IMG/VR virus record: IMGVR_UViG_3300032224_000723
Coordinates: 64,001-128,000 of that record
Direction: 5' to 3' (one strand)
Origin: a virus
DNA: 64,000 nt
In this document: piece by piece, positions 1-64,000 of the stretch
How the letters are laid out: every line of letters begins with the position of its first letter
Numbering within the stretch: position 1 is the first letter of the stretch
Made by a program: the position numbers and the translations under genes
Notes under the pieces: generated by a model
The model's input: only the letters and a program-made list of their open reading frames with translations
The model's database searches: none
Told to the model about the DNA's origin: nothing

Positions 1-2
1 GA

Positions 3-2003
3 CAATTTCCCAAGCAAAGAGAATTTGAACGCTTTGGTGCAACCAATACAACATTTGATTTGATTGGTCGTGTGCATATGGACTATATGCAACTATATCG
101 CAAATACACATATGAAGAACGCCATAGCTATAGTTTAGATGCTATTGGCGAATACGAACTTGATGAACGTAAAACACCTTATGAAGGTACGTTGGACCAG
201 TTGTATAACAAAGACTTTGAAAAGTTTATTGTTTACAACAGACAAGATACTCGCTTGATAGCGAAACTGGATAAGAAACTTCGTTTCTTAGATTTGGCAA
301 ATACCATTGCTCACGATAACACAGTGTTATTGCAGACAACAATGGGTGCCGTAGCAACTACTGAACAGGCAATTATCAATGAAGCACACAGTCAAGGATT
401 GGTCGTACCTAACAGAAAAGGACGAGAGGAAGAAGTCGAATCGCAGGCAGCAGGTGCCTATGTTGCTTATCCCAAAAAAGGTATGCACAAATACATCGGA
501 GCAATTGACATCAACTCGCTCTATCCCTCGGCTATTCGAGCCCTTAACATGGGACCAGAAACAATCATAGGACAACTACGTCCCATAATGACAGACAAAC
601 TAATTGCAGAACGCATGTCAGCGGGATCTAGCTTTGCGGCTGCTTGGGAAGGTTTGTTTGGGTCATTGGAGTATGAAGCTATGATGGCTGGAGAAGTAGG
701 CACAGAGTTAACTATAGACTGGGAAGCAGATGGCACCAGTGATGTATGCAGTGCCGCAGATGTATGGCGAATTATCTTTGACAGCAACAAACCATGGACT
801 GTCAGCGCCAATGGTACAATCTTTACTTATGAAAAGAAAGGTATCATTCCTGGCTTGCTGGAACGTTGGTATGCTGAACGTAAGGAAATGCAAAAGAAGT
901 TAAAGGAAAGCACAACACCCGAGGATCAAGAGTACTGGGATAAACGACAGCTGGTTAAGAAAATTAACTTGAACAGTTTGTATGGTGCTATTTTGAATCC
1001 AGGATGTCGCTTCTTTGATCACAGGATTGGACAAAGTACAACACTAACAGGACGTACTATTGCTAAACACATGGATGCTTTTGTTAATGAAGCAATCACT
1101 GGCAAGTATGATCACGTAGGTGATGCAATTATCTATGGTGACACCGACTCTGTGTACTTCAGTGCTTGGCCCATTGTTCAAGCAGATGTAGAAGCTGGGC
1201 GCATGGAATGGAACAAAGATGTTTGTATTCAAGTCTATAACAGCATTGCGGATCAAGTCAATGAATCGTTTCCTGCATTCATGGAACGTGCTTGTCATTG
1301 CCCCAGAGTCAATGGAGCAATTATCAAAGGCGGACGTGAACTGATTGCTACCAAAGGCTTGTTTATTAAAAAGAAACGCTATGCTGTACTGATCTTTGAC
1401 AAAGAGGGTAAGCGCAAAGATGTTAAAGGCAAACCTGGTGATGTAAAGGCCATGGGCTTGGACTTGAAGCGCAGTGATACTCCTAAGATTGTACAGGACT
1501 TCTTAAGTGAGATTTTGTTAGAAGTACTAACTGATGCCAAACGTGAAGATGTTATTGAGAAAATCAAAGAATTTAAAATTAAATTTCAAGAGCGGCCTGC
1601 TTGGGAAAAGGGTACACCCAAGCGTGTCAACAACTTGACCAAATACACAGCAGAAGAATCTAGACTGGGCAAAGCCAATATGCCAGGTCATGTACGTGCG
1701 GCAATGAATTGGAATAACTTGCGTAAGATGCATGGTGATAACTACAGCCTAGCTATTGTTGATGGTATGAAAACGATTGTTTGTAAACTAAAACAAAATC
1801 CTCTGGGTTATACATCCGTAGGCTACCCCACAGACGAAAGTCATATTCCAACTTGGTTTAAAGATTTACCATTTGATGATGGTATAATGGAAGAAACCAT
1901 TGTAGATCAAAAGGTAGAAAACTTGTTGGGTGTTCTAGACTGGAACATTGCTGAGAACACTAACATCAACAGCACATTTGATAGTTTGTTTAGTTTTGAA
2001 TAA
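3..2003 (+). CDS. Family B DNA polymerase (T4 gp43-like), 5'-truncated by the window edge
   Basis: Frame is open from nt 3. Motifs: ExoIII YNRQD, region II DINSLYPS, region III KINLNSLYG, region I YGDTDS, KKRY. Ends in a hydrophobic clamp-binding-like tail (TFDSLFSFE). Confidence 0.97.
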   Translation, partial: QFPKQREFERFGATNTTFDLIGRVHMDYMQLYRKYTYEERHSYSLDAIGEYELDERKTPYEGTLDQLYNKDFEKFIVYNRQDTRLIAKLDKKLRFLDLANTIAHDNTVLLQTTMGAVATTEQAIINEAHSQGLVVPNRKGREEEVESQAAGAYVAYPKKGMHKYIGAIDINSLYPSAIRALNMGPETIIGQLRPIMTDKLIAERMSAGSSFAAAWEGLFGSLEYEAMMAGEVGTELTIDWEADGTSDVCSAADVWRIIFDSNKPWTVSANGTIFTYEKKGIIPGLLERWYAERKEMQKKLKESTTPEDQEYWDKRQLVKKINLNSLYGAILNPGCRFFDHRIGQSTTLTGRTIAKHMDAFVNEAITGKYDHVGDAIIYGDTDSVYFSAWPIVQADVEAGRMEWNKDVCIQVYNSIADQVNESFPAFMERACHCPRVNGAIIKGGRELIATKGLFIKKKRYAVLIFDKEGKRKDVKGKPGDVKAMGLDLKRSDTPKIVQDFLSEILLEVLTDAKREDVIEKIKEFKIKFQERPAWEKGTPKRVNNLTKYTAEESRLGKANMPGHVRAAMNWNNLRKMHGDNYSLAIVDGMKTIVCKLKQNPLGYTSVGYPTDESHIPTWFKDLPFDDGIMEETIVDQKVENLLGVLDWNIAENTNINSTFDSLFSFE

Positions 2004-3105
2004 AATTATACCGCTAATTAAGATCAATAACCCCGTCTATGCTGAAAGGAATCCTCTCAGCGAAAGTGATGTTGCAGACGATCACAAGTGGAACTATAAG
2101 CAAAGGTCAATGAACTTTGGCAAGGATTTAAATTTAAAAGGTCAGTATTGTTATCATCCGTTTAATACTATCACCATTGATAAATTTGGTGATGTTTACA
2201 CATGTATATGCCAAGCATGGTTGCCTGTTAGTATGGGCAAAATAACAGACTTTAATTCTTTCGAAGAAATTGTACAAAGTGTTCGAGCCCGAGAAATACA
2301 AGCCAGTATATTAGATGGAACTTACAAATATTGCGATGAAAATAGTTGTACTATTATTAAAGACGATCAATTGTCAAATAGCATAAGTCACAGAGTTGAT
2401 GTTATTGATTGGATTAATTTTGCATTAGATGATAGCTGTAATTTAACTTGTCCCAGTTGTCGAACTGAATTTAAATTTGTCAGTGAAGGCACTGAATACG
2501 ATTTAAGAATCAAAATAGTCAATCACTTAATTAAGTTAATAGAAAACTATGATTATAAACTTAAATTTACTTTAAGTGGAGATGGCGATCCGTTTGCTAG
2601 TTTGATATATCGACATTTTTTAACTAATTTAGAATTGACTAATAATAAAAATATTGAAATAGAAATAGTAACTAATGGTGTATTGGTAAAAGATCATTGG
2701 CATAAAATGGCCGGAGTCTACAACAACATTGTTAGATTTAAGGTTAGTTTTGATGCAGGCACTAAACAAGTATACGAAAAAATACGTCGTGGCGGGAGTT
2801 GGGAAAAACTTTTAGACAGTGCAAAATATATTGTAGATTGGAAAAAATCTAACAATTCAAAGTTAACTTTGGCTTCGAATTTTGTAGTACAAAATGATAA
2901 CTATACAGATATTCCTGCTTATGTAGAATTATGTGATGGGTTAGGGTTTGACGAAATAAACTTTCAAAAAATTGACAACTGGGGAACTTTTAAAAACTTT
3001 AAAGAACACGCAATATGGCAAGTTGATCACCCTAATCACCAAGATTTTTTAATACATCTGCAAAAAATAAATCTAAATAAAAAAGTAAATCTAAATAATT
3101 TATAA
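1996..3105 (+). CDS. Radical SAM protein with N-terminal auxiliary Cys (SPASM/twitch-like) domain
   Basis: CNLTCPSC, GDGDPF, RRGGSW; N-terminal CYHPF..CIC..YC...C. Start moved to TTG 1996, overlapping the pol stop (track start 1948). Confidence 0.85.
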   Translation: MNKIIPLIKINNPVYAERNPLSESDVADDHKWNYKQRSMNFGKDLNLKGQYCYHPFNTITIDKFGDVYTCICQAWLPVSMGKITDFNSFEEIVQSVRAREIQASILDGTYKYCDENSCTIIKDDQLSNSISHRVDVIDWINFALDDSCNLTCPSCRTEFKFVSEGTEYDLRIKIVNHLIKLIENYDYKLKFTLSGDGDPFASLIYRHFLTNLELTNNKNIEIEIVTNGVLVKDHWHKMAGVYNNIVRFKVSFDAGTKQVYEKIRRGGSWEKLLDSAKYIVDWKKSNNSKLTLASNFVVQNDNYTDIPAYVELCDGLGFDEINFQKIDNWGTFKNFKEHAIWQVDHPNHQDFLIHLQKINLNKKVNLNNL

Positions 3106-4091
3106 TGCAAATTAGTCAATTAATCAGCCTTAGGCACAAATTAGAAAAGTTGTTAGCGTTGTCTAATAGTGAGTTGTTGGACGTAGTAACTAAAGTGGTA
3201 TTTGACGTCGATGTAATAAGTAAGTCGATTTCTTTATTTCCGTTTACTGATCAAATTGATGCTAACATAATAGATGTAATCGACAATATATCAGCTATTA
3301 AATCTAATACAAATAACATTGATCATCTCATCCCCAAAGCTATAAAAGAAATTGACTTAGAAATTACCAAACTAGCAAAACCATATTATCAGAGTGGTTA
3401 CATTGTAAACGATGCTCCAGCACCAATGCCTGTTACTACAGATAATGAGTATCTTGTAAGAATATTACCTATTGATGATGGATCTAGGAATATGATAATA
3501 AATGTAGTCAGGGGCTACACTGACTGGCAGTATCCTACACTAGAGATTGGTCCTGGCAACGGGGATTGGACTGAGCATTTAATTGCAGGCGATCCTTTGT
3601 ATATTGCCGATACACGTCAAGTATATATTGATGCTACTTTAAGTAGGTTCAACGACATTTATAGAAGAAGAATGCGGCCTTATATTGTTAAAGAGGGCCT
3701 TGGGGAAAATTACGCAAACTTATCTGAATTACCACAAAATCAGTTTGGATTTGTTTTTGCATGGAATGTTTTTAACTATTTTCCTTTAGTTGAAATGACT
3801 TCTTATTTGCGCGAATCGTTTAAGGTACTGAGACCTGGTGGTGTAATGATGTTTAGTTACAACAACTGTGACATGCCCATTTGTGCATACAATGTAGAAG
3901 TTGGATATAAAAGTTGGATGACAAAAAATTTATTAATCGACACTTGCACAAACTTAGGATTTGAAATTATCAATACTCAGTCAGTAGCCGGTGCAGAAGA
4001 AGTTCATTGGATTGAAATTAAAAAACCTGGCAAACTAAGAACGGTAAAAGCACATCAAGCATTAGGTAAAATTTTACCCATTGGCTCTTGA
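3105..4091 (+). CDS. Class I SAM-dependent methyltransferase with N-terminal coiled region
   Basis: LEIGPGNG motif I; FGFVFAWNVFNY; VLRPGG. Confidence 0.8.
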   Translation: MQISQLISLRHKLEKLLALSNSELLDVVTKVVFDVDVISKSISLFPFTDQIDANIIDVIDNISAIKSNTNNIDHLIPKAIKEIDLEITKLAKPYYQSGYIVNDAPAPMPVTTDNEYLVRILPIDDGSRNMIINVVRGYTDWQYPTLEIGPGNGDWTEHLIAGDPLYIADTRQVYIDATLSRFNDIYRRRMRPYIVKEGLGENYANLSELPQNQFGFVFAWNVFNYFPLVEMTSYLRESFKVLRPGGVMMFSYNNCDMPICAYNVEVGYKSWMTKNLLIDTCTNLGFEIINTQSVAGAEEVHWIEIKKPGKLRTVKAHQALGKILPIGS

Positions 4092-4116
4092 AAAACCTAA
4101 ATAAAACATGTATAAT
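4088..4116 (+). promoter_or_regulatory. Sigma70-type promoter with nested late-type CTAAATA
   Basis: TTGAAA(4088)-17 bp-TATAAT(4111); CTAAATA at 4097; GGAG SD before 4137. Confidence 0.7.
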
Positions 4117-4136
4117 ACAATATCATTGGAGAAAAT

Positions 4137-4880
4137 ATGAAAGATCATTTACAGGACATCGTACAACATACTCATGGACTTGGGGTCATTGACCTTGTTA
4201 AAATCACAGGCACTGAACAGGAAACTACTTTAGAAGCCATCGACCAAGTAAATCGCACGGTTATCGTTAAAGCTAAATTTAATGGTGTTGTGTCTGACTT
4301 TATTGGCACATTTGGTATGCCTAATTTGGGTAAACTAAACACAATTCTTAACATTCCAGAATACAAGGAAGATGCTAAGATTACAGTAACACAACGAGCC
4401 AATGCCACCGGCGTTAACGAGCCCGACGGCATTCACTTTGAGAATAAAGTAGGCGACTTTAAAAACGATTATCGTTTAATGGGTTCTGGTATTGTTGAAG
4501 CACAACTAAAAACTAGCCGCATGGTTAAAGAAATTAAGTGGAGTGTTGAATTCCAGCCCAGCGCAGTTAGCATTCAGCGTTTAAAATTCCAAGCCAGTGC
4601 CAACAGCGAAGAAACAAATTTTGTTGCTAAAACAGAAAATGGAGACTTAAAGTTTTTCTTCGGTGACCATAGCAGTCATGCTGGTGATTTTGTTTTCCAC
4701 GCAGGTGTTAACGGGACATTGAGTAAAGCATACCGTTGGCCTGTTAGTGTTGTTATCAGCATTTTGAGCTTGCCTGGTGACAAGACATTTAAGATCAGTG
4801 GTGATGACGGTTTAATTGAAATTGCCGTCAACAGTGGTATTGCTGAATATCGTTATTTGTTACCTGCGCAGACAAAATAA
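4137..4880 (+). CDS. Probable DNA polymerase sliding clamp (gp45/PCNA-like)
   Basis: 247 aa, clamp-like size and beta/alpha pattern, C-terminal YRYLLPA resembles clamp termini, close to the polymerase. Fold is inferred. Confidence 0.55.
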   Translation: MKDHLQDIVQHTHGLGVIDLVKITGTEQETTLEAIDQVNRTVIVKAKFNGVVSDFIGTFGMPNLGKLNTILNIPEYKEDAKITVTQRANATGVNEPDGIHFENKVGDFKNDYRLMGSGIVEAQLKTSRMVKEIKWSVEFQPSAVSIQRLKFQASANSEETNFVAKTENGDLKFFFGDHSSHAGDFVFHAGVNGTLSKAYRWPVSVVISILSLPGDKTFKISGDDGLIEIAVNSGIAEYRYLLPAQTK

Positions 4881-5572
4881 TGCCCAGGATACATGCTCCT
4901 CATTATGAGTATTGGATTCACAAAGGACATACATTTGGCCAATGTTTACATGGACCAGTTGGATCATCCGGATATTCTAATTACATACCAATACCTAAAT
5001 GTGGGAGCACCTGGGTTAATATCGTACTGTTTCATAGTTTAAATTGGCAAGTAGGTAACATCTATACAGATCCAGGTTTAGGTGAGCCTGGTGGGCTGGG
5101 GCTAAGCCACAATAGAAATTTAGTAGTATTGAGAGAACCTATTGAAAGATGGCTGTCAGGTATTGCTGAATACAGTTACAGATATCATGATCGAGATTTT
5201 ATAAACAATTTAAACAAACAAACATTAGATTTGATTTTTGATAGAGTAGCACTAGACGACCACACAGAAAAGCAAGTATACTACTGTCATGGATTACATC
5301 GATATCGGAGTTTATTTTTTCGTTGTGACTCGACATTAATTGAATTGTTTACGCAGTTCCTTACCAGTAACGGTGTAGACATAGATACCAGCAAAATACC
5401 GCCCGCTAATGTAACAGCAACAGATCAATATAAATTATCAATCAAAGAAACATTCCGTAATATCATAGAGAACGATATAAAATATAAAAACAAGTTAATA
5501 GATTATTTCAAAGCAGACTTTGATCTAATAGACAGCATAAATTTTTACCCACTAGACAATGAGAATAGATAA
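4880..5572 (+). CDS. Sulfotransferase family protein
   Basis: 5'-PSB-like IPIPKCGST; 3'-PB-like LREPIERWLSG; C-terminal YFKADFDL. Confidence 0.75.
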   Translation: MPRIHAPHYEYWIHKGHTFGQCLHGPVGSSGYSNYIPIPKCGSTWVNIVLFHSLNWQVGNIYTDPGLGEPGGLGLSHNRNLVVLREPIERWLSGIAEYSYRYHDRDFINNLNKQTLDLIFDRVALDDHTEKQVYYCHGLHRYRSLFFRCDSTLIELFTQFLTSNGVDIDTSKIPPANVTATDQYKLSIKETFRNIIENDIKYKNKLIDYFKADFDLIDSINFYPLDNENR

Positions 5573-7112
5573 CTTAACCAATAAACAAAGCGACTATGCA
5601 GTGTTCTTACCTGCACTAAGTAGCTTCTATGGCACTTACGTAGGCAAGCAACGACATGATCCTAATTTCATAGATAAAAACCGTATACCTGCAGACTTTG
5701 AAAACGGCATCGAAGGTATGAATTGGCTTAATGCAGATGCCGCATACTTTCCTTATAAGTGGACATTGTACAGTGCAGGGCATGCGAATCTAGATGTAAA
5801 CAAATTTGATGCCAAAGAAGATATGATTCGCAATCGCGACCCAAATACATTTATGTTGGGCGACAGCGGCGGATTTCAAATTGGTAAAGGTATATGGGAA
5901 GGCGATTGGAAGGATCCTAATTGTCCCAAGGCTGCTAAAAAACGAGCGCAAGTGCTGAGTTGGTTAGATGCATATTCAGATCGCGGAATGATCCTTGACA
6001 TTCCTGCGTGGGTCACACGCAGTCCTGCAGGCAGACGTGCTACTGGTATTACCACATATCAAGAAGCCGTAGATGCCACATACATCAACAATGAATACTT
6101 TATGAAGAATCGCACAGGTCGTTGCAAATTCTTAAATGTATTACAAGGCGACAATCATACTGATGCAGACGATTGGTATGACCGTATGAAGAAGTATTGT
6201 GATCCCAAACAGTATGCACAGCCTTTTGAAGGTTGGGCCATGGGAGGCCAAAATATGTGTGACATACATCTAGTGTTACGCAGACTAGTAGCACTACGTT
6301 TTGATGGATTGTTGGAATCTGGATTACATGATTGGATGCACTTTCTTGGTACAAGTAAATTAGAATGGGCTACATTGTTAACAGATATACAACGTGCAAT
6401 TCGCAAACATCACAATCCTACATTTACAATTAGCTTTGATTGTGCTAGCCCATTCCTTGCCACAGCCAATGGACAAATTTATTACGATGTGACCACTGAA
6501 GATAGAACTAAGTGGAGCTATCGTATGCAAGGTAGTGTAGATGATAAAAAATATGCCGCTGATACACGTAACTTTGGTGATGTATTGATGCAGGACAAAA
6601 TATTTGATTCGTTCTTACAAAGTCCTATTAGCGAGCGTATGCAAATCAAAGATGTTTGTGTGTACAAGCCTGGAGATCTAAATAAAATTGGTAAAGAAGG
6701 CAAAACATCATGGGATAGCTTTAGTTATGCATTGCAAATGGGCCATAATGTTTGGACACATATTCACGCAGTTCAGGAAGCAAATAGACAGTGTGATGCA
6801 GGTAAGTATCCAGAAATGTTAGTAGCAACAACTACAGACAAGAAAACATTCCGTCGTTACGATAGGAACTTTTTTAGAGATATTGTTGATGACATTTTTG
6901 CTACCAGTGACAGAGGCAAGGCTGAAGAACTAATTGAGCATTACAATAGATATTGGCTAAGTATTATTGGTACTCGAGGCGCAACAGGCAAAAAGACTTT
7001 TAACACCAGCACAGTGTTTAATGCATTGTTTGAACAAGATGCGCCCGAGGAACATCATATTGATGACAGCGGTTTAGATGAATCTAAATTAGACATTTTG
7101 GAGGCTGAATAA
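5559..7112 (+). CDS. dpdA: DpdA-like DNA 7-deazaguanine transglycosylase (TGT fold)
   Basis: TGT motifs DSGGFQ, MILDIP, NVLQG, WAMGG, HFLG, ISFDCAS; folE, queD and queE lie in the same region. Confidence 0.8.
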   Translation: MRIDNLTNKQSDYAVFLPALSSFYGTYVGKQRHDPNFIDKNRIPADFENGIEGMNWLNADAAYFPYKWTLYSAGHANLDVNKFDAKEDMIRNRDPNTFMLGDSGGFQIGKGIWEGDWKDPNCPKAAKKRAQVLSWLDAYSDRGMILDIPAWVTRSPAGRRATGITTYQEAVDATYINNEYFMKNRTGRCKFLNVLQGDNHTDADDWYDRMKKYCDPKQYAQPFEGWAMGGQNMCDIHLVLRRLVALRFDGLLESGLHDWMHFLGTSKLEWATLLTDIQRAIRKHHNPTFTISFDCASPFLATANGQIYYDVTTEDRTKWSYRMQGSVDDKKYAADTRNFGDVLMQDKIFDSFLQSPISERMQIKDVCVYKPGDLNKIGKEGKTSWDSFSYALQMGHNVWTHIHAVQEANRQCDAGKYPEMLVATTTDKKTFRRYDRNFFRDIVDDIFATSDRGKAEELIEHYNRYWLSIIGTRGATGKKTFNTSTVFNALFEQDAPEEHHIDDSGLDESKLDILEAE

Positions 7113-7113
7113 G

Positions 7114-7323
7114 ATGTATGAAAATAGAATTGCACATTTGAAAGAAAGTCATCGTGTATTGGATGAGAAAATTACTCTACACGAAAAGGAACACCCACAT
7201 TCTGAAAGCATGCTAGTGCAGGATTGGAAAAAGCAAAAGCTCATGCTCAAAGACGAAATACGAAAAATGGAACGTCTTCAATGGGAACATGATCACGAAA
7301 CTGTAGATCTTGACGATCATTGA
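7114..7323 (+). CDS. Small coiled-coil protein, YdcH/DUF465-like
   Basis: HRVLDEKI...KKQKLMLKDEI pattern. Confidence 0.65.
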   Translation: MYENRIAHLKESHRVLDEKITLHEKEHPHSESMLVQDWKKQKLMLKDEIRKMERLQWEHDHETVDLDDH

Positions 7324-7339
7324 CTGAATGTGCTATAAT
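7310..7339 (+). promoter_or_regulatory. Sigma70-type extended -10 promoter
   Basis: TTGACG-18 bp-TATAAT (TGcTATAAT); ATG 6 nt after the -10 box. Confidence 0.6.
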
Positions 7340-7345
7340 TAGCAC

Positions 7346-7462
7346 ATGACTTACATTGTAAATATAACAGGCGAGATTAGATTGCCTTACGAACCCGGCT
7401 TATTGGAATGGTTACAACAACGGTACCCATACAGTAAATATCATTTAGAAGAAAGCGAATAA
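7346..7462 (+). CDS. Small hypothetical protein (38 aa, not in ORF track)
   Basis: MTYIVNITGEIRLPYEPGLLEWLQQRYPYSKYHLEESE*; fills the gap and ends 1 nt before the next ATG. Confidence 0.6.
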   Translation: MTYIVNITGEIRLPYEPGLLEWLQQRYPYSKYHLEESE

Positions 7463-7463
7463 C

Positions 7464-7742
7464 ATGACTGTAGAACAAGCAGGAAATTTTTTAATTGGAT
7501 CTATACTTGCAGGTTTGGGATTTTGTATAATTACCATTGCTATACTGGTGATTAATAACTTATTTCACAAATATTGGAAACCTGTTACTTGGGGAATTCT
7601 CCCCGAGTCAATGAGGGGGAACTATCGATTCCAACAACCACATGAATACGTAGAACCGCATGAGCCTGCTATGGGGCCGGTGTTGGATCCAAAAACTGGC
7701 AAACCTGTGGAACATCTATCAGACGACAAAGCTAAAAAATGA
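7464..7742 (+). CDS. Hypothetical membrane protein
   Basis: N-terminal hydrophobic helix; ATGA-type coupling to the next gene. Confidence 0.7.
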   Translation: MTVEQAGNFLIGSILAGLGFCIITIAILVINNLFHKYWKPVTWGILPESMRGNYRFQQPHEYVEPHEPAMGPVLDPKTGKPVEHLSDDKAKK

Positions 7743-8620
7743 AAAGTCTTGTAATTGGTATGGGCATAGGACAGTTGTACAAAACTGTTCTATTAGAACT
7801 AGGACATACAGTGGTTACTGTAGATGCAGATCCTAAAAAAGGTGCAGACTTTTATGATTATGGGTTTGCGTTTGCCGCACACGGACACTTTGATACTGTA
7901 CACATTTGCACCCCAAATTACACACACATCAATCTAGCTAGACATGCTGCCATCCACGATGCTGGCATTGTATTTGTTGAAAAGCCTGGTGTAGAAAACA
8001 GTGGTATTTGGGCGCAACTTTGCGAGGACTTTCCCGGTACACGTTTTATGATGGTTAAAAACAATCAATGGCGTGACAACATAGCCGAATTAAAATCTTT
8101 AGCAGAATTGGCAAAGACAGTAAACTTAAACTGGATTAATAAAGATCGTGTGCCCAATCCAGGTACTTGGTTCACTACTAAACAATTAGCATTTGGTGGT
8201 GTTAGTAGAGACTTAATGCCACATTTGCTGAGTTTGTATATTGCATTGAACCCAATTTGGCGCACAGACAATGTTAATAAAATCGAAGCAGAAAGAAAAT
8301 GGCAACTCAATGAATTAACTACAACAGACTACGGACAAGTTAAAGCAGATGGTGTGTATGATGTTGATGATGTATGCTATATAACATTCACTGATAAATG
8401 GAACCTTACTGCTAATTGGCGTAGTATGGATCGGGATCAACGCAACATTGAATTTATTATGCCCGATGATACAGTTGAAACATTTGAGTTAGGACTATGC
8501 CCAGAGTATGCTTACAAAGAAATGATTCGCGATGCTGTGGCAAACCTAAATAATAATAAGTTCTGGAAAAATCAATACGACCAGGATATGTGGATTCATC
8601 AATTAATTGAAAACGTATGA
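7739..8620 (+). CDS. Gfo/Idh/MocA-family NAD(P)-dependent oxidoreductase
   Basis: VIGMGIG Rossmann start, ICTPNYTH, VFVEKP, GGVSRDLMPH. Confidence 0.85.
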   Translation: MKSLVIGMGIGQLYKTVLLELGHTVVTVDADPKKGADFYDYGFAFAAHGHFDTVHICTPNYTHINLARHAAIHDAGIVFVEKPGVENSGIWAQLCEDFPGTRFMMVKNNQWRDNIAELKSLAELAKTVNLNWINKDRVPNPGTWFTTKQLAFGGVSRDLMPHLLSLYIALNPIWRTDNVNKIEAERKWQLNELTTTDYGQVKADGVYDVDDVCYITFTDKWNLTANWRSMDRDQRNIEFIMPDDTVETFELGLCPEYAYKEMIRDAVANLNNNKFWKNQYDQDMWIHQLIENV

Positions 8621-9525
8621 ATAGAATATTGGCAACTAATGGCGATGGCGCCTTTTATGAAACTACCTATGAGCGTCCTGTTTGTAGCGACAATGAAATA
8701 GGTGTTGTATCTATTATGACTGGTGTATGTCGCAGTGACATAGACATGATGCAAGGAAACTTTGGTCCATTGCCCCCACACATGCAAGGACACGAAGGAC
8801 TGGGTCAAGTAGTAGAAATTGGCAACAAAATTAAAGATGTTGCAATCGGAGACTTTGTTGCTACACGTGGTGAACCTGCTTATGCTGATCAATACAATGT
8901 ACGTCGCGAAGAATATGTCCCTGTGCCAGAAGCGCACCCCCGCTACATATTGGAACCTGTAGCCTGCGGCATTAACATTGTTTATCAAGCAGTACGTGAA
9001 ATTGCAGAACGTGCAGGTCCTGGACGTAGGCTATTAATTATCGGCAGTGGCTTTCTTGCTTGGGTTGCATACAATACTTTATTACTCAATCACTTAGACG
9101 ACTTTGAAATAACTGTAGTGGGTACCAGCAATAGAGAACTATGGGGCGATATACTAAAACCTATTCATCATGGCACCTATGATGTTGTTATCGACTTAGG
9201 TAGTAGAGCCACTGTGTTTACTGAAAACATTTTAAACAATGAAGCATTAGTTGTGTTTGGTGCACAGAAAACAGTTACTACAGATTTCAGTAACTTACTT
9301 TGGAAAGCCTGCACAATGATCTTTCCCAGTCCCAGAACTGATCGTTTTTATAGTTGTATGCGTGATGCCGCGTATTGGATTGAAAATGGCGACATCAATG
9401 TCGACAGTTTCTGGACAAAAGGCTATAACAGAGACACTGAATGGCAACAGGCCTTCAGCGATGGAATTAACCGACCCCATGCTTACAGCAGAGGGTACAT
9501 TAAATGGACAGACAATGTCAATTGA
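8617..9525 (+). CDS. Zn-dependent medium-chain dehydrogenase/reductase
   Basis: GVCRSD, GHEGLG, EPVAC, IIGSGFL. Confidence 0.85.
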   Translation: MNRILATNGDGAFYETTYERPVCSDNEIGVVSIMTGVCRSDIDMMQGNFGPLPPHMQGHEGLGQVVEIGNKIKDVAIGDFVATRGEPAYADQYNVRREEYVPVPEAHPRYILEPVACGINIVYQAVREIAERAGPGRRLLIIGSGFLAWVAYNTLLLNHLDDFEITVVGTSNRELWGDILKPIHHGTYDVVIDLGSRATVFTENILNNEALVVFGAQKTVTTDFSNLLWKACTMIFPSPRTDRFYSCMRDAAYWIENGDINVDSFWTKGYNRDTEWQQAFSDGINRPHAYSRGYIKWTDNVN

Positions 9526-10288
9526 GCCTCGTAGTAGAAACAGCAAATTACCAACTTGGCATCAAGGACAAAAATTTGCCGACTCTACCCTTGAATGGTT
9601 GTATCCCGACACAGAAGAAGCGTTTAATAAACTCTGTCAGGATCCCAAACATCAAAAGTATTTTGCCGAAAAAGGTTGGAACCAACCCGGCGCAATAACT
9701 TATAAATTTAACAATCAAGGCTTTAGATGTGACGACTTTGATGATGCTCCTTGTTTGGTTACATTAGGCTGTAGCTATACTTTGGGACTAGGATTGCCAA
9801 TCGCTGACATATGGCCCACTTTGGTAGGATCAGAATTGGTTTTAAAAGTAGTTAACCTAGCATGGAATGGATATTCAGCCGACAGTTGTTTTAGACTAGC
9901 TGAATATTGGTTACCAAAACTAAATCCAGCATTGGTGGTTATGTTTACACCACCACAAGATAGAATTGAAATATTAAACGAGACCGATACAGTAATATAC
10001 ACTCCTGCAATTTTTTCAAATGTATCCGATGTAGTCAGCGATAGATTTCTTACTGATTGGATGTTGTTTAGTGAAAACGGCAGATTAAATTCCACCAAAA
10101 ATAAACTGGCTTTACAAAAATTGTGTTATAATTTAAATGTACGTTGTCAAATATATGATGTATTTGATTTCGTAGCAGAACCTAAGGAAGTGGTTGAATA
10201 TGCAAGAGACTACATGCATATGGGACCAAAGGGGCACAAAATTTTAGCAGAAACTATTATTAAGGATTGGAAAACCAATGGCAATTGA
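9515..10288 (+). CDS. SGNH/GDSL-like hydrolase or acyltransferase
   Basis: LGCSYTLG block I, NLAWNG, C-terminal DYMH (DxxH). Start refined to ATG 9515. Confidence 0.65.
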   Translation: MSIEPRSRNSKLPTWHQGQKFADSTLEWLYPDTEEAFNKLCQDPKHQKYFAEKGWNQPGAITYKFNNQGFRCDDFDDAPCLVTLGCSYTLGLGLPIADIWPTLVGSELVLKVVNLAWNGYSADSCFRLAEYWLPKLNPALVVMFTPPQDRIEILNETDTVIYTPAIFSNVSDVVSDRFLTDWMLFSENGRLNSTKNKLALQKLCYNLNVRCQIYDVFDFVAEPKEVVEYARDYMHMGPKGHKILAETIIKDWKTNGN

Positions 10289-10817
10289 TACAAGTGGACG
10301 TCAACAAGTAGATTATTTTGTTGGCATTGAAGTAGAAAACACTGCAATGAAAGGCGAAAAGACTTTGTTTGTAGTAGGAGTTAAACCTGTAGACGAAATC
10401 ATTGAACTTGCAGAAAAACACGGTGTAAAACATTTATACTTCGGTACAAGCCAAAGTTTTCATCCACATAGTCCTTATGACTGGGCCGCATGGGATGACA
10501 TGATCAAACCTTTGTTGGTCAAAGACTATTGGGTTACACTGGACTTTGGTGTTGAATACTGTAAAGAAATTCACGAACAAGCATGGTGCGAATACAATAC
10601 GTTTATCCCCATGATCAGTGTTAAGATTCCTTACATTAAACTCTACAACTATAACGCCACAGTTAAAATTGATGACAACACTTGGGGCGACACTAATCCT
10701 GGTGTATGGTGCCACCCACTAAATGAACTACTGACCAGGAATGTATACACAGACTGGAAAGATTACACAGGAGATTTTCCTGTAACGCCAACACATAATG
10801 GAAGTGAAGAAGAATGA
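10278..10817 (+). CDS. Hypothetical protein within the deazaguanine cluster
   Basis: 179 aa ORF overlapping both neighbours; no motif recognised. Confidence 0.75.
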   Translation: MAIDTSGRQQVDYFVGIEVENTAMKGEKTLFVVGVKPVDEIIELAEKHGVKHLYFGTSQSFHPHSPYDWAAWDDMIKPLLVKDYWVTLDFGVEYCKEIHEQAWCEYNTFIPMISVKIPYIKLYNYNATVKIDDNTWGDTNPGVWCHPLNELLTRNVYTDWKDYTGDFPVTPTHNGSEEE

Positions 10818-11248
10818 ATCAAGAACAAAGAGCAACTGTAGATAGAATTATGGAAGCAGCCGACCGTAAAATATGGGTACGTTTCCAAAAAGAAGGAATC
10901 CATAAATACCCAGCGGCACTAGAAGAAGCCCACTTAGCAGATGTTGCGTTCCTTGGTTATCCTCATCGTCATATTTTCCATTTCCGGGTGTGGATTGATG
11001 TGTTCCACAACGACCGGGACGTGGAGTTCATCCAATTCAAACGCTGGTGCGAATCGCTGTATAACGGTGACAATTCCGTTCTAGCATTGGACTACAAGTC
11101 TTGCGAAATGATTGCAGATGACTTGTATGTACAAATTGCTGCCAAATATCCAGAACGCACAGTATGGATCGAAGTCAGCGAAGACAGTGAAAATGGTGCG
11201 TTGATAAAATACGAATTAACAAAACCCTACAACTCAATCAAAATTTAA
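10814..11248 (+). CDS. QueD-like T-fold protein (DpdL-like candidate CDG decarboxylase)
   Basis: LGYPHRHIF (LxxxHRHxF), VEFIQFK, SCEMIA, VSED..NGA are T-fold features; a canonical QueD is encoded separately. Confidence 0.65.
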   Translation: MNQEQRATVDRIMEAADRKIWVRFQKEGIHKYPAALEEAHLADVAFLGYPHRHIFHFRVWIDVFHNDRDVEFIQFKRWCESLYNGDNSVLALDYKSCEMIADDLYVQIAAKYPERTVWIEVSEDSENGALIKYELTKPYNSIKI

Positions 11249-11262
11249 TCAGGAGAATAATA

Positions 11263-11466
11263 ATGGGACAACCTAAATGGGTAGAAAAATATCTGCGTAT
11301 GAAGCCCGAAGTCAATCAAATTTTTAACGACTTAGAAGGCTACAAAGATTACTGTAGACTTAACATGTTGAAGTTTGACGAAAAGGATTTGTATCGCAGT
11401 GAACAATACCGCAAGTACGAAAAATATCGTAACTGGTTAAACCGTCAAGCAGAAGCACACAGATAA
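11263..11466 (+). CDS. Hypothetical protein
   Basis: AGGAG SD; TAATG coupling to the next gene. Confidence 0.75.
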   Translation: MGQPKWVEKYLRMKPEVNQIFNDLEGYKDYCRLNMLKFDEKDLYRSEQYRKYEKYRNWLNRQAEAHR

Positions 11467-12560
11467 TGGCTAAGATTTGGTTAGTTGATTTAGAAGCAGT
11501 TGAAACTAGGTACACGGCTCAGTGGAAAAGCCATGTGCCTAAACTTTTACAAAAGGCAGGTCATGATGTTCAAATTATCTCTGGTCCTACGGACATTCCT
11601 AGCGCCACTACTCCTGGCGCCTTTCTTAATTTTGGCGGCACTAATATATACAAGTCTAGCCAAGTTGAGCAAATGGGGCGTCTATTTTGTAGCGGATCCG
11701 TTCATGCTGGCGACCATTTTGTTTTTACTGACGCTTGGCATCCAGGCATTATAAACTTAAAGTACATGAGTGAGTTGCTGGGTATTCCAGTAACTACACA
11801 TGGTTTTTGGCATGCTGGCAGCTATGACCCACAAGACTTCCTTGGACGCTTAGTTGGTGATAAACCTTGGGTCAGACATGCAGAGAAAAGTTACTTCTGG
11901 GCATTTGATCACAACTACTTTGCCACAGAGTTCCACGTTAAACTATTCATTGACGAATTGCTTATGGATGGTTACAAAGAAGAAAATCCTTGGTACGAGG
12001 AAGATTACGCTGACCGCTACAAAAGTGGCAAGATGGTAAAAACAGGTTGGCCCATGGAGTATATGGATGATGTACTAACTCCATATAAAGGCATGACTAA
12101 ACGTGACCTTATTGTATTCCCACATCGCATTGCTCCAGAAAAACAAGTAGAGATTTTTAGAGACTTAAAAGAACAACTACCACAATATGAGTTTGTTGTT
12201 TGTCAGGATCAAGAGCTTACTAAAAATGAATATCATAACTTGCTAGGCGAGGCCAAGATTGTGTTTAGTTGTAGTCTACAAGAAACTTTAGGCATTGGAT
12301 GTTATGAGGGTGCGCTAGTAGACGCTATTCCCATGGTGCCCAATAGACTAAGCTATGAAGAAATGTATGAGCCACAATTTAAATATCCCAGTATGTGGAC
12401 TATAGATTGGGATCACTACTTAGGTAATAGAACTGCGTTGCGTGATCATATTGTTAAAACTATGAGCAACTACAAATCGCAATTATCTAAATTAAAAACT
12501 CAAACACAAAATTTAACCAACAACTTCTTCAGCGCAAATGAGTTCCTCAAACGCCTTTGA
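11466..12560 (+). CDS. GT-B fold glycosyltransferase (GT4-like)
   Basis: FPHRIAPEKQ; E-x7-E signature QETLGIGCYE; HAGSYDP. Confidence 0.8.
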   Translation: MAKIWLVDLEAVETRYTAQWKSHVPKLLQKAGHDVQIISGPTDIPSATTPGAFLNFGGTNIYKSSQVEQMGRLFCSGSVHAGDHFVFTDAWHPGIINLKYMSELLGIPVTTHGFWHAGSYDPQDFLGRLVGDKPWVRHAEKSYFWAFDHNYFATEFHVKLFIDELLMDGYKEENPWYEEDYADRYKSGKMVKTGWPMEYMDDVLTPYKGMTKRDLIVFPHRIAPEKQVEIFRDLKEQLPQYEFVVCQDQELTKNEYHNLLGEAKIVFSCSLQETLGIGCYEGALVDAIPMVPNRLSYEEMYEPQFKYPSMWTIDWDHYLGNRTALRDHIVKTMSNYKSQLSKLKTQTQNLTNNFFSANEFLKRL

Positions 12561-13149
12561 TGTAATATTACAGTTTGAACAAGAACTAGCAGAGTTCACT
12601 GGAGCTCCGTATGCAATTATGACTGATTGTTGTACACACGCTATTGAACTGTGCATGAGACATGACCGTGTAGAGTTTTGTACATTCACTCCTTTTACAT
12701 ATCTAAGCATACCCATGCTCATGCACAAACTAGACATTGAGTATGCGTATGAAGAGGATGATCCTGCTCAATGGATCGGTGAGTATCGTTTTCTATCAAC
12801 TAGAATCTGGGATAGCGCACGTAGGCTAGAAAAGGATATGTATAAACAGGACCAGATACAATGTCTCAGCTTTGGACACGGCAAGCCTTTACAAATAGGT
12901 CGTGGTGGTGCTATACTATTAGATGACAAACAAGCGTATGAGGAAATAATTTTAATGCGTTATGATGGCCGCGACCTAAATAATATACCCTGGACAAAAC
13001 AACAAAAGTTTAAAGTTGGTTATCACTATAAACCCACTCCAGAGGAAGCGGAAGTCGGCATTAAACTATTGGAAGGTATTCGAGTTAATCAACCCAAACC
13101 CGAATATGTTGAATATGCAGACCTAAGACAAATTACTATTACGGATTAA
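12538..13149 (+). CDS. Short DegT/DnrJ/EryC1/StrS-like PLP aminotransferase
   Basis: FEQELAEF..YAIMTDCCTHAIEL, WDSA, SFGHGKPL..GRGGAIL. Confidence 0.75.
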   Translation: MSSSNAFDVILQFEQELAEFTGAPYAIMTDCCTHAIELCMRHDRVEFCTFTPFTYLSIPMLMHKLDIEYAYEEDDPAQWIGEYRFLSTRIWDSARRLEKDMYKQDQIQCLSFGHGKPLQIGRGGAILLDDKQAYEEIILMRYDGRDLNNIPWTKQQKFKVGYHYKPTPEEAEVGIKLLEGIRVNQPKPEYVEYADLRQITITD

Positions 13150-13150
13150 T

Positions 13151-13891
13151 ATGACAGAACCAGTATCAATAGATAACATAAACGACAAAGGTTATGAAAC
13201 AGGCTATTTAGGCGGCGCCATTCGTGCTAGAATGAAACGTGAAGGTAAACGTTTCTGGGCAGGCGACAACATTAGCGAATACGTCAAAGACGACTTTGAT
13301 AAAAACGAGCTTATTGAAGAAGCCACTCGAGCATTTGAAGGTGTGCTTGATGCATTACTTATTGATAGAGAAACAGATCCCAACAGCAAGGGCACAGCAC
13401 GCCGACTGGCCAAAATGTACTTTAACGAAATTATGGCAGGTAGATATGAACCAGCACCAGATGCAACAGCGTTTCCTAATGATAGTCAAGACCGTTATGA
13501 GGGTATGTTGGTGGTTAGGAGCGAGCTTCGCAGTATGTGTAGCCATCATCATCAGCCTGTGGCTGGTGTCGCTTATATTGGAATTATTGCCGCAAACAAG
13601 CTCATCGGATTGTCCAAGTACACACGTATTGCCCAATGGTGTGCTCGTAGAGGAACCCTACAGGAAGAACTGTGTAATGACATAGCCCGGGAAATTATGA
13701 AAGCCACAGACAGTGAAAGCGTTGGTGTTTATATTCAAGCAGTGCATGGTTGTTGCGAGAATCGAGGCATCATGGCACATAGTAGCTTAACACAAACTAC
13801 AGTACTAAAAGGTGCGTTTAACACTGACCCAGGTACGAAGAAGGAATTCTTCGACAACATCAAACTTCAACAAGATTTTGCACCACGTTAA
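13151..13891 (+). CDS. folE: GTP cyclohydrolase I
   Basis: SMCSHHHQP, IGLSKYTR, LQEEL, HGCCENRG. Confidence 0.95.
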   Translation: MTEPVSIDNINDKGYETGYLGGAIRARMKREGKRFWAGDNISEYVKDDFDKNELIEEATRAFEGVLDALLIDRETDPNSKGTARRLAKMYFNEIMAGRYEPAPDATAFPNDSQDRYEGMLVVRSELRSMCSHHHQPVAGVAYIGIIAANKLIGLSKYTRIAQWCARRGTLQEELCNDIAREIMKATDSESVGVYIQAVHGCCENRGIMAHSSLTQTTVLKGAFNTDPGTKKEFFDNIKLQQDFAPR

Positions 13892-13901
13892 GGAGAACAC
13901 T

Positions 13902-14114
13902 ATGGCAACAGCAAAAGCAGTAAAATCATTTGGCGACAAACTGATCAAGGTAAATGAGTCGTTTACAATCAACATGTACGACAACGGCTTCATGGTAGAA
14001 GCAGGTGGACGCAATAAGAAAGGCGATTATGTTAACGCTAAGATCTTGTGCAACACACTGGATGAAGTTGTTTCGCTTGTGCGTGAAGCATGCGAAATGG
14101 ATCGTGACGTTTAA
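13902..14114 (+). CDS. Hypothetical protein
   Basis: AAGGAG SD before ATG 13902. Confidence 0.7.
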   Translation: MATAKAVKSFGDKLIKVNESFTINMYDNGFMVEAGGRNKKGDYVNAKILCNTLDEVVSLVREACEMDRDV

Positions 14115-14123
14115 GGAACAATC

Positions 14124-14627
14124 ATGGCTATCTGGACTGTAAAAACACATTACAAAAAGAATGTTCAAGAAGTTGAGACTTATGTACAACGAGATGGCAA
14201 AGGTCGAGTAACTGTTACTAATGGTTTCCGTTGGGGGTCTTGGGAAGTCACTACCACAGATGACAATCCTCCCGAGTTTGAATTTGACTTTGTGCCAGGT
14301 GGTGATGGTGCCAAAGACAGCATCAACATGTTAGAGTGCGAGTACAACAATATTGAAAGCGTTGAACTACTCAGCATGGATGACGGTGGTTGCTGGTATG
14401 ACATTGAGATCGAAGGACTAGACGAAGAAGCTGAAGAAGAGATTCGTGAGTTCCTTGATGAAAACAGTCCTTATGAACTAGAAGACCGAGACGACGGTTG
14501 GCAGCAGGATGACAGTGCTTGGTGGATCTGGGGTCCGATTGAAATTCAAAACGAAGCAGGTGAAACTGTACGCATCATCTGTGCAGATGCAGACGGTAAT
14601 GTTGTAGACTTTAAGGACGAAGAATGA
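14124..14627 (+). CDS. Acidic hypothetical protein
   Basis: AAGGA SD; very D/E-rich 167 aa. Confidence 0.75.
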   Translation: MAIWTVKTHYKKNVQEVETYVQRDGKGRVTVTNGFRWGSWEVTTTDDNPPEFEFDFVPGGDGAKDSINMLECEYNNIESVELLSMDDGGCWYDIEIEGLDEEAEEEIREFLDENSPYELEDRDDGWQQDDSAWWIWGPIEIQNEAGETVRIICADADGNVVDFKDEE

Positions 14628-14911
14628 GACTTTTAAAGAGAATACAGTTTAGAATACGGTATTGGTTGTATGTCAAGTCGGGTTTGAAGAAGCGAGATGA
14701 AGACAATTGGTGGAGAGGTGCTTGTTATGCCAACACTCGCGCAGATGTTCGTGCGGGCATGATAGAAATGAAAGACTGGTATCCTTGGAAAGAAGAGTCT
14801 CAGTTCATACATCTTTATGCTTTACATGCGAAAGTTGAGTGGACTCGACACCTGCGACCTGAATGGACTTGGAAGCAAGCAAGTAAACGTGTAACAAACC
14901 CAAAATGGTAA
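14624..14911 (+). CDS. Hypothetical protein flanked by a duplicated gene end
   Basis: ATGA overlap; see finding on the duplicated junction. Confidence 0.65.
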   Translation: MRLLKRIQFRIRYWLYVKSGLKKRDEDNWWRGACYANTRADVRAGMIEMKDWYPWKEESQFIHLYALHAKVEWTRHLRPEWTWKQASKRVTNPKW

Positions 14912-14935
14912 AGTAATCGATTTAAAGGACGAAGA

Positions 14936-15151
14936 ATGAAACCCGCAGACGCCGCTGGCAAAATACTGGACCGTGTAATGAACTTAAAAACTTATGTTGT
15001 TGAAGTTCAATTACCTGAAGAATTTGAATTCAATGGCAAAGTGCCATATGATTTGACAATTAAGGATGGAATTGTTAAAATAGAAATTCCTGCACTTAAT
15101 GAAAAAGAAGCCGCAGTCAAAGCTCGGCAGTTTTTAAATTCAAATTGGTAA
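14936..15151 (+). CDS. Hypothetical protein
   Basis: AAGGA SD; 71 aa. Confidence 0.65.
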   Translation: MKPADAAGKILDRVMNLKTYVVEVQLPEEFEFNGKVPYDLTIKDGIVKIEIPALNEKEAAVKARQFLNSNW

Positions 15152-15159
15152 AACGGAAC

Positions 15160-15215
15160 TTGACAAGTAAATAATTTTCAGTTATACTTGACTCATACTT
15201 TGAAATTCAAAGTAT
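15160..15215 (+). promoter_or_regulatory. Sigma70 promoter followed by a perfect 10-1-10 palindrome (operator-like)
   Basis: TTGACA(15160)-17 bp-TATACT(15183); ATACTTTGAA-A-TTCAAAGTAT at 15195-15215. Confidence 0.75.
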
Positions 15216-15273
15216 AAATCAAACTAGCCAATGCGAGATCAAGCAAAGGCTTTGACATTAACAAGGAGAAATT

Positions 15274-16296
15274 ATGTCACAAAAGCAAGACGCCTCAATG
15301 GCACCATTTGACCCCAGTGCAGGCAAAAAGACTCGAAAAGTTCCTTTGGTAGAAGTAGCCAAAGCAGTTAGTAAACGTATTGGTACTAAGATTGCTACCA
15401 AGACCAATGTTAATCCCCAGGACATTTTAAAATTTACTTGGGCACCATTAGAAAAAGTTTTTGTTAACTATGGGCGCCAACGTTATCCAGAACCAAAACA
15501 CCAACTAAAAGTTTTTAACAAGTGGAACATCCACTGTGTAACACCTTTACAGTGCCGTTATGATCCTGTAGAAGATCATTATTATGTTTCAGATGGTCAG
15601 CAACATGGCAGTGTTTGGGTCATGCAATATGGCCTACAAACAATGGTACCTGTGTTTTATGTAGAAAGCACAGATGAGAACATTGAAAGTGTACAACTGT
15701 TGGCGTTGAACACAGACAGTGAGCCAATGGCAAAATACTTTATTCATCAAACTGCTATTCAAACTGGCGATGTTGATGCCATTGCATTGGAGAAAAAGTT
15801 GACTGATGTAGACTGCTTCACTGCATATAAGAAAAAGACTCCAGGTGCTGTTACGCACATTAGTCACTTGTGGCAAGCACGTGATAGTTATGGTTTAGAT
15901 GATTTGGGCGAAGTAGCTGGTGCAATGCGTCGATTCTGGCCTTTGGAAAAGATTGCTGAACCGACTATGTTGGGCTTCCTTAAATTAAAGGAAATCCTTG
16001 TGTTTGAAAAGCAGTATACCGAAGACTTGCTGACTGACATCATCAGTGAATGTAGCAATTACTTTAGCAGTGCCAAAGACATGCACTTGCATATCAATCA
16101 TGCTTTTGAAAAGACATATCCTACAAACTATAAAGGTATGGGCGTTAGAGAAAAGATTGCTTCAGGTATTATCAGCATTTATGAACAAGCCAAACCAGAC
16201 TTTGTGTCTGCTAAACCATTTGCAATTGATGTAAGCATCATGGCAGATGAAATTATTACAGACTTAGACGAAGTATTTGAAGATGAACTCGCATAA
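15274..16296 (+). CDS. ParB/Srx-like N-terminal domain protein (DGQH-type)
   Basis: YGRQR, YYVSDGQQHG, VPVFYV; AAGGAG SD. Confidence 0.6.
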   Translation: MSQKQDASMAPFDPSAGKKTRKVPLVEVAKAVSKRIGTKIATKTNVNPQDILKFTWAPLEKVFVNYGRQRYPEPKHQLKVFNKWNIHCVTPLQCRYDPVEDHYYVSDGQQHGSVWVMQYGLQTMVPVFYVESTDENIESVQLLALNTDSEPMAKYFIHQTAIQTGDVDAIALEKKLTDVDCFTAYKKKTPGAVTHISHLWQARDSYGLDDLGEVAGAMRRFWPLEKIAEPTMLGFLKLKEILVFEKQYTEDLLTDIISECSNYFSSAKDMHLHINHAFEKTYPTNYKGMGVREKIASGIISIYEQAKPDFVSAKPFAIDVSIMADEIITDLDEVFEDELA

Positions 16297-16729
16297 GCTA
16301 TATCCAAAATATCTTCCTGGAACATATCACAGCCGTGATGTGTTCCAGCGTGTTGTGGAAACAAGGGATCTACGTATCCCTTGGGCTTACAAAAGTGCAG
16401 TCAAGTGGGGAGTAGATGCCGAAGAATTTTTAAAACTCTGTGGCCCTACTTGTAAATGTTGTGATAGCCCTTTGGATTATGGTGTTGGTAAAAACAATCA
16501 TGGCAAAAAGGACATAAACACACCCAGCACTGATCATATTGTTAGCCAACATGAAGGTAAACTTTTAGAGTGGACCAACGAACAAATCAATGACATTTCT
16601 AATTTTTGGATCATTTGTATGCGTTGCAATTTGCTTAAAAATAACAGCACTGCCGTAGATGCATTTCGATATCGAAGGATTGCAGATGTATTAGAAGCCA
16701 GATTAAATTTAATGGAGAAAAATAGTTGA
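16283..16729 (+). CDS. HNH endonuclease
   Basis: CKCC...STDHIV...NFWIICMRCNLLK. Confidence 0.8.
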   Translation: MNSHKLYPKYLPGTYHSRDVFQRVVETRDLRIPWAYKSAVKWGVDAEEFLKLCGPTCKCCDSPLDYGVGKNNHGKKDINTPSTDHIVSQHEGKLLEWTNEQINDISNFWIICMRCNLLKNNSTAVDAFRYRRIADVLEARLNLMEKNS

Positions 16730-17073
16730 TTGGCACAATAAAAACAACTAGTAAGTATGTTGCAGTTACTGGTGGCCCAGCTGGCAACTATGTCAACAAC
16801 TCTAATTATATGGCTGTTGGACAGTTACAATATAACACTAACAATCAGCAATTAGAACTATACAATGGCAAAGACTGGCAACCCCTTAATCTAGGAACTT
16901 ACCATGTTGATTTAAATCCACATGCTGAAAAGATACTTGATTGGGCCGCTAAAAAAATGTCTGAAGAACAAGAGCTTAAAGCTCGAATGGAAAAATATTC
17001 AGGTCTCAAAGATGCTTACGAGCAATTTCAGATCATGGACGCACTAACAATAGAGGAAGAAAAAAATGTTTAA
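16726..17073 (+). CDS. Hypothetical protein
   Basis: ORF overlapping both neighbours; GGAG SD. Confidence 0.7.
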   Translation: MIGTIKTTSKYVAVTGGPAGNYVNNSNYMAVGQLQYNTNNQQLELYNGKDWQPLNLGTYHVDLNPHAEKILDWAAKKMSEEQELKARMEKYSGLKDAYEQFQIMDALTIEEEKNV

Positions 17074-17362
17074 AAGATGGTTACGAAATTGGTTACTAAG
17101 TGACGAGACCGAAAAATCCCGTCGAGCGGAGAAATATTCTAACTCTGTCATCACCAGCGGCTCAACGTTCGACGCCGACGACCATCGTGTTAACACTTTA
17201 AGATTTAACGTCACTCCTGCAAGGGGAGGTATTGTACTTACAGTTAAACACTACGATCGCAAACGTGACGAAGATCATTGCACTGTCCATGTTCTACACG
17301 ATGGACAAGATCTAGCCAAGGATATTGGCGAAATTGTTAGTATGGAATTGTTGCGCTCATAA
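17066..17362 (+). CDS. Hypothetical protein
   Basis: Coupled ORF with GAGG SD. Confidence 0.7.
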   Translation: MFKRWLRNWLLSDETEKSRRAEKYSNSVITSGSTFDADDHRVNTLRFNVTPARGGIVLTVKHYDRKRDEDHCTVHVLHDGQDLAKDIGEIVSMELLRS

Positions 17363-17371
17363 GGAGTTGGC

Positions 17372-17821
17372 ATGTTACTTAACCTTTTAGATAAACTGGG
17401 CCGTCGACGTATTGTCATGGACCGAGTCAACAATGAACCGTATTTGGAACGTTACTACGTGTTCTTGAAAGATCGTACTTGGTTTCCATTTAATGTATTC
17501 ATACACAAGTTTCTTAAAAGTGATCCCGACGATGTACACGATCATCCTTGGCCCTACGCTACACTTATCTTAAAAGGCGGATATTGGGAATGGATTCCAC
17601 AGTTTAACAGTCTTGGACAGAAGGTCGGTGAAATAGCAACATGGCGTGGCGCTGGTCACTTTCGTATTTGTAAAGCCAATAGTTTTCATCGTATCGAACT
17701 TGATCCCAATGTAACTGCATGGACATTGTTTATGCCAGGTATTAAACAACGTGAATGGGGCTTTTTAAGTAAAGGCCGTTGGATACAGTGGCAAAAATAT
17801 TTGGAGCTTAGAACAAAATGA
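17372..17821 (+). CDS. Cupin-fold protein
   Basis: HDHPW...GGYWE...FHRIEL..WTLF; AAGGAG SD. Confidence 0.7.
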   Translation: MLLNLLDKLGRRRIVMDRVNNEPYLERYYVFLKDRTWFPFNVFIHKFLKSDPDDVHDHPWPYATLILKGGYWEWIPQFNSLGQKVGEIATWRGAGHFRICKANSFHRIELDPNVTAWTLFMPGIKQREWGFLSKGRWIQWQKYLELRTK

Positions 17822-18159
17822 TTCAATTACCTCTAGGATGTACTGTTGTCTACGGCATTCGCATAGACATCGACAATTTATCAGCTGACATCATTGACTG
17901 GTATAAAACTGTTGGTGGTGTTATAACTGAAAGCAAACACTACAACCGTAGAGGTAACGAACACGTAACGACTTATGTACAATATGGTAAGTCAAAGAAA
18001 TGCCATTATCATCACAATGGTGGATCCAACGCTGTCAGACTTCATTTCCTCGGCGAGGATGCCAGTGTTGCTAGTATGTTCTTATTAAAGTTTATGGAAC
18101 ATGTAACTGATCACAATCTTAAGGAAGTAATGCACAGGATTGAGTACGATAAATACTAG
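17818..18159 (+). CDS. Hypothetical protein (possible F-x-L-K-W/F family member)
   Basis: Coupled ORF; DASVASMFLLKF. Confidence 0.65.
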   Translation: MIQLPLGCTVVYGIRIDIDNLSADIIDWYKTVGGVITESKHYNRRGNEHVTTYVQYGKSKKCHYHHNGGSNAVRLHFLGEDASVASMFLLKFMEHVTDHNLKEVMHRIEYDKY

Positions 18160-18167
18160 TTCAATCC

Positions 18168-18232
18168 AGCGGCCTCTGAGCATCATCCCGCTATACAAAT
18201 TCTGCTGCCTATGCTATAATTAACATAGGAGA
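18168..18232 (+). ncRNA. Candidate cis-regulatory RNA (pseudoknot plus SD-sequestering hairpin) upstream of queD
   Basis: AGCGG(18168)/CCGCT(18188) stem; loop AGCA can pair with TGCT(18203); CCTATG(18208)/CATAGG(18224) hairpin overlaps the AGGAG SD. Confidence 0.4.
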
Positions 18233-18237
18233 AAAGC

Positions 18238-18741
18238 ATGTCACTACAACCCGTATTATACAAATACACCAGCACTAAAGAATACCACGACGCATTTCCT
18301 TGCGCTTATCGTCAATGGCGAGCAGACAGTCATTGTAATTTGATACATGGCTATTCGTTTAGTATGAAATTTTACTTTGGTACAAATGATTTAGATGTTC
18401 GTAACTGGGCCGGCGACTATGGTGGACTTAAAGAACTTAAGAAGATACTGGAAGATCAATTTGACCATACATTGATTGTTGCACAAGATGATCCAGAGCT
18501 GGAGACATTTAAGTTGTTGCAAGAAAAGAACATGGCCAAGATTGTGGTACTGCCCAAACTAGGTTGCGAAGGACTTGCGGATCAACTCTACAAGTTTGTA
18601 AACGGTGTTTACATTCCTGACAACTGGGGTCCGGGCGAAGCAGAACGCTTATGGTGCTATCGTGTTGAGGTACGTGAGACACAGGCTAATATGGCATTCC
18701 GTGAAGGCCATCGTGAATGGAATGAGGACTTGTTTGCATGA
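18238..18741 (+). CDS. queD: 6-carboxy-5,6,7,8-tetrahydropterin synthase
   Basis: HCNLIHGY, DYGGLK, FDHT, GCEGLA, VRET. Confidence 0.9.
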   Translation: MSLQPVLYKYTSTKEYHDAFPCAYRQWRADSHCNLIHGYSFSMKFYFGTNDLDVRNWAGDYGGLKELKKILEDQFDHTLIVAQDDPELETFKLLQEKNMAKIVVLPKLGCEGLADQLYKFVNGVYIPDNWGPGEAERLWCYRVEVRETQANMAFREGHREWNEDLFA

Positions 18742-18862
18742 AACTATACAAACACAGCAACGGTAAACAAGTCTTTTCCCCGAGCATATCCCTAAAGGAT
18801 GGGAAGTTATGTTGAAGCCAACGACCTTTGAAATTGTATGGCGTAAGATTCGGAATAGATAA
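18738..18862 (+). pseudogene. Small frameshifted ORF (1 nt short of a 41-aa gene)
   Basis: ATGA-coupled start and TAATG-coupled stop are in different frames; shift near GGTAAACA. Confidence 0.5.
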
Positions 18863-19098
18863 TGACGCCAGAGCAACAGATCAAACTCGTTGAAGAACGG
18901 GCACGATTGCAAATAGAAGCCGCCGAAGCTGATCGAGATTATGCACTAGGTTTAGCAGCCGCGGCTCACTTGGAATTGATACAGGCCATAAAGTATGGAT
19001 TCAATCCCAAGTCCGCACACAGTACATTAATTAGTATTGGTAAGTTGAGCCCAAGACTAAATGCAATACGAGAAAAGATGTTGAGAGACAAAGAATGA
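18862..19098 (+). CDS. Hypothetical protein
   Basis: Coupled ORF. Confidence 0.65.
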   Translation: MTPEQQIKLVEERARLQIEAAEADRDYALGLAAAAHLELIQAIKYGFNPKSAHSTLISIGKLSPRLNAIREKMLRDKE

Positions 19099-19367
19099 AT
19101 TCAAAAATAGAAGAAGCATTAGGTATACTGCAAGAAGAATGTGCAGAAGTTATTGTAGAAGTCAGCAAGTGCCGTAGGTTTGGTATTGACAGCGTACACT
19201 ACAAAACTGGCATCGAACACTCCAAAATGCTTGAGTTGGAAGTAGGAGATGTGTTAGCATTAATAGATATTCTTGTTGAGCAAGGCGTTTTAAATACAGC
19301 AGTATTAGACATTGCCAAAGCAAACAAAAAAGAAAAACTTAAACAGTGGTCAAAAATTTATGAGTAA
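19095..19367 (+). CDS. MazG-like nucleotide pyrophosphohydrolase
   Basis: LQEECAEV...LELEVGDVL (EExxE...ExxD). Confidence 0.75.
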   Translation: MNSKIEEALGILQEECAEVIVEVSKCRRFGIDSVHYKTGIEHSKMLELEVGDVLALIDILVEQGVLNTAVLDIAKANKKEKLKQWSKIYE

Positions 19368-20217
19368 ACTTAAAATATCAGAATTGTTTTACAGCGCACA
19401 AGGCGAAGGTCGCTTTGTTGGTGTTCCCAGTGTGTTTCTACGCACGTACGGATGTAACTTTAAATGTGCAGGCTTTGGCTGCAAGCCCGGCGAACTCAGC
19501 ACAGAAGCAGATGAAGTAGCAAAGAACATTCATTTGTATAAAACATTTGAAGAACTACCTTTGGTCAATACCGGCTGTGACAGCTATGCTAGTTGGCATC
19601 CTGCATTTAAAGATCTAAGTCACACATATGACATTGATGAGATTGTTGTAAAAATGTTGGCCTTAACTCCCAATGGACGTTGGGTACAAAACAACGGCAA
19701 CGATGTACACTTAGTTATCACAGGTGGCGAACCTTTGCTAGGTTGGCAACGCAGTTATGAAGAACTACTAAGTCATCCCGGACTTGAAGATATTCGTAAC
19801 ATTACATTTGAAACTAATGGTACACAACCACTCAGTGACAAATTCAAAGCATTCTTAGATGAATGGTATACTCCTGATAAAGAAATCACATTCAGTGTGA
19901 GTCCCAAGTTAATTGCCAGCGGTGAGATGTGGAATGATGCTATCAAGCCAGAAGTTGTAATTGACTATCAAAGATATGGTCATACTTACTTGAAGTTTGT
20001 AGTAGAACATGCGGCACATTTTGATGAGGTAGACAATGCTGTGCGTGAATATAGACGTGCAGGATTTGAAATGACTGTGTTTGTTATGCCGCAAGGTGGT
20101 GTTGTAACTCCTTATGAAAAAAATCGTGTTAATGTTGCTAACTGGGCATTGGCCAGAGGTTATAACTATAGTCCACGGCTACACGTCGACTTGTGGGGCA
20201 ATGGCTGGGGTAAGTAA
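19360..20217 (+). CDS. queE: 7-carboxy-7-deazaguanine synthase (radical SAM)
   Basis: ELFYSAQGEG, VFLRTYGCNFKC...CDS, VITGGEP, FETNGT, SVSPK, PRLH; start ATG 19360. Confidence 0.93.
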   Translation: MSKLKISELFYSAQGEGRFVGVPSVFLRTYGCNFKCAGFGCKPGELSTEADEVAKNIHLYKTFEELPLVNTGCDSYASWHPAFKDLSHTYDIDEIVVKMLALTPNGRWVQNNGNDVHLVITGGEPLLGWQRSYEELLSHPGLEDIRNITFETNGTQPLSDKFKAFLDEWYTPDKEITFSVSPKLIASGEMWNDAIKPEVVIDYQRYGHTYLKFVVEHAAHFDEVDNAVREYRRAGFEMTVFVMPQGGVVTPYEKNRVNVANWALARGYNYSPRLHVDLWGNGWGK

Positions 20218-20489
20218 TGTTTGGCACTAATTACAACGAACACAGAGTATCCATGGGATATCCTGAAAAGAATCAACAAGAAGCCGACGATTGGTTTTAT
20301 CGCCGTTGTCTCGGAGCAGAACTTAAATTTTGTTTATGGCCTAGGCGTTGTGATATAAGTAATAAACTTATTTGGTTTAAGTATGGATATAGATTAATTG
20401 CTATATTGACTGGTCCAGGCGACGATGTTGTTGAAACTCGGTGGCACGATAAGATTGAACATATAATTTGGCAATTAAAAAGGAATTAA
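20217..20489 (+). CDS. Hypothetical protein
   Basis: TAATG-coupled ORF. Confidence 0.65.
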   Translation: MFGTNYNEHRVSMGYPEKNQQEADDWFYRRCLGAELKFCLWPRRCDISNKLIWFKYGYRLIAILTGPGDDVVETRWHDKIEHIIWQLKRN

Positions 20490-20490
20490 A

Positions 20491-20880
20491 ATGGGACTAT
20501 TTGATAGATTTAAAAAACAACCAGAGCCTGCTCCAGTGGTTAAAGAACCCAAAGTCAAAGCACCTAAGGTAGAAAAGACCGCTAAAGAAATTGCTACAGA
20601 AAAAGGCGAGCCTTGGATAGACTGTGTGACCATTGACCTTGATCCTGAAAACATTGGTGCAGGAGCATTTGAATTAGATTGGAACGAATTTTTTATTGCT
20701 AAACTTATACGCAGTGGGTATCAAGGCAAAGACGATGCAGCCATTGTGGATCGTTGGTTCCAGGATGTTTGTAGAAATGTTGTGTTGGAAACATTTGAAC
20801 AATACGAAGCCAATAATCCAAGACCCACAACTGGTATTCAACGTAAAAAATTAGACGACGGGCGTACAGAAGTATCATGA
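20491..20880 (+). CDS. Hypothetical protein
   Basis: AAGGA SD; 129 aa. Confidence 0.75.
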   Translation: MGLFDRFKKQPEPAPVVKEPKVKAPKVEKTAKEIATEKGEPWIDCVTIDLDPENIGAGAFELDWNEFFIAKLIRSGYQGKDDAAIVDRWFQDVCRNVVLETFEQYEANNPRPTTGIQRKKLDDGRTEVS

Positions 20881-21539
20881 AGTTGTATGTAAACGGCGAT
20901 AGTCACAGTGCTGGGTTTGATGCTGGAGGTCCTGACTTCAGCTATGGCCGCTATATCGCCGATGCATTAGGATGGGATTTTGTTTGTGATGCAACACCGG
21001 CTTGTAGTAACCCCAGTATTATACGAAAAACTGTCGACTACCTAGAACGCGGCTCGCTACCAGATTTTATAATCATAGGTTGGAGTACCTGGGAACGGGA
21101 AACATGGTGGGGGGCGGATGGTAAGCCTTATCATGTTACTGCATCGGGACTAGATTCCTTACCCGAAGATTTGCATGACCGTTATAAAAAATGGGTTATT
21201 GAATCTAACGAAGATTATTTCCAACAACAAAAAGAAAGTTTGAATCACGAATTAATTTGGGCACAGCATCAAAGATTCGTAAGACTTGGTATTCCGCATT
21301 TATTCTTTAACTGCTACAGTCAATTTTTCTACACAGACGTTTATAAAAAACCAAAATATCCGTGGGGAGATTGTTATGTGGATCCCTACAGCCAAAATAT
21401 GACTTACTATTATTGGTTAGAACAACACGGATACAAGCCCTCCAATCCAGAGTATTTCCATTATGGTGCAGATGGCCAAAAAGCATGGGCTGATTTCCTT
21501 TTACCAAAAGTTCAAAAACTATTGACAAATAAACTATAA
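20877..21539 (+). CDS. SGNH/GDSL-like protein
   Basis: NGDSHSAG block I; SN; C-terminal FHYGADGQKAWA. Confidence 0.7.
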   Translation: MKLYVNGDSHSAGFDAGGPDFSYGRYIADALGWDFVCDATPACSNPSIIRKTVDYLERGSLPDFIIIGWSTWERETWWGADGKPYHVTASGLDSLPEDLHDRYKKWVIESNEDYFQQQKESLNHELIWAQHQRFVRLGIPHLFFNCYSQFFYTDVYKKPKYPWGDCYVDPYSQNMTYYYWLEQHGYKPSNPEYFHYGADGQKAWADFLLPKVQKLLTNKL

Positions 21540-21550
21540 TATGCTATTAT
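21522..21550 (+). promoter_or_regulatory. Sigma70 promoter of the RNase H-like gene (probably leaderless)
   Basis: TTGACA-17 bp-TATTAT (TGcTATTAT); ATG 6 nt downstream; no SD. Confidence 0.7.
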
Positions 21551-21556
21551 TATGGC

Positions 21557-22546
21557 ATGAGATACTTAATCGTTGATACCGCTAACACATTCTTCCGTGC
21601 CCGTCACAGTGCCCATCGCCAAAGCGATACATGGGACAGATTGGGATTTGCCATTCATGTTACACTGGCCAGCGTAAACAAAGCATGGCGTGATCAAAAA
21701 GCAGATCATGTTGTATTCTGTTTAGAAGGTCGTAGCTGGCGCAAGGACTACTATGAACCCTACAAAAAGAATCGCTCAGTGGCAAGAGCTGCTCAAACTG
21801 AGGCCGAACAAGAAGAAGATCGCCTCTTCTGGTCCGCATTCGACGACCTCAAAACATTCCTCACAGACAGAACAAATTGTACTGTTCTCCAGCACGGACA
21901 GTTGGAAGCAGATGACTTGGTGGCAGGATGGATCCAAAGTCACCCTCAGGATCACCACACCATTGTAAGTTCAGACACAGACTTCCATCAACTGCTTAGT
22001 GCTAATGTAAATCAATATAACGGCATTGCGGATGAACTGCATACATTGGAAGGTATACTTGACAAGAAAGGCAAGTTAGTTATTGATAAGAAAACTAAAG
22101 AGCCCAAGAAGATTCCCGACCCTAGCTGGATCTTGTTTGAAAAATGTATGCGCGGTGACCCCACTGACAATGTGTTCAGTGCTTATCCAGGTGTGCGTAC
22201 TAAAGGTAGCAAGAACAAAGTGGGTTTGGAAGAAGCCTATGCAGATAGAGCCAAGCAAGGATTTTCGTGGAACAATCTCATGCTCCAACGTTGGACAGAC
22301 CACAATGGTGTCGAACATCGTGTGTTGGATGACTATGAACGTAATCGTACATTGGTAGACTTGTCTGCACAGCCAGACAATATCAAAGCCGTTATTGCAG
22401 AAACTATTGCTGCCAACAGTGTAGCAAAGAATCGTCCAATGATTGGCGCTCAGTTCTTAAAGTTTTGTGGCAAATATGAACTGAATAGACTAAGTGAAAA
22501 TGCCACAAGTTTTAGTGATTTTTTAAGTAAAGGATACACACAATGA
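21557..22546 (+). CDS. rnh: T4 RNase H-like 5'-3' exonuclease / flap endonuclease
   Basis: LIVD..N, SWRK..Y..YKKNR, LEADDL, SSDTDFHQL, GDPTDNV. Confidence 0.9.
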   Translation: MRYLIVDTANTFFRARHSAHRQSDTWDRLGFAIHVTLASVNKAWRDQKADHVVFCLEGRSWRKDYYEPYKKNRSVARAAQTEAEQEEDRLFWSAFDDLKTFLTDRTNCTVLQHGQLEADDLVAGWIQSHPQDHHTIVSSDTDFHQLLSANVNQYNGIADELHTLEGILDKKGKLVIDKKTKEPKKIPDPSWILFEKCMRGDPTDNVFSAYPGVRTKGSKNKVGLEEAYADRAKQGFSWNNLMLQRWTDHNGVEHRVLDDYERNRTLVDLSAQPDNIKAVIAETIAANSVAKNRPMIGAQFLKFCGKYELNRLSENATSFSDFLSKGYTQ

Positions 22547-23064
22547 TTGAAATGAAAGAATTTTTTGAATTAGTAGGATACAAAATTACCGAGGGCAGTG
22601 ACTATGGGTGGGAATGTTACGGTCCTAATAGCCATAGGCTTAGTGCGTGGAATGGAAAACACAGTGACGGTGGATGGAGTGCTGATATTGTGTTCAGTAC
22701 TAAAAGCCAAAAAGTCTATGAAGTAACAGTATGTGATATGGCTAACGATCGTGCTTACCGTATGATTAATCCCAAGTTTTTGGACAAGCATAACAAAGAA
22801 GCCGAACGGCGATCAGTGTCAGCTAATCAAGCGTGGGATGATATCAACTACACTGACCTTGAAGTGGACTCCGACTTTTTAGAAAAAGCTCGGGCTATTA
22901 TAGCAGGACAAGACTATGACACTCGTGTACAAATTGAAGTTGATTTTTCAGATGAAGAATTGCTACACTATATGAAAATTGCACACGAACGTGACATAAC
23001 ATTCAATCAACTAATCGAAGAAAGTCTACGTCATGTTATCAAGGAACACGGTGTAGAAGTTTGA
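22543..23064 (+). CDS. Hypothetical protein with C-terminal ribbon-helix-helix-like segment
   Basis: C-terminal FSDEELLHYMKIAHERDITFNQLIEESL. Confidence 0.65.
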   Translation: MIEMKEFFELVGYKITEGSDYGWECYGPNSHRLSAWNGKHSDGGWSADIVFSTKSQKVYEVTVCDMANDRAYRMINPKFLDKHNKEAERRSVSANQAWDDINYTDLEVDSDFLEKARAIIAGQDYDTRVQIEVDFSDEELLHYMKIAHERDITFNQLIEESLRHVIKEHGVEV

Positions 23065-23065
23065 T

Positions 23066-23263
23066 ATGGATATAACAAATATCAAAGATATTAAAATTAA
23101 CTTTAATCGAGGATCGTGGGACCCGAGAACACAAAGTATTGTGTTGAGCTATGATCCCAATTCTCAGTGCGGATTTAGTATGAAATTAGTTCCTGTGTAT
23201 GTCGAAACTTCAGTGGATAACACGGATCTAGCCAAAGAAGTATTAAGGAAATTCACTAAATGA
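23066..23263 (+). CDS. Hypothetical protein
   Basis: Coupled ORF. Confidence 0.55.
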   Translation: MDITNIKDIKINFNRGSWDPRTQSIVLSYDPNSQCGFSMKLVPVYVETSVDNTDLAKEVLRKFTK

Positions 23264-23577
23264 ACTTTGTGATGTGGTTGCTTAAACGAATCAAGACCAG
23301 CTTGGGTTGGCAAAGTCTTTGGGTCAGTGACTATCGTCATGCTATTTTGCACGACAAAGGTTACAGTATATTTTTAACCCTGGGCATTGGATTCATTTAT
23401 GTTGTGACTGTGGGGTGGGTATGTATCCATTTTATTGACCAAACCGAAACAGCACAAAATACTGTAGTAGGTTTGATAGCGTCAGTTGCAGTGTTCTATG
23501 TATATCATTGGATAATGGCCTTGCATGAAGTTTATGAAAAAGAGAAACAAAACATGTGGGAGATATTAAAGCAATGA
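23260..23577 (+). CDS. Hypothetical membrane protein (2 TM)
   Basis: Two hydrophobic stretches; ATGA coupling. Confidence 0.65.
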   Translation: MNFVMWLLKRIKTSLGWQSLWVSDYRHAILHDKGYSIFLTLGIGFIYVVTVGWVCIHFIDQTETAQNTVVGLIASVAVFYVYHWIMALHEVYEKEKQNMWEILKQ

Positions 23578-23771
23578 CCATTGAAGATTTAGAACATATT
23601 TTTAAACCTCAGATTGATGAGGGTACAACTAGTTTGTATTTCATGTTGATTGACAGCGACCACCGAGTAATTATGCGCCAAGAGTCGAATGAAATCCAAA
23701 CGCTTTTATCGTTGTTAGATAACTTTGAATACGCCGGATCTGAAGGTCGTATGCCTAGATTTGTAAAATAA
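23574..23771 (+). CDS. Hypothetical protein
   Basis: ATGA coupling; GGAG SD. Confidence 0.6.
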   Translation: MTIEDLEHIFKPQIDEGTTSLYFMLIDSDHRVIMRQESNEIQTLLSLLDNFEYAGSEGRMPRFVK

Positions 23772-23826
23772 CTGTATGCTAAACAGCACTCTAAGGCGTT
23801 ATATATGTACACACTAGGAGTCATAT

Positions 23827-23964
23827 ATGACACGAGATATCATTAATCAAGTTAGAGAGATGTTAGACAGACATTTGGACGTAGTTGAAATTGCCAGTAA
23901 ATTGAATTTAGATTTAGACACAGTAAGAATAGCCGCAGACATTATTAAAGAACTTATTACCTAG
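23827..23964 (+). CDS. Small helix-turn-helix-like protein (45 aa, not in ORF track)
   Basis: AGGAG SD; MTRDIINQVREMLDRHLDVVEIASKLNLDLDTVRIAADIIKELIT. Confidence 0.65.
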   Translation: MTRDIINQVREMLDRHLDVVEIASKLNLDLDTVRIAADIIKELIT

Positions 23965-23965
23965 C

Positions 23966-24189
23966 ATGTTTAAAACTCATATCAGCACTATTAAAACTAT
24001 CCGTCAAGGTGACGATGACTTTATGCTCAACGACGGAATGATTATAAGCCCAGAGCTGGTTTTGAGATTAGTACAAAATGCCCCGACGGATATAAAAGAG
24101 TCATACAAGAAGCTATCGACATGGGCTGGCTCAAACCTGTAGCACACTTGCATGATCATGAATATATGTGGGACAAATTAAAAGGTTAA
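23966..24189 (+). pseudogene. Frameshifted hypothetical gene
   Basis: One extra C at AGCCCAGA (~24050) gives a 74-aa ORF ending 2 nt before the next ATG. Confidence 0.5.
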
Positions 24190-24191
24190 CT

Positions 24192-24377
24192 ATGAATAGA
24201 AACATTGAACAACGCATGACGGAAATAATGAAGCCTATAGATCAATCTATACAGTTAACCGACGACGAGAATGACATGTTGATGTTGGCCTGTGCCATGC
24301 TACAACGTGTAACAGAAATATTTGATAAAACTCTTGGCGAAGAAGGTCGTCGTCAAATGTTTAAGGATCATGCATGA
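24192..24377 (+). CDS. Hypothetical protein
   Basis: AAGG SD; start refined to ATG 24192. Confidence 0.65.
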   Translation: MNRNIEQRMTEIMKPIDQSIQLTDDENDMLMLACAMLQRVTEIFDKTLGEEGRRQMFKDHA

Positions 24378-24553
24378 AACCTTTTAGGTCTTGGTTAGAA
24401 GATTTATGGCGTGTTAATTGTGATGAGCACGACGGTTATAAAGAACCACGCTATACCTTGCAAGAATATTTTGCTAAGTACAAGTGGTGGTTGCGTAGAG
24501 AATATAGACATCAACAAACTTTGAAAGAATCAAATGACAGAACTAATAGCTAA
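24374..24553 (+). CDS. Hypothetical protein (59 aa, not in ORF track)
   Basis: ATGA coupling; MKPFRSWLEDLWRVNCDEH... Confidence 0.6.
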   Translation: MKPFRSWLEDLWRVNCDEHDGYKEPRYTLQEYFAKYKWWLRREYRHQQTLKESNDRTNS

Positions 24554-25019
24554 ACCAGTTATTAAAAATAAGTTTTGGATTGTAGAATCTGAAGGCACAA
24601 AAGTTGCCACAATCCAAGCAGTGGAGGACGGCGGATTTGTTTATGTACACGACGAAGAACGCCAACGATTTCCTTCAATTAAATTATTAAGCAAAGAACA
24701 CAATATTGTGTTTGATGCTACCACAGTTAAAAAAGAAAAAGCAGTGGTAGAACTACATGAGGTATATGGATACCCTGTGACTAAAACCAACAAAGCATGG
24801 AACACAATGTGGGATGTCAAGCATCAGTTTCCTGTATACACTAAGACCAGTAAAAGTAAAAGTTACTACTGTGCGGGTTATTACATTATTAAATTCAACA
24901 ACGGGTGGGTTAAAAGCCATTGCCCCAAATTTATTACACTGAATCGTTATGAATTTAAGGGACCATTCAAAACCAAAGCCGAAGTACAAGAGCAGTTGAG
25001 GTTAGCAAATGGAAAATAA
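24534..25019 (+). CDS. Hypothetical protein
   Basis: 161 aa ORF, coupled to neighbours. Confidence 0.75.
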   Translation: MTELIAKPVIKNKFWIVESEGTKVATIQAVEDGGFVYVHDEERQRFPSIKLLSKEHNIVFDATTVKKEKAVVELHEVYGYPVTKTNKAWNTMWDVKHQFPVYTKTSKSKSYYCAGYYIIKFNNGWVKSHCPKFITLNRYEFKGPFKTKAEVQEQLRLANGK

Positions 25020-25230
25020 TTTAACCATTCACTTAAAAATGTTTAATGACAAAGTTAAACTAATGAACTCTAGTAACAGTAAGCAGTTGATCTTATCTGC
25101 CACAGAAGCACGTAATTTGCATGCGGATTTGTTTGATTTACTTAATCATTGTGCCACTTTAAGCCAAGAAATCAGCCGCAAGGGTCAAGAACAAGTTGTC
25201 AATGTTGCAATGGATGGCGGCGGCTTTTAA
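25009..25230 (+). CDS. Hypothetical protein
   Basis: GAGG SD; ends in MDGGGF. Confidence 0.7.
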   Translation: MENNLTIHLKMFNDKVKLMNSSNSKQLILSATEARNLHADLFDLLNHCATLSQEISRKGQEQVVNVAMDGGGF

Positions 25231-25241
25231 TAATATACGCA

Positions 25242-25258
25242 GATAAATATAATAAATA
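25242..25258 (+). promoter_or_regulatory. Tandem late-type promoter motifs (T4 TATAAATA-like)
   Basis: GATAAATA and AATAAATA in the intergenic gap. Confidence 0.55.
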
Positions 25259-25276
25259 CAACAGTCAATTAAGAGT

Positions 25277-25564
25277 ATGAGCAGACCTAAACCAAAAGTG
25301 TTAGTAGAACACGTTAACAAAACAAACTATAAGACAGAACAAGTCTTGAGTAGCGAAGGTATATGGGCTGTATTTTACGATAATCAACCTGTTAATTTAA
25401 AGTCCAGCAACATGCTGGTCAGCTATCCTGGTCCTAAGTATAAGAAAACTAGTTTTAGCAATCCAGGTCATGCTATCAATTTAGCCAAGAAGCTCAATAC
25501 CCTATTCAAGACTGATTTGTTTACTGTGGTGTTATTGAAAAGTGGCGACAGAATCTACCCCTAA
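25277..25564 (+). CDS. Basic hypothetical protein
   Basis: 95 aa ORF after late-type promoter motifs. Confidence 0.75.
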   Translation: MSRPKPKVLVEHVNKTNYKTEQVLSSEGIWAVFYDNQPVNLKSSNMLVSYPGPKYKKTSFSNPGHAINLAKKLNTLFKTDLFTVVLLKSGDRIYP

Positions 25565-26750
25565 TCGTTCCCCTACTTACTGTGTGATGCCACACATAAA
25601 TCTTGCCATGCAAAACAATGGTGATGTATGTGTGTGCAATAAGAACACTGAAAGTTTCAAAGACGGTAAACATAATTTACTCCATATTCACAAAGACGGC
25701 CTTGCTAAAATATGGAACAGCCACACTAGAAAAATGATAGCCGCAGGTTTGGATCACGGCAAACGTTTACCTGGGTGTCAAGCATGCTGGAATGACGAAG
25801 ATGCTGGCGTTGAGTCCAATAGACAAAGGTTCAACAAAGTATTTGCCGATGTTAAACCTAGTAAAGCACAACCTAAAGTTTTAATTATTAAACCAGGCAA
25901 TGTGTGTAATTTAGGTTGTAGGATGTGCAATCCAGCAACTAGTACAAGTATGTATCAAGACTTTTATAAATTAGACACTGATAGAAAATCATTTTCTGGT
26001 ACATTAAAAGATTACACAAATCAATTTGAACTTATACGAGAAGGCTTTAGTAAAGACAATAACTTGGTGTGGCCTGTTCTTAAAGAATGGACCAACGAAC
26101 TAATATTCATTGACATCTACGGCGGAGAGCCTATGTTGGCTCCCACCATATGGGAAGTGTTGGAACACAGTGTTCAAAATGGCTCCAGCAAAAACACAAG
26201 TATAGAATTTCATACCAATTGTACAATATGGAATGAAAAATACATCAACCTATTACCAGCATTTAAATCTGTTGACATAGGCATCAGCATAGATCATCAT
26301 GAACATAAACAGTTATCATATATTCGTCATGGCGTTGATGCAGAAACACTACTTACTAATTTAGAGAAGTATAAGCAGTTAGAACTAGAAAACTCCTCTA
26401 TTAATCTTCATATCACATTAACAGTAACTCCCTATAATGTTTGGGATTTAGATTTAATAGTTGATGAATTAGAAGCACACATGCCGGTGGCTATCAATGT
26501 TGTATATCTACCAGAACTATTAGACATACGGCACTTACCTATTCCTATCAAACAAAAATTAATTTCAAAATTTGAATCCAATCACAAATTAACAAAAATA
26601 GTACAGTTACTCAATCATACTATTCCTGGGTGTGATGTATATTGGCCTAAGTTTTGTGAAGAATTCCGTATACTAGATAAAATACGCAATCAAAGTTTTG
26701 CAGAGTGTTTTCCAGAATACTACAAAGAATTAGAACCTTATATTGTTTAA
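25542..26750 (+). CDS. Radical SAM protein with N-terminal auxiliary Cys domain
   Basis: CVMP..CVC..CQAC; CNLGCRMC; GGEP; HTNCT. Confidence 0.88.
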   Translation: MATESTPNRSPTYCVMPHINLAMQNNGDVCVCNKNTESFKDGKHNLLHIHKDGLAKIWNSHTRKMIAAGLDHGKRLPGCQACWNDEDAGVESNRQRFNKVFADVKPSKAQPKVLIIKPGNVCNLGCRMCNPATSTSMYQDFYKLDTDRKSFSGTLKDYTNQFELIREGFSKDNNLVWPVLKEWTNELIFIDIYGGEPMLAPTIWEVLEHSVQNGSSKNTSIEFHTNCTIWNEKYINLLPAFKSVDIGISIDHHEHKQLSYIRHGVDAETLLTNLEKYKQLELENSSINLHITLTVTPYNVWDLDLIVDELEAHMPVAINVVYLPELLDIRHLPIPIKQKLISKFESNHKLTKIVQLLNHTIPGCDVYWPKFCEEFRILDKIRNQSFAECFPEYYKELEPYIV

Positions 26751-27120
26751 AGTGGGCAACATTCCAAAAAGATTTAAACAAAATCAACTGACTAAAGTGT
26801 TTGCGGAAATATTAGGCCAGCCCACACATTTGGTGCATTATCAATTATGGAACAATCCCACAGACAACACTAGTCTACGCCTAAGTCTGCAGGGCTATAC
26901 CCTGCTAAAGAAAAACGATGTTAAGAGCTACACGTTTGATCTCAGTGAACCATTGACCAACAAGAACCTGCTACAGTTGGAGCGATACTTTCCAGGCATG
27001 TACTTTTTATTTCGAGCACAGAAAATTACTGTATACGACGAACAAGAAGCTACCATGCTAACACTAATGGACAGCAACCTTAAAGAGTACTTGGACAACT
27101 TGGAAGAAAGTAATACCTAA
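26743..27120 (+). CDS. Hypothetical protein
   Basis: Overlapping ORF, 125 aa. Confidence 0.65.
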   Translation: MFKVGNIPKRFKQNQLTKVFAEILGQPTHLVHYQLWNNPTDNTSLRLSLQGYTLLKKNDVKSYTFDLSEPLTNKNLLQLERYFPGMYFLFRAQKITVYDEQEATMLTLMDSNLKEYLDNLEESNT

Positions 27121-27211
27121 GTACTAATACCCATTCACTCCGTAGGGTCATTGACAATAAATCCAAATTCCTATATAATTATGGCATACGTTAACAACAA
27201 AGGAGTTGAAA
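27108..27211 (+). promoter_or_regulatory. Early promoter cassette, copy 1
   Basis: AAGTAATAC-CTAA-GTACTAAT dyad; TTGACA(27151)-17-TATAAT(27174); leader TATGGCATAC..AAAGGAGTTGAA. Confidence 0.75.
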
Positions 27212-27496
27212 ATGGAAAAACTTACAGATATTCAGCAGGTCAATTCTGCAATTATGTTTGGTAACTTTACAGACACTGAACTGACCAGCATACTCAGTGC
27301 CGTACAGTATGCCAAGGCTCAACTCCGCAAAGAAAAAATCCGCTCATTTAGAGTTGGTGACAATGTCAAGTTTACCAGCACCAAACGTGGTGTGGTTGTA
27401 AACGGAACGGTACGCAAGGTAGCTATTAAGTATGTCACAGTAGACACAGGACAAACCCTGTGGAGAGTTCCCGCTAACATGTTGGAGGCAGTATAA
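27212..27496 (+). CDS. Hypothetical protein with SH3/KOW-like C-terminus
   Basis: FRVGDNVKF...GTVRKV..KYVTV...WRVPANML; strong SD. Confidence 0.7.
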   Translation: MEKLTDIQQVNSAIMFGNFTDTELTSILSAVQYAKAQLRKEKIRSFRVGDNVKFTSTKRGVVVNGTVRKVAIKYVTVDTGQTLWRVPANMLEAV

Positions 27497-27711
27497 TGCA
27501 AGAATGGGTCCTAATTATATCTTTGTTCACCCCTGGTGGTGACTTTATGGATAAACGTCACATTGTCCTTCCGGACCAACAAGCCTGCCAACGGGCTAAA
27601 ATGGACGTTGAAACCGCAGAAAATCCCATGAGTGTTAAAGTTAAAACTTTATGTGTAACTAAAGCTCACTGGACTGGCCAAAAGCCCATGCGTAATGTCC
27701 CTATGGATTGA
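27496..27711 (+). CDS. Hypothetical protein
   Basis: TAATG coupling; GGAGG SD. Confidence 0.65.
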   Translation: MQEWVLIISLFTPGGDFMDKRHIVLPDQQACQRAKMDVETAENPMSVKVKTLCVTKAHWTGQKPMRNVPMD

Positions 27712-27789
27712 AGTAGTACTAAGGTAGTACTTGTCCATAATTCGAATATTTGCTATAATAATGGCATGTTAAGCAAAAAGGAGTTGAAG
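27711..27789 (+). promoter_or_regulatory. Early promoter cassette, copy 2
   Basis: AAGTAGTAC-TAAG-GTAGTACTT dyad; TTGTCC-17-TATAAT; AATGGCAT..AAAAAGGAGTTGAAGATG. Confidence 0.75.
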
Positions 27790-28062
27790 ATGAAAGCACT
27801 GACAGTATTGATTGACCAAGAAAATAAATGGTCCAGTATTTTTAATCCTAAGTTTGTGGCACACGAAGTCGCCACTGCCCATGGGCGCGAACGTGTAGCA
27901 AAAATGATTGACGCTAAACTCAGTCCAGAAAACCTGAGCTGTGATGGCGAGCTACCCCGTGCAGAAGTCGCCCGCCGTTATCGTGCGCTGACCACAGCCG
28001 CTAAAGATCTAATCAAGTTGGATCCCAGCGTGGCTCAGTTTATGTACGAATTCTCAGAATAA
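27790..28062 (+). CDS. Hypothetical protein
   Basis: Strong SD; LSPENLSCDGE. Confidence 0.75.
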   Translation: MKALTVLIDQENKWSSIFNPKFVAHEVATAHGRERVAKMIDAKLSPENLSCDGELPRAEVARRYRALTTAAKDLIKLDPSVAQFMYEFSE

Positions 28063-28072
28063 GGAGTTAAAA

Positions 28073-28258
28073 ATGGATAAAGCAGTCATTTATCTTGTGC
28101 TGATTGTTGCAATTATTGCCTTTGGCCCATTGTGTTCAATATGGGCGCTGAATACACTGTTTCCAGTGTTGGCAATTCCCTACACCTTTGATACTTGGCT
28201 AGCAGTGATCCTGCTGGGCGGAGTAGTTAATAGCCGTTCATTTAGAAGTAATACCTAA
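28073..28258 (+). CDS. Small membrane protein
   Basis: TAAGGAG SD; hydrophobic. Confidence 0.7.
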   Translation: MDKAVIYLVLIVAIIAFGPLCSIWALNTLFPVLAIPYTFDTWLAVILLGGVVNSRSFRSNT

Positions 28259-28324
28259 GTAGTACTTGCTCGAAATTCGGATATTTGCTATAATAATGGC
28301 ATACAAAGCAAAAAGGAGTTAGAG
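28246..28324 (+). promoter_or_regulatory. Early promoter cassette, copy 3
   Basis: AAGTAATAC-CTAA-GTAGTACTT dyad; TTGCTC-17-TATAAT; AATGGCATAC..AAAAAGGAGTTAGAGATG. Confidence 0.75.
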
Positions 28325-28663
28325 ATGATTAAGGTCAACAGTCGTTTAAGTACAAATGGTCAAGGTTACTGGTCCAACAAGGCTAAGACAGTGACCGTAA
28401 CAGGGTTGGATCTGGCTTATGTAAATGAAGAAGGCGACTTTGGCGAGCTTCGTGTGTATTTTGACACAGATACATGGGACGTAGACGCAGATGGTCTTAT
28501 CTACACCGACAAGCAATTCAGATCTGACTTGAAAACATTGTTAGCTAGACTGGACTTGGGCACTGATGTTAGTTATTCAGAACAAGGTATGCAAGGCGAT
28601 AATTATGTTAGCTTCGATGTTGGAGCTGATTTCATCAATTCATTCAAATTAGTTTTGCAATAA
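28325..28663 (+). CDS. Hypothetical protein
   Basis: Strong SD; GLIYTD..F, YSEQGMQGDNYVSFD. Confidence 0.75.
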   Translation: MIKVNSRLSTNGQGYWSNKAKTVTVTGLDLAYVNEEGDFGELRVYFDTDTWDVDADGLIYTDKQFRSDLKTLLARLDLGTDVSYSEQGMQGDNYVSFDVGADFINSFKLVLQ

Positions 28664-28674
28664 AAGGAGCAACA

Positions 28675-29139
28675 ATGGGAACACGTAGCCGCATTGGTAT
28701 CATGCACGGTGACAAGGTCAAAAGCATTTATTGTCATTGGGATGGTTATCTGGAACACAATGGTCGCATTTTGTTTGACCACTACGACAGCGCCAAAACA
28801 AATATGTTGGTAGCACTGGGCGACATGTCGAGTCTGCGTCCTGAGCTTGGTGAAAAACATGCATTCAGCAAATTAGATCCCATTGGTAATGAAGTCCGAG
28901 AGCACAATGAAGACTGGTGTACATTTTACGGACGCGATCGTGGCGAGAAGGATGTAGAGTACAAAGTGGCTCACACCTTTGAAGAATTTTTGGGCCAATG
29001 CTACGACTCGGCCGCTGAGTACTACTACATCATGAAGGATGGTGTTTGGTATTGTGGTGACACTTATGGCTCTACCCCATTAAGCACACAATTAACAGTT
29101 TTGGCTGAAGCACTGGCGTTAGATGAGGCTGTGGCATAA
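28675..29139 (+). CDS. Hypothetical protein
   Basis: AAGGAG SD; MGTRSRI...YCHWDGY. Confidence 0.75.
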   Translation: MGTRSRIGIMHGDKVKSIYCHWDGYLEHNGRILFDHYDSAKTNMLVALGDMSSLRPELGEKHAFSKLDPIGNEVREHNEDWCTFYGRDRGEKDVEYKVAHTFEEFLGQCYDSAAEYYYIMKDGVWYCGDTYGSTPLSTQLTVLAEALALDEAVA

Positions 29140-29145
29140 TAACTA

Positions 29146-29199
29146 CAGACAATAAATCCAAGATTTTGTATAATATAGTTTTTAACAAAGGAGTTTGAG
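29146..29199 (+). promoter_or_regulatory. Early-type promoter of the AAA+ gene
   Basis: CAGACA-17-TATAAT; AAAGGAGTT SD. Confidence 0.6.
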
Positions 29200-30309
29200 A
29201 TGGCTAAAGAGATGATGACAGAGCACCGTACGGTGACCAGTGAAACTGCTCGACGTGTAATCGTCAAGTGTTTTAAGAAACAACGACCTGCTTTCCTGTG
29301 GGGTCCTCCAGGCATTGGTAAAAGTGAAGTTGTAGACAGTATTGCCAAGGACCTTGGCGGTGCTATGATTGATTTGCGTCTTGCACAGATGGAACCCACG
29401 GATTTACGTGGCATTCCATATTTTAATAAAGACTTGGGTTTAATGGATTGGGCGGCTCCCATTGACTTGCCCGATGAAGAATTTGCAAGCCAGTATCCTA
29501 TTGTGGTGCTGTTCTTAGATGAAATGAACTCAGCGGCTCCTAGTATTAAGGCAGCGGCTTATCAGCTGATTTTGAATCGCCGTATTGGCAAATATAAACT
29601 GCCCGACAATGTGGTAGTTATTGCGGCTGGTAATCGTGAGTCAGACAAAGGTGTTACTTATCGTATGCCTGCTCCGTTGGCTAATCGTTTTGTTCACTTG
29701 GAAATGCGAGTGGATCATGCTAGCTGGGAGACATGGGCTACTATTAATCGTATCCACACAGACGTGGTAGGTTACATTGGCTTTGCTAAACAAGACTTGT
29801 ATGACTTTGACCCACGTTCAAGCTCACGCTCGTTTGCTACACCACGTAGCTGGACCTTTGTCAGCGAACTGTTGGAAGACAACGATGTCAGCGACAGCGA
29901 CTTGACTGACTTGATCTCAGGTGCAGTTGGTGAAGGTGTTGCAGTTAAGTTTATGGCACACCGCAAGGTTGCAGGTCAATTGCCTAAGCCAGAAGCAATT
30001 TTGGCAGGTACTGTTAAAGAGTTGAAGATTAAAGAAATCTCAGCTATGTACAGTTTGGTGATTGGTATGTGCTATGAGTTGAAGGATCAAACTGACAAGT
30101 TGGGTGGCAAGCCTAATGAAGCATGGCACGGCATGGCAGATAACTTCTTCAAGTTTATGATGGATAACTTTACTACTGAGTTGACTGTTATGGGTGCTCG
30201 TACTGCATTGACTACTTATAACTTGCCCTTTGTACCTGGCAAGTTGAAGAACTTCGACGAGTTCCATAAGCGTTTCGGCAAGTACATTGTTGCCGCGGCA
30301 CAGAAGTAA
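29200..30309 (+). CDS. MoxR-like AAA+ ATPase
   Basis: Walker A GPPGIGKS, Walker B LFLDE, AAGN, PLANRF, TPRSW. Confidence 0.9.
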   Translation: MAKEMMTEHRTVTSETARRVIVKCFKKQRPAFLWGPPGIGKSEVVDSIAKDLGGAMIDLRLAQMEPTDLRGIPYFNKDLGLMDWAAPIDLPDEEFASQYPIVVLFLDEMNSAAPSIKAAAYQLILNRRIGKYKLPDNVVVIAAGNRESDKGVTYRMPAPLANRFVHLEMRVDHASWETWATINRIHTDVVGYIGFAKQDLYDFDPRSSSRSFATPRSWTFVSELLEDNDVSDSDLTDLISGAVGEGVAVKFMAHRKVAGQLPKPEAILAGTVKELKIKEISAMYSLVIGMCYELKDQTDKLGGKPNEAWHGMADNFFKFMMDNFTTELTVMGARTALTTYNLPFVPGKLKNFDEFHKRFGKYIVAAAQK

Positions 30310-30317
30310 TTAGTTTA

Positions 30318-30363
30318 GGGGGCAGGGCTTTGTAACTCCTTTCAACCGTAAGTCCCCCATTTA
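30318..30363 (+). terminator. GC-rich hairpin after the AAA+ gene (possible terminator or processing site)
   Basis: GGGGG/CCCCC and GGGCTT/AAGTCC pairings followed by ATTTAT; weak U tract. Confidence 0.4.
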
Positions 30364-30367
30364 TATC

Positions 30368-30655
30368 ATGGCTTTAAAATTAGAACCTTTAGACGGTCGC
30401 CACAGTGGCAAGATCTTTTTCAAATACCGTGTATGGGTATATGGTCCTGACAGAATTCGAGACTTTATTCAAATACGTAACTGGTGTTGGGAAGTGTGGG
30501 GACCGAGCTGTGAACGTGACGACCATATGCTGTCATACAACAACCCAGAAGTAGAAAATAATCTGCATTGGGCATGGCATACATATGAACGCTCACGTTA
30601 TATCTATTTGGTCAATGACCAAGCACTGGCATTTTTCAAACTCAAATGGTTGTAA
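30368..30655 (+). CDS. Hypothetical protein (F-x-L-K-W family)
   Basis: RNWCWEVWG...ALAFFKLKWL. Confidence 0.7.
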   Translation: MALKLEPLDGRHSGKIFFKYRVWVYGPDRIRDFIQIRNWCWEVWGPSCERDDHMLSYNNPEVENNLHWAWHTYERSRYIYLVNDQALAFFKLKWL

Positions 30656-30669
30656 CAACAAAGTGTTAC

Positions 30670-30698
30670 TCGACAATAATTCATTCTTGTGCTATAAT
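30670..30698 (+). promoter_or_regulatory. Early-type promoter of the VWA gene
   Basis: TCGACA-17-TATAAT (TGcTATAAT); preceded by half-dyad AAGTGTTACT. Confidence 0.6.
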
Positions 30699-30721
30699 AT
30701 ATACACTAACAAGGAACAAAG

Positions 30722-32026
30722 ATGACTACAACAAATTCAGCAGACAAGCGTAATCCCAAAGCAAATGGTGGTCGCTTAACAGAGAACACAGATCCCACAT
30801 TGGATCGAACTGTACGTGAAAAATTAATTACTGCCCGCATTGGCTTGCTATTGCGGGCTCCTTTCTTTGGTAACCTTGCTACTCGCTTAGAGTTGGTTAA
30901 TGCGGACAGTTGGTTACCCACTGCGGCTACAGATGGTCGTAAGTTTTACTATAACACAGAGTTTGTCAATAAACTCAAACCCAAAGAAGTTGAATTCTTG
31001 TTTGGGCACGAAGTCCTGCACAATGTCTATGACCACATTGGACGCACCGGCGACTTCCGTGACCGTAGACTGTTTAATTGTGCCGCTGACTTTTGTGTCA
31101 ACGCAGACTTGATTGAACACAAAATTGGTGACAAGATTACTCCATGTTTGTATGATGCAAAGTACAAAGGTTGGAGTGCTGAAGAAGTTTACGATGATCT
31201 GTACGAAAAAGCAGACAAGATTGACATCAGTGACTTACTGGACCAAATGCTGGACGAGCACATGGATGGTGATGGCGACAGTGACGGTGATGGCGACGGC
31301 GATGAAAAAGACGGCAAGGGTAAAGGTCGCGGTCCCAAGTTGACTGAAGAAGAAAAGCGTCAGATCCGAGACGAGATTCGCGAAGCATTGTTGCAGGCAG
31401 CACAGGCCACTGGCGCAGGTAACTTGCCCATGGGTGTTAAACGTCTTATCAAAGACTTGACCAAGCCTGTTGTTAACTGGCGTGAACTGTTGGAACAACA
31501 AATCCAAAGCACTGTTAAAGATGACTTTAGCTGGATGCGTCCTAATCGTCGTAGCTGGCACTTGGATGCTGTGATGCCTGGCATGAAGCCCGGTACACAG
31601 ATCGACGTATGCGTAGCAATTGACACTTCAGGTTCTATCAGTGAACAAGACTTAAAAGACTTTCTAAGTGAAGTTAAAGGCATCATGGAGAGCTATGATG
31701 AGTATCGTGTACGTGTAATTACATGGGACACTGAAGTTTACAATCCCGAAGAGTTTACCAGTGACAACATGGCAGACATTGCTGAGTATGTGCCTGGTGG
31801 CGGTGGTGGTACTGACCCGCATTGTGTGTGGGAATGGTTGAAGGAAAACGACATCGAGCCTAAGAAGCTGATTATGTTTACTGACTACTGTTTCTTTGGT
31901 TGGGATCCTAAGTCCGTTGAAGACTACTGCGACACTGTTTGGGTTATCAAAGGCAATCCAGATGTTGAACCTGAGTTTGGTGTTTGGGCTCACTACGAAC
32001 AAGCCAAAAAAGAAGCCAAAGCGTAA
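30722..32026 (+). CDS. HExxH metallopeptidase-like plus VWA domain protein (DUF2201-like)
   Basis: TAATDG, HEVLH, acidic G/D linker, MIDAS DTSGS, GGGGT, FTD. Confidence 0.88.
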   Translation: MTTTNSADKRNPKANGGRLTENTDPTLDRTVREKLITARIGLLLRAPFFGNLATRLELVNADSWLPTAATDGRKFYYNTEFVNKLKPKEVEFLFGHEVLHNVYDHIGRTGDFRDRRLFNCAADFCVNADLIEHKIGDKITPCLYDAKYKGWSAEEVYDDLYEKADKIDISDLLDQMLDEHMDGDGDSDGDGDGDEKDGKGKGRGPKLTEEEKRQIRDEIREALLQAAQATGAGNLPMGVKRLIKDLTKPVVNWRELLEQQIQSTVKDDFSWMRPNRRSWHLDAVMPGMKPGTQIDVCVAIDTSGSISEQDLKDFLSEVKGIMESYDEYRVRVITWDTEVYNPEEFTSDNMADIAEYVPGGGGGTDPHCVWEWLKENDIEPKKLIMFTDYCFFGWDPKSVEDYCDTVWVIKGNPDVEPEFGVWAHYEQAKKEAKA

Positions 32027-32028
32027 GT

Positions 32029-32283
32029 GTGCAAAATAACTTAGAAGACGAGTTGATCCGCCGGCATAGTCAAGAGTTTGCGGATCAACTTGACTTTGAA
32101 GTAATGCATGAGCTATTTGAATGGACTCGGCTAGAAAGATCACCATGGGTGACAGAGCAAGAATTCCTGGATTTTAAAAAATGGTTAAAGGAGTCATGCA
32201 TGGGAAAATATGCGGGTAAGCAGGGTGTTTGGTTCTTTGAGCTAGAAGAAGATGCCACAGCATTTGCTCTTAAATGGTGTTAA
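32029..32283 (+). CDS. Hypothetical protein (F-x-L-K-W family)
   Basis: KKWLKESC...FELEEDATAFALKWC; GTG start inferred. Confidence 0.65.
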   Translation: MQNNLEDELIRRHSQEFADQLDFEVMHELFEWTRLERSPWVTEQEFLDFKKWLKESCMGKYAGKQGVWFFELEEDATAFALKWC

Positions 32284-32292
32284 CTGTATAAT
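32264..32292 (+). promoter_or_regulatory. Sigma70 promoter (probably leaderless)
   Basis: TTGCTC-17-TATAAT; ATG 5 nt downstream. Confidence 0.6.
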
Positions 32293-32297
32293 GTACT

Positions 32298-32588
32298 ATG
32301 AGTAACGAACAAGCAAAATTTATCAATTCAAGACGTCGTCACAAAAATGACGTAGCAGTGGCAAGGCAAATGAAGATTGCCAAGGCCGCTGGCATGACAG
32401 TTAAAGAGCCGCACAAGCTGGTTAAACATCATGCCATGGACTGTGGTAATCCTCATTGTTTTTTATGCGGTAATCCACGTAAAACACATAAAGATAAACT
32501 GACACAGCAAGAAAAACGCCTGTTCCAAGATATAGAGCAAGTGCGTGACAAACATAGCAATGGACTAACACCTAATGATCAATCTTAA
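32298..32588 (+). CDS. Basic hypothetical protein with Cys/His cluster
   Basis: HH..DCGNPHCFLCGNPR. Confidence 0.7.
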   Translation: MSNEQAKFINSRRRHKNDVAVARQMKIAKAAGMTVKEPHKLVKHHAMDCGNPHCFLCGNPRKTHKDKLTQQEKRLFQDIEQVRDKHSNGLTPNDQS

Positions 32589-32865
32589 CTTTACTATCTC
32601 TAATCCATGGAGCAGTCGATGGGATATTCTTTGGAACAAAAGTAAATTCATTGGCAAGAATTACTACAGAAATAAGGCCGTGGAATTCAATGGCTATCGT
32701 ACCAATCACATCATCAACGTAGATTTTAATTTCAAGCCTGTGGGTGATCATGGGGGTGCTAGGATCATGCTTGGTGTATTTGGGTTTGATGTTGAACTAC
32801 ACTTCTACGATACCCGCCACTGGGACTATGACACCAACACTTGGGAGACATATAATGGACACTGA
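32575..32865 (+). CDS. Hypothetical protein
   Basis: Overlapping ORF. Confidence 0.65.
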   Translation: MINLNFTISNPWSSRWDILWNKSKFIGKNYYRNKAVEFNGYRTNHIINVDFNFKPVGDHGGARIMLGVFGFDVELHFYDTRHWDYDTNTWETYNGH

Positions 32866-33013
32866 TATGAAATGGTATGCGATTGTTATGATTTTTATTA
32901 TTGGTTTACCTATGGCTGGCCTAGCTCTCAAAGAGTACCAACTGAGCCAATGCCGTATTGAAGCTATCAAGGTAGGTATGGACACAGACAAGATTTTGCA
33001 AGTGTGCAAATAA
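32855..33013 (+). CDS. Small membrane protein
   Basis: GGAG SD; TM segment; TAATG coupling. Confidence 0.6.
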   Translation: MDTDMKWYAIVMIFIIGLPMAGLALKEYQLSQCRIEAIKVGMDTDKILQVCK

Positions 33014-33477
33014 TGGATAATAGTGCTAAAGGCCGTGACAGTTTTGATGCTACCACTGGTAATACATTGGTGCATTTTTTCAATCGTAATGTTACGCCTT
33101 ATGCCACTAGTACACTGGGACCTAAGTTTGATCTAGTGCCTGTTGAAAGCCAAAAAGACCTTATGGTCAATGCGGCACGTATGCATGCCCAACAAGAATA
33201 CGATCGTATCATGCAGTTGGTCACAGTGTTGCAACAACAAGCAGATGACATACGTAGGCGTTTGGATATCACAGACATGGTACGTGCTGCCAAATACGAG
33301 TTTCAAACCTATCATGGACAAATCTACTGGTTAGTACAGGACAACCGACACAACTGTACACGCCTAGTTCATACTGGTCCCACAGACTGGAACACTGGAG
33401 TTCCTGAAGGATATCAATATATTTGCCAAGTACAATGGCTAGGTGATTATACTTGGCAGGAAGTTAAAAATGACTAA
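33013..33477 (+). CDS. DUF2452-like protein
   Basis: TPYATSTLGPKF...AKYEFQTYHGQIYWL...LGDYTW. Confidence 0.6.
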   Translation: MDNSAKGRDSFDATTGNTLVHFFNRNVTPYATSTLGPKFDLVPVESQKDLMVNAARMHAQQEYDRIMQLVTVLQQQADDIRRRLDITDMVRAAKYEFQTYHGQIYWLVQDNRHNCTRLVHTGPTDWNTGVPEGYQYICQVQWLGDYTWQEVKND

Positions 33478-33934
33478 GAAAATCTTTTACGAAAAAGTTG
33501 GACGTAGGTATAAACCTGTGTTAGAAAACGACAACGAATTCTACGATGCATTGCCCCACGGTAATCATTTAATCATGTGTTATCCAGGCGGTCGTACCAC
33601 ACGCTACAACGTTGATCCTGCACTGGCACCTATGATTGCCGCAAGCCGTGTAGCTGAAGATCGCATGAGCGAAGCAGTTCGCCGAGCCAGTGAACTAAGG
33701 CCTCGCAACAAGCCTGTCACAGAAAACCAAAAAAAGGCATGGACTAATCTAAGCAAAGCCTTTGGTGATGAAATATACACTATGGAAATTGCCAGTGCCA
33801 GAGAGGTTGCAGAAGCTGGTATTAAAGCCATGCAAGAAGAAGCAGAAAAATTAATGACTCACGCAAGTGTGCGGGCCGCATACGAACAGTTTCTTTTTGT
33901 CTGTAAACTCTGCGCCGAAGAGAACAACGAGTAA
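33470..33934 (+). CDS. Hypothetical protein
   Basis: AGGA SD; start refined to ATG 33470. Confidence 0.7.
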   Translation: MTKKIFYEKVGRRYKPVLENDNEFYDALPHGNHLIMCYPGGRTTRYNVDPALAPMIAASRVAEDRMSEAVRRASELRPRNKPVTENQKKAWTNLSKAFGDEIYTMEIASAREVAEAGIKAMQEEAEKLMTHASVRAAYEQFLFVCKLCAEENNE

Positions 33935-33941
33935 ATACGGT

Positions 33942-34163
33942 ATGACTACAAAATTCGAACAGTTGCTAGCAATATTTTTAGGTACCATAGTAGTATGGAC
34001 ATCGATACTATTTCTTTTGAGATATGAAAACGACGAAGAAGATGCAGACTATGAGTTAACTATCACCTACGACTGTAGAGCTGTTTTAAGTGAAAACAAA
34101 GACGAGGCTAACAAGTATCCTAAAGATATTAAAAATGAATGCCGTGAGTTAATGCACAATTAA
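33942..34163 (+). CDS. Small membrane protein
   Basis: GTAAATA just upstream; N-terminal TM; two Cys. Confidence 0.6.
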   Translation: MTTKFEQLLAIFLGTIVVWTSILFLLRYENDEEDADYELTITYDCRAVLSENKDEANKYPKDIKNECRELMHN

Positions 34164-34164
34164 T

Positions 34165-34455
34165 ATGTTAAAAAACGGCGAAGTCAATCCTTTAAATGTA
34201 TTTGGTCTACGTAGACTAGAACACTGCCCTCCCCACTTTGCAAGAATCTGCTTTGATCTGCGAGTAGGAGAAAAAGCTATCTCGGACTGGGTTTGGGAAA
34301 ACCTCGAAGGTAGATTTTGGATGGGTGATCAGTACTACAAAACAGGATCAAACACAGTTATGCAGAAGTGTGTGGCATTCGAAGTTCCCAGCGAATCTAG
34401 CTACTTTGCACTATTCCTAGATCAAATCAATAAGTCAAGCTACGACGAATTCTAA
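34165..34455 (+). CDS. Hypothetical protein (related to F-x-L-K-W family)
   Basis: ISDWVWENLEGRF...FEVPSESSYFAL. Confidence 0.7.
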   Translation: MLKNGEVNPLNVFGLRRLEHCPPHFARICFDLRVGEKAISDWVWENLEGRFWMGDQYYKTGSNTVMQKCVAFEVPSESSYFALFLDQINKSSYDEF

Positions 34456-34514
34456 AAATTTTTCTTCGATCTTATACAAGGTTAAATATTTGTATATTAT
34501 TATCGGAGCTAAAA

Positions 34515-34748
34515 ATGACAGAAGAAACTACTGGTGAACAGGTACAACCTAATCTAGGGTTGAATGACTTAATCGTAGTATTACAAACACTGCAACTCGC
34601 AAGTAGCCGAGGTGCATTTAAGCCGGAAGAATTTACTACCATTGGCGGATGTTATGAAAGAATTTTTGCTTTCTTATCTGCCAGCGGAGCAATTAATCCG
34701 CCTGAACAAACGCCAGAGCAACCTGCCGCTGATTCAGTTCAACAATAA
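34515..34748 (+). CDS. Hypothetical protein
   Basis: GTTAAATA late-type motif and GGAG SD upstream; ASSRGAFKPEE. Confidence 0.75.
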   Translation: MTEETTGEQVQPNLGLNDLIVVLQTLQLASSRGAFKPEEFTTIGGCYERIFAFLSASGAINPPEQTPEQPAADSVQQ

Positions 34749-34759
34749 GGAAAATCAAA

Positions 34760-35431
34760 ATGATTAAACACGTAGGCAAACACAGTAACAAGAAATGTAT
34801 CATTCTTTGGAGGAAAGTTCCAAATGAAGATCATATGGCCCTGGTTGTATATCCAGACTTAATGGCACGTCACATTCATGACGATATTATGAAATATTTA
34901 GAATCTGATTCAGGACAACAATCCGACCAATTCAGTGACTACTTGTTCAGAGTCAATTTAAGTGATGGTGAAAATGCACTGACAAAACTTCATAAAGAAG
35001 GTATGATTAAAAAAGTACCGACAAATCAAGTTGTTGTTACTCCTAATAATAAGAGCACAGTCAGACTAGATGAACTTAATGGTATTCTAGACAAAATGGC
35101 CATGGGTGAGGAAGCTGTTAAAGAAATGGCCGAACTTGACTCTAAATCCGGACTACAAACTAAACGTAGTAATGTTAAAGAAGTAGGTGTGCCTAGAAAT
35201 AGTCGCAGTGCGCCAGCTGAAGTTGTTAATGAAAATATAAGTATTAATGATGTGTTGTCAGATGAACAGTTAGCCACTCAACGTCTAGCACAAGCACAGA
35301 AGATGCAAGCAGATGCTCGAGCACTATTAGCAGAAGCAGACCGCTTACAAAAAGAAGCAATGACATTAACCGGCTCAGACAAAGATGGCACAACAAAAAC
35401 CAAAAAAACCCGCCAAGCCAAAGCGGCTTAA
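34760..35431 (+). CDS. Hypothetical protein with C-terminal coiled coil
   Basis: TAAGGA SD; 223 aa. Confidence 0.75.
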   Translation: MIKHVGKHSNKKCIILWRKVPNEDHMALVVYPDLMARHIHDDIMKYLESDSGQQSDQFSDYLFRVNLSDGENALTKLHKEGMIKKVPTNQVVVTPNNKSTVRLDELNGILDKMAMGEEAVKEMAELDSKSGLQTKRSNVKEVGVPRNSRSAPAEVVNENISINDVLSDEQLATQRLAQAQKMQADARALLAEADRLQKEAMTLTGSDKDGTTKTKKTRQAKAA

Positions 35432-35723
35432 TCTTAACACAAAAACAGCTTGGCGAAATATTCTTAAAGACGTAGATAAACAAGAAGTACCAATACACGT
35501 TTTAGAAAAACTAATGGTATATCTCAAGGACGGCACACAGGTTACAGTTGACATTAAACGACTATTGGCCGAAGGTGCTGATCCTGACGAGATTGAATTG
35601 CATGTTGATCGTCGATTACAAGAATTAGATGCATATATAGACAATGTAGACTTTTTCGTAGATGTTGATCTAGTGCAACAAACAGTCCAACCTGAGACAG
35701 ACAAGATACTATCAAAATTATGA
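35385..35723 (+). CDS. Hypothetical protein
   Basis: ATGA coupling to DHFR. Confidence 0.7.
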   Translation: MAQQKPKKPAKPKRLNLNTKTAWRNILKDVDKQEVPIHVLEKLMVYLKDGTQVTVDIKRLLAEGADPDEIELHVDRRLQELDAYIDNVDFFVDVDLVQQTVQPETDKILSKL

Positions 35724-36226
35724 TCAAGGCAATATTTGCCGTAGACTACTGGGGAGGCATGGGGTTAAATGGTTCTTTACCGTGGCCCCATCACTCAGAG
35801 GATCTACAATACTTTAAAGAACAAACTGATGGGCAGGTAGTTGTAATGGGTCGCAGGACCTGGGACGATCCTAAGATGCCTAAGCCCTTACCCAATCGAA
35901 TTACATACGTTGCTACCAATAGACCATTATTCGGTTACAGCGGAGTAAAAACTATTCGTGGCGATTTAGAACAACAGGTTCTAAAAATCAAAGCCGCACA
36001 TCCCGACAAAATTGTATGGGTTATTGGTGGACCTGAAATTCTGCTAGCAACTAAAGGAGTAGTCGACGAAGCACATATTACACATTTCAAAAGCCAATAT
36101 AAAACCGATATTCAAATTGACTTAAGAAAATACTTGAGCTTGTTCCAAGCAACTGGTGCAGCACCTAGTTTGGATCGTAAGTGCAATTGGACCACTTACA
36201 AAAACATTGACATTTTCCGCGCTTAG
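35720..36226 (+). CDS. folA: Dihydrofolate reductase
   Basis: GLNGSLPW, DLQYFK, VVMGRRTW, PLPNR, VIGG. Confidence 0.93.
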   Translation: MIKAIFAVDYWGGMGLNGSLPWPHHSEDLQYFKEQTDGQVVVMGRRTWDDPKMPKPLPNRITYVATNRPLFGYSGVKTIRGDLEQQVLKIKAAHPDKIVWVIGGPEILLATKGVVDEAHITHFKSQYKTDIQIDLRKYLSLFQATGAAPSLDRKCNWTTYKNIDIFRA

Positions 36227-36235
36227 TAGTAAACT
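36207..36235 (+). promoter_or_regulatory. Sigma70 promoter of thyA (probably leaderless)
   Basis: TTGACA-17-TAAACT; ATG 6 nt downstream; no SD. Confidence 0.6.
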
Positions 36236-36241
36236 AACACT

Positions 36242-37102
36242 ATGAAAACATATTTAGACGCAATGCAAGAAGTGCTGGCCAAAGGCACGGTTACTGAAGA
36301 CAGAACTGGTGTTGGTACTATTAGTTATTTTGGTATGCAACAACGCTATGACCTTAGTAAGGGATTTCCTGCGGTAACAACAAAGAAACTAGCATGGAAA
36401 AGTGTTGTGTCAGAATTACTATGGTTTATTGAGGGATCCGGCGACGAACGTAGACTACGTGAAATATTACATGGTAGCAGAGACTCTGAAAAAACCACTA
36501 TCTGGACCGCTAATGCTGAAGCAGACTACTGGAAACCTAAAGCTAAGTTTCCAGGAGACTTGGGTCGTGTTTACGGAGTACAGTGGAGACACTGGCGCCC
36601 AGGTAACGAGGAAGTTGATCAATTATTAGACCTAATCAACGGAATCAAAGCAGATCCACACGGACGACGACATATATTAACAGCGTGGAACCCAGGAGAG
36701 TTAAAATCTATGACCCTGCCACCGTGTCATTGCTTTGCCCAGTTTTATGTGCAACACAGATCAGGTGCAGAACGCGATGCACTGAGTTGCCAAATGTATC
36801 AACGTAGTTGCGACATGTTTCTTGGAGTCCCATTCAACATTGCAAGCTACAGTCTATTAACCCACATGATTGCACAAGTCTGTGACTTAGACGTAGGCGA
36901 GTTCGTTCACGTTCTTGGCGACGCCCATATATACTTGAATCATGTAGAGCAGGTAAATGAACAATTAAGACGTGAACCCTTGCCTGCTCCGCAACTATGG
37001 CTGAATCCTGACATTAAGGATATTACTAAGTTTACTATGTCCGATATTCGACTAGAGAATTATGTTAGTCACAATGCTATTCGAGCAGAGATGGCAGTAT
37101 GA
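36242..37102 (+). CDS. thyA: Thymidylate synthase
   Basis: DRTGVGT, ELLWF, YGVQWR, LPPCH, YQRSCDMFLGVPFN, DAHIY. Confidence 0.97.
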   Translation: MKTYLDAMQEVLAKGTVTEDRTGVGTISYFGMQQRYDLSKGFPAVTTKKLAWKSVVSELLWFIEGSGDERRLREILHGSRDSEKTTIWTANAEADYWKPKAKFPGDLGRVYGVQWRHWRPGNEEVDQLLDLINGIKADPHGRRHILTAWNPGELKSMTLPPCHCFAQFYVQHRSGAERDALSCQMYQRSCDMFLGVPFNIASYSLLTHMIAQVCDLDVGEFVHVLGDAHIYLNHVEQVNEQLRREPLPAPQLWLNPDIKDITKFTMSDIRLENYVSHNAIRAEMAV

Positions 37103-38610
37103 CTTTTAATCAAAAAATTCTATGCGTCGGAAATGAAACAGAAGATACTGACATAAAAGTCAATCAACTATCTCAGGATCATAACACTGTTAATCACGGT
37201 GTCATAACTGATACAGTGGTTGTCCCAGTACACCCAGGATATTATCATACTACATTGGCAGACATCCAACCTGGTGGCATTGCACACATAGCTAAAAACT
37301 TCGACGAAATCATAATGTTGGATCAATCACCAGAATCGTATCCTCATTGGAAATCGTTTGTTGGTACTTTTAGGTTAATGTACGATCTAGAACAAACTGG
37401 AAACAAAGTTACATATAGAAACAATGAAGGTAATAAAGTTATTTCGTATTGGCATGACTTATTAAGAGAAAATAAAAGTGTTTGCTTTTATCCATTCTTA
37501 GGACTAATAGATAATCTTACATCTGCAGGAGTATGTCCTAAAAACTTTGACCCGTTTACAGACATAAACAGTATACATGATTGGCAAGTTGATGCCAAAT
37601 ATAATGTTATACGTAATAAAATGTTACGAGGAGAATTAGTCAATGAATGGTGTGAAGATTGCTACAGTCAAGAAAGTTTAGGTCAAGAAAGCACAAGACA
37701 ATTCGAAACACTTGAGTGGATGTCAAGATTAAATTTTAAATCAATTAACGATCTTGCTGACGTAGAATCACCTGCATACTATGAAATTCGCCCCAACAAC
37801 AAATGCAATGTCATGTGCAGAACTTGTGACAACGCTCGCAGTCACTTAATTGAAAAAGAATGGAAAACTATTAATATTCCATTACTGCATTATAAAGACG
37901 GAAATATAAAATTTGAGCACGTAGATTTTAACACAGTTAAAAGAATTTATGTTGGTGGGGGCGAACCAACAGTAATGGCAGAATTTTATGATTTCCTAAC
38001 TAAGTGTATCAAACAAAACCGCACTGATTTTGAACTTGTAATTGGTACAAATGGTATGAAGTTCAGTGATAAAATTATGGGACTCTTTAGTCATTTCAGT
38101 GATGTTTGTTTTTCTGTTAGTTTTGATGGCTATAAAAAAGTAGGCGACTATATTCGTTGGGGCACTGATTTTGACACAGTTGTTAAGAATTCGCACATGC
38201 TGTTGGCACAAGGACATAAAGTATCGCTACAAACTGTGTTTTCCATTTACAATTCAACTCGTATGCATGAGATTTTTGAATTTTACGATAGAGAATTTCC
38301 CACTTCAAGTCTACTAGTACAGTACGCTGGATTTGAGGAAGACATAATGAATCCATATAACAATCCTTGTCGAGAAATGGTAATAGAATCCATGTATAAA
38401 TGTATGCAAACAAAAGTCTATTACTCCAATGGCAGATCATGCAAAACACAAGTGGATGCTATGTTGGATTGGTATGAAAACAACTATCAATTTGATGTCA
38501 ATAAATTAAAAAAGTTTTTTGAGTTTAATGATAAAATTGATCGTCAAAGAAATAGTCTACTAGGTAATTACATACCCGAGCTTGAACAAGCAAGACATTT
38601 AATTAAATGA
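37099..38610 (+). CDS. Radical SAM protein with extra N-terminal domain and auxiliary Cys domain
   Basis: CFYPF..VC..CEDC; CNVMCRTC; GGGEP; TNG. Confidence 0.85.
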   Translation: MTFNQKILCVGNETEDTDIKVNQLSQDHNTVNHGVITDTVVVPVHPGYYHTTLADIQPGGIAHIAKNFDEIIMLDQSPESYPHWKSFVGTFRLMYDLEQTGNKVTYRNNEGNKVISYWHDLLRENKSVCFYPFLGLIDNLTSAGVCPKNFDPFTDINSIHDWQVDAKYNVIRNKMLRGELVNEWCEDCYSQESLGQESTRQFETLEWMSRLNFKSINDLADVESPAYYEIRPNNKCNVMCRTCDNARSHLIEKEWKTINIPLLHYKDGNIKFEHVDFNTVKRIYVGGGEPTVMAEFYDFLTKCIKQNRTDFELVIGTNGMKFSDKIMGLFSHFSDVCFSVSFDGYKKVGDYIRWGTDFDTVVKNSHMLLAQGHKVSLQTVFSIYNSTRMHEIFEFYDREFPTSSLLVQYAGFEEDIMNPYNNPCREMVIESMYKCMQTKVYYSNGRSCKTQVDAMLDWYENNYQFDVNKLKKFFEFNDKIDRQRNSLLGNYIPELEQARHLIK

Positions 38611-38861
38611 AATTATTTGAAACAATGGTACTGCACGAATTTAATATGGGCGATGTAGAAGATCCGTATTTGTATGCGGCATTTCCTATTGGCGACTGGC
38701 AAAAGACAGAACAAGGTCAGTGGGTCATGGACAATGTTATCGGTGAGCCAACTTTTCACTGCATGCCAGATCCGCATCAATATGGGTACCGTGTAGTTAT
38801 TACTGGAGAGCTATCTCCAAAAAATCAAACTTACTATAATTTAAAATGGGGCATTAAATGA
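38607..38861 (+). CDS. Hypothetical protein (F/Y-x-L-K-W family)
   Basis: GQWVMDN...QTYYNLKWG. Confidence 0.7.
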   Translation: MKLFETMVLHEFNMGDVEDPYLYAAFPIGDWQKTEQGQWVMDNVIGEPTFHCMPDPHQYGYRVVITGELSPKNQTYYNLKWGIK

Positions 38862-39832
38862 AATTTTTAGTAACTGGCGGTGCAGGCTTTATTGGCCACA
38901 ACGTAGTTAGACAATTAGAGCAACAAGGGCACGAATGCTTTGTATTAGATTGCATAACTAATTATGGGTTTGTGCCACAAGACGAGTTAACATATCTAGC
39001 ACGTGAACGTAAGCAACGTATGAAAGCTAATGTAGCACATATAGATCTACGTGATACTGAGGCTGTTATTAATTGGTTTAAAACTTTTAGTTTTAGAGCA
39101 GATGCCGTAATTCACCTTGCTAGTTTTCCTAGACAAAAAGTTGTAAGTCAAAATCCTGTTATGGCGTCAGAAGTTATGAGCACAGGACTAGTTAACTTGT
39201 TGGAACTTACTCGTCAACTTAAAATTCCTAAGTTTGTTTATATCAGCAGTAGCATGGTCTACGGAGATTTTGACAATGATGTCACAGAGAGTAGTCCGTG
39301 TAAGCCGCAAGGACAATACGGTATTATGAAATATATGGGAGAGAAACTTGTTGAAGATTATACTCGCCGTGGTTGTTTTAGCCACGTTATTATCCGCCCC
39401 AGTGCTGTTTATGGCGAATACGACGTCGAAGACCGCGTCGTGTCCAAATTCATGCTCGGAGCAATGCGTGGTGAAACATTAAAGATTAAAGGTGCCAATG
39501 AAGTTCTGGACTTTACATACGTAGAAGATACTGCACAAGGTATTGTGTTGGCTGCAACTAAAACAGAAGCTGACAATAAAATCTATAACATCACAAGAGC
39601 AGATACAAAACTATACACATTGTTAGATGCCGCAAATATTGCATTAAGCATTGCAGGCAAAGGCAGCATAGTTATACAAGACAAAGATGCCGACTTTCCC
39701 AGTCGCGGAAGATTAAGCATTGATAGGGCTGTTGCTGATTTAGGATACAAGCCCACTGTCAGCGTTGAAGAAGGTTTTAAACGCTATTACGAATGGTTTA
39801 AAAAGAGCGCATTTTGGCAGCAACGAATGTAA
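38858..39832 (+). CDS. NAD-dependent nucleotide-sugar epimerase/dehydratase (extended SDR)
   Basis: TGGAGFIG, HLAS, SSSMVYG, YGIMK, DFTYVED. Confidence 0.92.
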   Translation: MKFLVTGGAGFIGHNVVRQLEQQGHECFVLDCITNYGFVPQDELTYLARERKQRMKANVAHIDLRDTEAVINWFKTFSFRADAVIHLASFPRQKVVSQNPVMASEVMSTGLVNLLELTRQLKIPKFVYISSSMVYGDFDNDVTESSPCKPQGQYGIMKYMGEKLVEDYTRRGCFSHVIIRPSAVYGEYDVEDRVVSKFMLGAMRGETLKIKGANEVLDFTYVEDTAQGIVLAATKTEADNKIYNITRADTKLYTLLDAANIALSIAGKGSIVIQDKDADFPSRGRLSIDRAVADLGYKPTVSVEEGFKRYYEWFKKSAFWQQRM

Positions 39833-40923
39833 TTCCTTTCTTTGGTGTTAATCGCCAATATCAAAACTTACGTGAAGAACTATTAGAAGTAATAGATCAA
39901 GTATACAGTACTGGCCAAGTTCTAGACGGTAATTACACTAAAGAATTTGAAAGGCAAATTGCTGCCAGATGCCATAGACGTTATGCTGTGGCTGTGGGCA
40001 GTTGCACTCAAGCATTGATATTTGCCCAGCAAGTATTGTTCCAAGAACCCACAAAAATTCTAATACCCACTGTTAGTTTTGTTGCCACTATCAACAGTGT
40101 GTTACTAAATGGCAATACTCCTGTGTTTTGTGATGTAGATGATCAAGCACTGATGAATTTAGAAAGCGTGGACTATGCTATCAAAGGATCAGGTGTTGAC
40201 GGTATCATGTATGCTAACTTGTTTGGCAATACTGTGGACTACGATAGGTTTACCATGACTGCGGGATTCTTTAACAGTGATTTAAAAGTAATTGAAGATG
40301 CCGCTCAAAGTTTTGGTGCTAGCTACAAAGGTCAACCCAGTGGCAGTTTAGGTGACGTCAGTGTATTAAGTTTTGATCCCACTAAAAATTTAAACAACTA
40401 CGGATCGGGTGGCATGGTTTTAGTAGATGATTTGCCCACTGCTAAATTGTTGCGTGACTTACGTGACAATGGCAAAGAACTAAATCACGACAATCCTGGT
40501 ACTAACAGTAAGATGAGCGAAGCAGATTGTGCTCAAATGTTGGTTAAGTTAAAACATTTTGATGCTTGGCAGCGGCGCAGAACTGAAATTGCAGAATACT
40601 ATAACGCAGAGCTGTCTAATTACGTAGATACTCCAAAAACTACAACTGGCACGGTACATGCGTGGAGCAAGTATGTGATTAAAACTGCAGATAGATCTGC
40701 CCTTAAAGAACAATTAAGCAAACAAGGCATTGAAACAAAAGTAAACTATCACACACCATTGTATGATCTGCAGGTAGGATATTCTTACATTAACTATGCC
40801 ATGGACTTGTATAGAGAAGCCAGCGCATTTTGTGTTGAGTGTTTGTCATTGCCTATCTATCCCGAGATGACTGACACGGAAGTAGAACGTGTAGTTGATG
40901 CGATTATTTCGTATACCGCTTAA
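39814..40923 (+). CDS. DegT/DnrJ/EryC1/StrS PLP-dependent sugar aminotransferase
   Basis: IEDAAQSFG, SFDPTKNL..GSGG, NSKMSE, LSLPIYP. Confidence 0.92.
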   Translation: MAATNVIPFFGVNRQYQNLREELLEVIDQVYSTGQVLDGNYTKEFERQIAARCHRRYAVAVGSCTQALIFAQQVLFQEPTKILIPTVSFVATINSVLLNGNTPVFCDVDDQALMNLESVDYAIKGSGVDGIMYANLFGNTVDYDRFTMTAGFFNSDLKVIEDAAQSFGASYKGQPSGSLGDVSVLSFDPTKNLNNYGSGGMVLVDDLPTAKLLRDLRDNGKELNHDNPGTNSKMSEADCAQMLVKLKHFDAWQRRRTEIAEYYNAELSNYVDTPKTTTGTVHAWSKYVIKTADRSALKEQLSKQGIETKVNYHTPLYDLQVGYSYINYAMDLYREASAFCVECLSLPIYPEMTDTEVERVVDAIISYTA

Positions 40924-42535
40924 AGTATTCCTGTAGCCAAGCCCATTCAAAAGTTAACATCAACGCATCATAGTCTCCGTTAACTGACTCATAATACTCC
41001 ACAGCATCTGCGGCTCCACGCAAACACCATTCAGCATAATCACCTTGAGCTTTGGTTAACCAAGTCTTAAGTCTATATTCTGTTTCTACATTAGGTTCAG
41101 TAACACTAAAATGTTTTAACTTAACGACTTCACGAAACGCAGTACGCCAAGTCATCCATGCACTTTGATTGAAGTGTGCAATGCCGCTAAGAATAGGCAC
41201 TACTTCATGTGCTTTGCTTAATGTAAAGTCTAATCCACTATCGATAGTTTCTAATACCAATCTCTTGTTATATGCAATCATAGCTTGATGTCCGTAGACT
41301 AATCCATTCACGGGATTCTTAGCATGGAAGATATAGTGTTTGGGTTCTTGGAAATAGTCTGGTTGCCAGTGCCAAGGAAAACTCCCACCCAAGACTTCCA
41401 ATTTGGCAAACACAGTTAAAAACCATGGAGTAGTACTAGCTTCGGCTGCTGCCTTGTAAGCATTAGCACGACCATTGACTCCGCGTATCCACTTAACATC
41501 TCTGTTGCTTTGGTATTCAGTGTTCTCAAACCATTTTTGTTCGTCAGGTTCTCCGTTGCTGATGTAGATAATATCCAGCTCTTTTTCAGTGAAATGTTGC
41601 TGTTCTTGGCTCTTAACGTAGGGATAATCGTATACTTGTGACTGCAAATGTGCCTTAATATCACGGGGTACTACACAGACAGCGTGACTACGTGTAAATG
41701 TCTCTACAGACCTGTCTTTTTCACTCCAAAGACAGGGTTGGTAATAAACAGTTAAATCAGACTGATTGGTAAACAGCGCATACGGGCCAGTAAATTCGAA
41801 TTTTTTAATTTCATCAACTAAGTTATCCGAATCATACTCACAGCGTGGCATGGAATGTCTCTCAACTCGCATGCGGTCACAGTAGTTGATTACATTAAAC
41901 CAATCCAACAACTCTAGTTCTGCCATTTGACGTTTAAATGATTCCACATGAATGTAAAACGTATCTCCACGTTTTTGATTGCCGCTGGGAAACACATGAA
42001 CCATTTCTTCTGTCCACTGGGCAGGATGCCAGGTAAAATCAAATGCCGCATAATCACATAGACTACTAATGATCCATACGTACTCTGTGGCGGCAAGATT
42101 TATTATGCGTTTGAATACGTTTAAGTGACTGTCAACATATCTAGTGGATTTTATATTGGACCAAGATTCTCTAAGTAATGCTAGATCAACTTGGCTTCCA
42201 GTATTCATAAAGTCCATGTAGAATATGTCTGTGGCTTGTGCTCTATTTACAATATCCTGTGCTTCAGTGTGCCAATGCCATTGATGTTCTTTAGTATGTT
42301 TAGGAACAAAATAAGTGCCACCATTATCTTGCCATTGACTGGCCCAAATATGTGTGTGCTCTGCTTCCCACGGCACAGGAACAAAGTCGAAGTCAAAGTC
42401 TGTGTAATCGTTTAAGCCGTTAACAAACCAACAGAACTTAGTGCGGCTCTGTGACTGTGCATCTACTAGGTCTCGAGCTGGACGTTCAAATGCAAATAAG
42501 TTGGGTTTTGGTCCTGTATAGAATACGTCAAACAT
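40904..42535 (-). CDS. Multi-domain glycosyltransferase-like protein (degenerate GT-A repeats)
   Basis: C-terminal domain is paralogous to 56490-57416 (NGLxYG, WRxxFRExxK); two N-terminal DYxxFDFxxxP repeats. Confidence 0.6.
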   Translation of the reverse strand: MFDVFYTGPKPNLFAFERPARDLVDAQSQSRTKFCWFVNGLNDYTDFDFDFVPVPWEAEHTHIWASQWQDNGGTYFVPKHTKEHQWHWHTEAQDIVNRAQATDIFYMDFMNTGSQVDLALLRESWSNIKSTRYVDSHLNVFKRIINLAATEYVWIISSLCDYAAFDFTWHPAQWTEEMVHVFPSGNQKRGDTFYIHVESFKRQMAELELLDWFNVINYCDRMRVERHSMPRCEYDSDNLVDEIKKFEFTGPYALFTNQSDLTVYYQPCLWSEKDRSVETFTRSHAVCVVPRDIKAHLQSQVYDYPYVKSQEQQHFTEKELDIIYISNGEPDEQKWFENTEYQSNRDVKWIRGVNGRANAYKAAAEASTTPWFLTVFAKLEVLGGSFPWHWQPDYFQEPKHYIFHAKNPVNGLVYGHQAMIAYNKRLVLETIDSGLDFTLSKAHEVVPILSGIAHFNQSAWMTWRTAFREVVKLKHFSVTEPNVETEYRLKTWLTKAQGDYAEWCLRGAADAVEYYESVNGDYDALMLTFEWAWLQEYFKRYTK

Positions 42536-42980
42536 CTACTTGTTTTATATCAATGTTGCACTTTTTAAGAAAGTCTACTCCCGCCATGTCCCGATAACTA
42601 TTGCGATAGTATACGCTAGATATACCGCTTTGGTATATAAGTTTGGCACAATCCAAACAAGGAGCGTGAGTAATAAAAATACTAGCATCACTACCGCTTT
42701 GGCTTGATTTGGCCAGCTTTGCAATCGCATTGGATTCAGCATGTAATACCTCTTTTCTTGTTACTAATTCTTCTATCTTTGTTTGGGGGTGTCTAAAGAC
42801 GTATTCACAATTATTATCCCAACCACTGGGCATACCATTATAACCAATGCTAATGATTGTATCATCTTTAACTATAATAGCACCTACATGTAAACGTGTT
42901 GCTGTACTACATTCAGCAAATATCTCCGCTGTTTTCATGTATGCTTTAATGTGTTTTTCTTTTATGACCAATTTGTCCAT
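42528..42980 (-). CDS. dCMP deaminase
   Basis: VGAIIV, GYNG, HAESNA, PCLDC. Confidence 0.9.
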   Translation of the reverse strand: MDKLVIKEKHIKAYMKTAEIFAECSTATRLHVGAIIVKDDTIISIGYNGMPSGWDNNCEYVFRHPQTKIEELVTRKEVLHAESNAIAKLAKSSQSGSDASIFITHAPCLDCAKLIYQSGISSVYYRNSYRDMAGVDFLKKCNIDIKQVDV

Positions 42981-43624
42981 TTATCTGTTAGTTGATGAAA
43001 TTTTGATAGATCTAGGTGTTTATCACCAGGCATATAATTATTAATCATTTCAACAAGTTGGTTTGCTAGTTCTTGATTGTTGTCTATGCTTAAATGATTT
43101 TCCCTAGAGTCATGGAACAAAGCAAATTCTTTAGCATTTATTTCATTTAAACTTATAGATGTCAAACTAGGCCAAACATTAATTCCCGCCAACGCAGATC
43201 TTTGACTCCATGTCCACGGAAAACAATGTAAGTTTACTATCTTTGTGTGTGCCCACCTAACGGTAATTTCTTCAAACCATTTTTTATGTGCCCAATGTAC
43301 AAAATCACTGTCGTGTATATATTTGAAATAAAGTGCGACGGCAAGTTCTATTTCATTATTTTTATTCAATTGAGAATGATTAATCTTACCAATTGTTTTA
43401 TTACTAGTCGGAATTCTGTCAGAGTTAGTATGTGCAAATATCACTGCTTCACAGTTTTCAATATCAGCCTCACTAACTGAATTTAAAAAACATTTTACAG
43501 CCCACCAAGGTTGACCACCGCCGCCATAACAGATTAAATTTAAATTTAATTGTTTAGCTACCATAGTTGGCCAAAATTGATAGTAAGTTGAGAAACTGTC
43601 ACCTAATACAATTAAATTTTTCAT
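42962..43624 (-). CDS. SGNH/GDSL-like protein
   Basis: LGDSF block I; C-terminal NHLS. Confidence 0.65.
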   Translation of the reverse strand: MKNLIVLGDSFSTYYQFWPTMVAKQLNLNLICYGGGGQPWWAVKCFLNSVSEADIENCEAVIFAHTNSDRIPTSNKTIGKINHSQLNKNNEIELAVALYFKYIHDSDFVHWAHKKWFEEITVRWAHTKIVNLHCFPWTWSQRSALAGINVWPSLTSISLNEINAKEFALFHDSRENHLSIDNNQELANQLVEMINNYMPGDKHLDLSKFHQLTDKWTNWS

Positions 43625-45147
43625 TAGCTAACTACCTTTATTCCATATAGAGTTTCAAATCTATCTGCATCTGCGCGGTCGTTGACCATAGGCTCACCGC
43701 GTATATTTAGACTAGTGTTCAACAACATAGGACAGCCAGTCATCACGTACCACTTCTCTAGTAGTTCTCTTATACCGCTACCGTCTTTGGCGACAGTTTG
43801 TACACGACTAGATCCATCAACATGCACAATAGCAGGAAATAAATTAGGTCGTTTACACCAAGCAACGGACTGCATGTAAGGACTAGTTTCCCATCCCTTG
43901 TGCATATCGAAATACTCGTCGGCTAATTCAGCCAATATCACAGGTGCAAAAGGTCTAAACTTTTGTCTACGTTTGATTTCGTTTACACGATCTTTGATAT
44001 CAGGACCACGCGGGTCTGCAAGTAAACTTCTATTGCCTAGCGCCCGCGGACCAAATTCTGCACGTCCACTCGCCACACCAACAATGCCAGTAGTGACGAG
44101 ATGGTCAAGGGCATCATTAACAGGATACCCACCAGGGATGTCATGACCCAAAAAAGCAGTAGTCCAATTAATACGCTGACCGTAAGCAAGGGCCGCGGCG
44201 CCAAGGCTACTGCCAGCATCACCAGGATTAGGCATAATCCATATATTATCATAATAATCTCCTAAGTTTCTATTTGCTAAACAATTTAGGGCAACACCGC
44301 CCATGTAAACAAGATTTGTACTCCAGTCAAAACTTTTGGACCGGCGTATAACATTATATATCAACTTTTCCACAATCTCTTGTGCGGCCCATGCCCAAGC
44401 TTCATTATCTATTCTCCAATTACTTGTAATTCCCGTGTGTAAATTATCTCTGAAAATAATTTCTTGGTCATCTTTGATATAAACTCTACTCAATATGTCT
44501 GGTAGTAACTCTGTAGTTTTTCCATATGCAGCCATACCCATAAGTATGTATTCTTCTTCGTTGGGTTTTAGGCCCACTTCTTTGGTTATTGCACTATAAA
44601 ATAATCCAATGCTGTGTGGATATTTTTGTCCCCACAATTTTTTATACTTTGCCTGTCCTTTTTTATTGTACTCTGCGCCCCAAATACTTATAGTATCCCA
44701 TTCGCCAATAGCATCGATGACAACTACTGTAGCACGATTGAACGGACTTGTTTGAAAGCCTGCGGATGCATGACTTAGATGATGATTATAACTACTAGTT
44801 GATATATTAGTTAAAGGTCGAATCTCATCAGTTACTTGTTTATTTTTTAATTCCGTATACCAACTACCAAGTTGTTTTCGTAAAGATTGTTCTACGGTCA
44901 ATGACTGCCACTGGATACCTTCGCCACTGTATAACCTACGTAGTTGTTTAGCCCATGGGCGTTCGTAGTATGCAATTTCATTAATATCAAATTTAGAAAT
45001 TTCTTCAATAAGTCCAGCACTGATATTGGCGTCATTCTTTACTTTGCTATAACGTTCGCTATGGCCAGCAAAAAGTATATCGCCATGGCGATTTATAACT
45101 GTAGCGGCTGCATCGTGAAATCCAGCCGAAATTCCTAATATATTCAT
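43624..45147 (-). CDS. Carbamoyltransferase (NodU/CmcH/TobZ family)
   Basis: HDAAA, ERYSK, HHLSHA, DAIGE, GGVALN, GDAG, EFGPRALGNRS, FRPFAP, NTSLN. Confidence 0.95.
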   Translation of the reverse strand: MNILGISAGFHDAAATVINRHGDILFAGHSERYSKVKNDANISAGLIEEISKFDINEIAYYERPWAKQLRRLYSGEGIQWQSLTVEQSLRKQLGSWYTELKNKQVTDEIRPLTNISTSSYNHHLSHASAGFQTSPFNRATVVVIDAIGEWDTISIWGAEYNKKGQAKYKKLWGQKYPHSIGLFYSAITKEVGLKPNEEEYILMGMAAYGKTTELLPDILSRVYIKDDQEIIFRDNLHTGITSNWRIDNEAWAWAAQEIVEKLIYNVIRRSKSFDWSTNLVYMGGVALNCLANRNLGDYYDNIWIMPNPGDAGSSLGAAALAYGQRINWTTAFLGHDIPGGYPVNDALDHLVTTGIVGVASGRAEFGPRALGNRSLLADPRGPDIKDRVNEIKRRQKFRPFAPVILAELADEYFDMHKGWETSPYMQSVAWCKRPNLFPAIVHVDGSSRVQTVAKDGSGIRELLEKWYVMTGCPMLLNTSLNIRGEPMVNDRADADRFETLYGIKVVS

Positions 45148-45245
45148 TTATAGATAAATGGATCTCGTTTACGTAGTTCTTTTAGTTTTTTACGATATCG
45201 AATTTCTAATCGAATTCTGTTCCAAATGTTTCTTAACCAGTTCAT
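45144..45245 (-). CDS. Small basic peptide upstream of the carbamoyltransferase (33 aa, not in ORF track)
   Basis: MNWLRNIWNRIRLEIRYRKKLKELRKRDPFIYK; GAAGGA SD; ATGA-coupled. Confidence 0.7.
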   Translation of the reverse strand: MNWLRNIWNRIRLEIRYRKKLKELRKRDPFIYK

Positions 45246-45250
45246 TGATT

Positions 45251-46378
45251 TTATCCTTCAGTAATATTTATAGTGCTACTGTAGTCATACCCCGGTTTCA
45301 TCATATCAATCTGCATTTGTTTGTATCCAGAATCAGCCCAACTATAATTAAACGTATTTGACACACCGTTAACTTCAATTTTATAGATGTCTAAGTGTGA
45401 ACCTAATATGTTCCATATAGTTTGATAGTCTTCAGTACCAAAACTCTCTTTTAACATAACTTGGCCAATTGGCAAATATCCTAAACTTAACTTAGGATCC
45501 ATTGGATCTCTTCCGTTGTCAATTAACCAATCATGAAATCTTTGTTGTTCTGTATTGTGCCAAGGCACTGGGCCACCGAGCTTAACATCGTTGCCCCATT
45601 CAACATCAAATTCCCCGCTATAATATTTTAGTTCAGTTATGGCTTCACATACTGTGTCTGTTAATTCTGGTGCACCTTCATCTCTAAAAACTTCAAATAG
45701 TGTTTTACCTATTTGTGTCCAATGCATATATACACCGCCTATTACACGATCATATCCATTTTGTAAAAATAACTGTCTATGATTATCTGTTAAATCAAAT
45801 CTAGGACTATTAATAAATGTTGTAATTTGACTGGGTCGTACCCAATAAGGAACTGTGGTTAATTTACGTTGGCTCAGTATTAAATTTTCTATTTCGTGAC
45901 AAATGTTATTCAATTGTCGTATTGCATATTTTGTTTCGTAGTCAGCACGACGATAGTAATCACTTAGATTCCAAACTGTGCCTTGCAACTGTTCAAAATG
46001 ATTGTGTAGTTTGTTCAACAATTCATGATTTGGTCCCAATGTACCCACATTAAATCCTTCTGTGGCTGTGTCAGGTGCTAATAAATTGTCGGGCTGTATA
46101 TCCAAATCAATTTGATAATCTGGAAAATAGTTATTGATTGTAACTACATGCATTTGCAATTCTGTGCATAGGTATTCTAAACTACGGGAAGTTTTTGGAA
46201 AACCCATAAAGCAAAAATTCTTTTCTAATAAATTATTAGACTGCAACAAACCTTTAAGTGCATGTGTCCAATCCCTTGCTAGTTCATTGTCTGCAGGTTG
46301 AATTACATAATCAATTTGATCGTTATAATTTAATGGATTACGTAGTACTACTTTAATTGATTGATTGCCACCACTCAT
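45251..46378 (-). CDS. Hypothetical protein (paralog of 49219-50028)
   Basis: LHNHFE, LNNICHEIE, GKTLFEVF, LGYLPIGQV. Confidence 0.75.
   Translation of the reverse strand: MSGGNQSIKVVLRNPLNYNDQIDYVIQPADNELARDWTHALKGLLQSNNLLEKNFCFMGFPKTSRSLEYLCTELQMHVVTINNYFPDYQIDLDIQPDNLLAPDTATEGFNVGTLGPNHELLNKLHNHFEQLQGTVWNLSDYYRRADYETKYAIRQLNNICHEIENLILSQRKLTTVPYWVRPSQITTFINSPRFDLTDNHRQLFLQNGYDRVIGGVYMHWTQIGKTLFEVFRDEGAPELTDTVCEAITELKYYSGEFDVEWGNDVKLGGPVPWHNTEQQRFHDWLIDNGRDPMDPKLSLGYLPIGQVMLKESFGTEDYQTIWNILGSHLDIYKIEVNGVSNTFNYSWADSGYKQMQIDMMKPGYDYSSTINITEG
45265..45272 (-). promoter_or_regulatory. T4 late-type promoter TATAAATA
   Basis: Exact TATAAATA on the - strand ~20 nt upstream of ATG 45245. Confidence 0.6.
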
Positions 46379-47651
46379 ATACGTCCGGTCTTTGTTTTAG
46401 TATGTCCGCCATGGTATAAGTATCACCGCGGATCTTCTCTAATTGTAACACACGGGCTTTACCTTTTGCAAGACCTTTGGCATATTCATCAGGCCAAGAT
46501 TCAGCGAAAGTGGGTCTGGTTTTTAGCTGAACTAAGATATCCTGTAGGGCGTTGCCAGAAATCTTTAACTGGTCAATCATTTCGTCTACCCAAGGATGTA
46601 ATAGTTCCCGGGGTAGTGCTAACGGTGACATAACTATGTCCGGTGTAAAACTAAACACCACTTTTGCTAAAACATCTACATCTAACTCTTGTGCGAGTCT
46701 CCCAATATGTGCAACCTCGAACATTCCGGGCAAAGTGAGCGTAAAGTCAATTCGGACTTGACGACTGTGACGTCTGATTTTAAGTCCCTCACGGAAGTTT
46801 TCAAGCCACGTAGTATAGTCAAGGCCTGTTCTAATATATTCACCGATTGCGCCTGTTCCGTCGAGGCTTGCACATATCTGCCAATCCCGAAGCCTGCTAA
46901 GAATATCATTGTAAAGATTGATACCTTTATAATTAACCCTAGAAAGGTTAGTGTTGTATCGAGCATAAACATTTGGTCCGTCTCCCAATTCTATTATCCG
47001 TTTCATATAACGCCAATGTTGTTCGTACATTAAAGGTTCACCACCAACCCAATATACTTCTTCAACACGGTGTTCTTCGACGGCTTGACTAAACTCTGCC
47101 TCAATTTGTGTATCTTGAAACTGTTCAATCTGTTTTTTGATATCAGGCTGCATCCAATTATTCTTTGGATTATGCCAATTGATCATGTTGTGTTGGCGTT
47201 GCTCGCTTTCCCAAGCACTGCTTAACATGTCACCGCACATACGACATTTGAAATTACATAAGTTACTAAACCTATAATCCCAACTCACAGGCTTCATTGT
47301 AGTATAACCTGTAGTGTCTGTACTTGCGACTACTTCATTGTACTTATTCCCAAATAAACTATCAAAATAACTGCGGTAAACGGCAGTGTTTAAAAGTTTG
47401 TCATTACATACTTCACATTCAGGCAAAGTTTCACCTGCCATCATACGCCTACGCACAGACTTCATGTGTTCACTGTTCCAATGTTCGTCTAATGTGATAG
47501 GTATATATTTGCCAGTGCCAGCACTTGTGTCAATATACTGCTGAAAGTTTTGTGCAGGCTCTCTACTGGCGCAACACATTCTACGCTCAGTTTGTGGACT
47601 TAGATATGTATGGGTCCAAGGGGCCAAACATAGTGTATTAGGTTTTGTCAT
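46353..47651 (-). CDS. Radical SAM protein with N-terminal auxiliary Cys domain
   Basis: CLAPW..CC..CEVC; CNFKCRMC; GGEP. Confidence 0.9.
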   Translation of the reverse strand: MTKPNTLCLAPWTHTYLSPQTERRMCCASREPAQNFQQYIDTSAGTGKYIPITLDEHWNSEHMKSVRRRMMAGETLPECEVCNDKLLNTAVYRSYFDSLFGNKYNEVVASTDTTGYTTMKPVSWDYRFSNLCNFKCRMCGDMLSSAWESEQRQHNMINWHNPKNNWMQPDIKKQIEQFQDTQIEAEFSQAVEEHRVEEVYWVGGEPLMYEQHWRYMKRIIELGDGPNVYARYNTNLSRVNYKGINLYNDILSRLRDWQICASLDGTGAIGEYIRTGLDYTTWLENFREGLKIRRHSRQVRIDFTLTLPGMFEVAHIGRLAQELDVDVLAKVVFSFTPDIVMSPLALPRELLHPWVDEMIDQLKISGNALQDILVQLKTRPTFAESWPDEYAKGLAKGKARVLQLEKIRGDTYTMADILKQRPDVYEWWQSIN

Positions 47652-48156
47652 TGATCCAATTTATGTAAAGTGATTTTCGAATTATACCTGCAGGAACACT
47701 ACCAACCATTCCGTGAAATATTTTGTCGCTGTTTAACAATATTAATCCGGTGTTTTTCTTATAAGGAATTTTGAAACGGACACCTTCTTCATATTCTGTG
47801 CCGATTTCTAATTCCTCATCCCCTAAATAAATTATCATTACATTCTGTACACTTGGGGCATCATAATGAAAAGGATTAATATATCCTGGATGATCTCTCC
47901 ATAATTCCATTCCCCTAATCCTCGGTTTTTCAGTAACTGTGTGTATTATAAAAGATATCGAATCAAGTATACGATGGCGTAGGTCAGTGTTGTCACGAAT
48001 AAAACATACTTCTCTAGGATTATCACCGTTTGGTTGGCTTGGTCGAATCTGGTTACGAAAAAATGTATTACATCTATCAACTATGTCAGTTAATAGCACA
48101 GGATCAAATACATTTGATAATGCAAAGCCATTAGTTGATAAATTATTAATTTCCAT
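47638..48156 (-). CDS. 2OG-Fe(II) oxygenase-like protein
   Basis: HYD (HxD), IYL, GT, FHGM, RKSLY. Confidence 0.7.
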   Translation of the reverse strand: MEINNLSTNGFALSNVFDPVLLTDIVDRCNTFFRNQIRPSQPNGDNPREVCFIRDNTDLRHRILDSISFIIHTVTEKPRIRGMELWRDHPGYINPFHYDAPSVQNVMIIYLGDEELEIGTEYEEGVRFKIPYKKNTGLILLNSDKIFHGMVGSVPAGIIRKSLYINWINDKT

Positions 48157-48160
48157 TTGC

Positions 48161-49222
48161 TTATATACTTTGAAGAATGCCTAAATTATGATTTTTAAAT
48201 ATCGGATCTAACATGATTTCTTTTAATTCAGTATAATGAGGAGATTCTGGAATATGCACACACTGTTTAGAAAAATTGTGCCATGTGCCCCAGTCAGACA
48301 AATGAGAAAAGTTGGCATACATATTATAGTTTTCACATAAGTAAACAAATTCTTTCATTTCTTTATAATTAGAAATCTGAACTACAAAATTGCCTATCTT
48401 ATCTACATGATTCAATGATGACAAGTATCCTAAGTTTTCCAGCAAATTGTCCCATCGTCCCCCACGTCTAACTTTTTCGTAAGTTGTTTTGGTGGCTGCA
48501 TCTATACTAACTTCTATTTTCTTAATATTTGAAATAAAGTTTGTATCTAGTTCAGACAGTCGAGTTTTTAAAAATGATCCATTGGATCTAATATTAAATC
48601 TTATGTTTTTTAAGTGCTGGACTTGTTCAATGAAGAATAGATAAATTTTACTAACAAAAGGTTCACCGTTGGATCCTATCATGATATTAAATGTTTGGTC
48701 TTGCGCTGATCTAATCCACAATACTATTTTTTCAATCCATTTTTTTCTTACTTCGATATACTCTGAGGACGAATCCATTATCACCCTTTCTCTACAACTG
48801 GGGCAACTTAAATTACAACTCATATCAATTCCAACATTTAAAGTAATGCCATTAGCTTCGTTGATCATGTTTTGAATTTTTATCCCACATGAGTCAACTA
48901 CACAATATGTAAACTTTTTTTCTGTAATAGATTTTTGTATAGCCTGTGCTATTGGAGAATTAAAAACTTCTTCTATAGAATCGAATCCTTCAATAAGCCC
49001 CACTGGGTAAGGTAACCACCCATCACAGTTACACAAGAATATCCTACCTTTATGATCTAAATTTAAACTAGTCCAAGGTATTTTACAAGAATTTGCTATC
49101 CCTTGCTTGTCTGAAGGTAAGTTATGGACTTTTCTTATATACTCAAGATCATGATTGATGTTGCTAAGATAGCCATCTGGCATAGTTATCGTGGACCAAC
49201 TTCCTGCTGTGGGTTTCATCAT
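48161..49222 (-). CDS. Radical SAM protein (paralog of 1996-3105)
   Basis: CKIPW..CNC..YC..C; CNLSCPSC; NGEPF; RRGGRW. Confidence 0.88.
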   Translation of the reverse strand: MMKPTAGSWSTITMPDGYLSNINHDLEYIRKVHNLPSDKQGIANSCKIPWTSLNLDHKGRIFLCNCDGWLPYPVGLIEGFDSIEEVFNSPIAQAIQKSITEKKFTYCVVDSCGIKIQNMINEANGITLNVGIDMSCNLSCPSCRERVIMDSSSEYIEVRKKWIEKIVLWIRSAQDQTFNIMIGSNGEPFVSKIYLFFIEQVQHLKNIRFNIRSNGSFLKTRLSELDTNFISNIKKIEVSIDAATKTTYEKVRRGGRWDNLLENLGYLSSLNHVDKIGNFVVQISNYKEMKEFVYLCENYNMYANFSHLSDWGTWHNFSKQCVHIPESPHYTELKEIMLDPIFKNHNLGILQSI

Positions 49223-50028
49223 TCAAATTCCAAACTATCAAATTCTAATTCTTTAATATTTAACACCACATGTAGATCATCTAGATTAGTAACTTTACCA
49301 ACAACAGGATATCCTGTGTAATGCAATATTTTTTCTGTCCCATGTAATTCAACAAACCCAGGATCGTGTTTTAAAAAGAAATCTAAAAGTTCATTGTGTT
49401 GGGTGAATGTACCGTAATTAGTTTGTGCTATATTGATACCTGGTTTAACCATGTCATGAAATTTACAAGTCTGTGTTATGTTAACCCCATCTTGTTCTTG
49501 AAAAATTTGTAATGGGCCGTGCCCCACAAAAGGATTTTGTAATTTAACATCCCCGATATTTAAATCATTTTTAAATTTAAAATCTAGGGGTAGACTAAAT
49601 CCTTCGTCGTTGAACCATTCTATTTGTAACCATGATCCTCTAGTAGATTGAATTCCGTTTTGAACTAGGTGTAAACAGTAATGCAACTCATGTACGAGAT
49701 AGTCATGCTTTGCAGGGATATCGTCAAAACCATAGCCGACTAATGTTTCTACACTTTTGTGTAATATCGGTGCAATATCATCATCAAAACCTGTATGTAA
49801 ATCCCACAGAGGGGATTCGAACTCCCATGTCCACTTGAATGCTTTTTTGGCCTTAACGATTAATTCTTTCATATACTTGTTAGTGTATTTTAGTGGGTCT
49901 CTGAATACAGGCGGGCTATGTGAATAATTTTCCTCAATTAATTTAAAATAATTATTTCCGACTTCTGAGTCTTCTATTTCTAATTTTAATGTTGGAGCAT
50001 TTCGAAATTGAACTAAAATTCTACTCAT
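49219..50028 (-). CDS. Hypothetical protein (paralog of 45251-46378)
   Basis: LHKSVE, LHYCLH, GHGPLQIF, GYPVVGKV. Confidence 0.7.
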   Translation of the reverse strand: MSRILVQFRNAPTLKLEIEDSEVGNNYFKLIEENYSHSPPVFRDPLKYTNKYMKELIVKAKKAFKWTWEFESPLWDLHTGFDDDIAPILHKSVETLVGYGFDDIPAKHDYLVHELHYCLHLVQNGIQSTRGSWLQIEWFNDEGFSLPLDFKFKNDLNIGDVKLQNPFVGHGPLQIFQEQDGVNITQTCKFHDMVKPGINIAQTNYGTFTQHNELLDFFLKHDPGFVELHGTEKILHYTGYPVVGKVTNLDDLHVVLNIKELEFDSLEFE

Positions 50029-51244
50029 AACCCATAGCCTTTGCTATCTCTGGATGTGTATCCATAAAATTCTGCCGACGATATTCGTCTGCTTGTTTCA
50101 TTCGTCTTAAAAATTCTACCCCATCACTGCCTGGTCCATTTTCAATAAAGTTGATTAAATTATCTACTTCTTGTTGAAATTTATTAGATTTCCAAAACGT
50201 TAATTTTAATTTATTTAACACAAGTTCTTTTGCCTCAGGGGTCATATGTTGTATACTCATATGAGGAGGACTGTGTAGCATATTAAAGTAAATACTGCCA
50301 AACTTTTTAGTAATTGCCCACGACAACAATTCATCTAGATAGTAAACATTCTGAATGTTAACAGTAAAACAAAGTTGCGTAGTTATGTGACTTTGATTGG
50401 TATGCGCTGCCAATTGGAAGGAAGGCCAAGAAGCTTGGATCACTGCATCAATGTTTGCATTTGCTTCATCCCATTTTGCACCATATCGTTCATATTCAAA
50501 TCTGTTCCCAACATTGTCTATACTAAAGGCAATGTCAACTCGTTTAAATTTGCTCCAAATTTTAAAGAACTTGTTGGGACTAACTGTAGCATTAGTGTTG
50601 TAATGTATGTCAATATTTTCAGCGTACCCGTGTTCGCTTGCATACTCCAACAAATCCCAATGCTCTTGTATCAACCATGGCTCACCACCAGTAAACTCAA
50701 AGTATTTGATGTTGGGCAACAATGATTTTAAGTTTTCCCAGAACTCAGGACTTTCTTCAGGCCACGTTCCAGCCTTGAGCCACTTATATGCAATGTGCGA
50801 TTTTTTATCAGCACCTGGGGGCAAGTAATCCATTTCTTCTGCAGCCCACTTGCTACTTGACCATGAACCACAGATACGACATTTTAAATTACAGATATTA
50901 CCTAGTTTAAGATCAATGAACCATAACTGATCAGGAGTATCGTTTGCCCAATCGACTTCTGCGTATAGATCTTTTAATCGTATACGACTGTTAATTCGTT
51001 TGCTTATACGTCCAGCAGCTTCCTCATCCCAACATTGTTGACAAGTTGCAGGCTTTTCTCCAGCACGAAATTGTCTACGTAGATCCTGCATATACTCACT
51101 TTTATATGCATCCTCTAAGGTATTTTGTCTTAGATCAATAACAGGAATTTCTTCTCTTGCTAAACAGCAAGGGCGAGTAGTGCCCATGGGACTGGTTTCT
51201 ATACTAATCCATGGCAACATACAAATTGAATCAGGTAGGGTCAT
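50021..51244 (-). CDS. Radical SAM protein with N-terminal auxiliary Cys domain
   Basis: CMLPW..PCC..CQQC; CNLKCRIC; GGEP. Confidence 0.9.
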   Translation of the reverse strand: MTLPDSICMLPWISIETSPMGTTRPCCLAREEIPVIDLRQNTLEDAYKSEYMQDLRRQFRAGEKPATCQQCWDEEAAGRISKRINSRIRLKDLYAEVDWANDTPDQLWFIDLKLGNICNLKCRICGSWSSSKWAAEEMDYLPPGADKKSHIAYKWLKAGTWPEESPEFWENLKSLLPNIKYFEFTGGEPWLIQEHWDLLEYASEHGYAENIDIHYNTNATVSPNKFFKIWSKFKRVDIAFSIDNVGNRFEYERYGAKWDEANANIDAVIQASWPSFQLAAHTNQSHITTQLCFTVNIQNVYYLDELLSWAITKKFGSIYFNMLHSPPHMSIQHMTPEAKELVLNKLKLTFWKSNKFQQEVDNLINFIENGPGSDGVEFLRRMKQADEYRRQNFMDTHPEIAKAMGYE

Positions 51245-52574
51245 AATCTTTTAATGGTTGTAGTTCTGTAAAAGTTGTCCAAAAGTCTTCATTACGTATT
51301 CTGTCTAAGTCTGCCACTTCTTTTTTAAATTTTGACCAGTGATATATTTGACTTTGATCGTTCATTAAGTTTAGTATGCTTTTAAATCCATTGGTAGCAC
51401 GTTTTAACGTATCCTGTGGTTCCAGCCAAGCAATGTGCTGTTCATATGCAGGCGTAATTGTTTGTTGTTTAAACCAGTCTGGGAATATATCTACCCTATA
51501 CCAATCAGGACTTTGACATATATTTACATTAAAGTCTTTGGCGTGAATCAATCCTTGTTCAGTCCATGCTTTATGGAAATCCAGCACATGAAGTACATTC
51601 ATCGCACTGATAGTTGCGCTGACATAAAAATCCACATGCGGTACTTGTTCCATCATACGACGTCGATTGTCTAGTGTTTGTGACCAATCTGTGCCTTTAC
51701 GTATTAATTCTGCACGTGGCCCCATGGCATCTAAACTAGCGCCTACACTTACATTTTTAAAATGTTTCCAATACTCAAATACGTGTTTGTCTTTAAATCT
51801 CAATTCACTGAAGTTTGTGTTATACTGTATGCGAACATCTGTTTTACCTGCTTCGATTAACTTCTCTAATAAGAAATAATGTTCCTTCATAATAAGAGGT
51901 TCGCCGCCTGCAAAATACACTTGTTCAAGATATGGTATATGCGGCATCATTTGTTCAATCATTGAATCTTCGTCGCCTGCTGTGTATTCTACACGGGCCA
52001 TGTCCCTGCCTAATACATCAGGTTTACGATCGTAGAGTTTAACATGGTCGTTGTACCAGTTACTGCTAAAGATAGGACCACAACTACGGCAACTAAAATT
52101 ACATAAGTTGCTAAATCTCACGTCCCAATATCTAATTTTAAAGTCTGGGTGTGTTCCATCAGGTTGTGTGTTATCCACTTCTTTGATATGATGACCGTAA
52201 TTACGATTACTATCGTATCGCATACTAAACGCACCATGTTGTTCCTGCTCATAGCACTTGTTACATTCTTTACAAGGTTTATCCTCAAGCATGTTTTGTC
52301 GCATTAAACGGTATGGCTCTTGATTCCATACTTGTTCCATAGTACTTTTACGTAAGTCACCTACAGGATGCCAGTAATCACTTAAACAGCACGGGTATGC
52401 ACGACCATCTGGAAAAGCATGCATGTGCATCCATGGTAACATACAAAACGATTTACTCTCGGTTAGTCGTTTCCATTGTGTATCTGTTAAATCGGACTTA
52501 TCAGCAAAATAAGGAGCACGTTGATTATAGTCGTAGCCCTTATTGTAAAAACCTTTTACGTCTTTATCTGTCAT
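51231..52574 (-). CDS. Radical SAM protein with N-terminal auxiliary Cys domain
   Basis: CMLPW..PCC..CNKC; CNFSCRSC; GGEP. Confidence 0.9.
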   Translation of the reverse strand: MTDKDVKGFYNKGYDYNQRAPYFADKSDLTDTQWKRLTESKSFCMLPWMHMHAFPDGRAYPCCLSDYWHPVGDLRKSTMEQVWNQEPYRLMRQNMLEDKPCKECNKCYEQEQHGAFSMRYDSNRNYGHHIKEVDNTQPDGTHPDFKIRYWDVRFSNLCNFSCRSCGPIFSSNWYNDHVKLYDRKPDVLGRDMARVEYTAGDEDSMIEQMMPHIPYLEQVYFAGGEPLIMKEHYFLLEKLIEAGKTDVRIQYNTNFSELRFKDKHVFEYWKHFKNVSVGASLDAMGPRAELIRKGTDWSQTLDNRRRMMEQVPHVDFYVSATISAMNVLHVLDFHKAWTEQGLIHAKDFNVNICQSPDWYRVDIFPDWFKQQTITPAYEQHIAWLEPQDTLKRATNGFKSILNLMNDQSQIYHWSKFKKEVADLDRIRNEDFWTTFTELQPLKDYDPT

Positions 52575-53950
52575 AATGTATTGTACCAGTTTGCGAGCGC
52601 AGGAAATGTTTCTGTAAAGTTTTTACCACGACGTTGATCATATTGCATGTAGAAGTTTTTAAAGTCACGTTGTAGCACAATTTGCGACATTGCTTCTTTG
52701 TGTGCTTCACTGACTTCACGAATATAGTCCAACAATCTTGTTAATTGATTCCATTCGTACTCATGCATTTCTGAGCCGTGCCTATAACTGTCAGCAAAGT
52801 CATTCAATTTGTTGTAATACATTGATCGGATATCTTCAGGAAATACAGTCAGTGATTGAAAACTAGGAAAGCGTAATATATTTAATGAAAAATTAATTGC
52901 ATCTTTTCCGTATTCACGTTTCCAATTCATAACCATTTCTAGGAAACTGTCCAGACTATCGAGACACAAAGCATTAATGGTACACATGACATGAAGCCCG
53001 CAAAATTTTCCGCTGTCCAGTAATCGTTCTACATTGTTGGCCCAGTCGTCGAATACAAGCCCGTCTCGAATATATTCTGCTTGTAGACTCATTGATTCGT
53101 TACTGGTGTACAAATCAACTTCAACACCATCAACTGCTGCCAACAATCTATCAATATCTACGTCTGTGCCTAGATTACTGTTAATGGCTAGTCGCGTCGT
53201 CGACTTGCCTTTATTGTTCTTAAACCACTCAATGAGGTTCCACGTGTGGGCGGACATGAGAGGTTCACCTCCTGTGATTCTAAGTTCTTTAAGGGTTCTA
53301 TGGAGGTCTGATTCCCACCATTTGAAGAATGCTTCCACATACGGATTAGTCTCACTGAATTTATAAAGTTGACTGCTATCATGAGTGTGAGTAAAATGGT
53401 TCCTACCGTCACTAACCAATCCTGTGTAGGATCCATTTTTTCTGATGTCATTAACCCAGGTACTACTAAATGCAGGGTTACAATAAGAACAAGCGAACTG
53501 GCAAGTGCGGTCAAAAGCAATTTCAAGAGTTTGAAGGTCGATGTCTGTCGTGGGGTCTGATTTGAATGCATGGTCTAAGTCCTCATCTGAATATATTACT
53601 GTTTTGTATACACGATCGCTAATAGGCACTGGCACATCTACACCAGTATATTTTGGATCTTTGTACATATCTTCAATCTTCCAGCAGTATTCACAACCAC
53701 TGGGACGTTCTCCTGCTTGCATTTGACTACGTTCAAATTTCTTTTTAGTAGTGTTATGCAGAGACTTGGGATTAAATTTAATTGCTTCAACATCAACTGC
53801 ATGTGGCAATGGATGATGGCAACTGGTTGTTTGCCCGCTGCCTAACCATATAGTGGCATTGTACCATTTTGCTCCGCAGAAACTTGCCGACTTAATGTCA
53901 ATGACTCTGCGTTTGTATTCTAAATCTGTTTCGTTGGGTAACCTAGCCAT
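52571..53950 (-). CDS. Radical SAM protein with N-terminal auxiliary Cys domain
   Basis: CGAKW..CHHP..CEYC; CQFACSYC; GGEP. Confidence 0.9.
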   Translation of the reverse strand: MARLPNETDLEYKRRVIDIKSASFCGAKWYNATIWLGSGQTTSCHHPLPHAVDVEAIKFNPKSLHNTTKKKFERSQMQAGERPSGCEYCWKIEDMYKDPKYTGVDVPVPISDRVYKTVIYSDEDLDHAFKSDPTTDIDLQTLEIAFDRTCQFACSYCNPAFSSTWVNDIRKNGSYTGLVSDGRNHFTHTHDSSQLYKFSETNPYVEAFFKWWESDLHRTLKELRITGGEPLMSAHTWNLIEWFKNNKGKSTTRLAINSNLGTDVDIDRLLAAVDGVEVDLYTSNESMSLQAEYIRDGLVFDDWANNVERLLDSGKFCGLHVMCTINALCLDSLDSFLEMVMNWKREYGKDAINFSLNILRFPSFQSLTVFPEDIRSMYYNKLNDFADSYRHGSEMHEYEWNQLTRLLDYIREVSEAHKEAMSQIVLQRDFKNFYMQYDQRRGKNFTETFPALANWYNTL

Positions 53951-55118
53951 TCACATGCTCCGACAATTTTGATAATGTTGTTTTCCAATTAATGTTTCTT
54001 AGCGAATCTATTTTTGTTAAATAATCTCTCCAGTCGTCACCACTTGTTATTCTTGCAGTTTCTAATTTAGAAATAATAGAATTTTTAATGTAAGCATAGT
54101 CATCCGAGATTGTTTGTAGATGATCTATAGCAGGTTGTTTTAATTCTTGGTCAATTGACTCTAAAGATAAAACATTCCCTCCGTAACTTTGGTCGCCCGC
54201 AAATGTTATGTATATCTCAATTGGATCTGTATTAGGTAATTCTGAGAAATGCGTGTTTTTCCAATCAATTATATCTTTTATATAAAACATATTAACCTTA
54301 CTAACTGTTACCCCTAATTGTAACCACATATTAGGAATCACCGAGTTTAAATTTCTAATGTTAAACATATTTTCTTGTACTTGAGACCATTTTGCCGGAT
54401 ATCTAATATATTCAAATTGATTACCTATTGCATCTATACTAAAATATATTTTTACTAATTTCGTTTTCTGCCATAGTTCTACGGCTTCATCTGTAGGAAA
54501 TACTGTGCCATTTGTATTATAACTCACCGTCACTTTACTTAGGTCACAACCTTGATGTTCCATCTCTTTTAAAACATTGACATGATCGTCTGTTAATAAC
54601 GGTTCACCTCCTTGAAAATGCAGTAGTTGAATTTTATTCAATGGCAAAGACTTGTATATTAAATTACCATTTCCAGACACTTTTACTTCACCACCTGTTA
54701 TAGGATATCCCAGTTTTTTATAATCAGGCTTCCATAACGAACTGTATCTAGGGCCGCAAGTAACACATTTTAAATTACAAACATTTTCACAATTATAAGA
54801 AAGACTTATTAATTCAACAGTATCATCTATGGTTATTTTATTTTGTTCAAATACCTTTTGTTGTCCTATTCTGTAGCTTTGTGTATTATGTTTTTCATGT
54901 ATTAAACATCTATTACATTCTGGCACAGTTTCAATTGAATTTCTTACATAATTTAAATAATCATTGTTATAGAAATCCACTACATCATAGGCATTATTAC
55001 TGAATACTTGATCACAACACATAGCAACAAGCGCAGATTGTTTATCAACTTTTTCAATATACAGACCTTTTTTATATAAAGGACAATCAATTTTTGTTTC
55101 GTTATGTTGTTTTAGCAT
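53943..55118 (-). CDS. Radical SAM protein with N-terminal auxiliary Cys domain
   Basis: CP..CC..CNRC; CNLKCVTC; GGEP; start refined to 55118. Confidence 0.88.
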   Translation of the reverse strand: MLKQHNETKIDCPLYKKGLYIEKVDKQSALVAMCCDQVFSNNAYDVVDFYNNDYLNYVRNSIETVPECNRCLIHEKHNTQSYRIGQQKVFEQNKITIDDTVELISLSYNCENVCNLKCVTCGPRYSSLWKPDYKKLGYPITGGEVKVSGNGNLIYKSLPLNKIQLLHFQGGEPLLTDDHVNVLKEMEHQGCDLSKVTVSYNTNGTVFPTDEAVELWQKTKLVKIYFSIDAIGNQFEYIRYPAKWSQVQENMFNIRNLNSVIPNMWLQLGVTVSKVNMFYIKDIIDWKNTHFSELPNTDPIEIYITFAGDQSYGGNVLSLESIDQELKQPAIDHLQTISDDYAYIKNSIISKLETARITSGDDWRDYLTKIDSLRNINWKTTLSKLSEHVNG

Positions 55119-56496
55119 GATACTCACATTCTTTCCAAAAATCAATCATCTCTGGAAAGGTTCTTATAAAGCCAGTTCCCCTGCGCTTATCGTGTTCATT
55201 AAAGAACTTATAGAAATTAGCTTTTTGCATTTTAACATACTCTGGGTCCAAATTGCAACCTTCACGCATATAATCAATCACACGTTGTAGGCGTTGTGGT
55301 TCATAATCTTTAAATCCTTTAAAAGGCTTGTCTTCTGTTTCCAATTTACTAACCATAAACGCCCATGTTTCTTCTAATCGATCCACATAACTTTCAGGTA
55401 ACAACTGAACACTTTGCCATTCTGGATTACGAAGTATGGGAGTATCAAACCAAACACGTTGATATGTTTTGCTGTATATTTGTCTAAGTCCATGTATGCA
55501 ATTAATCAAATCGTGAAAACCTGTGACGTTCAAATTGTTCATGGTAATGATAAACGTCAAACTACTTCTATTAGGTACTTCATTTAAGAAACGATTAACA
55601 TTTTCCCAAAGACGTTCAAAGTTTAAACCGTCTCTTGCATATTCTGCTTTAAAGAATGTAGCATCTACACTAACATACTGCATAAAATGTTCCAAGTACT
55701 TAGGTTCGTTTGTGGTCAATTTTTTTACACAATCTAAATATTTTTCAAACAACTCAGGCTCAACACTAAAATTGCTAGTAACGTTTAGATGTAACTTAGG
55801 ACTAGGATTGGCCAATACATAATCAAATACACGATATGTATTTTTATCCATCAACGGTTCTCCGCCTGTCATCCTAAAATGTTCTAAGTTAGGATATAAT
55901 GTAGGCCACCATTCCCAAAATGCTTCTACATAGGGATTATACTCACGGGCAGGTATGAGGCGCCTGCGGCCAACAAAATGATCAGGAGCATTGTGAGGCA
56001 CCAAAGTAGGATATGCACCAAGTCTAGCAACTTCATCGGCCCATGAGCTGCTAAACTGTGGACTGCAATAGCTACACCGCAGATTGCAAGCGTGATTGAA
56101 ATTAACTTCAACATAACTAGGAATAACATTGTCTTCGAGTCCTGTACTATTTTTTATATTTTCAAAATCCACTGCGGCCCAAGGCTCACCGCTACGATAG
56201 TGACGGTCGCTTAGGTTACCTAAATCTTCTTGTGTCCAACAATAATTACATTCTTGTGGACGTTCGTTTTTTAACATCAACACACGTTGCTGTTTCTTAT
56301 GCTCAGTGTTATGTAAGGCTGCAGGAGTTAGTTTAATTGCATCAGCGTCAATTTGATGTAATGGAGGATGATAGCAACTGTTGTTTAGTCCTGTGGGTAA
56401 GTGTAGGCTTACCTGTTTCCATTTAGCCAAGCAAAGCGCGGGACCCAACTTAGATTTAGCATCTTCTGCGTCTGTTAGAAATACGCTTTTTACCAT
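55102..56496 (-). CDS. Radical SAM protein (paralog of 52571-53950)
   Basis: CLAKW..CYHP..CNYC; CNLRCSYC; GGEP. Confidence 0.9.
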   Translation of the reverse strand: MVKSVFLTDAEDAKSKLGPALCLAKWKQVSLHLPTGLNNSCYHPPLHQIDADAIKLTPAALHNTEHKKQQRVLMLKNERPQECNYCWTQEDLGNLSDRHYRSGEPWAAVDFENIKNSTGLEDNVIPSYVEVNFNHACNLRCSYCSPQFSSSWADEVARLGAYPTLVPHNAPDHFVGRRRLIPAREYNPYVEAFWEWWPTLYPNLEHFRMTGGEPLMDKNTYRVFDYVLANPSPKLHLNVTSNFSVEPELFEKYLDCVKKLTTNEPKYLEHFMQYVSVDATFFKAEYARDGLNFERLWENVNRFLNEVPNRSSLTFIITMNNLNVTGFHDLINCIHGLRQIYSKTYQRVWFDTPILRNPEWQSVQLLPESYVDRLEETWAFMVSKLETEDKPFKGFKDYEPQRLQRVIDYMREGCNLDPEYVKMQKANFYKFFNEHDKRRGTGFIRTFPEMIDFWKECEYHAKTT

Positions 56497-57416
56497 CCTT
56501 CAGCCTTACGAATAATTTCCATTTCTGACACTGTGGTGCCTAAATTCTTCTGTACTTTACTATAGTGATGTTTAAAGAAACGACTTTGCTCCGCTGTCAT
56601 ATCTACTATGGGCAATGCTAGCCTTTGTTGTAATGTTTGTCCTAAACTTACACAAGCAGATTCAGTGTCTCGTTGGAATGAACTCCATAATGATGCCAAT
56701 TGATCAAAGTCTTGCACTAATCGATAATCCCATTCACGTAGCATTGTAAGATATGTCCCTAGCCTTGCGCCATATATGGCCCAGAATCCGTTGTCAACAT
56801 CCATGCCTACACTTTGCCATATACACAAGTGATCGTAGTTTCTAGCATGTACTTTTTGTTCAAATTCTTGCAGGCTAGGTTTCTTGCCTCGGTCCAAGCA
56901 CATCTTAACACCTTCGCGGAATCCTGCTCTCCATGCCTGAAAGGGTGTGGCATTGGGATAAGTTGTGCTGTAACAATCATGCATAGGAACGTATAATGGA
57001 TCAAAGCAAAACTCAACCACAGTTTCATCTCTACCATCTGTGTTTTCATGTGTACGCATGTTGTTAACAAAGTCTTTGGTCCAGCAACTAAGTCCACCGT
57101 TGCCGTACATTAATCCATTAATGTGGTTACGTGCTTTCCAACGGAACACACAATCTTTGTTATTGTCATTTAATTTTAATTGTAGATTAAAAAACTCAGG
57201 GTCAGGTATGTTGTCACCATCAATTAATACAAACCTATCTGTGTCACTGGCTGCTGCCGCGGCTTTGTGTGCGGCATCACTGCCTTTAACACCATCTACA
57301 CGTTTGGCCCATGGAACCATATTTTGAATCTTAATCCAAAATTCTTCCTTTTTAGGTTCGTCATAAGTTAAAAATATGCAGTCAAGATCTGCAATGTCAA
57401 TTAGTTCTTCTGTCAT
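56490..57416 (-). CDS. GT-A fold glycosyltransferase-like protein
   Basis: FLTYDEP, AAHKAAA, FVLIDGD (DxD), NGLMYG, WRAGFREG. Confidence 0.7.
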   Translation of the reverse strand: MTEELIDIADLDCIFLTYDEPKKEEFWIKIQNMVPWAKRVDGVKGSDAAHKAAAAASDTDRFVLIDGDNIPDPEFFNLQLKLNDNNKDCVFRWKARNHINGLMYGNGGLSCWTKDFVNNMRTHENTDGRDETVVEFCFDPLYVPMHDCYSTTYPNATPFQAWRAGFREGVKMCLDRGKKPSLQEFEQKVHARNYDHLCIWQSVGMDVDNGFWAIYGARLGTYLTMLREWDYRLVQDFDQLASLWSSFQRDTESACVSLGQTLQQRLALPIVDMTAEQSRFFKHHYSKVQKNLGTTVSEMEIIRKAEGW

Positions 57417-57750
57417 AATATTCTATATCTGGATATGTTTCATTTTCTTCGAGTAGCAATGCCGCATTATTTTTAACAACTCGGTAACCTTTATTACTTT
57501 TAATTAGACGTGAAACAAGTCCGTTATTTTGTACAATTTTTTCTAATACACCATTAACTACATGATACCTATAGTACATATCATATGTTTCTTTATCGAC
57601 CACAACATATTGGGTCGATTCTGGATGTTGTACCATAGTACACAAATAAATGTCACCCAATTCATTATAATGAAGACGATACTCTATGGGTTCATCCTCT
57701 GTTACAATCATTGAATTGAGTGCTTTAAGTAATTCCGATTCGCTGTTCAT
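57397..57750 (-). CDS. Hypothetical protein
   Basis: Overlapping ORF within the operon. Confidence 0.7.
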   Translation of the reverse strand: MNSESELLKALNSMIVTEDEPIEYRLHYNELGDIYLCTMVQHPESTQYVVVDKETYDMYYRYHVVNGVLEKIVQNNGLVSRLIKSNKGYRVVKNNAALLLEENETYPDIEYYDRRTN

Positions 57751-58585
57751 AGTATTTAATTATTTCATCTGTGGCAAAATTTTTATCAAAATAATGCACT
57801 GGGTAGTATTGATTTAAATTGTTAACCCTAATAATATCACCGTCAAATTCCCCAATAACTGAATCAGCCCATGATCTATTTTCATCCAGCCCGTTTATGC
57901 TAGATTTCATATGTACAAAATTGATAAAATCTGCACTGGGAATCGTGCAATGTTCTCTGCCAATGACTTCAGTGACTATTGCGTACAATACATCAGTGCT
58001 GGGTTTATCTTCTCTACAGTTCTTTAAAATTTGATCTTTTATTTCTAGCCAATTCAATGTTAATTGTTTTGCAAGCACAAAAAAATCTACCGCTGTTTTA
58101 CTATATCTAAAGTACATTAATCCATTGTAGACATCAGGTAAATTGTTGTCATCAAACAACTGCCTATATGTTCTAACATTGGACATTTTTCCAAGATAAT
58201 TTTTACAGCCCGTACTTAGTACAATATCTTTTAATCTAAATGTATTCCACCAATGATCAATACTTCTACCAAACAACAAATCACTTTCCAACTTAATTGT
58301 TTCTTTAAAAGGTGTTAACCAAAATACCTGCCATTCATTCGATAACTTCCAGTTGCTGTCCGGATCATTATAATCATCAGTTAGTTCTATCACATAGTCA
58401 AACACTTGCCTATGTTGATCTGTTACTAGTTGTGCTGTTGATTTGTCTACGATAACTGCATACTCGGCTGAAGGTTGTGTTGATTTTATGTTCATTGCCT
58501 GCAGGTATGCAAGTTTGAGATAGTCCACAGATTCTGTGTTTTGTGCAAAGGTTACAAAACCTCGTTGTGATTTATGCTGACTCAT
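57725..58585 (-). CDS. GT-A glycosyltransferase-like protein (GT8-like)
   Basis: TPFKETIKLESD, NGLMYF, TDVLYA, FVHMK. Confidence 0.65.
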   Translation of the reverse strand: MSQHKSQRGFVTFAQNTESVDYLKLAYLQAMNIKSTQPSAEYAVIVDKSTAQLVTDQHRQVFDYVIELTDDYNDPDSNWKLSNEWQVFWLTPFKETIKLESDLLFGRSIDHWWNTFRLKDIVLSTGCKNYLGKMSNVRTYRQLFDDNNLPDVYNGLMYFRYSKTAVDFFVLAKQLTLNWLEIKDQILKNCREDKPSTDVLYAIVTEVIGREHCTIPSADFINFVHMKSSINGLDENRSWADSVIGEFDGDIIRVNNLNQYYPVHYFDKNFATDEIIKYYEQRIGIT

Positions 58586-59396
58586 TACAAAACCCATCAA
58601 CAAAATATTCAAAGTCTCTGCTAGATAAAAACTTTTTATCCATTATGTGTATGTTTTGTTTAGCAACTACATCTGCAGATTCTTTATGTCTTAGGATAAT
58701 AAAATTATTTTTAATTTCAATTGATTCAATCCCTTGATCGACGGTGAGCATGGACCATGGGATACCCCTATGCTCGTTTAGATCATATCCATTTAAAATT
58801 AAATTGGCCATAGCAAATGCATGATCATTTCTATATGACCCCACACAATTAAATAATATAGAGTAATAAAGATAATTCTGTTGAATTCTACCAATTAAAT
58901 CAAAGTATTGTTTAGATAGTTCAGATTTGTTAAACAGAACCACAGTCGCCCATACAAAGGGTAGACCTAGTGTACCCATGATTTGATACATTTCTTCTTT
59001 TGGTCTATGACTATTGTGCATTAATCTGTAATCAAATTGTTGATCCAATAGATTTAATAAAGAATTATCCAGTACCAAATAGTCGCAGTCAAGTAAGATA
59101 GTAGTGTCGTATGGACTTAGCTCATATGCAAGGTACCTATCAAAATTACGCCACTCAACTAGTTCTCCACTGGAGCTGTTTCTAAGATTCCCTGTTTGAC
59201 TATCAACTTTAATCACACGGTCATAATTAAATTTTGGGTCTGCGTTGATATCTGTTATTAATGTTATTGGCAGTTTTAAATTAGCATCAATTAGTCTACT
59301 AGATTGATCTGCTATCTTTACATAATTTACTGTTGTCGAGTTAAATGCAAATACAACTACACCTTTAGATTTTTCTAATTCTTTTGAGTTCGTCAT
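58572..59396 (-). CDS. GT-A glycosyltransferase-like protein
   Basis: SPYDTTILLDCD (DxD), WATVVLF, RNDHAF, HIMDK. Confidence 0.7.
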   Translation of the reverse strand: MTNSKELEKSKGVVVFAFNSTTVNYVKIADQSSRLIDANLKLPITLITDINADPKFNYDRVIKVDSQTGNLRNSSSGELVEWRNFDRYLAYELSPYDTTILLDCDYLVLDNSLLNLLDQQFDYRLMHNSHRPKEEMYQIMGTLGLPFVWATVVLFNKSELSKQYFDLIGRIQQNYLYYSILFNCVGSYRNDHAFAMANLILNGYDLNEHRGIPWSMLTVDQGIESIEIKNNFIILRHKESADVVAKQNIHIMDKKFLSSRDFEYFVDGFCNESA

Positions 59397-59682
59397 GTTG
59401 TTGATGCCAAGTGTTCATAACTTTTTGATAATGCTGTTGGGCTGTTACTAAAAATATTTGCCGATCGATTTCTATGGGATTCTGATAAACATCTTCAAGA
59501 TATAATATATCTAATGGCCATGTTGCAACAAAGGCCAATAGTTCTGGAGAAATTTTGAAAAGACCATTGTTGTATGGTAAATGCAGATCTGTTTGTATTT
59601 TTTCTCTGAGCAATCTTTTATTTGATTGGTAATCAGTTGCTTGCTTGACTTGAGCCACTAAGTTTTTTAGATCAGTATTCAT
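59365..59682 (-). CDS. Hypothetical protein
   Basis: First gene of the coupled - strand block. Confidence 0.7.
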   Translation of the reverse strand: MNTDLKNLVAQVKQATDYQSNKRLLREKIQTDLHLPYNNGLFKISPELLAFVATWPLDILYLEDVYQNPIEIDRQIFLVTAQQHYQKVMNTWHQQHDELKRIRKI

Positions 59683-59688
59683 AGACAA

Positions 59689-59717
59689 ATAATAACATCT
59701 AATAGATCAAAAGTCAA
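59689..59717 (-). promoter_or_regulatory. Sigma70 promoter heading the glycosyltransferase/radical SAM block
   Basis: TTGACT-17-TATTAT (TGtTATTAT) on the - strand; ATG 6 nt downstream. Confidence 0.65.
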
Positions 59718-59735
59718 TTGATTTAATCTACCAAA

Positions 59736-60674
59736 TTATGCAATAGTAACTGCACCCCAGGTATTGGCTAAGAATGTGGTTGCTGGATAAATTACATCAA
59801 CTCGATGGTTTAATGTAACATTAATTGATTGATTGAATGTGACTGCTTTTGCGGCACTGGTCAAATCCACACCAAAGGAAAAAATTGTGCCGTTGTCTGA
59901 GTTACTACCTTGCACTCCATTGGTTTTTCCATATAAAATTATGTTATCACCAGTATATGTATATGTTGTGGCAGTAATCTGTGTTAATGCAACGTTGGAA
60001 GTGGTTCTAACATAATACCCTGTGTTCTGCAACAAATCAGTATTTAATGTTCCGCCGGTGCCAGTTCTCGCTGTGCAATCTTGTGCTGATACGTTTTTAC
60101 TTCCTAAATTATTTACAGCCAAAGTAATCATGTCAGCGCCACGAGTAGTAGCGCCAGTGTTTGTACCACTGATAAACACAAAGTTTAAAGATCCCCCGGC
60201 GTTCCAAAAATATCTAGCTGCATCTGCATTGGCAAAGGTTGCTGTTCGAGTTAATTGAAATGTTACTGCGGCTGTTTGTGCAGGAATAGTGAATACTGGG
60301 CTAAAAGTGGCACCTGTAACTGTTGTGCCGGCTGCTGCTGATGACAACCGACTACCAAATGCCGTAGATAAGTTTCCGCTAATATCATTGGTAGCATTAA
60401 TAATACCCCCTGCGGTATATGTACCAATATTAGCAAATCCCGCACCACTTTGATGTTTACGTACAGTATTAACAGCATTAACTAATGTAGTCCACTGTGT
60501 AGCTGTTATGTCAGTTGCTCCCGCAACGTTTGCTATAGTACCTTGCCCATAACCTGCGTTACCTTTGCCAATTGAATATACTGTGTTTATTTGACCATTA
60601 ACATTGGCGGCGGTATTACCAGCAAGAAAGTTATAATCACTTGATTGTATAAGGCCGCCGGAAGAGTATGTCAT
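59736..60674 (-). CDS. Virion structural protein (tail/fibre-associated), paralog B
   Basis: Thr/Ala/Gly/Asn-rich 312 aa; ARYFWNAGG; tandem paralog; next to a fibre gene. Confidence 0.6.
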   Translation of the reverse strand: MTYSSGGLIQSSDYNFLAGNTAANVNGQINTVYSIGKGNAGYGQGTIANVAGATDITATQWTTLVNAVNTVRKHQSGAGFANIGTYTAGGIINATNDISGNLSTAFGSRLSSAAAGTTVTGATFSPVFTIPAQTAAVTFQLTRTATFANADAARYFWNAGGSLNFVFISGTNTGATTRGADMITLAVNNLGSKNVSAQDCTARTGTGGTLNTDLLQNTGYYVRTTSNVALTQITATTYTYTGDNIILYGKTNGVQGSNSDNGTIFSFGVDLTSAAKAVTFNQSINVTLNHRVDVIYPATTFLANTWGAVTIA

Positions 60675-60683
60675 TTGGCCCCT

Positions 60684-61622
60684 TTATGCAATGGTAACTG
60701 CACCCCATGTATTGGCCAAAAATCCGCCAGCTGGGTATATAACATCAACCCTGTAGTTTAGTGTAACATCAACTTCTTGATTAAATGAGGATCCTCTGGC
60801 TCCAGTGGTTAAATCAACGCCAAAACTAACAACAGTTCCATTGTCTGCATTGGTGCCTTGTGCGCCGTTGGTTTTTGCATACAATTTAATGTTATCACCA
60901 GTATATGTGTATACTGTACTAGTTATATCTGTCAACGCCACATTACTGGTTGTTCTAACATAGTAGCCTGTATTTTGTAATAAGTCAGTGTTTAACGTAC
61001 CACCTGTACCAGTTCTTGCTGTACAGTCTTGCCCTGCTAGTTTTTTACTACCTAAATAATTAACAGCCAATGTAATTAAGTCAGCACTACGAGTGGTACT
61101 ATTATTATTGGTCCCGCTGATAAAAACAAAGTTTAATGCACCACCTGCATTAAAGAAATAACGGGCTCGGTCTGCACTGGCAAATGTTGCTGTTCGAGTT
61201 AGTTGGAATGTTTGTGATGAAGTTGTTGCAGCAAGAGTAAAATTTGAAGTATAAGTTGACCCAGTGGTAGTTGTTGTGGTATTGGCAGTTAATCGACTAC
61301 CGAATGCTGCGCTTAAATTTGATGCAAAATTGGTAGTGGCATTGACTAGTGTACCAGCAGTGTATGTACCTAAATTAGAAAATCCAGCACCACTTTGATG
61401 TTTACGTACAGTATTGAGAGCATTAACCAGTGTTGTCCATTGAGTTGCTGTTACAAGATTGGCGGCGGCTGTTACATTTGCTATTGCAGTTTGTCCGTAG
61501 CCTGCATTACCACTGCCTGTACTAAGTATGGTGTTGATTTGCCCATTTACGTTGGCCGTGCTACCACCAGCAAAATTATTATAGTCTGAAGCTTGAACTA
61601 AACTACCACTTGTATATGTCAT
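60684..61622 (-). CDS. Virion structural protein (tail/fibre-associated), paralog A
   Basis: Thr-rich 312 aa; ARYFFNAGG; tandem paralog. Confidence 0.6.
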   Translation of the reverse strand: MTYTSGSLVQASDYNNFAGGSTANVNGQINTILSTGSGNAGYGQTAIANVTAAANLVTATQWTTLVNALNTVRKHQSGAGFSNLGTYTAGTLVNATTNFASNLSAAFGSRLTANTTTTTTGSTYTSNFTLAATTSSQTFQLTRTATFASADRARYFFNAGGALNFVFISGTNNNSTTRSADLITLAVNYLGSKKLAGQDCTARTGTGGTLNTDLLQNTGYYVRTTSNVALTDITSTVYTYTGDNIKLYAKTNGAQGTNADNGTVVSFGVDLTTGARGSSFNQEVDVTLNYRVDVIYPAGGFLANTWGAVTIA

Positions 61623-61635
61623 TTTTTATTTCCAA

Positions 61636-63195
61636 TTAACTATTTAATTTAACAATAGCAGTTACTACACCTTCACCAATGGTTAATTTATCTTCTAAGC
61701 TGCGGCCAAGCACATTAAATGCTGTAATTTCTGATTTTGATCCTGCTCTTGCTAGGCCACTTCCTGCACTAACTAAACGGTCACCTTTTTTAATTTTGCC
61801 AATTACTCTAACTGGAACTCGACCGTTTACCGCAACCTGTGGGTGTGTGCTATTTGAACCAGCACTGCCGTTTAACAAGAATCCTGCATTAGTACTTATA
61901 ACGCCGAATACGTTTTCACTTAGTTCTTGATTTTCTATAGTTACTTCTGCACTTCCACCAATAGCCAAAACTGTTCCTGGAGAATAATCAGCATCTGCTT
62001 CAAACCTTTCTGCCAAGTCAGCGTAAAAAGATTGGATAGCAGTACCAATTAGATATGATGCATTAATATTACCACTAGTGATATAGTTTGCGGCTGTAAC
62101 GTTTCCGCTATAGATACCAGCCACAGCATTGACGTTGGCTGTTACCACTACATTGGCGGCTTTTACATTAGAGCTAAACACACCTTGACTGGCGTTAACA
62201 TTGGCACTAACTGTTACGTTTGCGGCTGTTACGTTACCAGTAGCCACAGCATTTGTAAACACGCCATTGGTTGCATTAACGTTACTGGATACCAATAAGT
62301 TTGCAGCCATTGTTACGTTTGATGTAGACCCGTCGATTAATATCGAGTTTACATAACTTCCCGCAGTATTTGCTCTAATCGCAATATTGGAATTATTAAC
62401 GGTATTGTTTAATTGGACAACGTTACCATTTAAGTTAAGATTAAATGTGGATGATGGCCCAACAGTCAATCCGCTAGCACTAGAAATAGTCACTGGTGCT
62501 GTGAATGTTGTATTAGTATCAGTTCTTGCATAACTAGCCGCTACAACACCGCCTAATTGGTCTGCTGTGTATGCAGTGCCCCAAACTTTGGTGTTAGCTA
62601 GTGTAGAGCTTAAATTTAATCCAGGATAAATTGTTGTGAATCCGCTGATAGTTGCAGATGGAGTATAAGAATCCTTGCTGAATATACCAACCAATGTACT
62701 AGATACATAAACGTTGACAGCAACGTGAGTTGCAAGATTACCTGCATTGTCTGATATAGAACCAACAATTGCACCTGATGTACCTTGGCTGGCAGTGGCC
62801 GCTGGTCCAATTAGTGCCCATCCTGCATTGGATGAGTAATTAGGATCGTATACATAGAACTGCTGGTTAACAGTATCCCACCAGCTATTGCCTGTCACTG
62901 CACTACTAGGTTTGGCGTTTGCGGCAGTTATACTACCTAAATTTTTAAATGCTGATCCAGTGTAAACTTTAAGGTTACCTGCGGTATCCCACCAAAGTTG
63001 GCCTGTTAAAGGAGTAGTAGGAGCAGTACTGTTACTAGCATTTTCTAATATGTGTACTAGATTGTCGTTTAAAAACGTACCGTATCCGGCATAATTTTTA
63101 CCAATCAGCGTCAATGACGTTGTGGTACTATTGATTGTACCATCTGCGATTGTAGCTAAAATATTGCCGTTTGTTAAATTTATCGTATATGCCAT
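61636..63195 (-). CDS. Tail fibre/baseplate-attached protein with C-terminal intramolecular-chaperone-like domain
   Basis: GQLWWD repeats; Asn-Val repeats; C-terminal YADLAE...GRVPVRV domain. Confidence 0.7.
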   Translation of the reverse strand: MAYTINLTNGNILATIADGTINSTTTSLTLIGKNYAGYGTFLNDNLVHILENASNSTAPTTPLTGQLWWDTAGNLKVYTGSAFKNLGSITAANAKPSSAVTGNSWWDTVNQQFYVYDPNYSSNAGWALIGPAATASQGTSGAIVGSISDNAGNLATHVAVNVYVSSTLVGIFSKDSYTPSATISGFTTIYPGLNLSSTLANTKVWGTAYTADQLGGVVAASYARTDTNTTFTAPVTISSASGLTVGPSSTFNLNLNGNVVQLNNTVNNSNIAIRANTAGSYVNSILIDGSTSNVTMAANLLVSSNVNATNGVFTNAVATGNVTAANVTVSANVNASQGVFSSNVKAANVVVTANVNAVAGIYSGNVTAANYITSGNINASYLIGTAIQSFYADLAERFEADADYSPGTVLAIGGSAEVTIENQELSENVFGVISTNAGFLLNGSAGSNSTHPQVAVNGRVPVRVIGKIKKGDRLVSAGSGLARAGSKSEITAFNVLGRSLEDKLTIGEGVVTAIVKLNS

Positions 63196-63215
63196 TGCAA
63201 TGTTTCCATTTTATA

Positions 63216-63223
63216 TATTTATG
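63216..63223 (-). promoter_or_regulatory. Late-type promoter motif CATAAATA
   Basis: In the gap upstream of the fibre gene. Confidence 0.55.
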
Positions 63224-63227
63224 TGCT

Positions 63228-63821
63228 TTACAGATTGCTACTCAAGTTAGTCAAAGTTTGAATTCTAACTGTGTAGTCAATTTGTATCAATCTATTCAAC
63301 GCTTTTTGCACAGGGTGAAAAATAACATGGGTTAGCAATTTTCCGCTAGAACTAAGCAAACCTAGCTCGTCAAAAACGTATGATCCCTGCATGGTGGAGC
63401 TATTATCAAATGCTTGTTGATCGCTGGGCTCTGCGTAATCTAGCAAGCAACTAACAAAAATATCAGTATAAATTAAACCTGGAGTATGTCTTATTTCTAA
63501 GTAATTTCTAGCAGGATCTAAGTTTAATGCACTGGTATTGTCTACAATTTTACTGTAAGTTTGATTATAAAGACTAGCATTTTGCCCAAAAGTATTAGTG
63601 GGCAAATATGTAATAACCCCAGTGCTGTCCACAGCAGTTGCACCGTTACCAAATGCCATACTTTGAATGGTACCTGTTCCTTTGTTGCCTAAACTTTGTG
63701 CTAATGCTTCACTCATATTTTCATAGTGGATAGCATTGGGCTTGTCCTGTAAAATTTCGCCGGTGACTGGATCCCAAATTTTAATGTGTCCTTGTACCAT
63801 TGTATTGTTTTTATCTAGCAT
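63228..63821 (-). CDS. Probable baseplate/tail structural protein
   Basis: MAFGNG, FDELGL, LLTHVIFHPVQK..IDYTVRI resembles baseplate/fibre-attachment proteins; start refined to 63821. Confidence 0.55.
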   Translation of the reverse strand: MLDKNNTMVQGHIKIWDPVTGEILQDKPNAIHYENMSEALAQSLGNKGTGTIQSMAFGNGATAVDSTGVITYLPTNTFGQNASLYNQTYSKIVDNTSALNLDPARNYLEIRHTPGLIYTDIFVSCLLDYAEPSDQQAFDNSSTMQGSYVFDELGLLSSSGKLLTHVIFHPVQKALNRLIQIDYTVRIQTLTNLSSNL

Positions 63822-63831
63822 ATTTGATCCA

Positions 63832-63978
63832 TTAATTTGCTGTTTGCACAATTACTTCACCAGTATCTGGGTCAGAAATTTTCACAAAGCCACGCACGTA
63901 AATTCCCGAAGATTCATCAGCTTTGGGCCTAGGCTCATTGGCTTCAACCTGTTCTTTTTGCTGCTTTTCTGAATCCAT
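63832..63978 (-). CDS. Small protein (48 aa, not in ORF track)
   Basis: MDSEKQ...GIYVRGFVKISDPDTGEVIVQTAN; GATAAATA at 63984-63991 just upstream. Confidence 0.65.
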   Translation of the reverse strand: MDSEKQQKEQVEANEPRPKADESSGIYVRGFVKISDPDTGEVIVQTAN

Positions 63979-64000
63979 ATGGTTATTTATCACTGTTTTT

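Follow-up and report, generated by a model that had tools for sequence, protein, structure and literature searches.

The locus examined here, in a window of 64,000 nucleotides from an uncultured giant lake phage (157-kb record, ~45% complete), very probably encodes a DpdL-type deazaguanine DNA system, judging from its gene content. Since a working-looking glycosyltransferase (GT) and sugar-editing enzymes travel with the deazaguanine set both here and in several cultured phages, a sugar-bearing purine in the DNA is predicted. Our tentative explanation, to which we give somewhat less than an even chance, is a DpdL-type QueC-independent 7-deazaguanine DNA system extended by a sugar-transfer step. 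We found no description of a sugar-bearing purine of the predicted kind in DNA in the searchable literature. The GT gene at 11466-12560 is the part of the system without prior description. Also new are a redox trio that Pseudomonas jumbo phage PA5oct has as well, a tailoring slot of variable content, and the logic of a keto-sugar followed by an aminotransferase.

Profile, PHROG, and fold matches confirmed that dpdA-like, folE, queD, and queE genes are all encoded within positions 5559-20217 of the window, with the gene order and coordinates of an earlier sequence-only reading. The near-contiguous run that it described falls within 10 genes on the + strand (7464-13891) that abut or overlap with no gap of >15 bp. 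The dpdA-like gene (5559-7112, +) encodes a 517-aa protein without a match in Pfam, PHROG, NCBIfam, or PADLOC, and the entire 157-kb record gave no Pfam TGT match. Its fold and conserved residues point to a divergent TGT-fold DNA transglycosylase, DpdA-like and of the PA5oct type. The best 50 PDB matches listed by Foldseek for its AF2 model (pLDDT 66) were all tRNA-guanine transglycosylases (E ~1e-6). The motifs DSGGFQ, GWAMGG, and FDCASP were invariant among 22 homologues, D102 (in DSGGFQ), D147, and D294 (in FDCASP) were likewise invariant, and the protein, which has >8000 homologues, is 37% identical to PA5oct EST35_0316. FolE, a GTP cyclohydrolase I (13151-13891, +; PF01227, 9.8e-39; phrog_2197, 3.7e-44), was found in all 26 relatives that had 8 kb or more of flank. 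The QueD-like CPH4 synthase (18238-18741, +; PF01242, 2.2e-13; phrog_2389, 4e-35) aligned with a CxxxHGY motif where P. aeruginosa QueD has CxxxHGH, and the HGY variant also occurs in ACP17, BUCT-ZZ01, RHph_I1_18, and phiST. QueE, the radical SAM CDG synthase (19312-20217, +; phrog_2076, 3.3e-51), has an N-terminal motif matched by five NCBIfam QueE models. By homology, FolE, QueD, and QueE make up a CDG route, and the TGT-fold enzyme would exchange guanine in DNA for 7-deazaguanine.

The second T-fold protein noticed in the gene run (10814-11248, +) proved to be DpdL, a QueD-like protein and proposed CDG decarboxylase, as indicated by phrog_17812 (3.3e-36), a motif (L-GYP-HRH-I-F) that fits the LxxxHRHxF signature (PMC10516641), and identities of 56% to ACP17 DpdL and 34% to phiST DpdL. 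In QueC-less phages, DpdL is proposed to decarboxylate CDG to 7-deazaguanine (PMC10516641), and it would catalyze the same conversion here. Because the second T-fold protein is DpdL, the QueC-less route belongs to the DpdL type already in print (Cui, Hutinet et al. 2023; PMC10516641) and is not new. The derivation of the base from CDG without QueC is supported by the presence of DpdL and by QueC-free genomes with the same DpdL-GT module: QueC had no match in the complete genomes of PA5oct, ACP17, and BUCT-ZZ01, and the sole QueC match in phage X1 was subthreshold (16 bits). The reported lack of queC and queF in the window extended to the 157-kb record, where a profile search yielded no QueC and the QueC, QueF, and Gat proteins of Vibrio phage 2.275.O found no relative as tblastn queries; as the record is ~45% complete, the absence of QueC is not provable from the record alone.

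The predicted GT-B glycosyltransferase (11466-12560, +; 364 aa) was borne out by its fold and can be assigned with confidence as a GT4-like retaining enzyme. Its AF2 model (pLDDT 90.5; Foldseek E 2.5e-11) had BshA (VIA Z 24.6), sucrose-phosphate synthase (SPS), MshA, and LmbT as nearest structures, and the R-x4-K and E-x7-E motifs (R221, K226, E273, and E281) were invariant. We counted co-occurrence in 47 relatives whose flanks extend for 4 kb or more, and a wider comparison set comprised 80 related loci. The 47 relatives are a single clade with inherited synteny and thus not independent observations; DpdL was found in 47/47 of them, as was the GT alongside DpdA and DpdL, in a core order of DpdA-u179-DpdL-u67-GT-FolE. 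The co-occurrence of the GT with dpdA, on which the sequence-only reading had staked its proposal, was also seen in seven cultured lineages (Phosso, the PA5oct group, ACP17, BCSR5, X1, BUDD, and BUCT-ZZ01), where the GT lies <3 kb from DpdL amid rearranged gene orders. In Phosso, the GT-DpdL pair is kept together with the DpdA-like gene 172 kb off. The conserved protein u179 (10278-10817, +), a core partner of DpdL in 45/47 relatives, had no family match and no sequence match to solved structures; it has 793 clusters in a representative library, and its homologues among phage records are confined to the PA5oct group (47%) and ACP17 (33%), in the latter directly upstream of DpdA. Between DpdL and the GT, 45/47 relatives also encode u67 (11263-11466, +), a small basic protein (pI 9.3) without a family match in profile searches. 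As fixed partners of DpdL, the GT and u179 are taken to act in the same pathway, and this sequence evidence suggests that the GT probably belongs to the deazaguanine pathway.

The other sugar and redox genes, read earlier as an embedded cassette, are optional. The accessory Gfo/Idh/MocA-like oxidoreductase (7739-8620, +), a probable sugar oxidase, had DgpA as its best PDB match (E 6.5e-4), but its Pfam match was only subthreshold (PF01408, 20 bits versus a cutoff of 24). It is 32% identical over its full length to EST35_0362 of PA5oct, the only phage record with a full-length homologue; a single other record matched, weakly and over part of the protein. The call of an accessory Zn-type medium-chain dehydrogenase (8617-9525, +) was upheld by PF08240 (2.8e-10, above the cutoff), and the protein is 41% identical to PA5oct EST35_0363 (E 8e-74). 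The two oxidoreductases recur with u179 as a trio in identical order in PA5oct (EST35_0362-0364), but their expected co-occurrence with dpdA reached only 12/47 relatives, in which they were always together. More widespread (28/47) was the short DegT/DnrJ/EryC1-type PLP protein (12538-13149, +; 203 aa; PF01041, 4.7e-14, 52.8 bits), which agrees with the short aminotransferase described earlier; it is without ~110 internal and ~120 C-terminal residues of full-length enzymes but retains, in alignment with them, the SFxxxK Schiff-base lysine. The SGNH/GDSL-like gene (true ORF 9515-10288, +) is unique to this phage. None of the 80 related loci has a clear homologue, the one weak match (27% over 77 residues) being to L016, and PA5oct and Vibrio phage 2.275.O gave no homologue. 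Motifs and a faint PF13472 match (E 0.063) favor the SGNH assignment, which is unproven. In relatives, the GT and short DegT genes flank an NDP-sugar epimerase/4,6-dehydratase, and in place of the genes seen here their DpdA-to-FolE slot holds a 4,6-dehydratase/epimerase, radical SAM enzymes, 2OG oxygenases, or methyltransferases.

Cellulophaga phage phiST (FolE, QueD, QueE, DpdL, and DpdA3; Cui, Hutinet et al., NAR 2023, PMC10516641) is likewise QueC-less and shares the LxxxHRHxF DpdL, a TGT-fold DNA transglycosylase, and the QueD CxxxHGY variant. In contrast to the phage here, phiST is without a GT4 enzyme and a u179 homologue, its DpdA3 (~260 aa) has no sequence similarity to the 517-aa protein, and its measured base is plain dDG. 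The cluster of Acidovorax phage ACP17 (QueD-FolE-u179-DpdA-GT-DpdL-QueE) has all core parts present and adjacent, with a GT 35% identical to ours (TM 0.85-0.90 to the ACP17 BFVD model), but its DpdA is of another, 424-aa subfamily and it is without Gfo, Zn dehydrogenase, and short DegT genes. The paper naming the ACP17 DpdL is silent on this GT (0 occurrences of "glycosyl"; PMC10516641). PA5oct (Wroclawvirus), whose modified G is known from restriction resistance and END-nuclease targeting (PMC12191111), has a DpdA of the same subfamily followed directly by GT (41%) and DpdL (53%) and then by QueE and a FEN/RNaseH gene. Its redox trio, in contrast, lies 27 kb away from this block, no FolE occurs <12 kb from the block, and short DegT and SGNH-like genes are missing. 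HuiG of the huimycin pathway, a PF13439 enzyme that puts GlcNAc on a free 7-deazapurine, is like our GT by description in its Pfam Glyco_transf_4 domain and deazapurine pathway partner, but it serves a preQ0-dependent actinomycete secondary metabolite with no DpdA and a product not in DNA. The T4 alpha- and beta-glucosyltransferases share the GT-B fold, the location in a phage replication/modification module, and, as proposed here, a role in placing sugar on a modified DNA base. However, they modify a pyrimidine (5-hydroxymethylcytosine), which offers a hydroxymethyl handle, were not among the best 50 listed PDB or BFVD structural matches of our GT, and differ from it in that it carries GT4 motifs.

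Under our sugar-transfer explanation, the GT would move a sugar from an NDP-sugar onto the deazaguanine, as a free base or after insertion, as its conserved linkage suggests. The Gfo-like oxidase, Zn dehydrogenase, and short DegT protein would edit the sugar, likely a keto-sugar that is then aminated, and the final DNA base would be a glycosylated 7-deazaguanine that would shield phage DNA from restriction. The same linkage makes a sugar on the base in virion DNA possible, and we hold this with reserve. The explanation is supported by the resistance of PA5oct DNA to five restriction enzymes at G-containing sites, and nucleases sensing hypermodified DNA attack this DNA (PMC12191111). In E. coli, no dDG arose from ACP17 dpdA and dpdL by themselves; the authors suspected that enzymes were missing (PMC10516641). 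In huimycin biosynthesis, a GT4-type enzyme does glycosylate a free 7-deazapurine (bioRxiv 10.64898/2026.04.15.718813). Against the explanation, the nearest structures of the GT use small-molecule acceptors, not DNA, and the Gfo/Zn dehydrogenase pair is missing from 35/47 relatives. 7-Deazaguanine is also without a hydroxyl, which weighs against sugar transfer.

An unlikely alternative is a plain phiST-type dDG system whose GT, redox, and aminotransferase genes serve non-DNA targets, for example glycans of virion proteins or of the host envelope, and sit at the locus because T4-like phages can accept cargo in their replication module. DpdL works in phiST without any GT, where plain dDG replaces all G (PMC10516641), and DpdL without a GT also occurs in RHph_I1_18 and others. 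The DpdA-FolE region is variable and takes up many unrelated inserts. Flavobacterium phage immuto_2-6A, which has the sugar-free base fdPreQ1 in its DNA, encodes a short DegT homologue within an ordinary glycan cluster. The genome studied here also has a separate large sugar-tailoring island (22 kb, at 37-59 kb), a potential user of sugar enzymes, which holds a paralogue of the radical SAM gene at 1948-3105. However, unlike true cargo genes, the GT was never lost in the clade (47/47), and it adjoins DpdL in the seven cultured lineages despite differing gene orders and DpdA subfamilies, even in Phosso with its distant DpdA.

Similarly unlikely is that the GT substrate is a free pathway compound (CDG, DG, or a pterin intermediate), with a product that is either a glycosylated intermediate or carrier needed for DpdL or DpdA that does not stay in DNA or a soluble glycosylated deazapurine or pterin metabolite. 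The best structural neighbors (Z 23-24.6) are GT4 enzymes whose acceptors are small molecules, Foldseek also matched a pterin glucosyltransferase (9v0l), HuiG sets a precedent, the GT tracks DpdL and not one particular DpdA subfamily, and phosphoribosyltransferase genes in the slot of 15 relatives suggest free-base chemistry. But the acceptor is not readable from the fold alone, no deazaguanine route is known to require a glycosylated intermediate, phiST arrives at dDG with no GT, and a soluble metabolite leaves the fixed place of the GT in a DNA-modification/replication module unexplained. Modification of tRNA at a queuosine-like wobble base in place of DNA is highly improbable. The tRNA queuosine/archaeosine pathways also use FolE, QueD, QueE, and a TGT-fold enzyme, and phage que genes were long annotated as such (PMC9025141), but the 157-kb, ~45% complete record is without QueC, QueF, QueA, and QueG, the DNA of DpdL-type phages tested so far contains the base in place of up to 100% of G (PMC10516641), and PA5oct DNA is restriction resistant at G sites (PMC12191111).

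Membership in the system is uncertain for two of the flanking genes. A radical SAM/SPASM enzyme (1948-3105, +; PF04055, 1.9e-11; PF13186, 1.3e-5), possibly for tailoring, occurs in 7/80 related loci, with its 31% identical paralogue in the sugar island at window positions 48224-49156. The adjoining SAM-dependent methyltransferase (3105-4091, +; Methyltransf_23/25/12/11 matches) lies upstream of the clamp-like gene in 52/80 loci. A cupin-like protein (17372-17821, +; phrog_4786, 6.3e-36, named "cysteine dioxygenase") is another possible tailoring enzyme, and in a marine subgroup of relatives its gene directly follows the GT. The sliding-clamp-like protein (4137-4880, +; phrog_12062) is a replication neighbor and not part of the modification chemistry; Atlas feature matches to PCNA/gp45-clamp clusters (0.95-0.98) provide a lead only, and its gene adjoins the DpdA-like gene in PA5oct and Vibrio phage 2.275.O as well.

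The gene set and order that the sequence-only reading had described were confirmed, and the protein that it had listed as a second T-fold protein (10814-11248) was recognized as DpdL by its LxxxHRHxF motif and by homology to the DpdL proteins of phages ACP17 and phiST. The signature region reads FLGYPHRHIFHF, with LxxxHRHxF in place of CxxxHGH, and this motif is kept in relatives. LxxxHRHxF is the defining DpdL signature of Cui, Hutinet et al., who proposed that DpdL decarboxylates CDG in phages with DpdA, FolE, QueD, and QueE but without QueC (PMC10516641). The window DpdL is 56% identical to that of ACP17 and 34% identical to that of phiST, in whose DNA 7-deazaguanine (dDG) replaces all G (PMC10516641). 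We conclude that the region very probably encodes a DpdL-type deazaguanine DNA modification system. The earlier proposal of a QueC-less, CDG-derived base was right, with DpdL present and no QueC found in the ~45% complete record, but this part of it is the already known DpdL route.

The CDG synthesis set is complete in the window, with FolE (13151-13891; PF01227, 9.8e-39), QueD (18238-18741; PF01242 and phrog_2389, 4e-35), and QueE (19312-20217; phrog_2076, 3e-51), in which five NCBIfam QueE models also match the N-terminal motif. For comparison, 80 loci around DpdA homologues were fetched and each window gene was mapped onto them, with presence counted in the 47 loci whose sequence downstream of DpdA is 4 kb or longer. 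FolE was found in all 26 related loci with at least 8 kb downstream of DpdA. No QueC (PF06508) match was detected within the 157-kb record, which is ~45% complete, and the QueC, QueF, and Gat proteins of Vibrio phage 2.275.O used as queries found no relative in this ~45% complete sequence. The same queries retrieved only one weak QueF-like match, in L038, from the 80 related loci, and QueC was without a match in the complete genomes of PA5oct, ACP17, and BUCT-ZZ01, which carry the same module.

Bacterial QueD proteins have a CxxxHGH zinc-binding motif. CxxxHGY is found instead in the QueD proteins of the window, ACP17 (L083:5795-6271), BUCT-ZZ01 (L087:2884-3351), RHph_I1_18 (L086:3931-4509), and phiST (L084:3343-3972), and is common to all DpdL-type phages that we examined, so that this QueD variant may accompany DpdL systems. 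In the window QueD (18238-18741), an upstream His is likewise replaced by Tyr (CAYRQW). A further gene encodes a phosphoribosyltransferase, which occupies the variable slot between DpdA and FolE in 15 relatives (for example, L065:15448-16032; PF00156, 6.7e-12) and for which the window has no counterpart. In BUCT-ZZ01, an annotated xanthine-guanine phosphoribosyltransferase (L087:2093-2554) lies beside QueE. These genes hint that the route to the base runs at the nucleotide level.

The putative transglycosylase (DpdA-like; 5559-7112, 517 aa) was recognized by the TGT fold of its AF2 model and by catalytic Asp motifs. It had no match in Pfam, PHROGs, NCBIfam, PADLOC, or PDB sequences, the last searched by phmmer and by profile, and the Pfam TGT family PF01702 matched neither this protein nor any other part of the record. 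The best 50 listed Foldseek matches of the model (pLDDT 66) in the PDB were all bacterial or archaeal TGTs, with a probability of 1.00, E values of ~1e-6, and TM scores up to 0.54 on the target. The protein contains LGDSGGFQ, GWAMGG, and FDCASP, and D102, D147, and D294 are invariant in 22 homologues; the catalytic aspartates (DSGGxQ and xDCxxP, the latter being FDCASP) were placed by motif rather than by residue-level structural alignment. For the C-terminal Zn site, no CxCxxC was found in the sequence, and the C-terminal region is poorly modelled. BLASTP detected no similarity to the DpdA proteins of ACP17, X1, and phiST, and hhalign with ACP17 DpdA gave a probability below 1%, although the motifs nonetheless line up. 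More than 8000 close homologues occur in freshwater and marine metagenomes, so that the modification could be widespread. Relatives in cultured phages are confined to the PA5oct group (37%), Sinorhizobium phage Phosso, and Vibrio phage 2.275.O, which indicates that the protein represents a distinct, putative DpdA subfamily that by sequence is none of the named ones.

A gene for a clamp-like protein, u247 (4137-4880; 247 aa, phrog_12062), lies upstream of the DpdA-like gene, as do its counterparts in PA5oct (L081:10918-11664) and Vibrio phage 2.275.O (L082:10430-11149), where one or two short hypothetical genes intervene. According to the record annotation, the PA5oct clamp-like protein was detected in virions by mass spectrometry. 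We considered u247 as a Dpd partner and rejected it because it resembles a sliding clamp; an hhalign comparison with one annotated clamp was negative.

The source is a T4-like jumbo phage with a genome of roughly 350 kb, represented by a linear record of 156,993 bp (~45% complete by CheckV) of which the window is bases 64001-128000. Every gene in 5559-20217 is on the plus strand. Ten of them (7464-13891) abut or overlap with gaps of at most 15 bp, in the order u92, Gfo, ZnADH, SGNH, u179, DpdL, u67, GT, DegT, and FolE. A sigma-70-like site with an 11/12 match and an extended -10 TG (7310-7339) directly precedes this run; across the scan as a whole, promoter-like sites were in no excess over shuffled background. 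A megablast search of the phage collection with this region gave no match, and no preQ1 riboswitch or other RNA family of Rfam was matched in 1500-23500 at E ≤1 with permissive filters, including 18150-18240 before queD.

The glycosyltransferase (GT; 11466-12560, 364 aa) had no family match above threshold and was assigned by a GT-B fold model and GT4 motifs. PF00534 (Glycos_transf_1) remained below cut-off for the family, with a best member E value of 0.0025 and sub-threshold matches for 13 of 30 members, and had no match in the record. The model is confident (pLDDT 90.5) and shows the two-Rossmann-domain GT-B fold (Foldseek E 2.5e-11). The top VIA-align match is BshA (3mbo; Z 24.6, 300 residues at an rmsd of 2.8), and sucrose-phosphate synthase, MshA, GlgM, and LmbT come next. 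AGT and BGT, the T4-type DNA glucosyltransferases, were absent among the best 50 listed PDB or BFVD matches, an absence that is compatible with kinship. R221, K226, and E273-x7-E281, assigned by motif position, are invariant in 30 sequences; we take the first two to be the GT4 diphosphate-binding pair and the glutamates to be the E-x7-E motif. Judged from these conserved residues, the enzyme looks active.

The genes around GT and DpdL differ among relatives. The Gfo/Idh/MocA-like oxidoreductase (Gfo; 7739-8620) scored 20 bits with PF01408 (cut-off, 24) and matched DgpA in the PDB at 6.5e-4 over residues 45-168. Together with the Zn-type dehydrogenase (ZnADH; 8617-9525), it is present in 12 of the 47 relatives, always between DpdA and u179. 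In PA5oct, Gfo (32%), ZnADH (41%, E 8e-74), and u179 (47%) are consecutive (EST35_0362-0364), 27 kb from the DpdA-GT-DpdL block. Beyond PA5oct, no phage record contained a full-length Gfo homologue, and one further record gave a weak partial match. The SGNH-like ORF (9515-10288), an unproven assignment, is unique to this phage. More widespread is the short DegT, a PLP protein (12538-13149) found in 28/47 relatives. It scored 52.8 bits with PF01041 (cut-off, 19.8), and its SFGHGK aligned to SFHPRK of 9bgp with the PLP lysine kept. At 203 aa, it lacks the full two-domain architecture (~360-390 residues), with about half missing: its residues ~40-106 take the place of positions 62-175 in full-length enzymes, and it has no C-terminal domain. 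The short form is conserved in relatives (169-207 aa). As a caution, Flavobacterium phage immuto_2-6A, which has the sugar-free fdPreQ1 in its DNA, encodes a homologue of the short DegT within an ordinary glycan cluster.

Between GT and the short DegT, six relatives encode an NDP-sugar epimerase/4,6-dehydratase, and others have in the same slot a B12-binding radical SAM enzyme, SPASM radical SAM enzymes, two kinds of 2OG-Fe(II) oxygenase, a methyltransferase, or a phosphoribosyltransferase. Pairing a keto-sugar-forming enzyme with an aminotransferase is standard amino-sugar logic, and in this phage the keto sugar would come from the Gfo-like oxidase. We interpret the slot as a place where tailoring enzymes for the sugar or the base are interchangeable while the core stays fixed. 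The region from DpdA to FolE was hypervariable in loci L007, L011, L013, L018, L034, L042, L053, and L054.

DpdL and GT were each present in 47/47 loci, and u179 (10278-10817) and u67 (11263-11466) were each present in 45/47, counts that amount to roughly one observation because these loci form one clade. Cultured phages are independent support for GT in the pathway. DpdL has a GT homologue as its direct neighbour in Phosso, the PA5oct group (EST35_0317 in PA5oct), ACP17 (ASD50404), and Synechococcus phage BUCT-ZZ01 and one within 3 kb in Xanthomonas phages X1 and BUDD and Burkholderia phage BCSR5, with gene orders that vary (DpdA-GT-DpdL, GT-DpdA-DpdL, or DpdL-GT) and with varying DpdA subfamilies. 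In Phosso (PV764938.1; 150437-151881 and 323240-324595), DpdL and GT (64% and 48% identical) stay paired at a distance of 172 kb from the DpdA-like gene. The adjacency of DpdL and GT across varied gene orders and DpdA subfamilies, with the Phosso pair intact, argues that GT tracks DpdL; phiST, RHph_I1_18, and others have DpdL and no GT. A less likely alternative is that GT is unrelated cargo. We consider the GT4 enzyme and u179 to be fixed extra members that probably act in the pathway. In ACP17, GT lies between dpdA and dpdL, with u179 just upstream. Expression of ACP17 or phiST dpdA and dpdL in E. coli yielded no dDG, leading the authors to suspect that further enzymes were needed (PMC10516641); a glycosyltransferase is nowhere mentioned in that paper.

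Searches of Pfam (26 members), PDB profiles, Atlas, and PADLOC gave no identity for u179. An exhaustive profile search returned 793 clusters, including longer forms whose extra parts resembled none of the cassette genes and matched no Pfam domain that was informative. An apparent u179-DpdL fusion in locus L078 was rejected, as a stop codon lies between the two genes. In locus L021 (1648-6914), u220 and FEN directly follow the DpdA-like gene, and the u179-DpdL-GT-FolE-QueE block is absent there.

The most interesting reading is a sugar-bearing deazaguanine in DNA, which we predict tentatively. To our knowledge, the sugar-bearing bases of DNA are all pyrimidines with a hydroxymethyl handle (T-even phages and base J), and the deazaguanines reported in DNA so far carry small groups only. 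In its full form, which we hold with slightly more reserve, the prediction is a glycosylated 7-deazaguanine in the virion DNA of this clade and of PA5oct, ACP17, Phosso, X1, and BUCT-ZZ01, with swappable tailoring and with u179 supplying chemistry. The sugar would be diversified by lineage, akin to O-antigen variation, through Gfo/ZnADH and the mini-aminotransferase here and through a 4,6-dehydratase, radical SAM enzymes, 2OG oxygenases, or methyltransferases elsewhere, and u179 would create or present the acceptor. PA5oct DNA withstands five restriction enzymes at sites that contain G, and the phage is attacked by END nucleases, whose action is limited to hypermodified phages, in a report that does not give the identity of the base (PMC12191111). 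Alternatively, GT may act on a small-molecule intermediate; HuiG of the huimycin pathway, a glycosyltransferase with PF13439, glycosylates a free 7-deazapurine (bioRxiv 10.64898/2026.04.15.718813). No description of a DNA deazaguanine that carries a sugar was found in the literature searched; GT or a PA5oct-type DpdA could be listed in the 2024 MMBR review or in the PMC10516641 supplements, which lay outside this search.

If the predicted glycosylated base is present, no sugar-bearing purine would precede it in DNA, and it would open a new chemical class among DNA bases. Its presence would bear on the failure of dpdA and dpdL to yield dDG in E. coli and on the modified G of PA5oct, a therapeutic candidate phage, and would offer a new GT/acceptor pair for DNA labelling. 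The modification could also influence the sequencing and the restriction of such DNA.

Elsewhere in the window, a thymidylate synthase family gene (36245-37099; PF00303, 358 bits) is the sole such gene in the record. A radical SAM/SPASM gene (1948-3105) has a 31%-identical paralogue on the minus strand (48224-49156), located in a sugar-tailoring island near tail-fibre genes.

Follow-up and report, generated by a model that had tools for sequence, protein, structure and literature searches.

A conserved, covarying pseudoknot in the queD leader of uncultured giant T4-like phages, a candidate ligand-sensing RNA

The adenine riboswitch of Vibrio vulnificus add is a translational ON switch built on a sequestor/anti-sequestor platform, and T4-like phages use several RNA operators; in the leader of T4 gene 32 a 5' pseudoknot nucleates autoregulation by gp32, and the T4 genes e, soc and I-TevI carry hairpin/promoter timing devices. 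To our knowledge every known preQ1 riboswitch class is an OFF switch, and ON control is uncommon for biosynthetic genes. The pocket of class I preQ1 riboswitches is characterized by a floor pair, a specificity C, a UC or AC before the 3' strand of P1 and an A-rich L3 (PMC11625349). Riboswitches have been reported to be very rare in phages, and the authors of that census suggested that phages may use undiscovered classes (PMC5473149).

The window analyzed here, a stretch of 64,000 nucleotides (positions 64,001 to 128,000 of the IMG/VR virus record IMGVR_UViG_3300032224_000723), comes from an uncultured giant phage and carries on its plus strand a queD-like gene for a 6-pyruvoyl-tetrahydropterin/CPH4 synthase (18238-18741; Pfam PTPS, 2.2e-13; PHROG 2389 QueD-like, 4e-35), together with a QueE-like gene (19312-20217; PHROG 2076, 3.3e-51) and a FolE gene (13151-13891; Pfam, 9.8e-39). 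Pfam searches of the phage's own record and of 98-100% complete relatives gave neither a convincing QueC nor any TGT, so that the pathway may stop at CDG or a derivative, which would not in itself identify a ligand; the ORF at 5559-7112 has no Pfam or PHROG match. Directly 5' of queD lies a 78-nt gap (18160-18237, plus strand), in which a preliminary description had seen a riboswitch-like leader with the H-type topology of preQ1-I. All the motifs it named are present in the sequence, a few of them one position away from where it had placed them; its underlying observation is confirmed, and its interpretation is partly supported.

The element, which lies entirely on the plus strand, is composed of a 5-bp P1, L1, a two-part P2, a 2-nt L2 and an A-rich L3. 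P1 pairs AGCGG (18168-18172) with CCGCT (18188-18192) around the 15-nt loop originally reported (18173-18187). This loop contains L1 (CCUCU, 18173-18177), in which a variable first base is followed by an invariant C, a near-invariant U and then a spacer of variable length, the 5' strand of P2 (18178-18185), and L2 (UC, 18186-18187), whose C18187 lies directly 5' of the P1 3' strand and is, judged by the equivalent position in preQ1-I (PMC11625349), a candidate ligand-specificity cytosine. Beyond P1, L3 (AUACAAAUUC, 18193-18202) includes the A-rich linker that had been pointed out before (ATACAAAT, 18193-18200), ends in an invariant UC and leads into the 3' strand of P2 (18203-18209). The P2 pairs in the window are U18203-A18185 and G18204-C18184 (the UG/CA step), followed, after the mismatch of C18205 with U18183, by the distal helix of UGCC, with U18206-A18182, G18207-C18181, C18208-G18180 and C18209-G18178 flanking a bulged A18179. 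As a duplex, this bulged P2 of the window is weak, at about -2 to -4.5 kcal/mol.

Folding of the window's leader alone is at chance level (MFE -15.6 kcal/mol versus -14.9 +/- 2.9 kcal/mol for shuffles, z = -0.26), and the support for a structured leader is comparative and does not come from single-sequence folding. The MFE structure of the window pairs CAGCGG (18167-18172) with CUGCUG (18202-18207); this pairing was rejected as a family feature because UCUGC does not change when the 5' strand of P1 covaries to AGAGG, ACCGG, UGCGG or AGUGG.

Across 149 distinct homologous leaders the element is both conserved and covarying, which supports the H-type pseudoknot with preQ1-I-like topology proposed for this leader; the lack of conservation or covariation that would have spoken against it is clearly not what was seen. 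P1 is paired in 99.5% of the cells, with three covarying pairs whose compensatory types (AU/UA 129/17, GC/CG 134/12 and CG/AU 139/8) are counted without correction for phylogeny; its two top G-C pairs are invariant, the closing G-C is found in 149/149, and RNAalifold independently finds this stem. P2 is 89.3% paired, and five of its seven pairs are changed on both sides, again in counts that ignore phylogeny; its covariation (0.225) compares with 0.066 in shuffles, none of 500 of which reached it, and with 0.02-0.06 for slid controls. Pair 22-47 is UA in 69, AU in 30, GC in 13 and CG in 12 leaders, and pair 25-44 is AU in 146 and GC in 3, with none unpaired; the CA/UG step is otherwise invariant, becoming CG/CG in three distinct sequences and never being mismatched. 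When tails were shuffled among sequences, mean contiguous distal pairing fell from 3.91 to 3.07 +/- 0.085 bp.

The P2 register supported by these changes is not the one first described, which paired TGCT with AGCA. That complementarity does exist (TGCT 18203-18206, AGCA 18179-18182), and in the window it even gives a slightly more stable bare duplex (-2.5 versus -1.9 kcal/mol), but most members of the family lack AGCA in the loop and the covariation lies in a register 3 nt further downstream, so the earlier register was discarded as a family feature.

The invariant residues are concentrated at the P1/P2 junction: from the helices, the top G-C of P1 and the CA/UG of P2, and from the loops, the CU of L1, the C before the P1 3' strand and the L3 adenines. 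The cytosine equivalent to C18187 is invariant in 149/149 and is preceded by U (121), C (21) or A (18). In alignment A1, C10 of L1 is invariant and T11 is conserved at a level of at least 90%, and the invariant bases of L3 are A18195, A18197, A18199, U18201 and C18202. The P1 loop ranges from 13 to 19 nt across the family, and the first base of L1 is U in 62, C in 60 and A in 42 leaders; the register of L1 may differ from that of preQ1-I.

The same element is located directly upstream of queD in about 270 IMG/VR phage contigs, whose QueD proteins are 32-95% identical to that of the window, and a queD homologue follows immediately downstream in 116 of the 119 IMG/VR stretches matching a degenerate pattern. 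In one QueD subfamily, which shares only about 32% identity with the QueD of the window, it is found at 40-70 bits in 78/80 loci. A single copy is present in the record from which the window comes (62.6 bits) and in each of five relatives of 229-354 kb; near-complete relatives encode a T4-type Gp23, and the carriers are T4-like phages. In prokaryote genomes (596 Gb), where the approximately 120 pattern matches listed equal the number expected by chance, only two of those listed have the full motif, L322 and L255, the latter being a contig of 5.8 kb from a Bacteroidetes MAG. When 50,697 records of isolated phages were searched at the DNA level, using 1 kb of sequence as well as the 76-nt leader as queries, no cultured carrier emerged, only chance matches with E of at least 2, and our literature searches found no publication describing the element. 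None of the 4227 models of Rfam 15, including preQ1-II, preQ1-III, SAM-II/V, fluoride and guanidine-III, matches it (cmscan with permissive filters, E <= 10). The scan returned only three chance matches, to eukaryotic RNAs and outside the gap.

Downstream of the pseudoknot, the hairpin CCUAUG/CAUAGG (18208-18213/18224-18229; -5.8 kcal/mol) covers the AGG of the SD AGGAG (18227-18231), which precedes the queD start codon ATG (18238-18240); the masking of the start of the SD had been correctly recognized in the preliminary description. The first two C of this hairpin also belong to P2, and the two pairings are mutually exclusive. In class a leaders the hairpin is 99% paired (87 leaders) with one-sided changes only, while in classes b and c the same P2-overlapping segment pairs with the start codon instead (97% paired). 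Three unrelated solutions are found for the mask, CCUAUG/CAUAGG on the SD, and G(C/U)C(A/G)UC/GAUGGC and GCCAUUG/CAAUGGC on the start codon. Within classes the masking helices display no double compensatory changes, only conservation and wobble-compatible one-sided changes, and it is these three different sequence solutions that argue for the predicted helices.

The SD itself lies outside P2, 18-35 nt downstream of it across the family and 18 nt beyond it in the window. In an accessibility model, which represents the pseudoknot only by blocked bases, SD+AUG became more likely to be unpaired in 119 of 162 leaders, and less likely in two, once the P2 strands were blocked (from 0.34 to 0.57 in the window); blocking L3 had no effect. 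Since the 3' strand of P2 overlaps the helix masking the SD or AUG, ligand binding is predicted to switch translation on, a logic absent from the preliminary description. In the window, CC 18208-18209 could pair either with the GG of the loop or with the GG of the SD. In the ligand-free state the second pairing, and with it the masking hairpin, would form and queD would be poorly translated; with ligand the pseudoknot would hold these two bases, leaving the hairpin without its G-C pairs and the SD free. The element would thereby act as a translational ON switch with P2 as the anti-sequestor. With P2 engaged, the window could also form a rival helix, UAUGCU/AGCAUG, over the start codon.

The T4-late-type motif that had been noticed just upstream, GATAAATA (18148-18155, plus strand), is a putative promoter, from which transcription is predicted to begin some 5-7 nt ahead of P1. 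In 76/91 class a leaders TAA[AG]TA precedes P1 by 3-20 nt, and ATAAATA is rarer than expected in the window (7 versus 24.4 +/- 5.1). Class c has consensus TTGACx-16/17-TATAAT promoters that end 7 nt before P1 in 17/25 leaders; promoter motifs in these positions support the placement of the element in a transcribed leader. A sigma-70-type promoter also appears to be embedded in the element of the window (18192-18220, plus strand), where TGCTATAAT at 18212-18220 (TGc 18212-18214, -10 TATAAT 18215-18220) is preceded, with a 17-nt spacer, by a -35-like TATACA (18192-18197). It scores 10/12 with the TG in a promoter scan, and its predicted start near 18227 would make the SD the first bases of a putative internal transcript, so that the subclass of the window would probably have a short, unregulated message as well. 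Of the 91 class a leaders, 86 retain TGnTAnnnT, varying only at -10 positions 3-5, and the C of L3 (ACAAA) that improves the -35 is present in 86/91 class a leaders versus 7/69 of classes b and c, which keep the pseudoknot without any such -10. The extended -10 had been offered as an alternative to the sensor or operator readings, yielding an unblocked transcript; by these sequence comparisons the internal promoter is probably real, but as an added feature of one subclass.

On balance we lean toward reading the queD leader as a cis-acting ligand-sensing RNA, a riboswitch candidate folded as an H-type pseudoknot. Because the invariant bases are located where preQ1-I holds its ligand, a putative ligand would most likely be a small compound whose Watson-Crick face resembles that of guanine: guanine itself, one of the 7-deazaguanine bases, or a pterin from the FolE/QueD route. 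The predicted pocket would have G18172-C18188 as its floor and A18185-U18203 as its ceiling, with A-minor contacts made by L3. A more specific proposal, which we advance only tentatively, is that of a novel class of riboswitch confined to giant T4-like phages, which would reuse the preQ1-I pocket architecture, sense CDG, 7-deazaguanine or dihydroneopterin triphosphate (the substrate of QueD), and switch on translation of a DNA-hypermodification enzyme. We know of no riboswitch that senses any of these three compounds.

Structure, conservation and the wiring to the RBS mask would fit a protein ligand equally well, and since the carriers are T4-like and RNA operators are known in such phages, a translational operator at which a phage protein (QueD, another protein of the pathway or a regulatory one) shifts the balance between P2 and the sequestor, as in T4 gene 32, has to be considered. 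We regard it as rather unlikely. The element precedes QueD subfamilies only 32-60% identical, so that QueD could control its own synthesis only if its RNA-binding surface were very well conserved; the invariant bases of the element fall exactly at the ligand-pocket positions of preQ1-I, and the aptamer is very small (about 42 nt) with its conserved bases single-stranded, which is typical of metabolite pockets. It is unlikely, too, that the leader is a ligand-independent structure that sets a fixed level of translation, mRNA stability or a temperature response, with timing by promoter choice only, as for T4 e, soc and I-TevI. A hairpin covering the SD and an internal TGnTAnnnT with matching -35 in 86/91 class a leaders are what such a device would look like, but the 69 distinct leaders of classes b and c keep the pseudoknot and the RBS mask without a convincing internal promoter, and a static structure would need neither the invariant unpaired junction bases nor the exclusive overlap of P2 and sequestor in three versions.

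That the element is simply a divergent preQ1-I member, binding preQ1 or preQ0 and switching queD off, seems highly improbable. RF00522 does not match it, the SD is 18-35 nt downstream of P2, L1, P2 and L3 are longer with invariant bases of their own, and P2 competes with the RBS mask, predicting ON; these features outweigh the shared topology, gene family context, floor pair, specificity-position C and A-rich L3, as well as the 13-nt identity of some members with type II aptamers and the weak model matches of 5.6-8.2 bits. Hardly credible is conservation at the DNA level only, for promoters or a protein-binding site, with the RNA structure irrelevant: in the window, good sigma-70-like hexamers do coincide with parts of L3 and of the hairpin loop, but there is no such -10 in classes b and c, and the covariation contradicts this reading, as compensatory double changes alter the sequence of P1 and P2 without loss of pairing. 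The element also occurs on one strand only, in every case with queD following it and a promoter ahead of it.

Under the preferred reading of a ligand-sensing RNA, the queD leader represents a riboswitch candidate present in hundreds of phage genomes. If it is correct, the smallest known riboswitch fold would be extended to ON wiring, perhaps with a new ligand, and phages would regulate 7-deazaguanine DNA modification by metabolite sensing; should the new-class proposal hold, this would be the first widespread phage-encoded metabolite sensor for the phage's own DNA-modification pathway. As the RNA is about 45-75 nt long and its predicted logic is simple, the element is directly testable in vitro and in E. 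coli reporters, and the aptamer could become a compact sensor part.

Among known systems, the closest likeness is to preQ1-I (RF00522; types I-III, for example B. subtilis queC, T. tengcongensis, C. antarcticum and E. coli; PMC11625349), which like the element is a small H-type pseudoknot in leaders of genes for the 7-deazaguanine pathway. The two have in common a P1 of 5 bp with a conserved closing G-C, an invariant C immediately 5' of the second P1 strand (after U in type I, after A in types II and III), and, between P1 and the 3' strand of P2, an A-rich L3 whose last base is C; AGAGG...CCCUCUAUAAAAA is common to some members and to genuine type II aptamers (13-nt identity). The earlier remark that the loop does not match the preQ1 consensus agrees with the covariance models. 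RF00522 has no match at E <= 10 on the element in window positions 17500-19000, in its own 157-kb record or in five other element-bearing records, all matches in these records being elsewhere and below 13 bits, against a gathering score of 39 bits and 42-52 bits for genuine preQ1-I aptamers in three Bacillota genomes; conversely, the element's own model gives weak local matches (5.6-8.2 bits) on three genuine aptamers. The element differs from preQ1-I in its longer L1, P2 and L3 with their own invariant bases (UCUGC, UCAUC), perhaps in the first L1 base, which varies where preQ1-I has a conserved U (the U6 equivalent, in a UU or UC motif), and in a two-part P2 made of an invariant CA/UG, a U/C mismatch and a variable helix of 3-5 bp. 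The SD bases lie in the P2 3' strand of preQ1-I, where bound ligand conceals them (OFF), whereas P2 of the element overlaps the anti-SD/anti-AUG arm, with a predicted ON response where the known preQ1 classes are OFF; the element is, moreover, found almost only in uncultured phage contigs.

In its predicted logic the element resembles the add riboswitch, in which ligand-stabilized aptamer pairing takes bases from the RBS-masking helix and thus frees the SD or AUG, although add uses a three-way junction and the element a pseudoknot. With T4 gene 32 it shares a pseudoknot at the very 5' end of the leader, and with T4 e, soc and I-TevI an RBS-masking hairpin that contains a (here putative) promoter, whose transcript would lack the 5' arm. 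Compared with these timing devices the order of promoters is reversed, the inner one being sigma-70-like and the outer one late-like, and the hairpin of the element is linked with a covarying pseudoknot whose invariant bases resemble those of a ligand pocket.

The queD gene of the window (18238-18741), whose product matches Pfam PTPS (2.2e-13) and PHROG 2389 (4e-35), is separated from the preceding ORF (17818-18159) by a 78-nt gap with no ORF of at least 40 aa on either strand. The stem, loop, A-rich linker, hairpin, Shine-Dalgarno (SD) and promoter motifs listed for this leader in the preliminary description were all found in the sequence. Helix P1 is composed of AGCGG (18168-18172) and CCGCT (18188-18192) around a loop at 18173-18187, and is followed by an A-rich tract beginning at 18193, an invariant TCTGC (18201-18205), the hairpin CCTATG (18208-18213)/CATAGG (18224-18229), the SD (18227-18231) and the queD ATG (18238). 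Two promoter motifs are present, GATAAATA at 18148-18155 and a sigma-70-like TATACA-17-TGcTATAAT at 18192-18220. Taken alone, the window leader RNA folds no better than its shuffles (z = -0.26), and an Rfam 15 search of the leader returned zero family matches at E <= 10.

Comparison across phages strongly supports the queD leader element, an H-type pseudoknot of the order P1-L1-P2-L2-L3, as a real structured leader. The preliminary description had proposed examining homologous queD leaders for covariation, and in a MAFFT alignment of 149 distinct aptamers both P1 and P2 covary. P1, predicted independently by RNAalifold, is paired in 99.5% of cells, with compensatory types AU/UA (129/17), GC/CG (134/12) and CG/AU (139/8) in addition to two invariant G-C pairs. 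P2, counted as five pairs, is 84.6% paired, both partners having changed in four of the pairs, and an invariant loop CA and an invariant tail UG are always one mismatch (U opposite C) away from it; loop CG goes with tail CG in three distinct sequences, which differ in P1 or loops, and never in a mismatched combination. The extended helix 2, with CA/UG included, is 89.3% paired and displays double changes at five of its seven pairs; its overall covariation is 0.225, versus 0.066 +/- 0.005 in shuffles (0/500) and 0.02-0.06 in controls with the partners slid by 1-3 columns. In a second analysis of 164 distinct aptamers, anchored on the invariant bases and independent of the MAFFT gaps, contiguous distal P2 pairs averaged 3.91 versus 3.07 +/- 0.085 with tails swapped among sequences, and all four Watson-Crick types were seen at the pair nearest the mismatch. 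The TGCT/AGCA register originally proposed for P2 can form in the window and is not conserved; the family register places the P2 3' strand at 18203-18209.

A DNA search found no isolated phage sharing DNA at the leader locus, and cultured-phage proteins reach no more than 52% identity to the window QueD. Close QueD proteins are encoded on more than 594 IMG/VR stretches, and the same leader was found in nearly all of the best 80 having enough upstream sequence. A degenerate pattern (L2, P1 3' strand and L3) matched at least 119 IMG/VR contigs; 116 of the 119 listed have a queD homologue directly 3' of the match, QueD subfamilies just 32-60% identical to that of the window among them. On some contigs (L083, L088, L114, L117, L118 and L133) the QueD match starts 50-350 nt past the leader-controlled start codon, and a small ORF or N-terminal extension separates the element from the QueD domain. 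In a second set of 80 loci, seeded with a 175-aa QueD type, R1, the covariance model of the element, detected it at 40-70 bits in 78, its end always lying 20-85 nt 5' of the queD start. One of the two negative loci is truncated; the other, L420 (region 1380-1520), carries a related queD (73% identical to the L101 type) that lacks a leader altogether and whose translation is coupled to that of the preceding ORF, so the element is dispensable in some phages. R1 finds the element once in the window's own record of 156,993 nt (62.6 bits, at 18165-18214 of the window) and once in each of five further records of 229-354 kb; two of these five are 98-100% complete by CheckV and two encode a T4-type Gp23. 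At loci L414-L417 a second, truncated aptamer 5' half (P1 and loop, without L3 and the P2 3' strand; about 797-822, 20 bits) precedes the full copy by ~700 nt and has a TATAAT of its own in front of it; it looks like a remnant of duplication or recombination. In prokaryotes (one genome per species) the pattern occurs at about the frequency expected by chance, and only 2 of the 120 matches listed contain the full motif.

Downstream of TCTGC the leaders fall into three classes, each with its own mask, a helix over the SD or start codon. Class a (91 distinct leaders, including the window) uses CCUAUG/CAUAGG, which covers the AGG of the SD, bearing out the earlier observation that this hairpin buries the SD start; class b (44 distinct) uses (U)G(C/U)C(A/G)UC/GAUGGC(A) and class c (25 distinct) GCCAUUG(U/C)/(A)CAAUGGC, both covering the start codon. 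Mask pairing is 97-99% within classes, with one-sided, wobble-compatible changes only; the outliers are CCUAUA/UAUAGG in loci L134 and L192, and CUCUAUU/AAUAGAG in L171. Three independent sequence solutions, together with these few outliers, argue for the masks. In every class the mask 5' arm starts within the P2 3' strand, with a 2-4 nt overlap, and P2 and the mask are therefore mutually exclusive.

Partition functions were modelled with P1 enforced, first with the P2 strands free and then with them blocked to stand in for the pseudoknot. The probability that SD and AUG are unpaired rose from 0.36 to 0.52 in class a, from 0.14 to 0.43 in class b, and from 0.42 to 0.63 in class c. The gain exceeded 0.1 in 119 of 162 leaders, and two leaders showed a decrease; blocking L3 as the alternative left accessibility unchanged. 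For the window the values were 0.34 and 0.57. P1 of the window has an energy of -5.3 kcal/mol, its mask one of -5.8 and its P2, taken as a duplex, one of -2 to -4.5, so ligand binding worth a few kcal/mol could tip the balance. A ligand-stabilised P2 would take bases from the mask, freeing the SD and AUG and turning queD translation ON. With its P2 bases blocked, the modelled window also forms UAUGCU/AGCAUG (18210-18215 with 18235-18240) over the start codon, a helix that needs the GCAUG start context present in just part of class a and that could blunt the ON effect there.

The preliminary description had offered an extended -10 promoter inside the second hairpin as an alternative to the RNA switch. 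Judged from upstream motifs, the aptamer appears to form the very start of a transcript: TTGACx-16/17-TATAAT ends exactly 7 nt 5' of P1 in 17/25 class c leaders and is similarly arranged in 14/44 of class b, while TAA[AG]TA lies 3-20 nt 5' of P1 in 76/91 of class a. ATAAATA occurs 7 times in the whole window versus 24.4 +/- 5.1 expected, a roughly 3-fold depletion of the sort that a late-promoter motif would show if it were avoided at other sites, and one of these copies precedes P1; as the phages are T4-like, a predicted T4-type late promoter is a reasonable reading of it. The internal TGCTATAAT is itself conserved, TGnTAnnnT being kept in 86/91 class a leaders and varying solely at weakly conserved -10 positions, and a C at the L3 position giving the -35 TT(T/A)ACA likewise in 86/91. 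This joint retention indicates that class a probably carries a real sigma-70 promoter within its expression platform, which would yield a short transcript starting near 18227, without the mask 5' arm and with the SD at its extreme 5' end. Classes b and c have U at that L3 position (C in just 7/69) and no credible -10, so the promoter is an addition to the RNA switch and no replacement for it.

FolE (13151-13891), QueD and a QueE-like gene (19312-20217) are all encoded in the window. Neither a convincing Pfam QueC nor any Pfam TGT turned up in its own record or in relatives, including element-bearing genomes of 353-354 kb that are 98-100% complete, and the pathway may thus end at CDG or a derivative. 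The gene set suggests that 7-deazaguanine synthesis proceeds here without QueC and with DpdA very divergent or absent; a 517-aa ORF (5559-7112) matched neither Pfam nor PHROG at E <= 0.001, and these searches did not confirm a dpdA-like identity. Two further ORFs were annotated, one two genes upstream of queD (17372-17821; PHROG 4786 'cysteine dioxygenase', 6e-36) and a second small T-fold-like ORF (10814-11248; PHROG 17812, function not annotated, 3e-36). Given an invariant C at the specificity position, the ligand may well present a guanine-like face, as 7-deazaguanines, guanine and pterins all do. Speculatively, the ON logic would suit a substrate or signal, such as the FolE product, more than it would an end product.

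We found no published description of this queD-leader element, and a riboswitch census states that riboswitches are rare in phages (PMC5473149). The most likely reading of the element is a phage-specific riboswitch with a preQ1-I-related architecture and the wiring of a translational ON switch. The preQ1-I class is an H-type pseudoknot in which a G-C floor pair closes P1, a strictly conserved, ligand-pairing C lies directly 5' of the P1 3' strand, L1 contains a U, an A-rich L3 occupies the P1 minor groove, and P2 includes SD bases (PMC11625349). The phage element shares the H-type topology, an invariant floor pair and the invariant C, as well as an A-rich L3 with a C at its end before the P2 3' strand; once P2 is extended its L2 consists of two bases, like the preQ1-I 'UC' motif. 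The base preceding the invariant C is U in 121, C in 21 and A in 18, the corresponding preQ1-I base being U in type I and A in types II and III (PMC11625349). Unlike in preQ1-I, the SD lies outside P2; the first L1 base is unconserved, though the L1 register here may differ from that of preQ1-I. The loop had been described as departing from the preQ1 consensus, and indeed the Rfam preQ1-I model RF00522, which scores genuine aptamers at 42-52 bits, did not detect the element in the window, its own record or the other element-bearing records searched. Conversely R1, with filters off, gives genuine preQ1-I aptamers just 5.6-8.2 bits, but in 3/7 loci the weak match coincides precisely with the real type II aptamer, which has AGAGG...CCCUCUAUAAAAA in common with some members of the phage family. 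We read the element, from these sequence features, as one that would work like a preQ1-I aptamer yet lies outside the curated RF00522 family.

Follow-up and report, generated by a model that had tools for sequence, protein, structure and literature searches.

A candidate glycan-assembly and radical-tailoring island beside the tail-fibre genes of giant phages

Results

A conserved gene block next to the fibre genes

Within the window analysed here (64,000 nt; positions 64,001 to 128,000 of the IMG/VR virus record IMGVR_UViG_3300032224_000723), a run of minus-strand genes beside the tail-fibre genes is interpreted, with moderate confidence, as a phage-encoded, fully soluble island for glycan assembly and radical tailoring. 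Its conserved core consists of u274, u295 and u308 (GT-A-like proteins), five deeply diverged paralogous radical SAM enzymes (rSAMs) with an N-terminal twitch domain (N-twitch), u375 and a carbamoyltransferase. No protein of the block harbors a transmembrane-grade hydrophobic segment, and neither a flippase nor a polymerase or transporter came to light in it.

ORF coordinates place co-oriented minus-strand genes over 40904–63851, with overlaps of 1–44 nt at most junctions, in line with the overlapping, co-oriented run described in the first-pass annotation. Its location downstream of tail and baseplate genes was likewise borne out: upstream on the same strand lie genes for a gp5-like hub, gp25- and gp6-like wedge proteins, a 4,465-aa virion protein and fibre-like proteins. 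The features are, by position:

37099–40923, plus strand: sub-operon of an N-twitch rSAM (503 aa), an 84-aa ORF, an SDR sugar 4,6-dehydratase/epimerase and a DegT 4-aminotransferase
40904–42535, minus strand: u543, C-terminal half homologous to the GT-A-like domain of u308 (hhalign 99%)
42528–42980, minus strand: dCMP/cytidine deaminase (Pfam dCMP_cyt_deam_1, 1.9e-20)
42962–43624, minus strand: u220, accessory gene whose sole SGNH-like feature is a GDS motif
43624–45147, minus strand: NodU/CmcH/TobZ-type carbamoyltransferase (Carbam_trans_N and Carbam_trans_C)
45251–46378, minus strand: u375, conserved protein, in 42 of 46 loci
46353–47651, minus strand: rS432, core N-twitch rSAM (NF033640, 290.9 bits)
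47638–48156, minus strand: u172, accessory gene
48161–49222, minus strand: rS353, accessory, shorter and divergent rSAM of 353 aa (Pfam Radical_SAM and SPASM)
49219–50028, minus strand: u269, accessory gene, in one or two relatives only
50021–51244, minus strand: rS407, core N-twitch rSAM (NF033640, 353.5 bits)
51231–52574, minus strand: rS447, core N-twitch rSAM (NF033640, 402 bits)
52571–53950, minus strand: rS459, core N-twitch rSAM (NF033640, 267.8 bits)
53943–55145, minus strand: rS400, accessory (variable-slot) N-twitch rSAM (NF033640, 203 bits)
55102–56496, minus strand: rS464, core N-twitch rSAM (NF033640, 311.7 bits)
56490–57416, minus strand: u308, putative GT-A-fold protein with a C-terminal helical domain (AF2 pLDDT 78)
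57397–57750, minus strand: u117, small protein found in most relatives
57725–58612, minus strand: u295, paralogue of u274 (hhalign 97.5–97.8%, E 5e-12)
58572–59396, minus strand: u274, GT8/Nucleotid_trans-like putative glycosyltransferase (ESM Atlas similarity)
59365–59688, minus strand: u107, small conserved protein, first gene of the block, kept in relatives
59689–59717, minus strand: sigma-70-like promoter in the u312a–u107 gap (TTGACT and TATTAT boxes 17 nt apart, with TG)
59736–61622, minus strand: u312b and u312a, paralogous Ser/Thr-rich fibre-like proteins; context, possible acceptors
61636–63195, minus strand: tf519, tail-fibre-like protein, C-terminal domain of chaperone type; genomic context, possible acceptor

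Among the fibre-like genes, tf519 matches the PHROG categories tail fiber and virion structural, as well as Pfam Peptidase_G2/IMC at E 2e-4, and precedes the block in 60 of the 80 u308-anchored loci. The pair u312b/u312a, with a Ser/Thr content of 24–27% by composition, recurs in 77 of these 80 loci; neither these two proteins nor u107 found a match in family searches, and u375 yielded no lead in Pfam, PHROGs, the ESM Atlas or hhalign. Two paralogous unknowns had been noted earlier: the clear pairs are u274/u295 and u312a/u312b only, the latter just outside the block as first delimited. Also within the run, and initially overlooked, is the dCMP/cytidine deaminase, kept at the same place in relatives and probably representing embedded, ordinary nucleotide metabolism.

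At the upstream edge of the block, the promoter-like site, which had likewise gone unnoticed, leaves only 6 nt to the first ATG, so that its function as a promoter in this phage is uncertain. In relatives, the same u312a–u107 gap carries a hairpin with a T-run in 62% of cases (background 1.2%) and, in 23% (background 0.6%), a sequence that fits a promoter under strict criteria. Together with the site in the window, the hairpins of relatives mark a terminator/promoter boundary between the block and the fibre genes, which are not transcriptionally coupled.

Four-cysteine twitch domains in the radical SAM enzymes

All seven CxxxCxxC rSAMs called initially (46353–56496) were confirmed by Pfam, and six of them pass NCBIfam NF033640 at 203–402 bits (curated cut-off 170 bits, whole-protein score). 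This model describes an architecture in which an auxiliary Fe-S 'twitch' domain precedes the rSAM core. The seventh, rS353, scores below the cut-off (54 vs. 170 bits) and has its SPASM-like region at the N-terminus. An eighth N-twitch rSAM (37099–38610), missed by the first-pass annotation, belongs to the plus-strand sub-operon, in which all genes overlap, and is thereby translationally coupled to the genes of the epimerase and DegT. The convergent NDP-sugar epimerase and DegT aminotransferase reported for this strand were recovered as an SDR sugar dehydratase/epimerase and a DegT protein, the latter facing the block in five relatives too.

Among 64 sequences from phages and bacteria, C44, C104, C107 and the CxxxCxxC cysteines C158, C162 and C165 never vary, and C62 hardly does. 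In a 23-sequence domain alignment all four N-terminal cysteines (C44, C62, C104, C107) are invariant, and across both alignments they are the only conserved cysteines outside the SAM motif. The block rSAMs thus carry a four-Cys cluster, short of the seven or more cysteines that hold the two auxiliary clusters of a complete SPASM domain. A profile of the N-terminal domain searched against the PDB returned the twitch domain of BtrN as its sole match (E 1.6e-8; PDB 4M7T/4M7S), with the cysteines of its fully ligated [4Fe-4S] cluster aligned to those of the block rSAMs. BtrN, the twitch rSAM 2-deoxy-scyllo-inosamine dehydrogenase of butirosin, oxidises a sugar-like alcohol and has four Cys ligands on its auxiliary cluster (PMC9012708). 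It works alongside a PLP aminotransferase, as a DegT aminotransferase faces the block here. Unlike BtrN, in which the twitch is C-terminal to the core of a ~250-aa protein, the block rSAMs have an N-terminal twitch, span 400–464 aa and add a helical C-terminal domain of ~100 aa; moreover, the BtrN core is absent among their core-domain matches, and there is no cyclitol pathway here.

NF033640 ('twitch domain-containing radical SAM protein') denotes an uncharacterised subfamily without assigned function, for which six block proteins and ten proteins in the whole record qualify; what sets these phages apart is a copy number of 10–17 per genome and a fixed five-gene array. At least half of the N-twitch copies that these genomes encode map well away from fibre genes. 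Orthologues of the core rSAMs are 68–77% identical across phages (median 68% for rS464, rS459 and rS407, 77% for rS432), whereas paralogues share 18–27%; the core enzymes are therefore old and non-redundant. The accessory rS400 has only paralogue-level matches in relatives. rS447 (AF2 pLDDT 92.7) is the block copy nearest to bacterial ones, with 7,356 close homologues.

Putative transferases and other tailoring enzymes

None of the GT-A-like proteins u274, u295 and u308 matched Pfam, and the three GT-A calls of the first-pass annotation stand on weak similarity. In the AF2 model of u308, residues 4–156 appear to adopt a GT-A/nucleotidyltransferase fold; PBCV-1 A64R tops the Foldseek matches, weakly (E 0.026), all 50 of 50 VIA rows are GT-A proteins or nucleotidyltransferases, at Z scores of only 5.7–7.2, and D66-G-D68 is invariant, as a DxD motif. 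At least 584 IMG/VR stretches encode u308. For u274, with no PDB sequence match, the nearest named ESM Atlas clusters are Nucleotid_trans/GT8 (PF03407/PF01501; 0.95–0.96), and D103 and D105 are invariant in the alignment, again as a DxD motif. u295 is drawn in as its paralogue and matches phrog_1903 at 1.5e-5. The supposed multi-glycosyltransferase, u543, holds a single u308-like domain in its C-terminal half, in which the DxD position is lost, the N-terminal 300 aa being a separate part.

The carbamoyltransferase call proved sound, with both Pfam domains over their cut-offs (119 and 163 bits) and a match to phrog_1601 at 1.5e-95. Neither the 2OG-Fe(II) oxygenase (u172) nor the SGNH protein (u220) proposed at first found support in Pfam, NCBIfam, PHROGs, PDB or hhalign.

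Conservation in phages and bacterial homologues

In 126 related viral loci (46 + 80), the order fibre, u107, u274, u295, u308, five rSAMs, u375 and carbamoyltransferase is fixed. The cultured Ralstonia phage RsoM2USA has a minimal version of the island, again linked to fibre genes, whose ORF349 is 34% identical to rS464; the synteny with fibre genes that had been suggested as a check is thus upheld. Variable slots in relatives are occupied by 87 accessory gene families, including APS kinase with Stf0 sulfotransferase, hexapeptide acyltransferases, aminotransferases, epimerases and 14 further rSAM families.

In 20 bacterial loci, members of the rSAM family sit beside more rSAMs, PhyH dioxygenases, a carbamoyltransferase, an ABC ATPase, GDSL, GT4 and GT2 proteins, to which cluster analysis of the bacterial loci adds an epimerase and a UDP-Glc dehydrogenase. 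Carbamoyltransferase homologues adjoin N-twitch rSAMs in 10 bacterial loci; the GT-A-like block proteins are without counterparts in these glycan loci. One family member is a fusion of GT2 and N-twitch rSAM, and others carry fused TPR or ankyrin repeats, pointing to protein partners.

Discussion

That the block's enzymes build and decorate sugars, as the first-pass annotation held, is supported by the bacterial glycan loci, the GT2–rSAM fusion, the accessory sugar-tailoring genes and the coupling of an rSAM to the dehydratase/epimerase and DegT. In the mechanism we propose, host nucleotide-sugars, the phage dehydratase/epimerase and the DegT aminotransferase would feed the GT-A-like transferases, which would assemble a short glycan on an acceptor in the cytoplasm. 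As in BtrN, each rSAM might abstract hydrogen at one defined sugar carbon, with its four-Cys auxiliary cluster accepting an electron; the resulting keto-sugars could then be aminated, epimerised or deoxygenated, and the carbamoyltransferase, along with accessory sulfo-, acyl- and aminotransferases, would complete the decoration. The fibre proteins encoded just upstream are our leading guess for the acceptor, which is the least supported step. In favour of such an acceptor, a viral capsid-glycan transferase (PBCV-1 A64R) heads the fold matches of u308; against it, adjacency to fibre genes may merely mark a plastic region, the two units are parted by the terminator/promoter boundary, and many N-twitch copies, at least half, map elsewhere in the genomes.

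Sugars need not be the substrate: the rSAMs might act directly on virion or host proteins, RiPP- or anSME-like (cross-links, epimerisation, oxidation), with the GT-like proteins secondary. In a PDB sequence search the best matches of the rSAM core are indeed peptide maturases, TPR- and ankyrin-fused relatives exist and fibre proteins adjoin. Structure neighbours of the core are tied between sugar-acting (BlsE, DesII) and peptide-acting enzymes (SkfB, CteB, SuiB, anSME). This alternative nevertheless appears improbable, as Pfam and NCBIfam match no RRE/PqqD-type peptide-recognition domain in the block, the single four-Cys cluster is not a full SPASM, the twitch domain finds BtrN rather than any peptide maturase, and the bacterial neighbourhoods are glycan rather than peptide loci. 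Those neighbourhoods, being ABC-transporter-type glycan loci, would also suit enzymes that remodel host envelope polysaccharide or lipid-linked precursors during infection via the host's carrier lipid and export machinery, which could block superinfection or keep progeny from sticking to debris; the sigma-70-like promoter, suggesting expression ahead of late genes, fits as well. We regard envelope remodelling as unlikely, since the block encodes no priming transferase, flippase, polymerase or membrane protein, its GT-A-like proteins lack bacterial counterparts in glycan loci, and the conserved place beside fibre genes would go unexplained.

The resemblance of the BtrN-like rSAM, DegT, the TobZ-type carbamoyltransferase and the dioxygenases of bacterial loci to aminoglycoside pathways raises the prospect of a diffusible, aminoglycoside- or nucleoside-like small molecule acting on host or competitors. 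It is a slim one, given that no cyclitol synthase or exporter was seen, that the GT-A-like proteins are phage-specific and that linkage to structural genes is kept in over 120 loci. Phage glycosyltransferases are known to decorate DNA, according to a statement in PMC12619734 citing Pyle 2024, and the dCMP deaminase, adjacent ThyA and DHFR genes and a QueE-like gene elsewhere in the window could be taken to indicate sugar hypermodification of phage DNA or nucleotides. Yet ThyA passes the thymidylate synthase equivalog cut-off, and the deaminase gene is of an ordinary kind, as in T4-type nucleotide metabolism. A single ThyA-family gene is present in the record and in each of three near-complete relatives, and two other near-complete relatives lack any; the search thus gave no hydroxymethylase. 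DNA, entertained in the first-pass annotation as a glycan target, is accordingly disfavoured, and we consider this the most improbable of the alternatives, very unlikely to hold.

Virus-encoded virion glycosylation is already known. Glycosylation of the mycobacteriophage capsid and tail was reportedly described by Freeman in 2023. Like our glycan-tailoring island, these systems and that of chlorovirus PBCV-1 (A64R and partners) have soluble, virus-encoded glycosyltransferases beside structural genes; unlike it, they are without rSAM enzymes. The island, by contrast, is known from genes alone, and its transferases are too diverged for Pfam. A large T4-like genome from a marine virus with 12 rSAM genes offers another parallel as an aquatic phage rich in such genes, but there the rSAMs were treated as Fe-S cluster clients only, with no family, array, context or function given (Nishimura et al. 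2017, PMC5332604).

Extended to its boldest form, the glycan-island reading would have a widespread clade of giant phages attach to their tail fibres a hypermodified glycan, whose sugars are rewritten by five permuted BtrN-like rSAMs in a fixed line together with strain-specific extras; we think of this version as possible, though doubtful. If true, it would be the first radical-SAM-dependent virion glycosylation, and the N-terminal-twitch rSAM family would gain its first function, one that would extend to the tailoring of bacterial surface glycans too.

Gene content of the enzyme block

The window covers bases 64001–128000 of a 156,993-bp IMG/VR virus record of 45% CheckV completeness, whose near-complete relatives measure 320–357 kb. 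Genes preceding the enzyme block on its strand encode two fibre-like proteins, a 4,465-aa virion protein, wedge proteins resembling gp25 and gp6, and a gp5-like hub/lysozyme, and a family-B DNA polymerase is among the PHROG matches; the phage can therefore be placed among giant myoviruses whose baseplate is of the T4 type. The 4,465-aa protein, which matches a PHROG virion structural protein, is encoded by a single minus-strand ORF (L125:2500–15897, equal to G000:C1:129500–142897), with the gp6-like wedge gene on one side and the fibre-like genes on the other. Megablast of the radical SAM (rSAM) array against cultured phages returned no DNA-level match, the fibre-like protein u312a had no match among cultured phages, and the neighbourhood of Vibrio phage K566 was uninformative. 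The 'moraphage' of PMC12619734 belongs to a different lineage and was set aside.

The relevant features of the window are:

25542–26750, plus strand, and 1948–3105, plus strand: further N-twitch rSAM copies (twitch domain N-terminal to the rSAM core), one full and one weak (41 bits), far from the block among replication and nucleotide genes
37099–38610: an eighth N-twitch rSAM gene, overlapping an 84-aa ORF, the epimerase and the DegT genes, in an operon downstream of a canonical ThyA
63851 down to 40904, minus strand: a nearly gap-free gene run, with the enzyme block at 40904–59717

The first-pass annotation of the block proved largely right. Its seven rSAM proteins in one co-oriented run were borne out by Pfam Radical_SAM matches in seven consecutive or near-consecutive proteins, four of which carry a SPASM-type match N-terminal to the core. 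Six exceed the cut-off of 170 bits for NF033640, the NCBIfam model of twitch domain-containing rSAM proteins (203–402 bits); the accessory rS353 (353 aa) reaches only 54 bits. The carbamoyltransferase is solid, as are the epimerase (an SDR dehydratase/epimerase) and DegT aminotransferase converging on the block, whose nearest NCBIfam models are dTDP-glucose 4,6-dehydratase and 4-amino-4,6-dideoxy-sugar transaminases, both below equivalog cut-offs. Missing from that annotation were the eighth rSAM and a dCMP deaminase gene inside the run.

Pfam, NCBIfam and PHROGs gave no match for the block proteins u543, u220, u375, u172, u269, u308, u117, u274 and u107, and the ESM Atlas yielded no lead for u375. 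The proposed 2OG oxygenase (u172) and SGNH protein (u220) found no support in the searches made, hhalign detecting no kinship of u172 to PhyH or WelO5-like oxygenases or of u220 to GDSL proteins. The GT-like proteins lack any Pfam, NCBIfam or PDB sequence match, and PDB profile searches with u308 and u274 gave nothing useful. An AlphaFold model of u308 built from 14 orthologues (pLDDT 78) places residues 4–156 in a GT-A/nucleotidyltransferase fold; Foldseek ranks A64R, a capsid-glycan transferase of PBCV-1, first (E 0.026, probability 0.89), all 50 VIA matches fall in the GT-A/nucleotidyltransferase superfamily (Z 5.7–7.2), and D66-G-D68 is invariant. The model thus suggests, without firmly establishing, a GT-A-type fold. 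The nearest named ESM Atlas clusters of u274, of which u295 is a paralogue, are Nucleotid_trans/GT8 (0.95–0.96), and u543 has a u308-homologous C-terminal half in which the DxD is missing.

A permuted relative of BtrN

A profile of the 87-residue N-terminal domain, made from 23 sequences of phage and bacterial origin, matched BtrN alone in the whole PDB (E 1.6e-8), and its four invariant cysteines align with four cysteines of the BtrN twitch domain. BtrN, which carries out the two-electron oxidation of an aminocyclitol secondary alcohol, binds its auxiliary [4Fe-4S] cluster through four Cys ligands (PMC9012708). At the domain level, the N-twitch family is thus a permuted relative, its twitch domain preceding the core.

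The confident rS447 model (pLDDT 92.7) shows an additional helical domain at the C terminus. Among solved structures, the closest cores are those of BlsE (Z 12.4) and DesII (Z 12.2), tied with SkfB, CteB, SuiB and anSME (Z 11.3–11.9) and just ahead of MoaA (Z 10.9–11.3) and viperin (Z 9.5–11.2); with sugar- and peptide-acting relatives inseparable at such near-equal scores, structure is therefore silent on substrate class.

In a library of 1.84 billion proteins, the family comprises 1,422 clusters (50% identity) at E ≤ 1e-30. Fusions join N-twitch rSAM to GT2 (P0207), rSAM to TPR (P0248, P0156) and rSAM to ankyrin repeats (P0244). Five further proteins of 790–1,106 aa (P0121, P0122, P0124, P0126, P0127) contain two matched stretches each and so look like tandem double N-twitch rSAM fusions. 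The array has been mentioned just in passing (PMC5332604), and our literature search found no paper on the function of the family.

A conserved core array with variable slots

Searching IMG/VR with rS447 returned 46 loci and with u308 at least 584 matching stretches, 80 of which were fetched. Across these 46 and 80 loci, the recurrent order is u207, tf519, u312, u107, u274, u295, (u117), u308, rS464, rS459, rS447, rS407, rS432, u375 and carbamoyltransferase, followed by (dCMP deaminase, u543, DegT facing). DegT is conserved and faced the array in all five relatives tested, and the fibre linkage is kept even in distant relatives at 30–50% identity. Orthologues of the five core rSAMs are 68–77% identical between phages and paralogues 18–27%, which argues that the copies are old, each under its own constraint; a rough FastTree phylogeny, its branches long and some of its rows mislabelled, served solely to show that the paralogues are deep.

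Between these genes lie variable slots, occupied in the window by rS400, rS353, u172, u269 and u220. In the 126 loci taken together, these slots contain 343 ORFs belonging to 87 families; Pfam tallies, with each family counted through a single representative, list 14 further rSAMs, sugar epimerases, an APS kinase with Stf0 sulfotransferase, hexapeptide acyltransferases, class-III and DegT aminotransferases, an AMP-binding enzyme and a B12-binding domain. In three genomes with a completeness of 92% or more, 10, 11 and 17 NF033640 genes pass the cut-off, about half of them outside the array; the seventeen are spread throughout the 320-kb IMGVR_UViG_3300031857_000002.

A minimal, fibre-linked module (ORF348–358) occurs in the cultured Ralstonia phage RsoM2USA, comprising an epimerase, u274-, u295- and u308-like genes, one rS464-like rSAM and a second u308-like gene. 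Baseplate genes and genes for structural proteins verified by mass spectrometry (MS) lie upstream of it; the counterpart of the 4,465-aa protein (2,541 aa) was likewise MS-confirmed in virions.

A probable transcription boundary between fibre and enzyme genes

General scans for promoters and terminators did not rise above background. In the window, a sigma-70-like promoter lies between u312a and u107; among 106 relatives, this gap contains a hairpin with T-run in 62% of cases (background 1.2%) and a strict promoter match in 23% of cases (background 0.6%). Ahead of the u107 orthologue in L001–L046 and L128–L207, the spacer and –10 element of a TTGACx-N17-TATAAT promoter fall within a stem-loop followed by a T-run (e.g. 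L015:3946–4026, L001:4015–4095), a single composite stretch that seems both to terminate the fibre transcript and to initiate that of the enzymes. Thus, the block enzymes would form a transcription unit of their own, which unmodified host polymerase probably transcribes.

A T4-type late promoter, TATAAATA (45265–45272, 125 nt 5′ of the carbamoyltransferase start), was conserved in none of 39 relatives and so was dropped. The motif is depleted in the window (1 copy vs. 6.7 expected); three of its five copies in the record lie 14–26 nt 5′ of a start codon, the spacing of T4-type late promoters.

Related bacterial loci

Scanning 185,579 species genomes for the rSAM family gave 78 loci, about ten of them from the same phage lineage binned into metagenome-assembled genomes (MAGs). 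The full fibre, GT-like and rSAM module occurs in L053 and L054 (183- and 148-kb contigs from Haliscomenobacter MAGs), L047, L049–L051, L107 and L109, almost certainly phage contigs binned with bacteria; such binning may hint at the phage host. The other loci are mostly from Bacteroidota and Bdellovibrionota, some on 0.5–4 Mb contigs. Among 109 neighbours of 20 bacterial loci, the top Pfam families were rSAM/SPASM (21 and 13) and PhyH dioxygenases (12), then carbamoyltransferase (4), ABC ATPase (4), GDSL (3), GT4 and GT2. Clustering yielded a recurrent locus with up to three GT4, NAD epimerase, UDP-glucose dehydrogenase, GT2, a 404-aa ABC ATPase, up to six tandem PhyH, a WelO5-like oxygenase and a carbamoyltransferase adjoining the rSAM. 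Their gene content marks the bacterial N-twitch loci as glycan loci. They share with the phage block only rSAMs, carbamoyltransferase, epimerase and DegT; comparing every phage unknown with the bacterial neighbour families by hhalign gave one weak pair, u308 and an unnamed 259-aa family (55%).

Several Bacteroidota loci (L066, L067, L060, L101 and others) combine up to six tandem PhyH and a WelO5-like oxygenase with N-twitch rSAMs and carbamoyltransferase, and appear to form a separate, uncharacterised system that tailors glycans with heavy use of oxidation.

Substrate and acceptor

That the block builds and decorates sugars, as initially proposed, is supported by independent lines of evidence: the accessory genes, the operon coupling a dehydratase with an aminotransferase, the GT2 fusion and the setting of the bacterial homologues. 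Virion fibres are the leading candidate for the acceptor. No block protein has a transmembrane-grade hydrophobic segment, and the block encodes no flippase, polymerase or transporter, which fits a cytoplasmic acceptor. The separate promoter/hairpin boundary between u312a and u107 counts against a tight functional link to the fibres. Alternatively, the rSAMs may modify proteins directly, or the block may remodel a host glycan or yield a small-molecule product. DNA is an unlikely target: ThyA scores above the thymidylate-synthase equivalog cut-off, and the record and three relatives each hold a single ThyA-family gene, two relatives none.

To our knowledge, only a few antibiotic pathways are known to use radical SAM chemistry on glycans. 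The rSAM family described here is uncharacterised; in hundreds of environmental giant phages it makes up a conserved array of five enzymes, and near-complete genomes have 10–17 family copies each. As RsoM2USA is a cultured phage with a one-rSAM version, the question is directly testable. Knowing the substrate would reveal what the whole rSAM family does, could expose new sugar modifications, and would show what giant phages gain by devoting ~20 kb to them.
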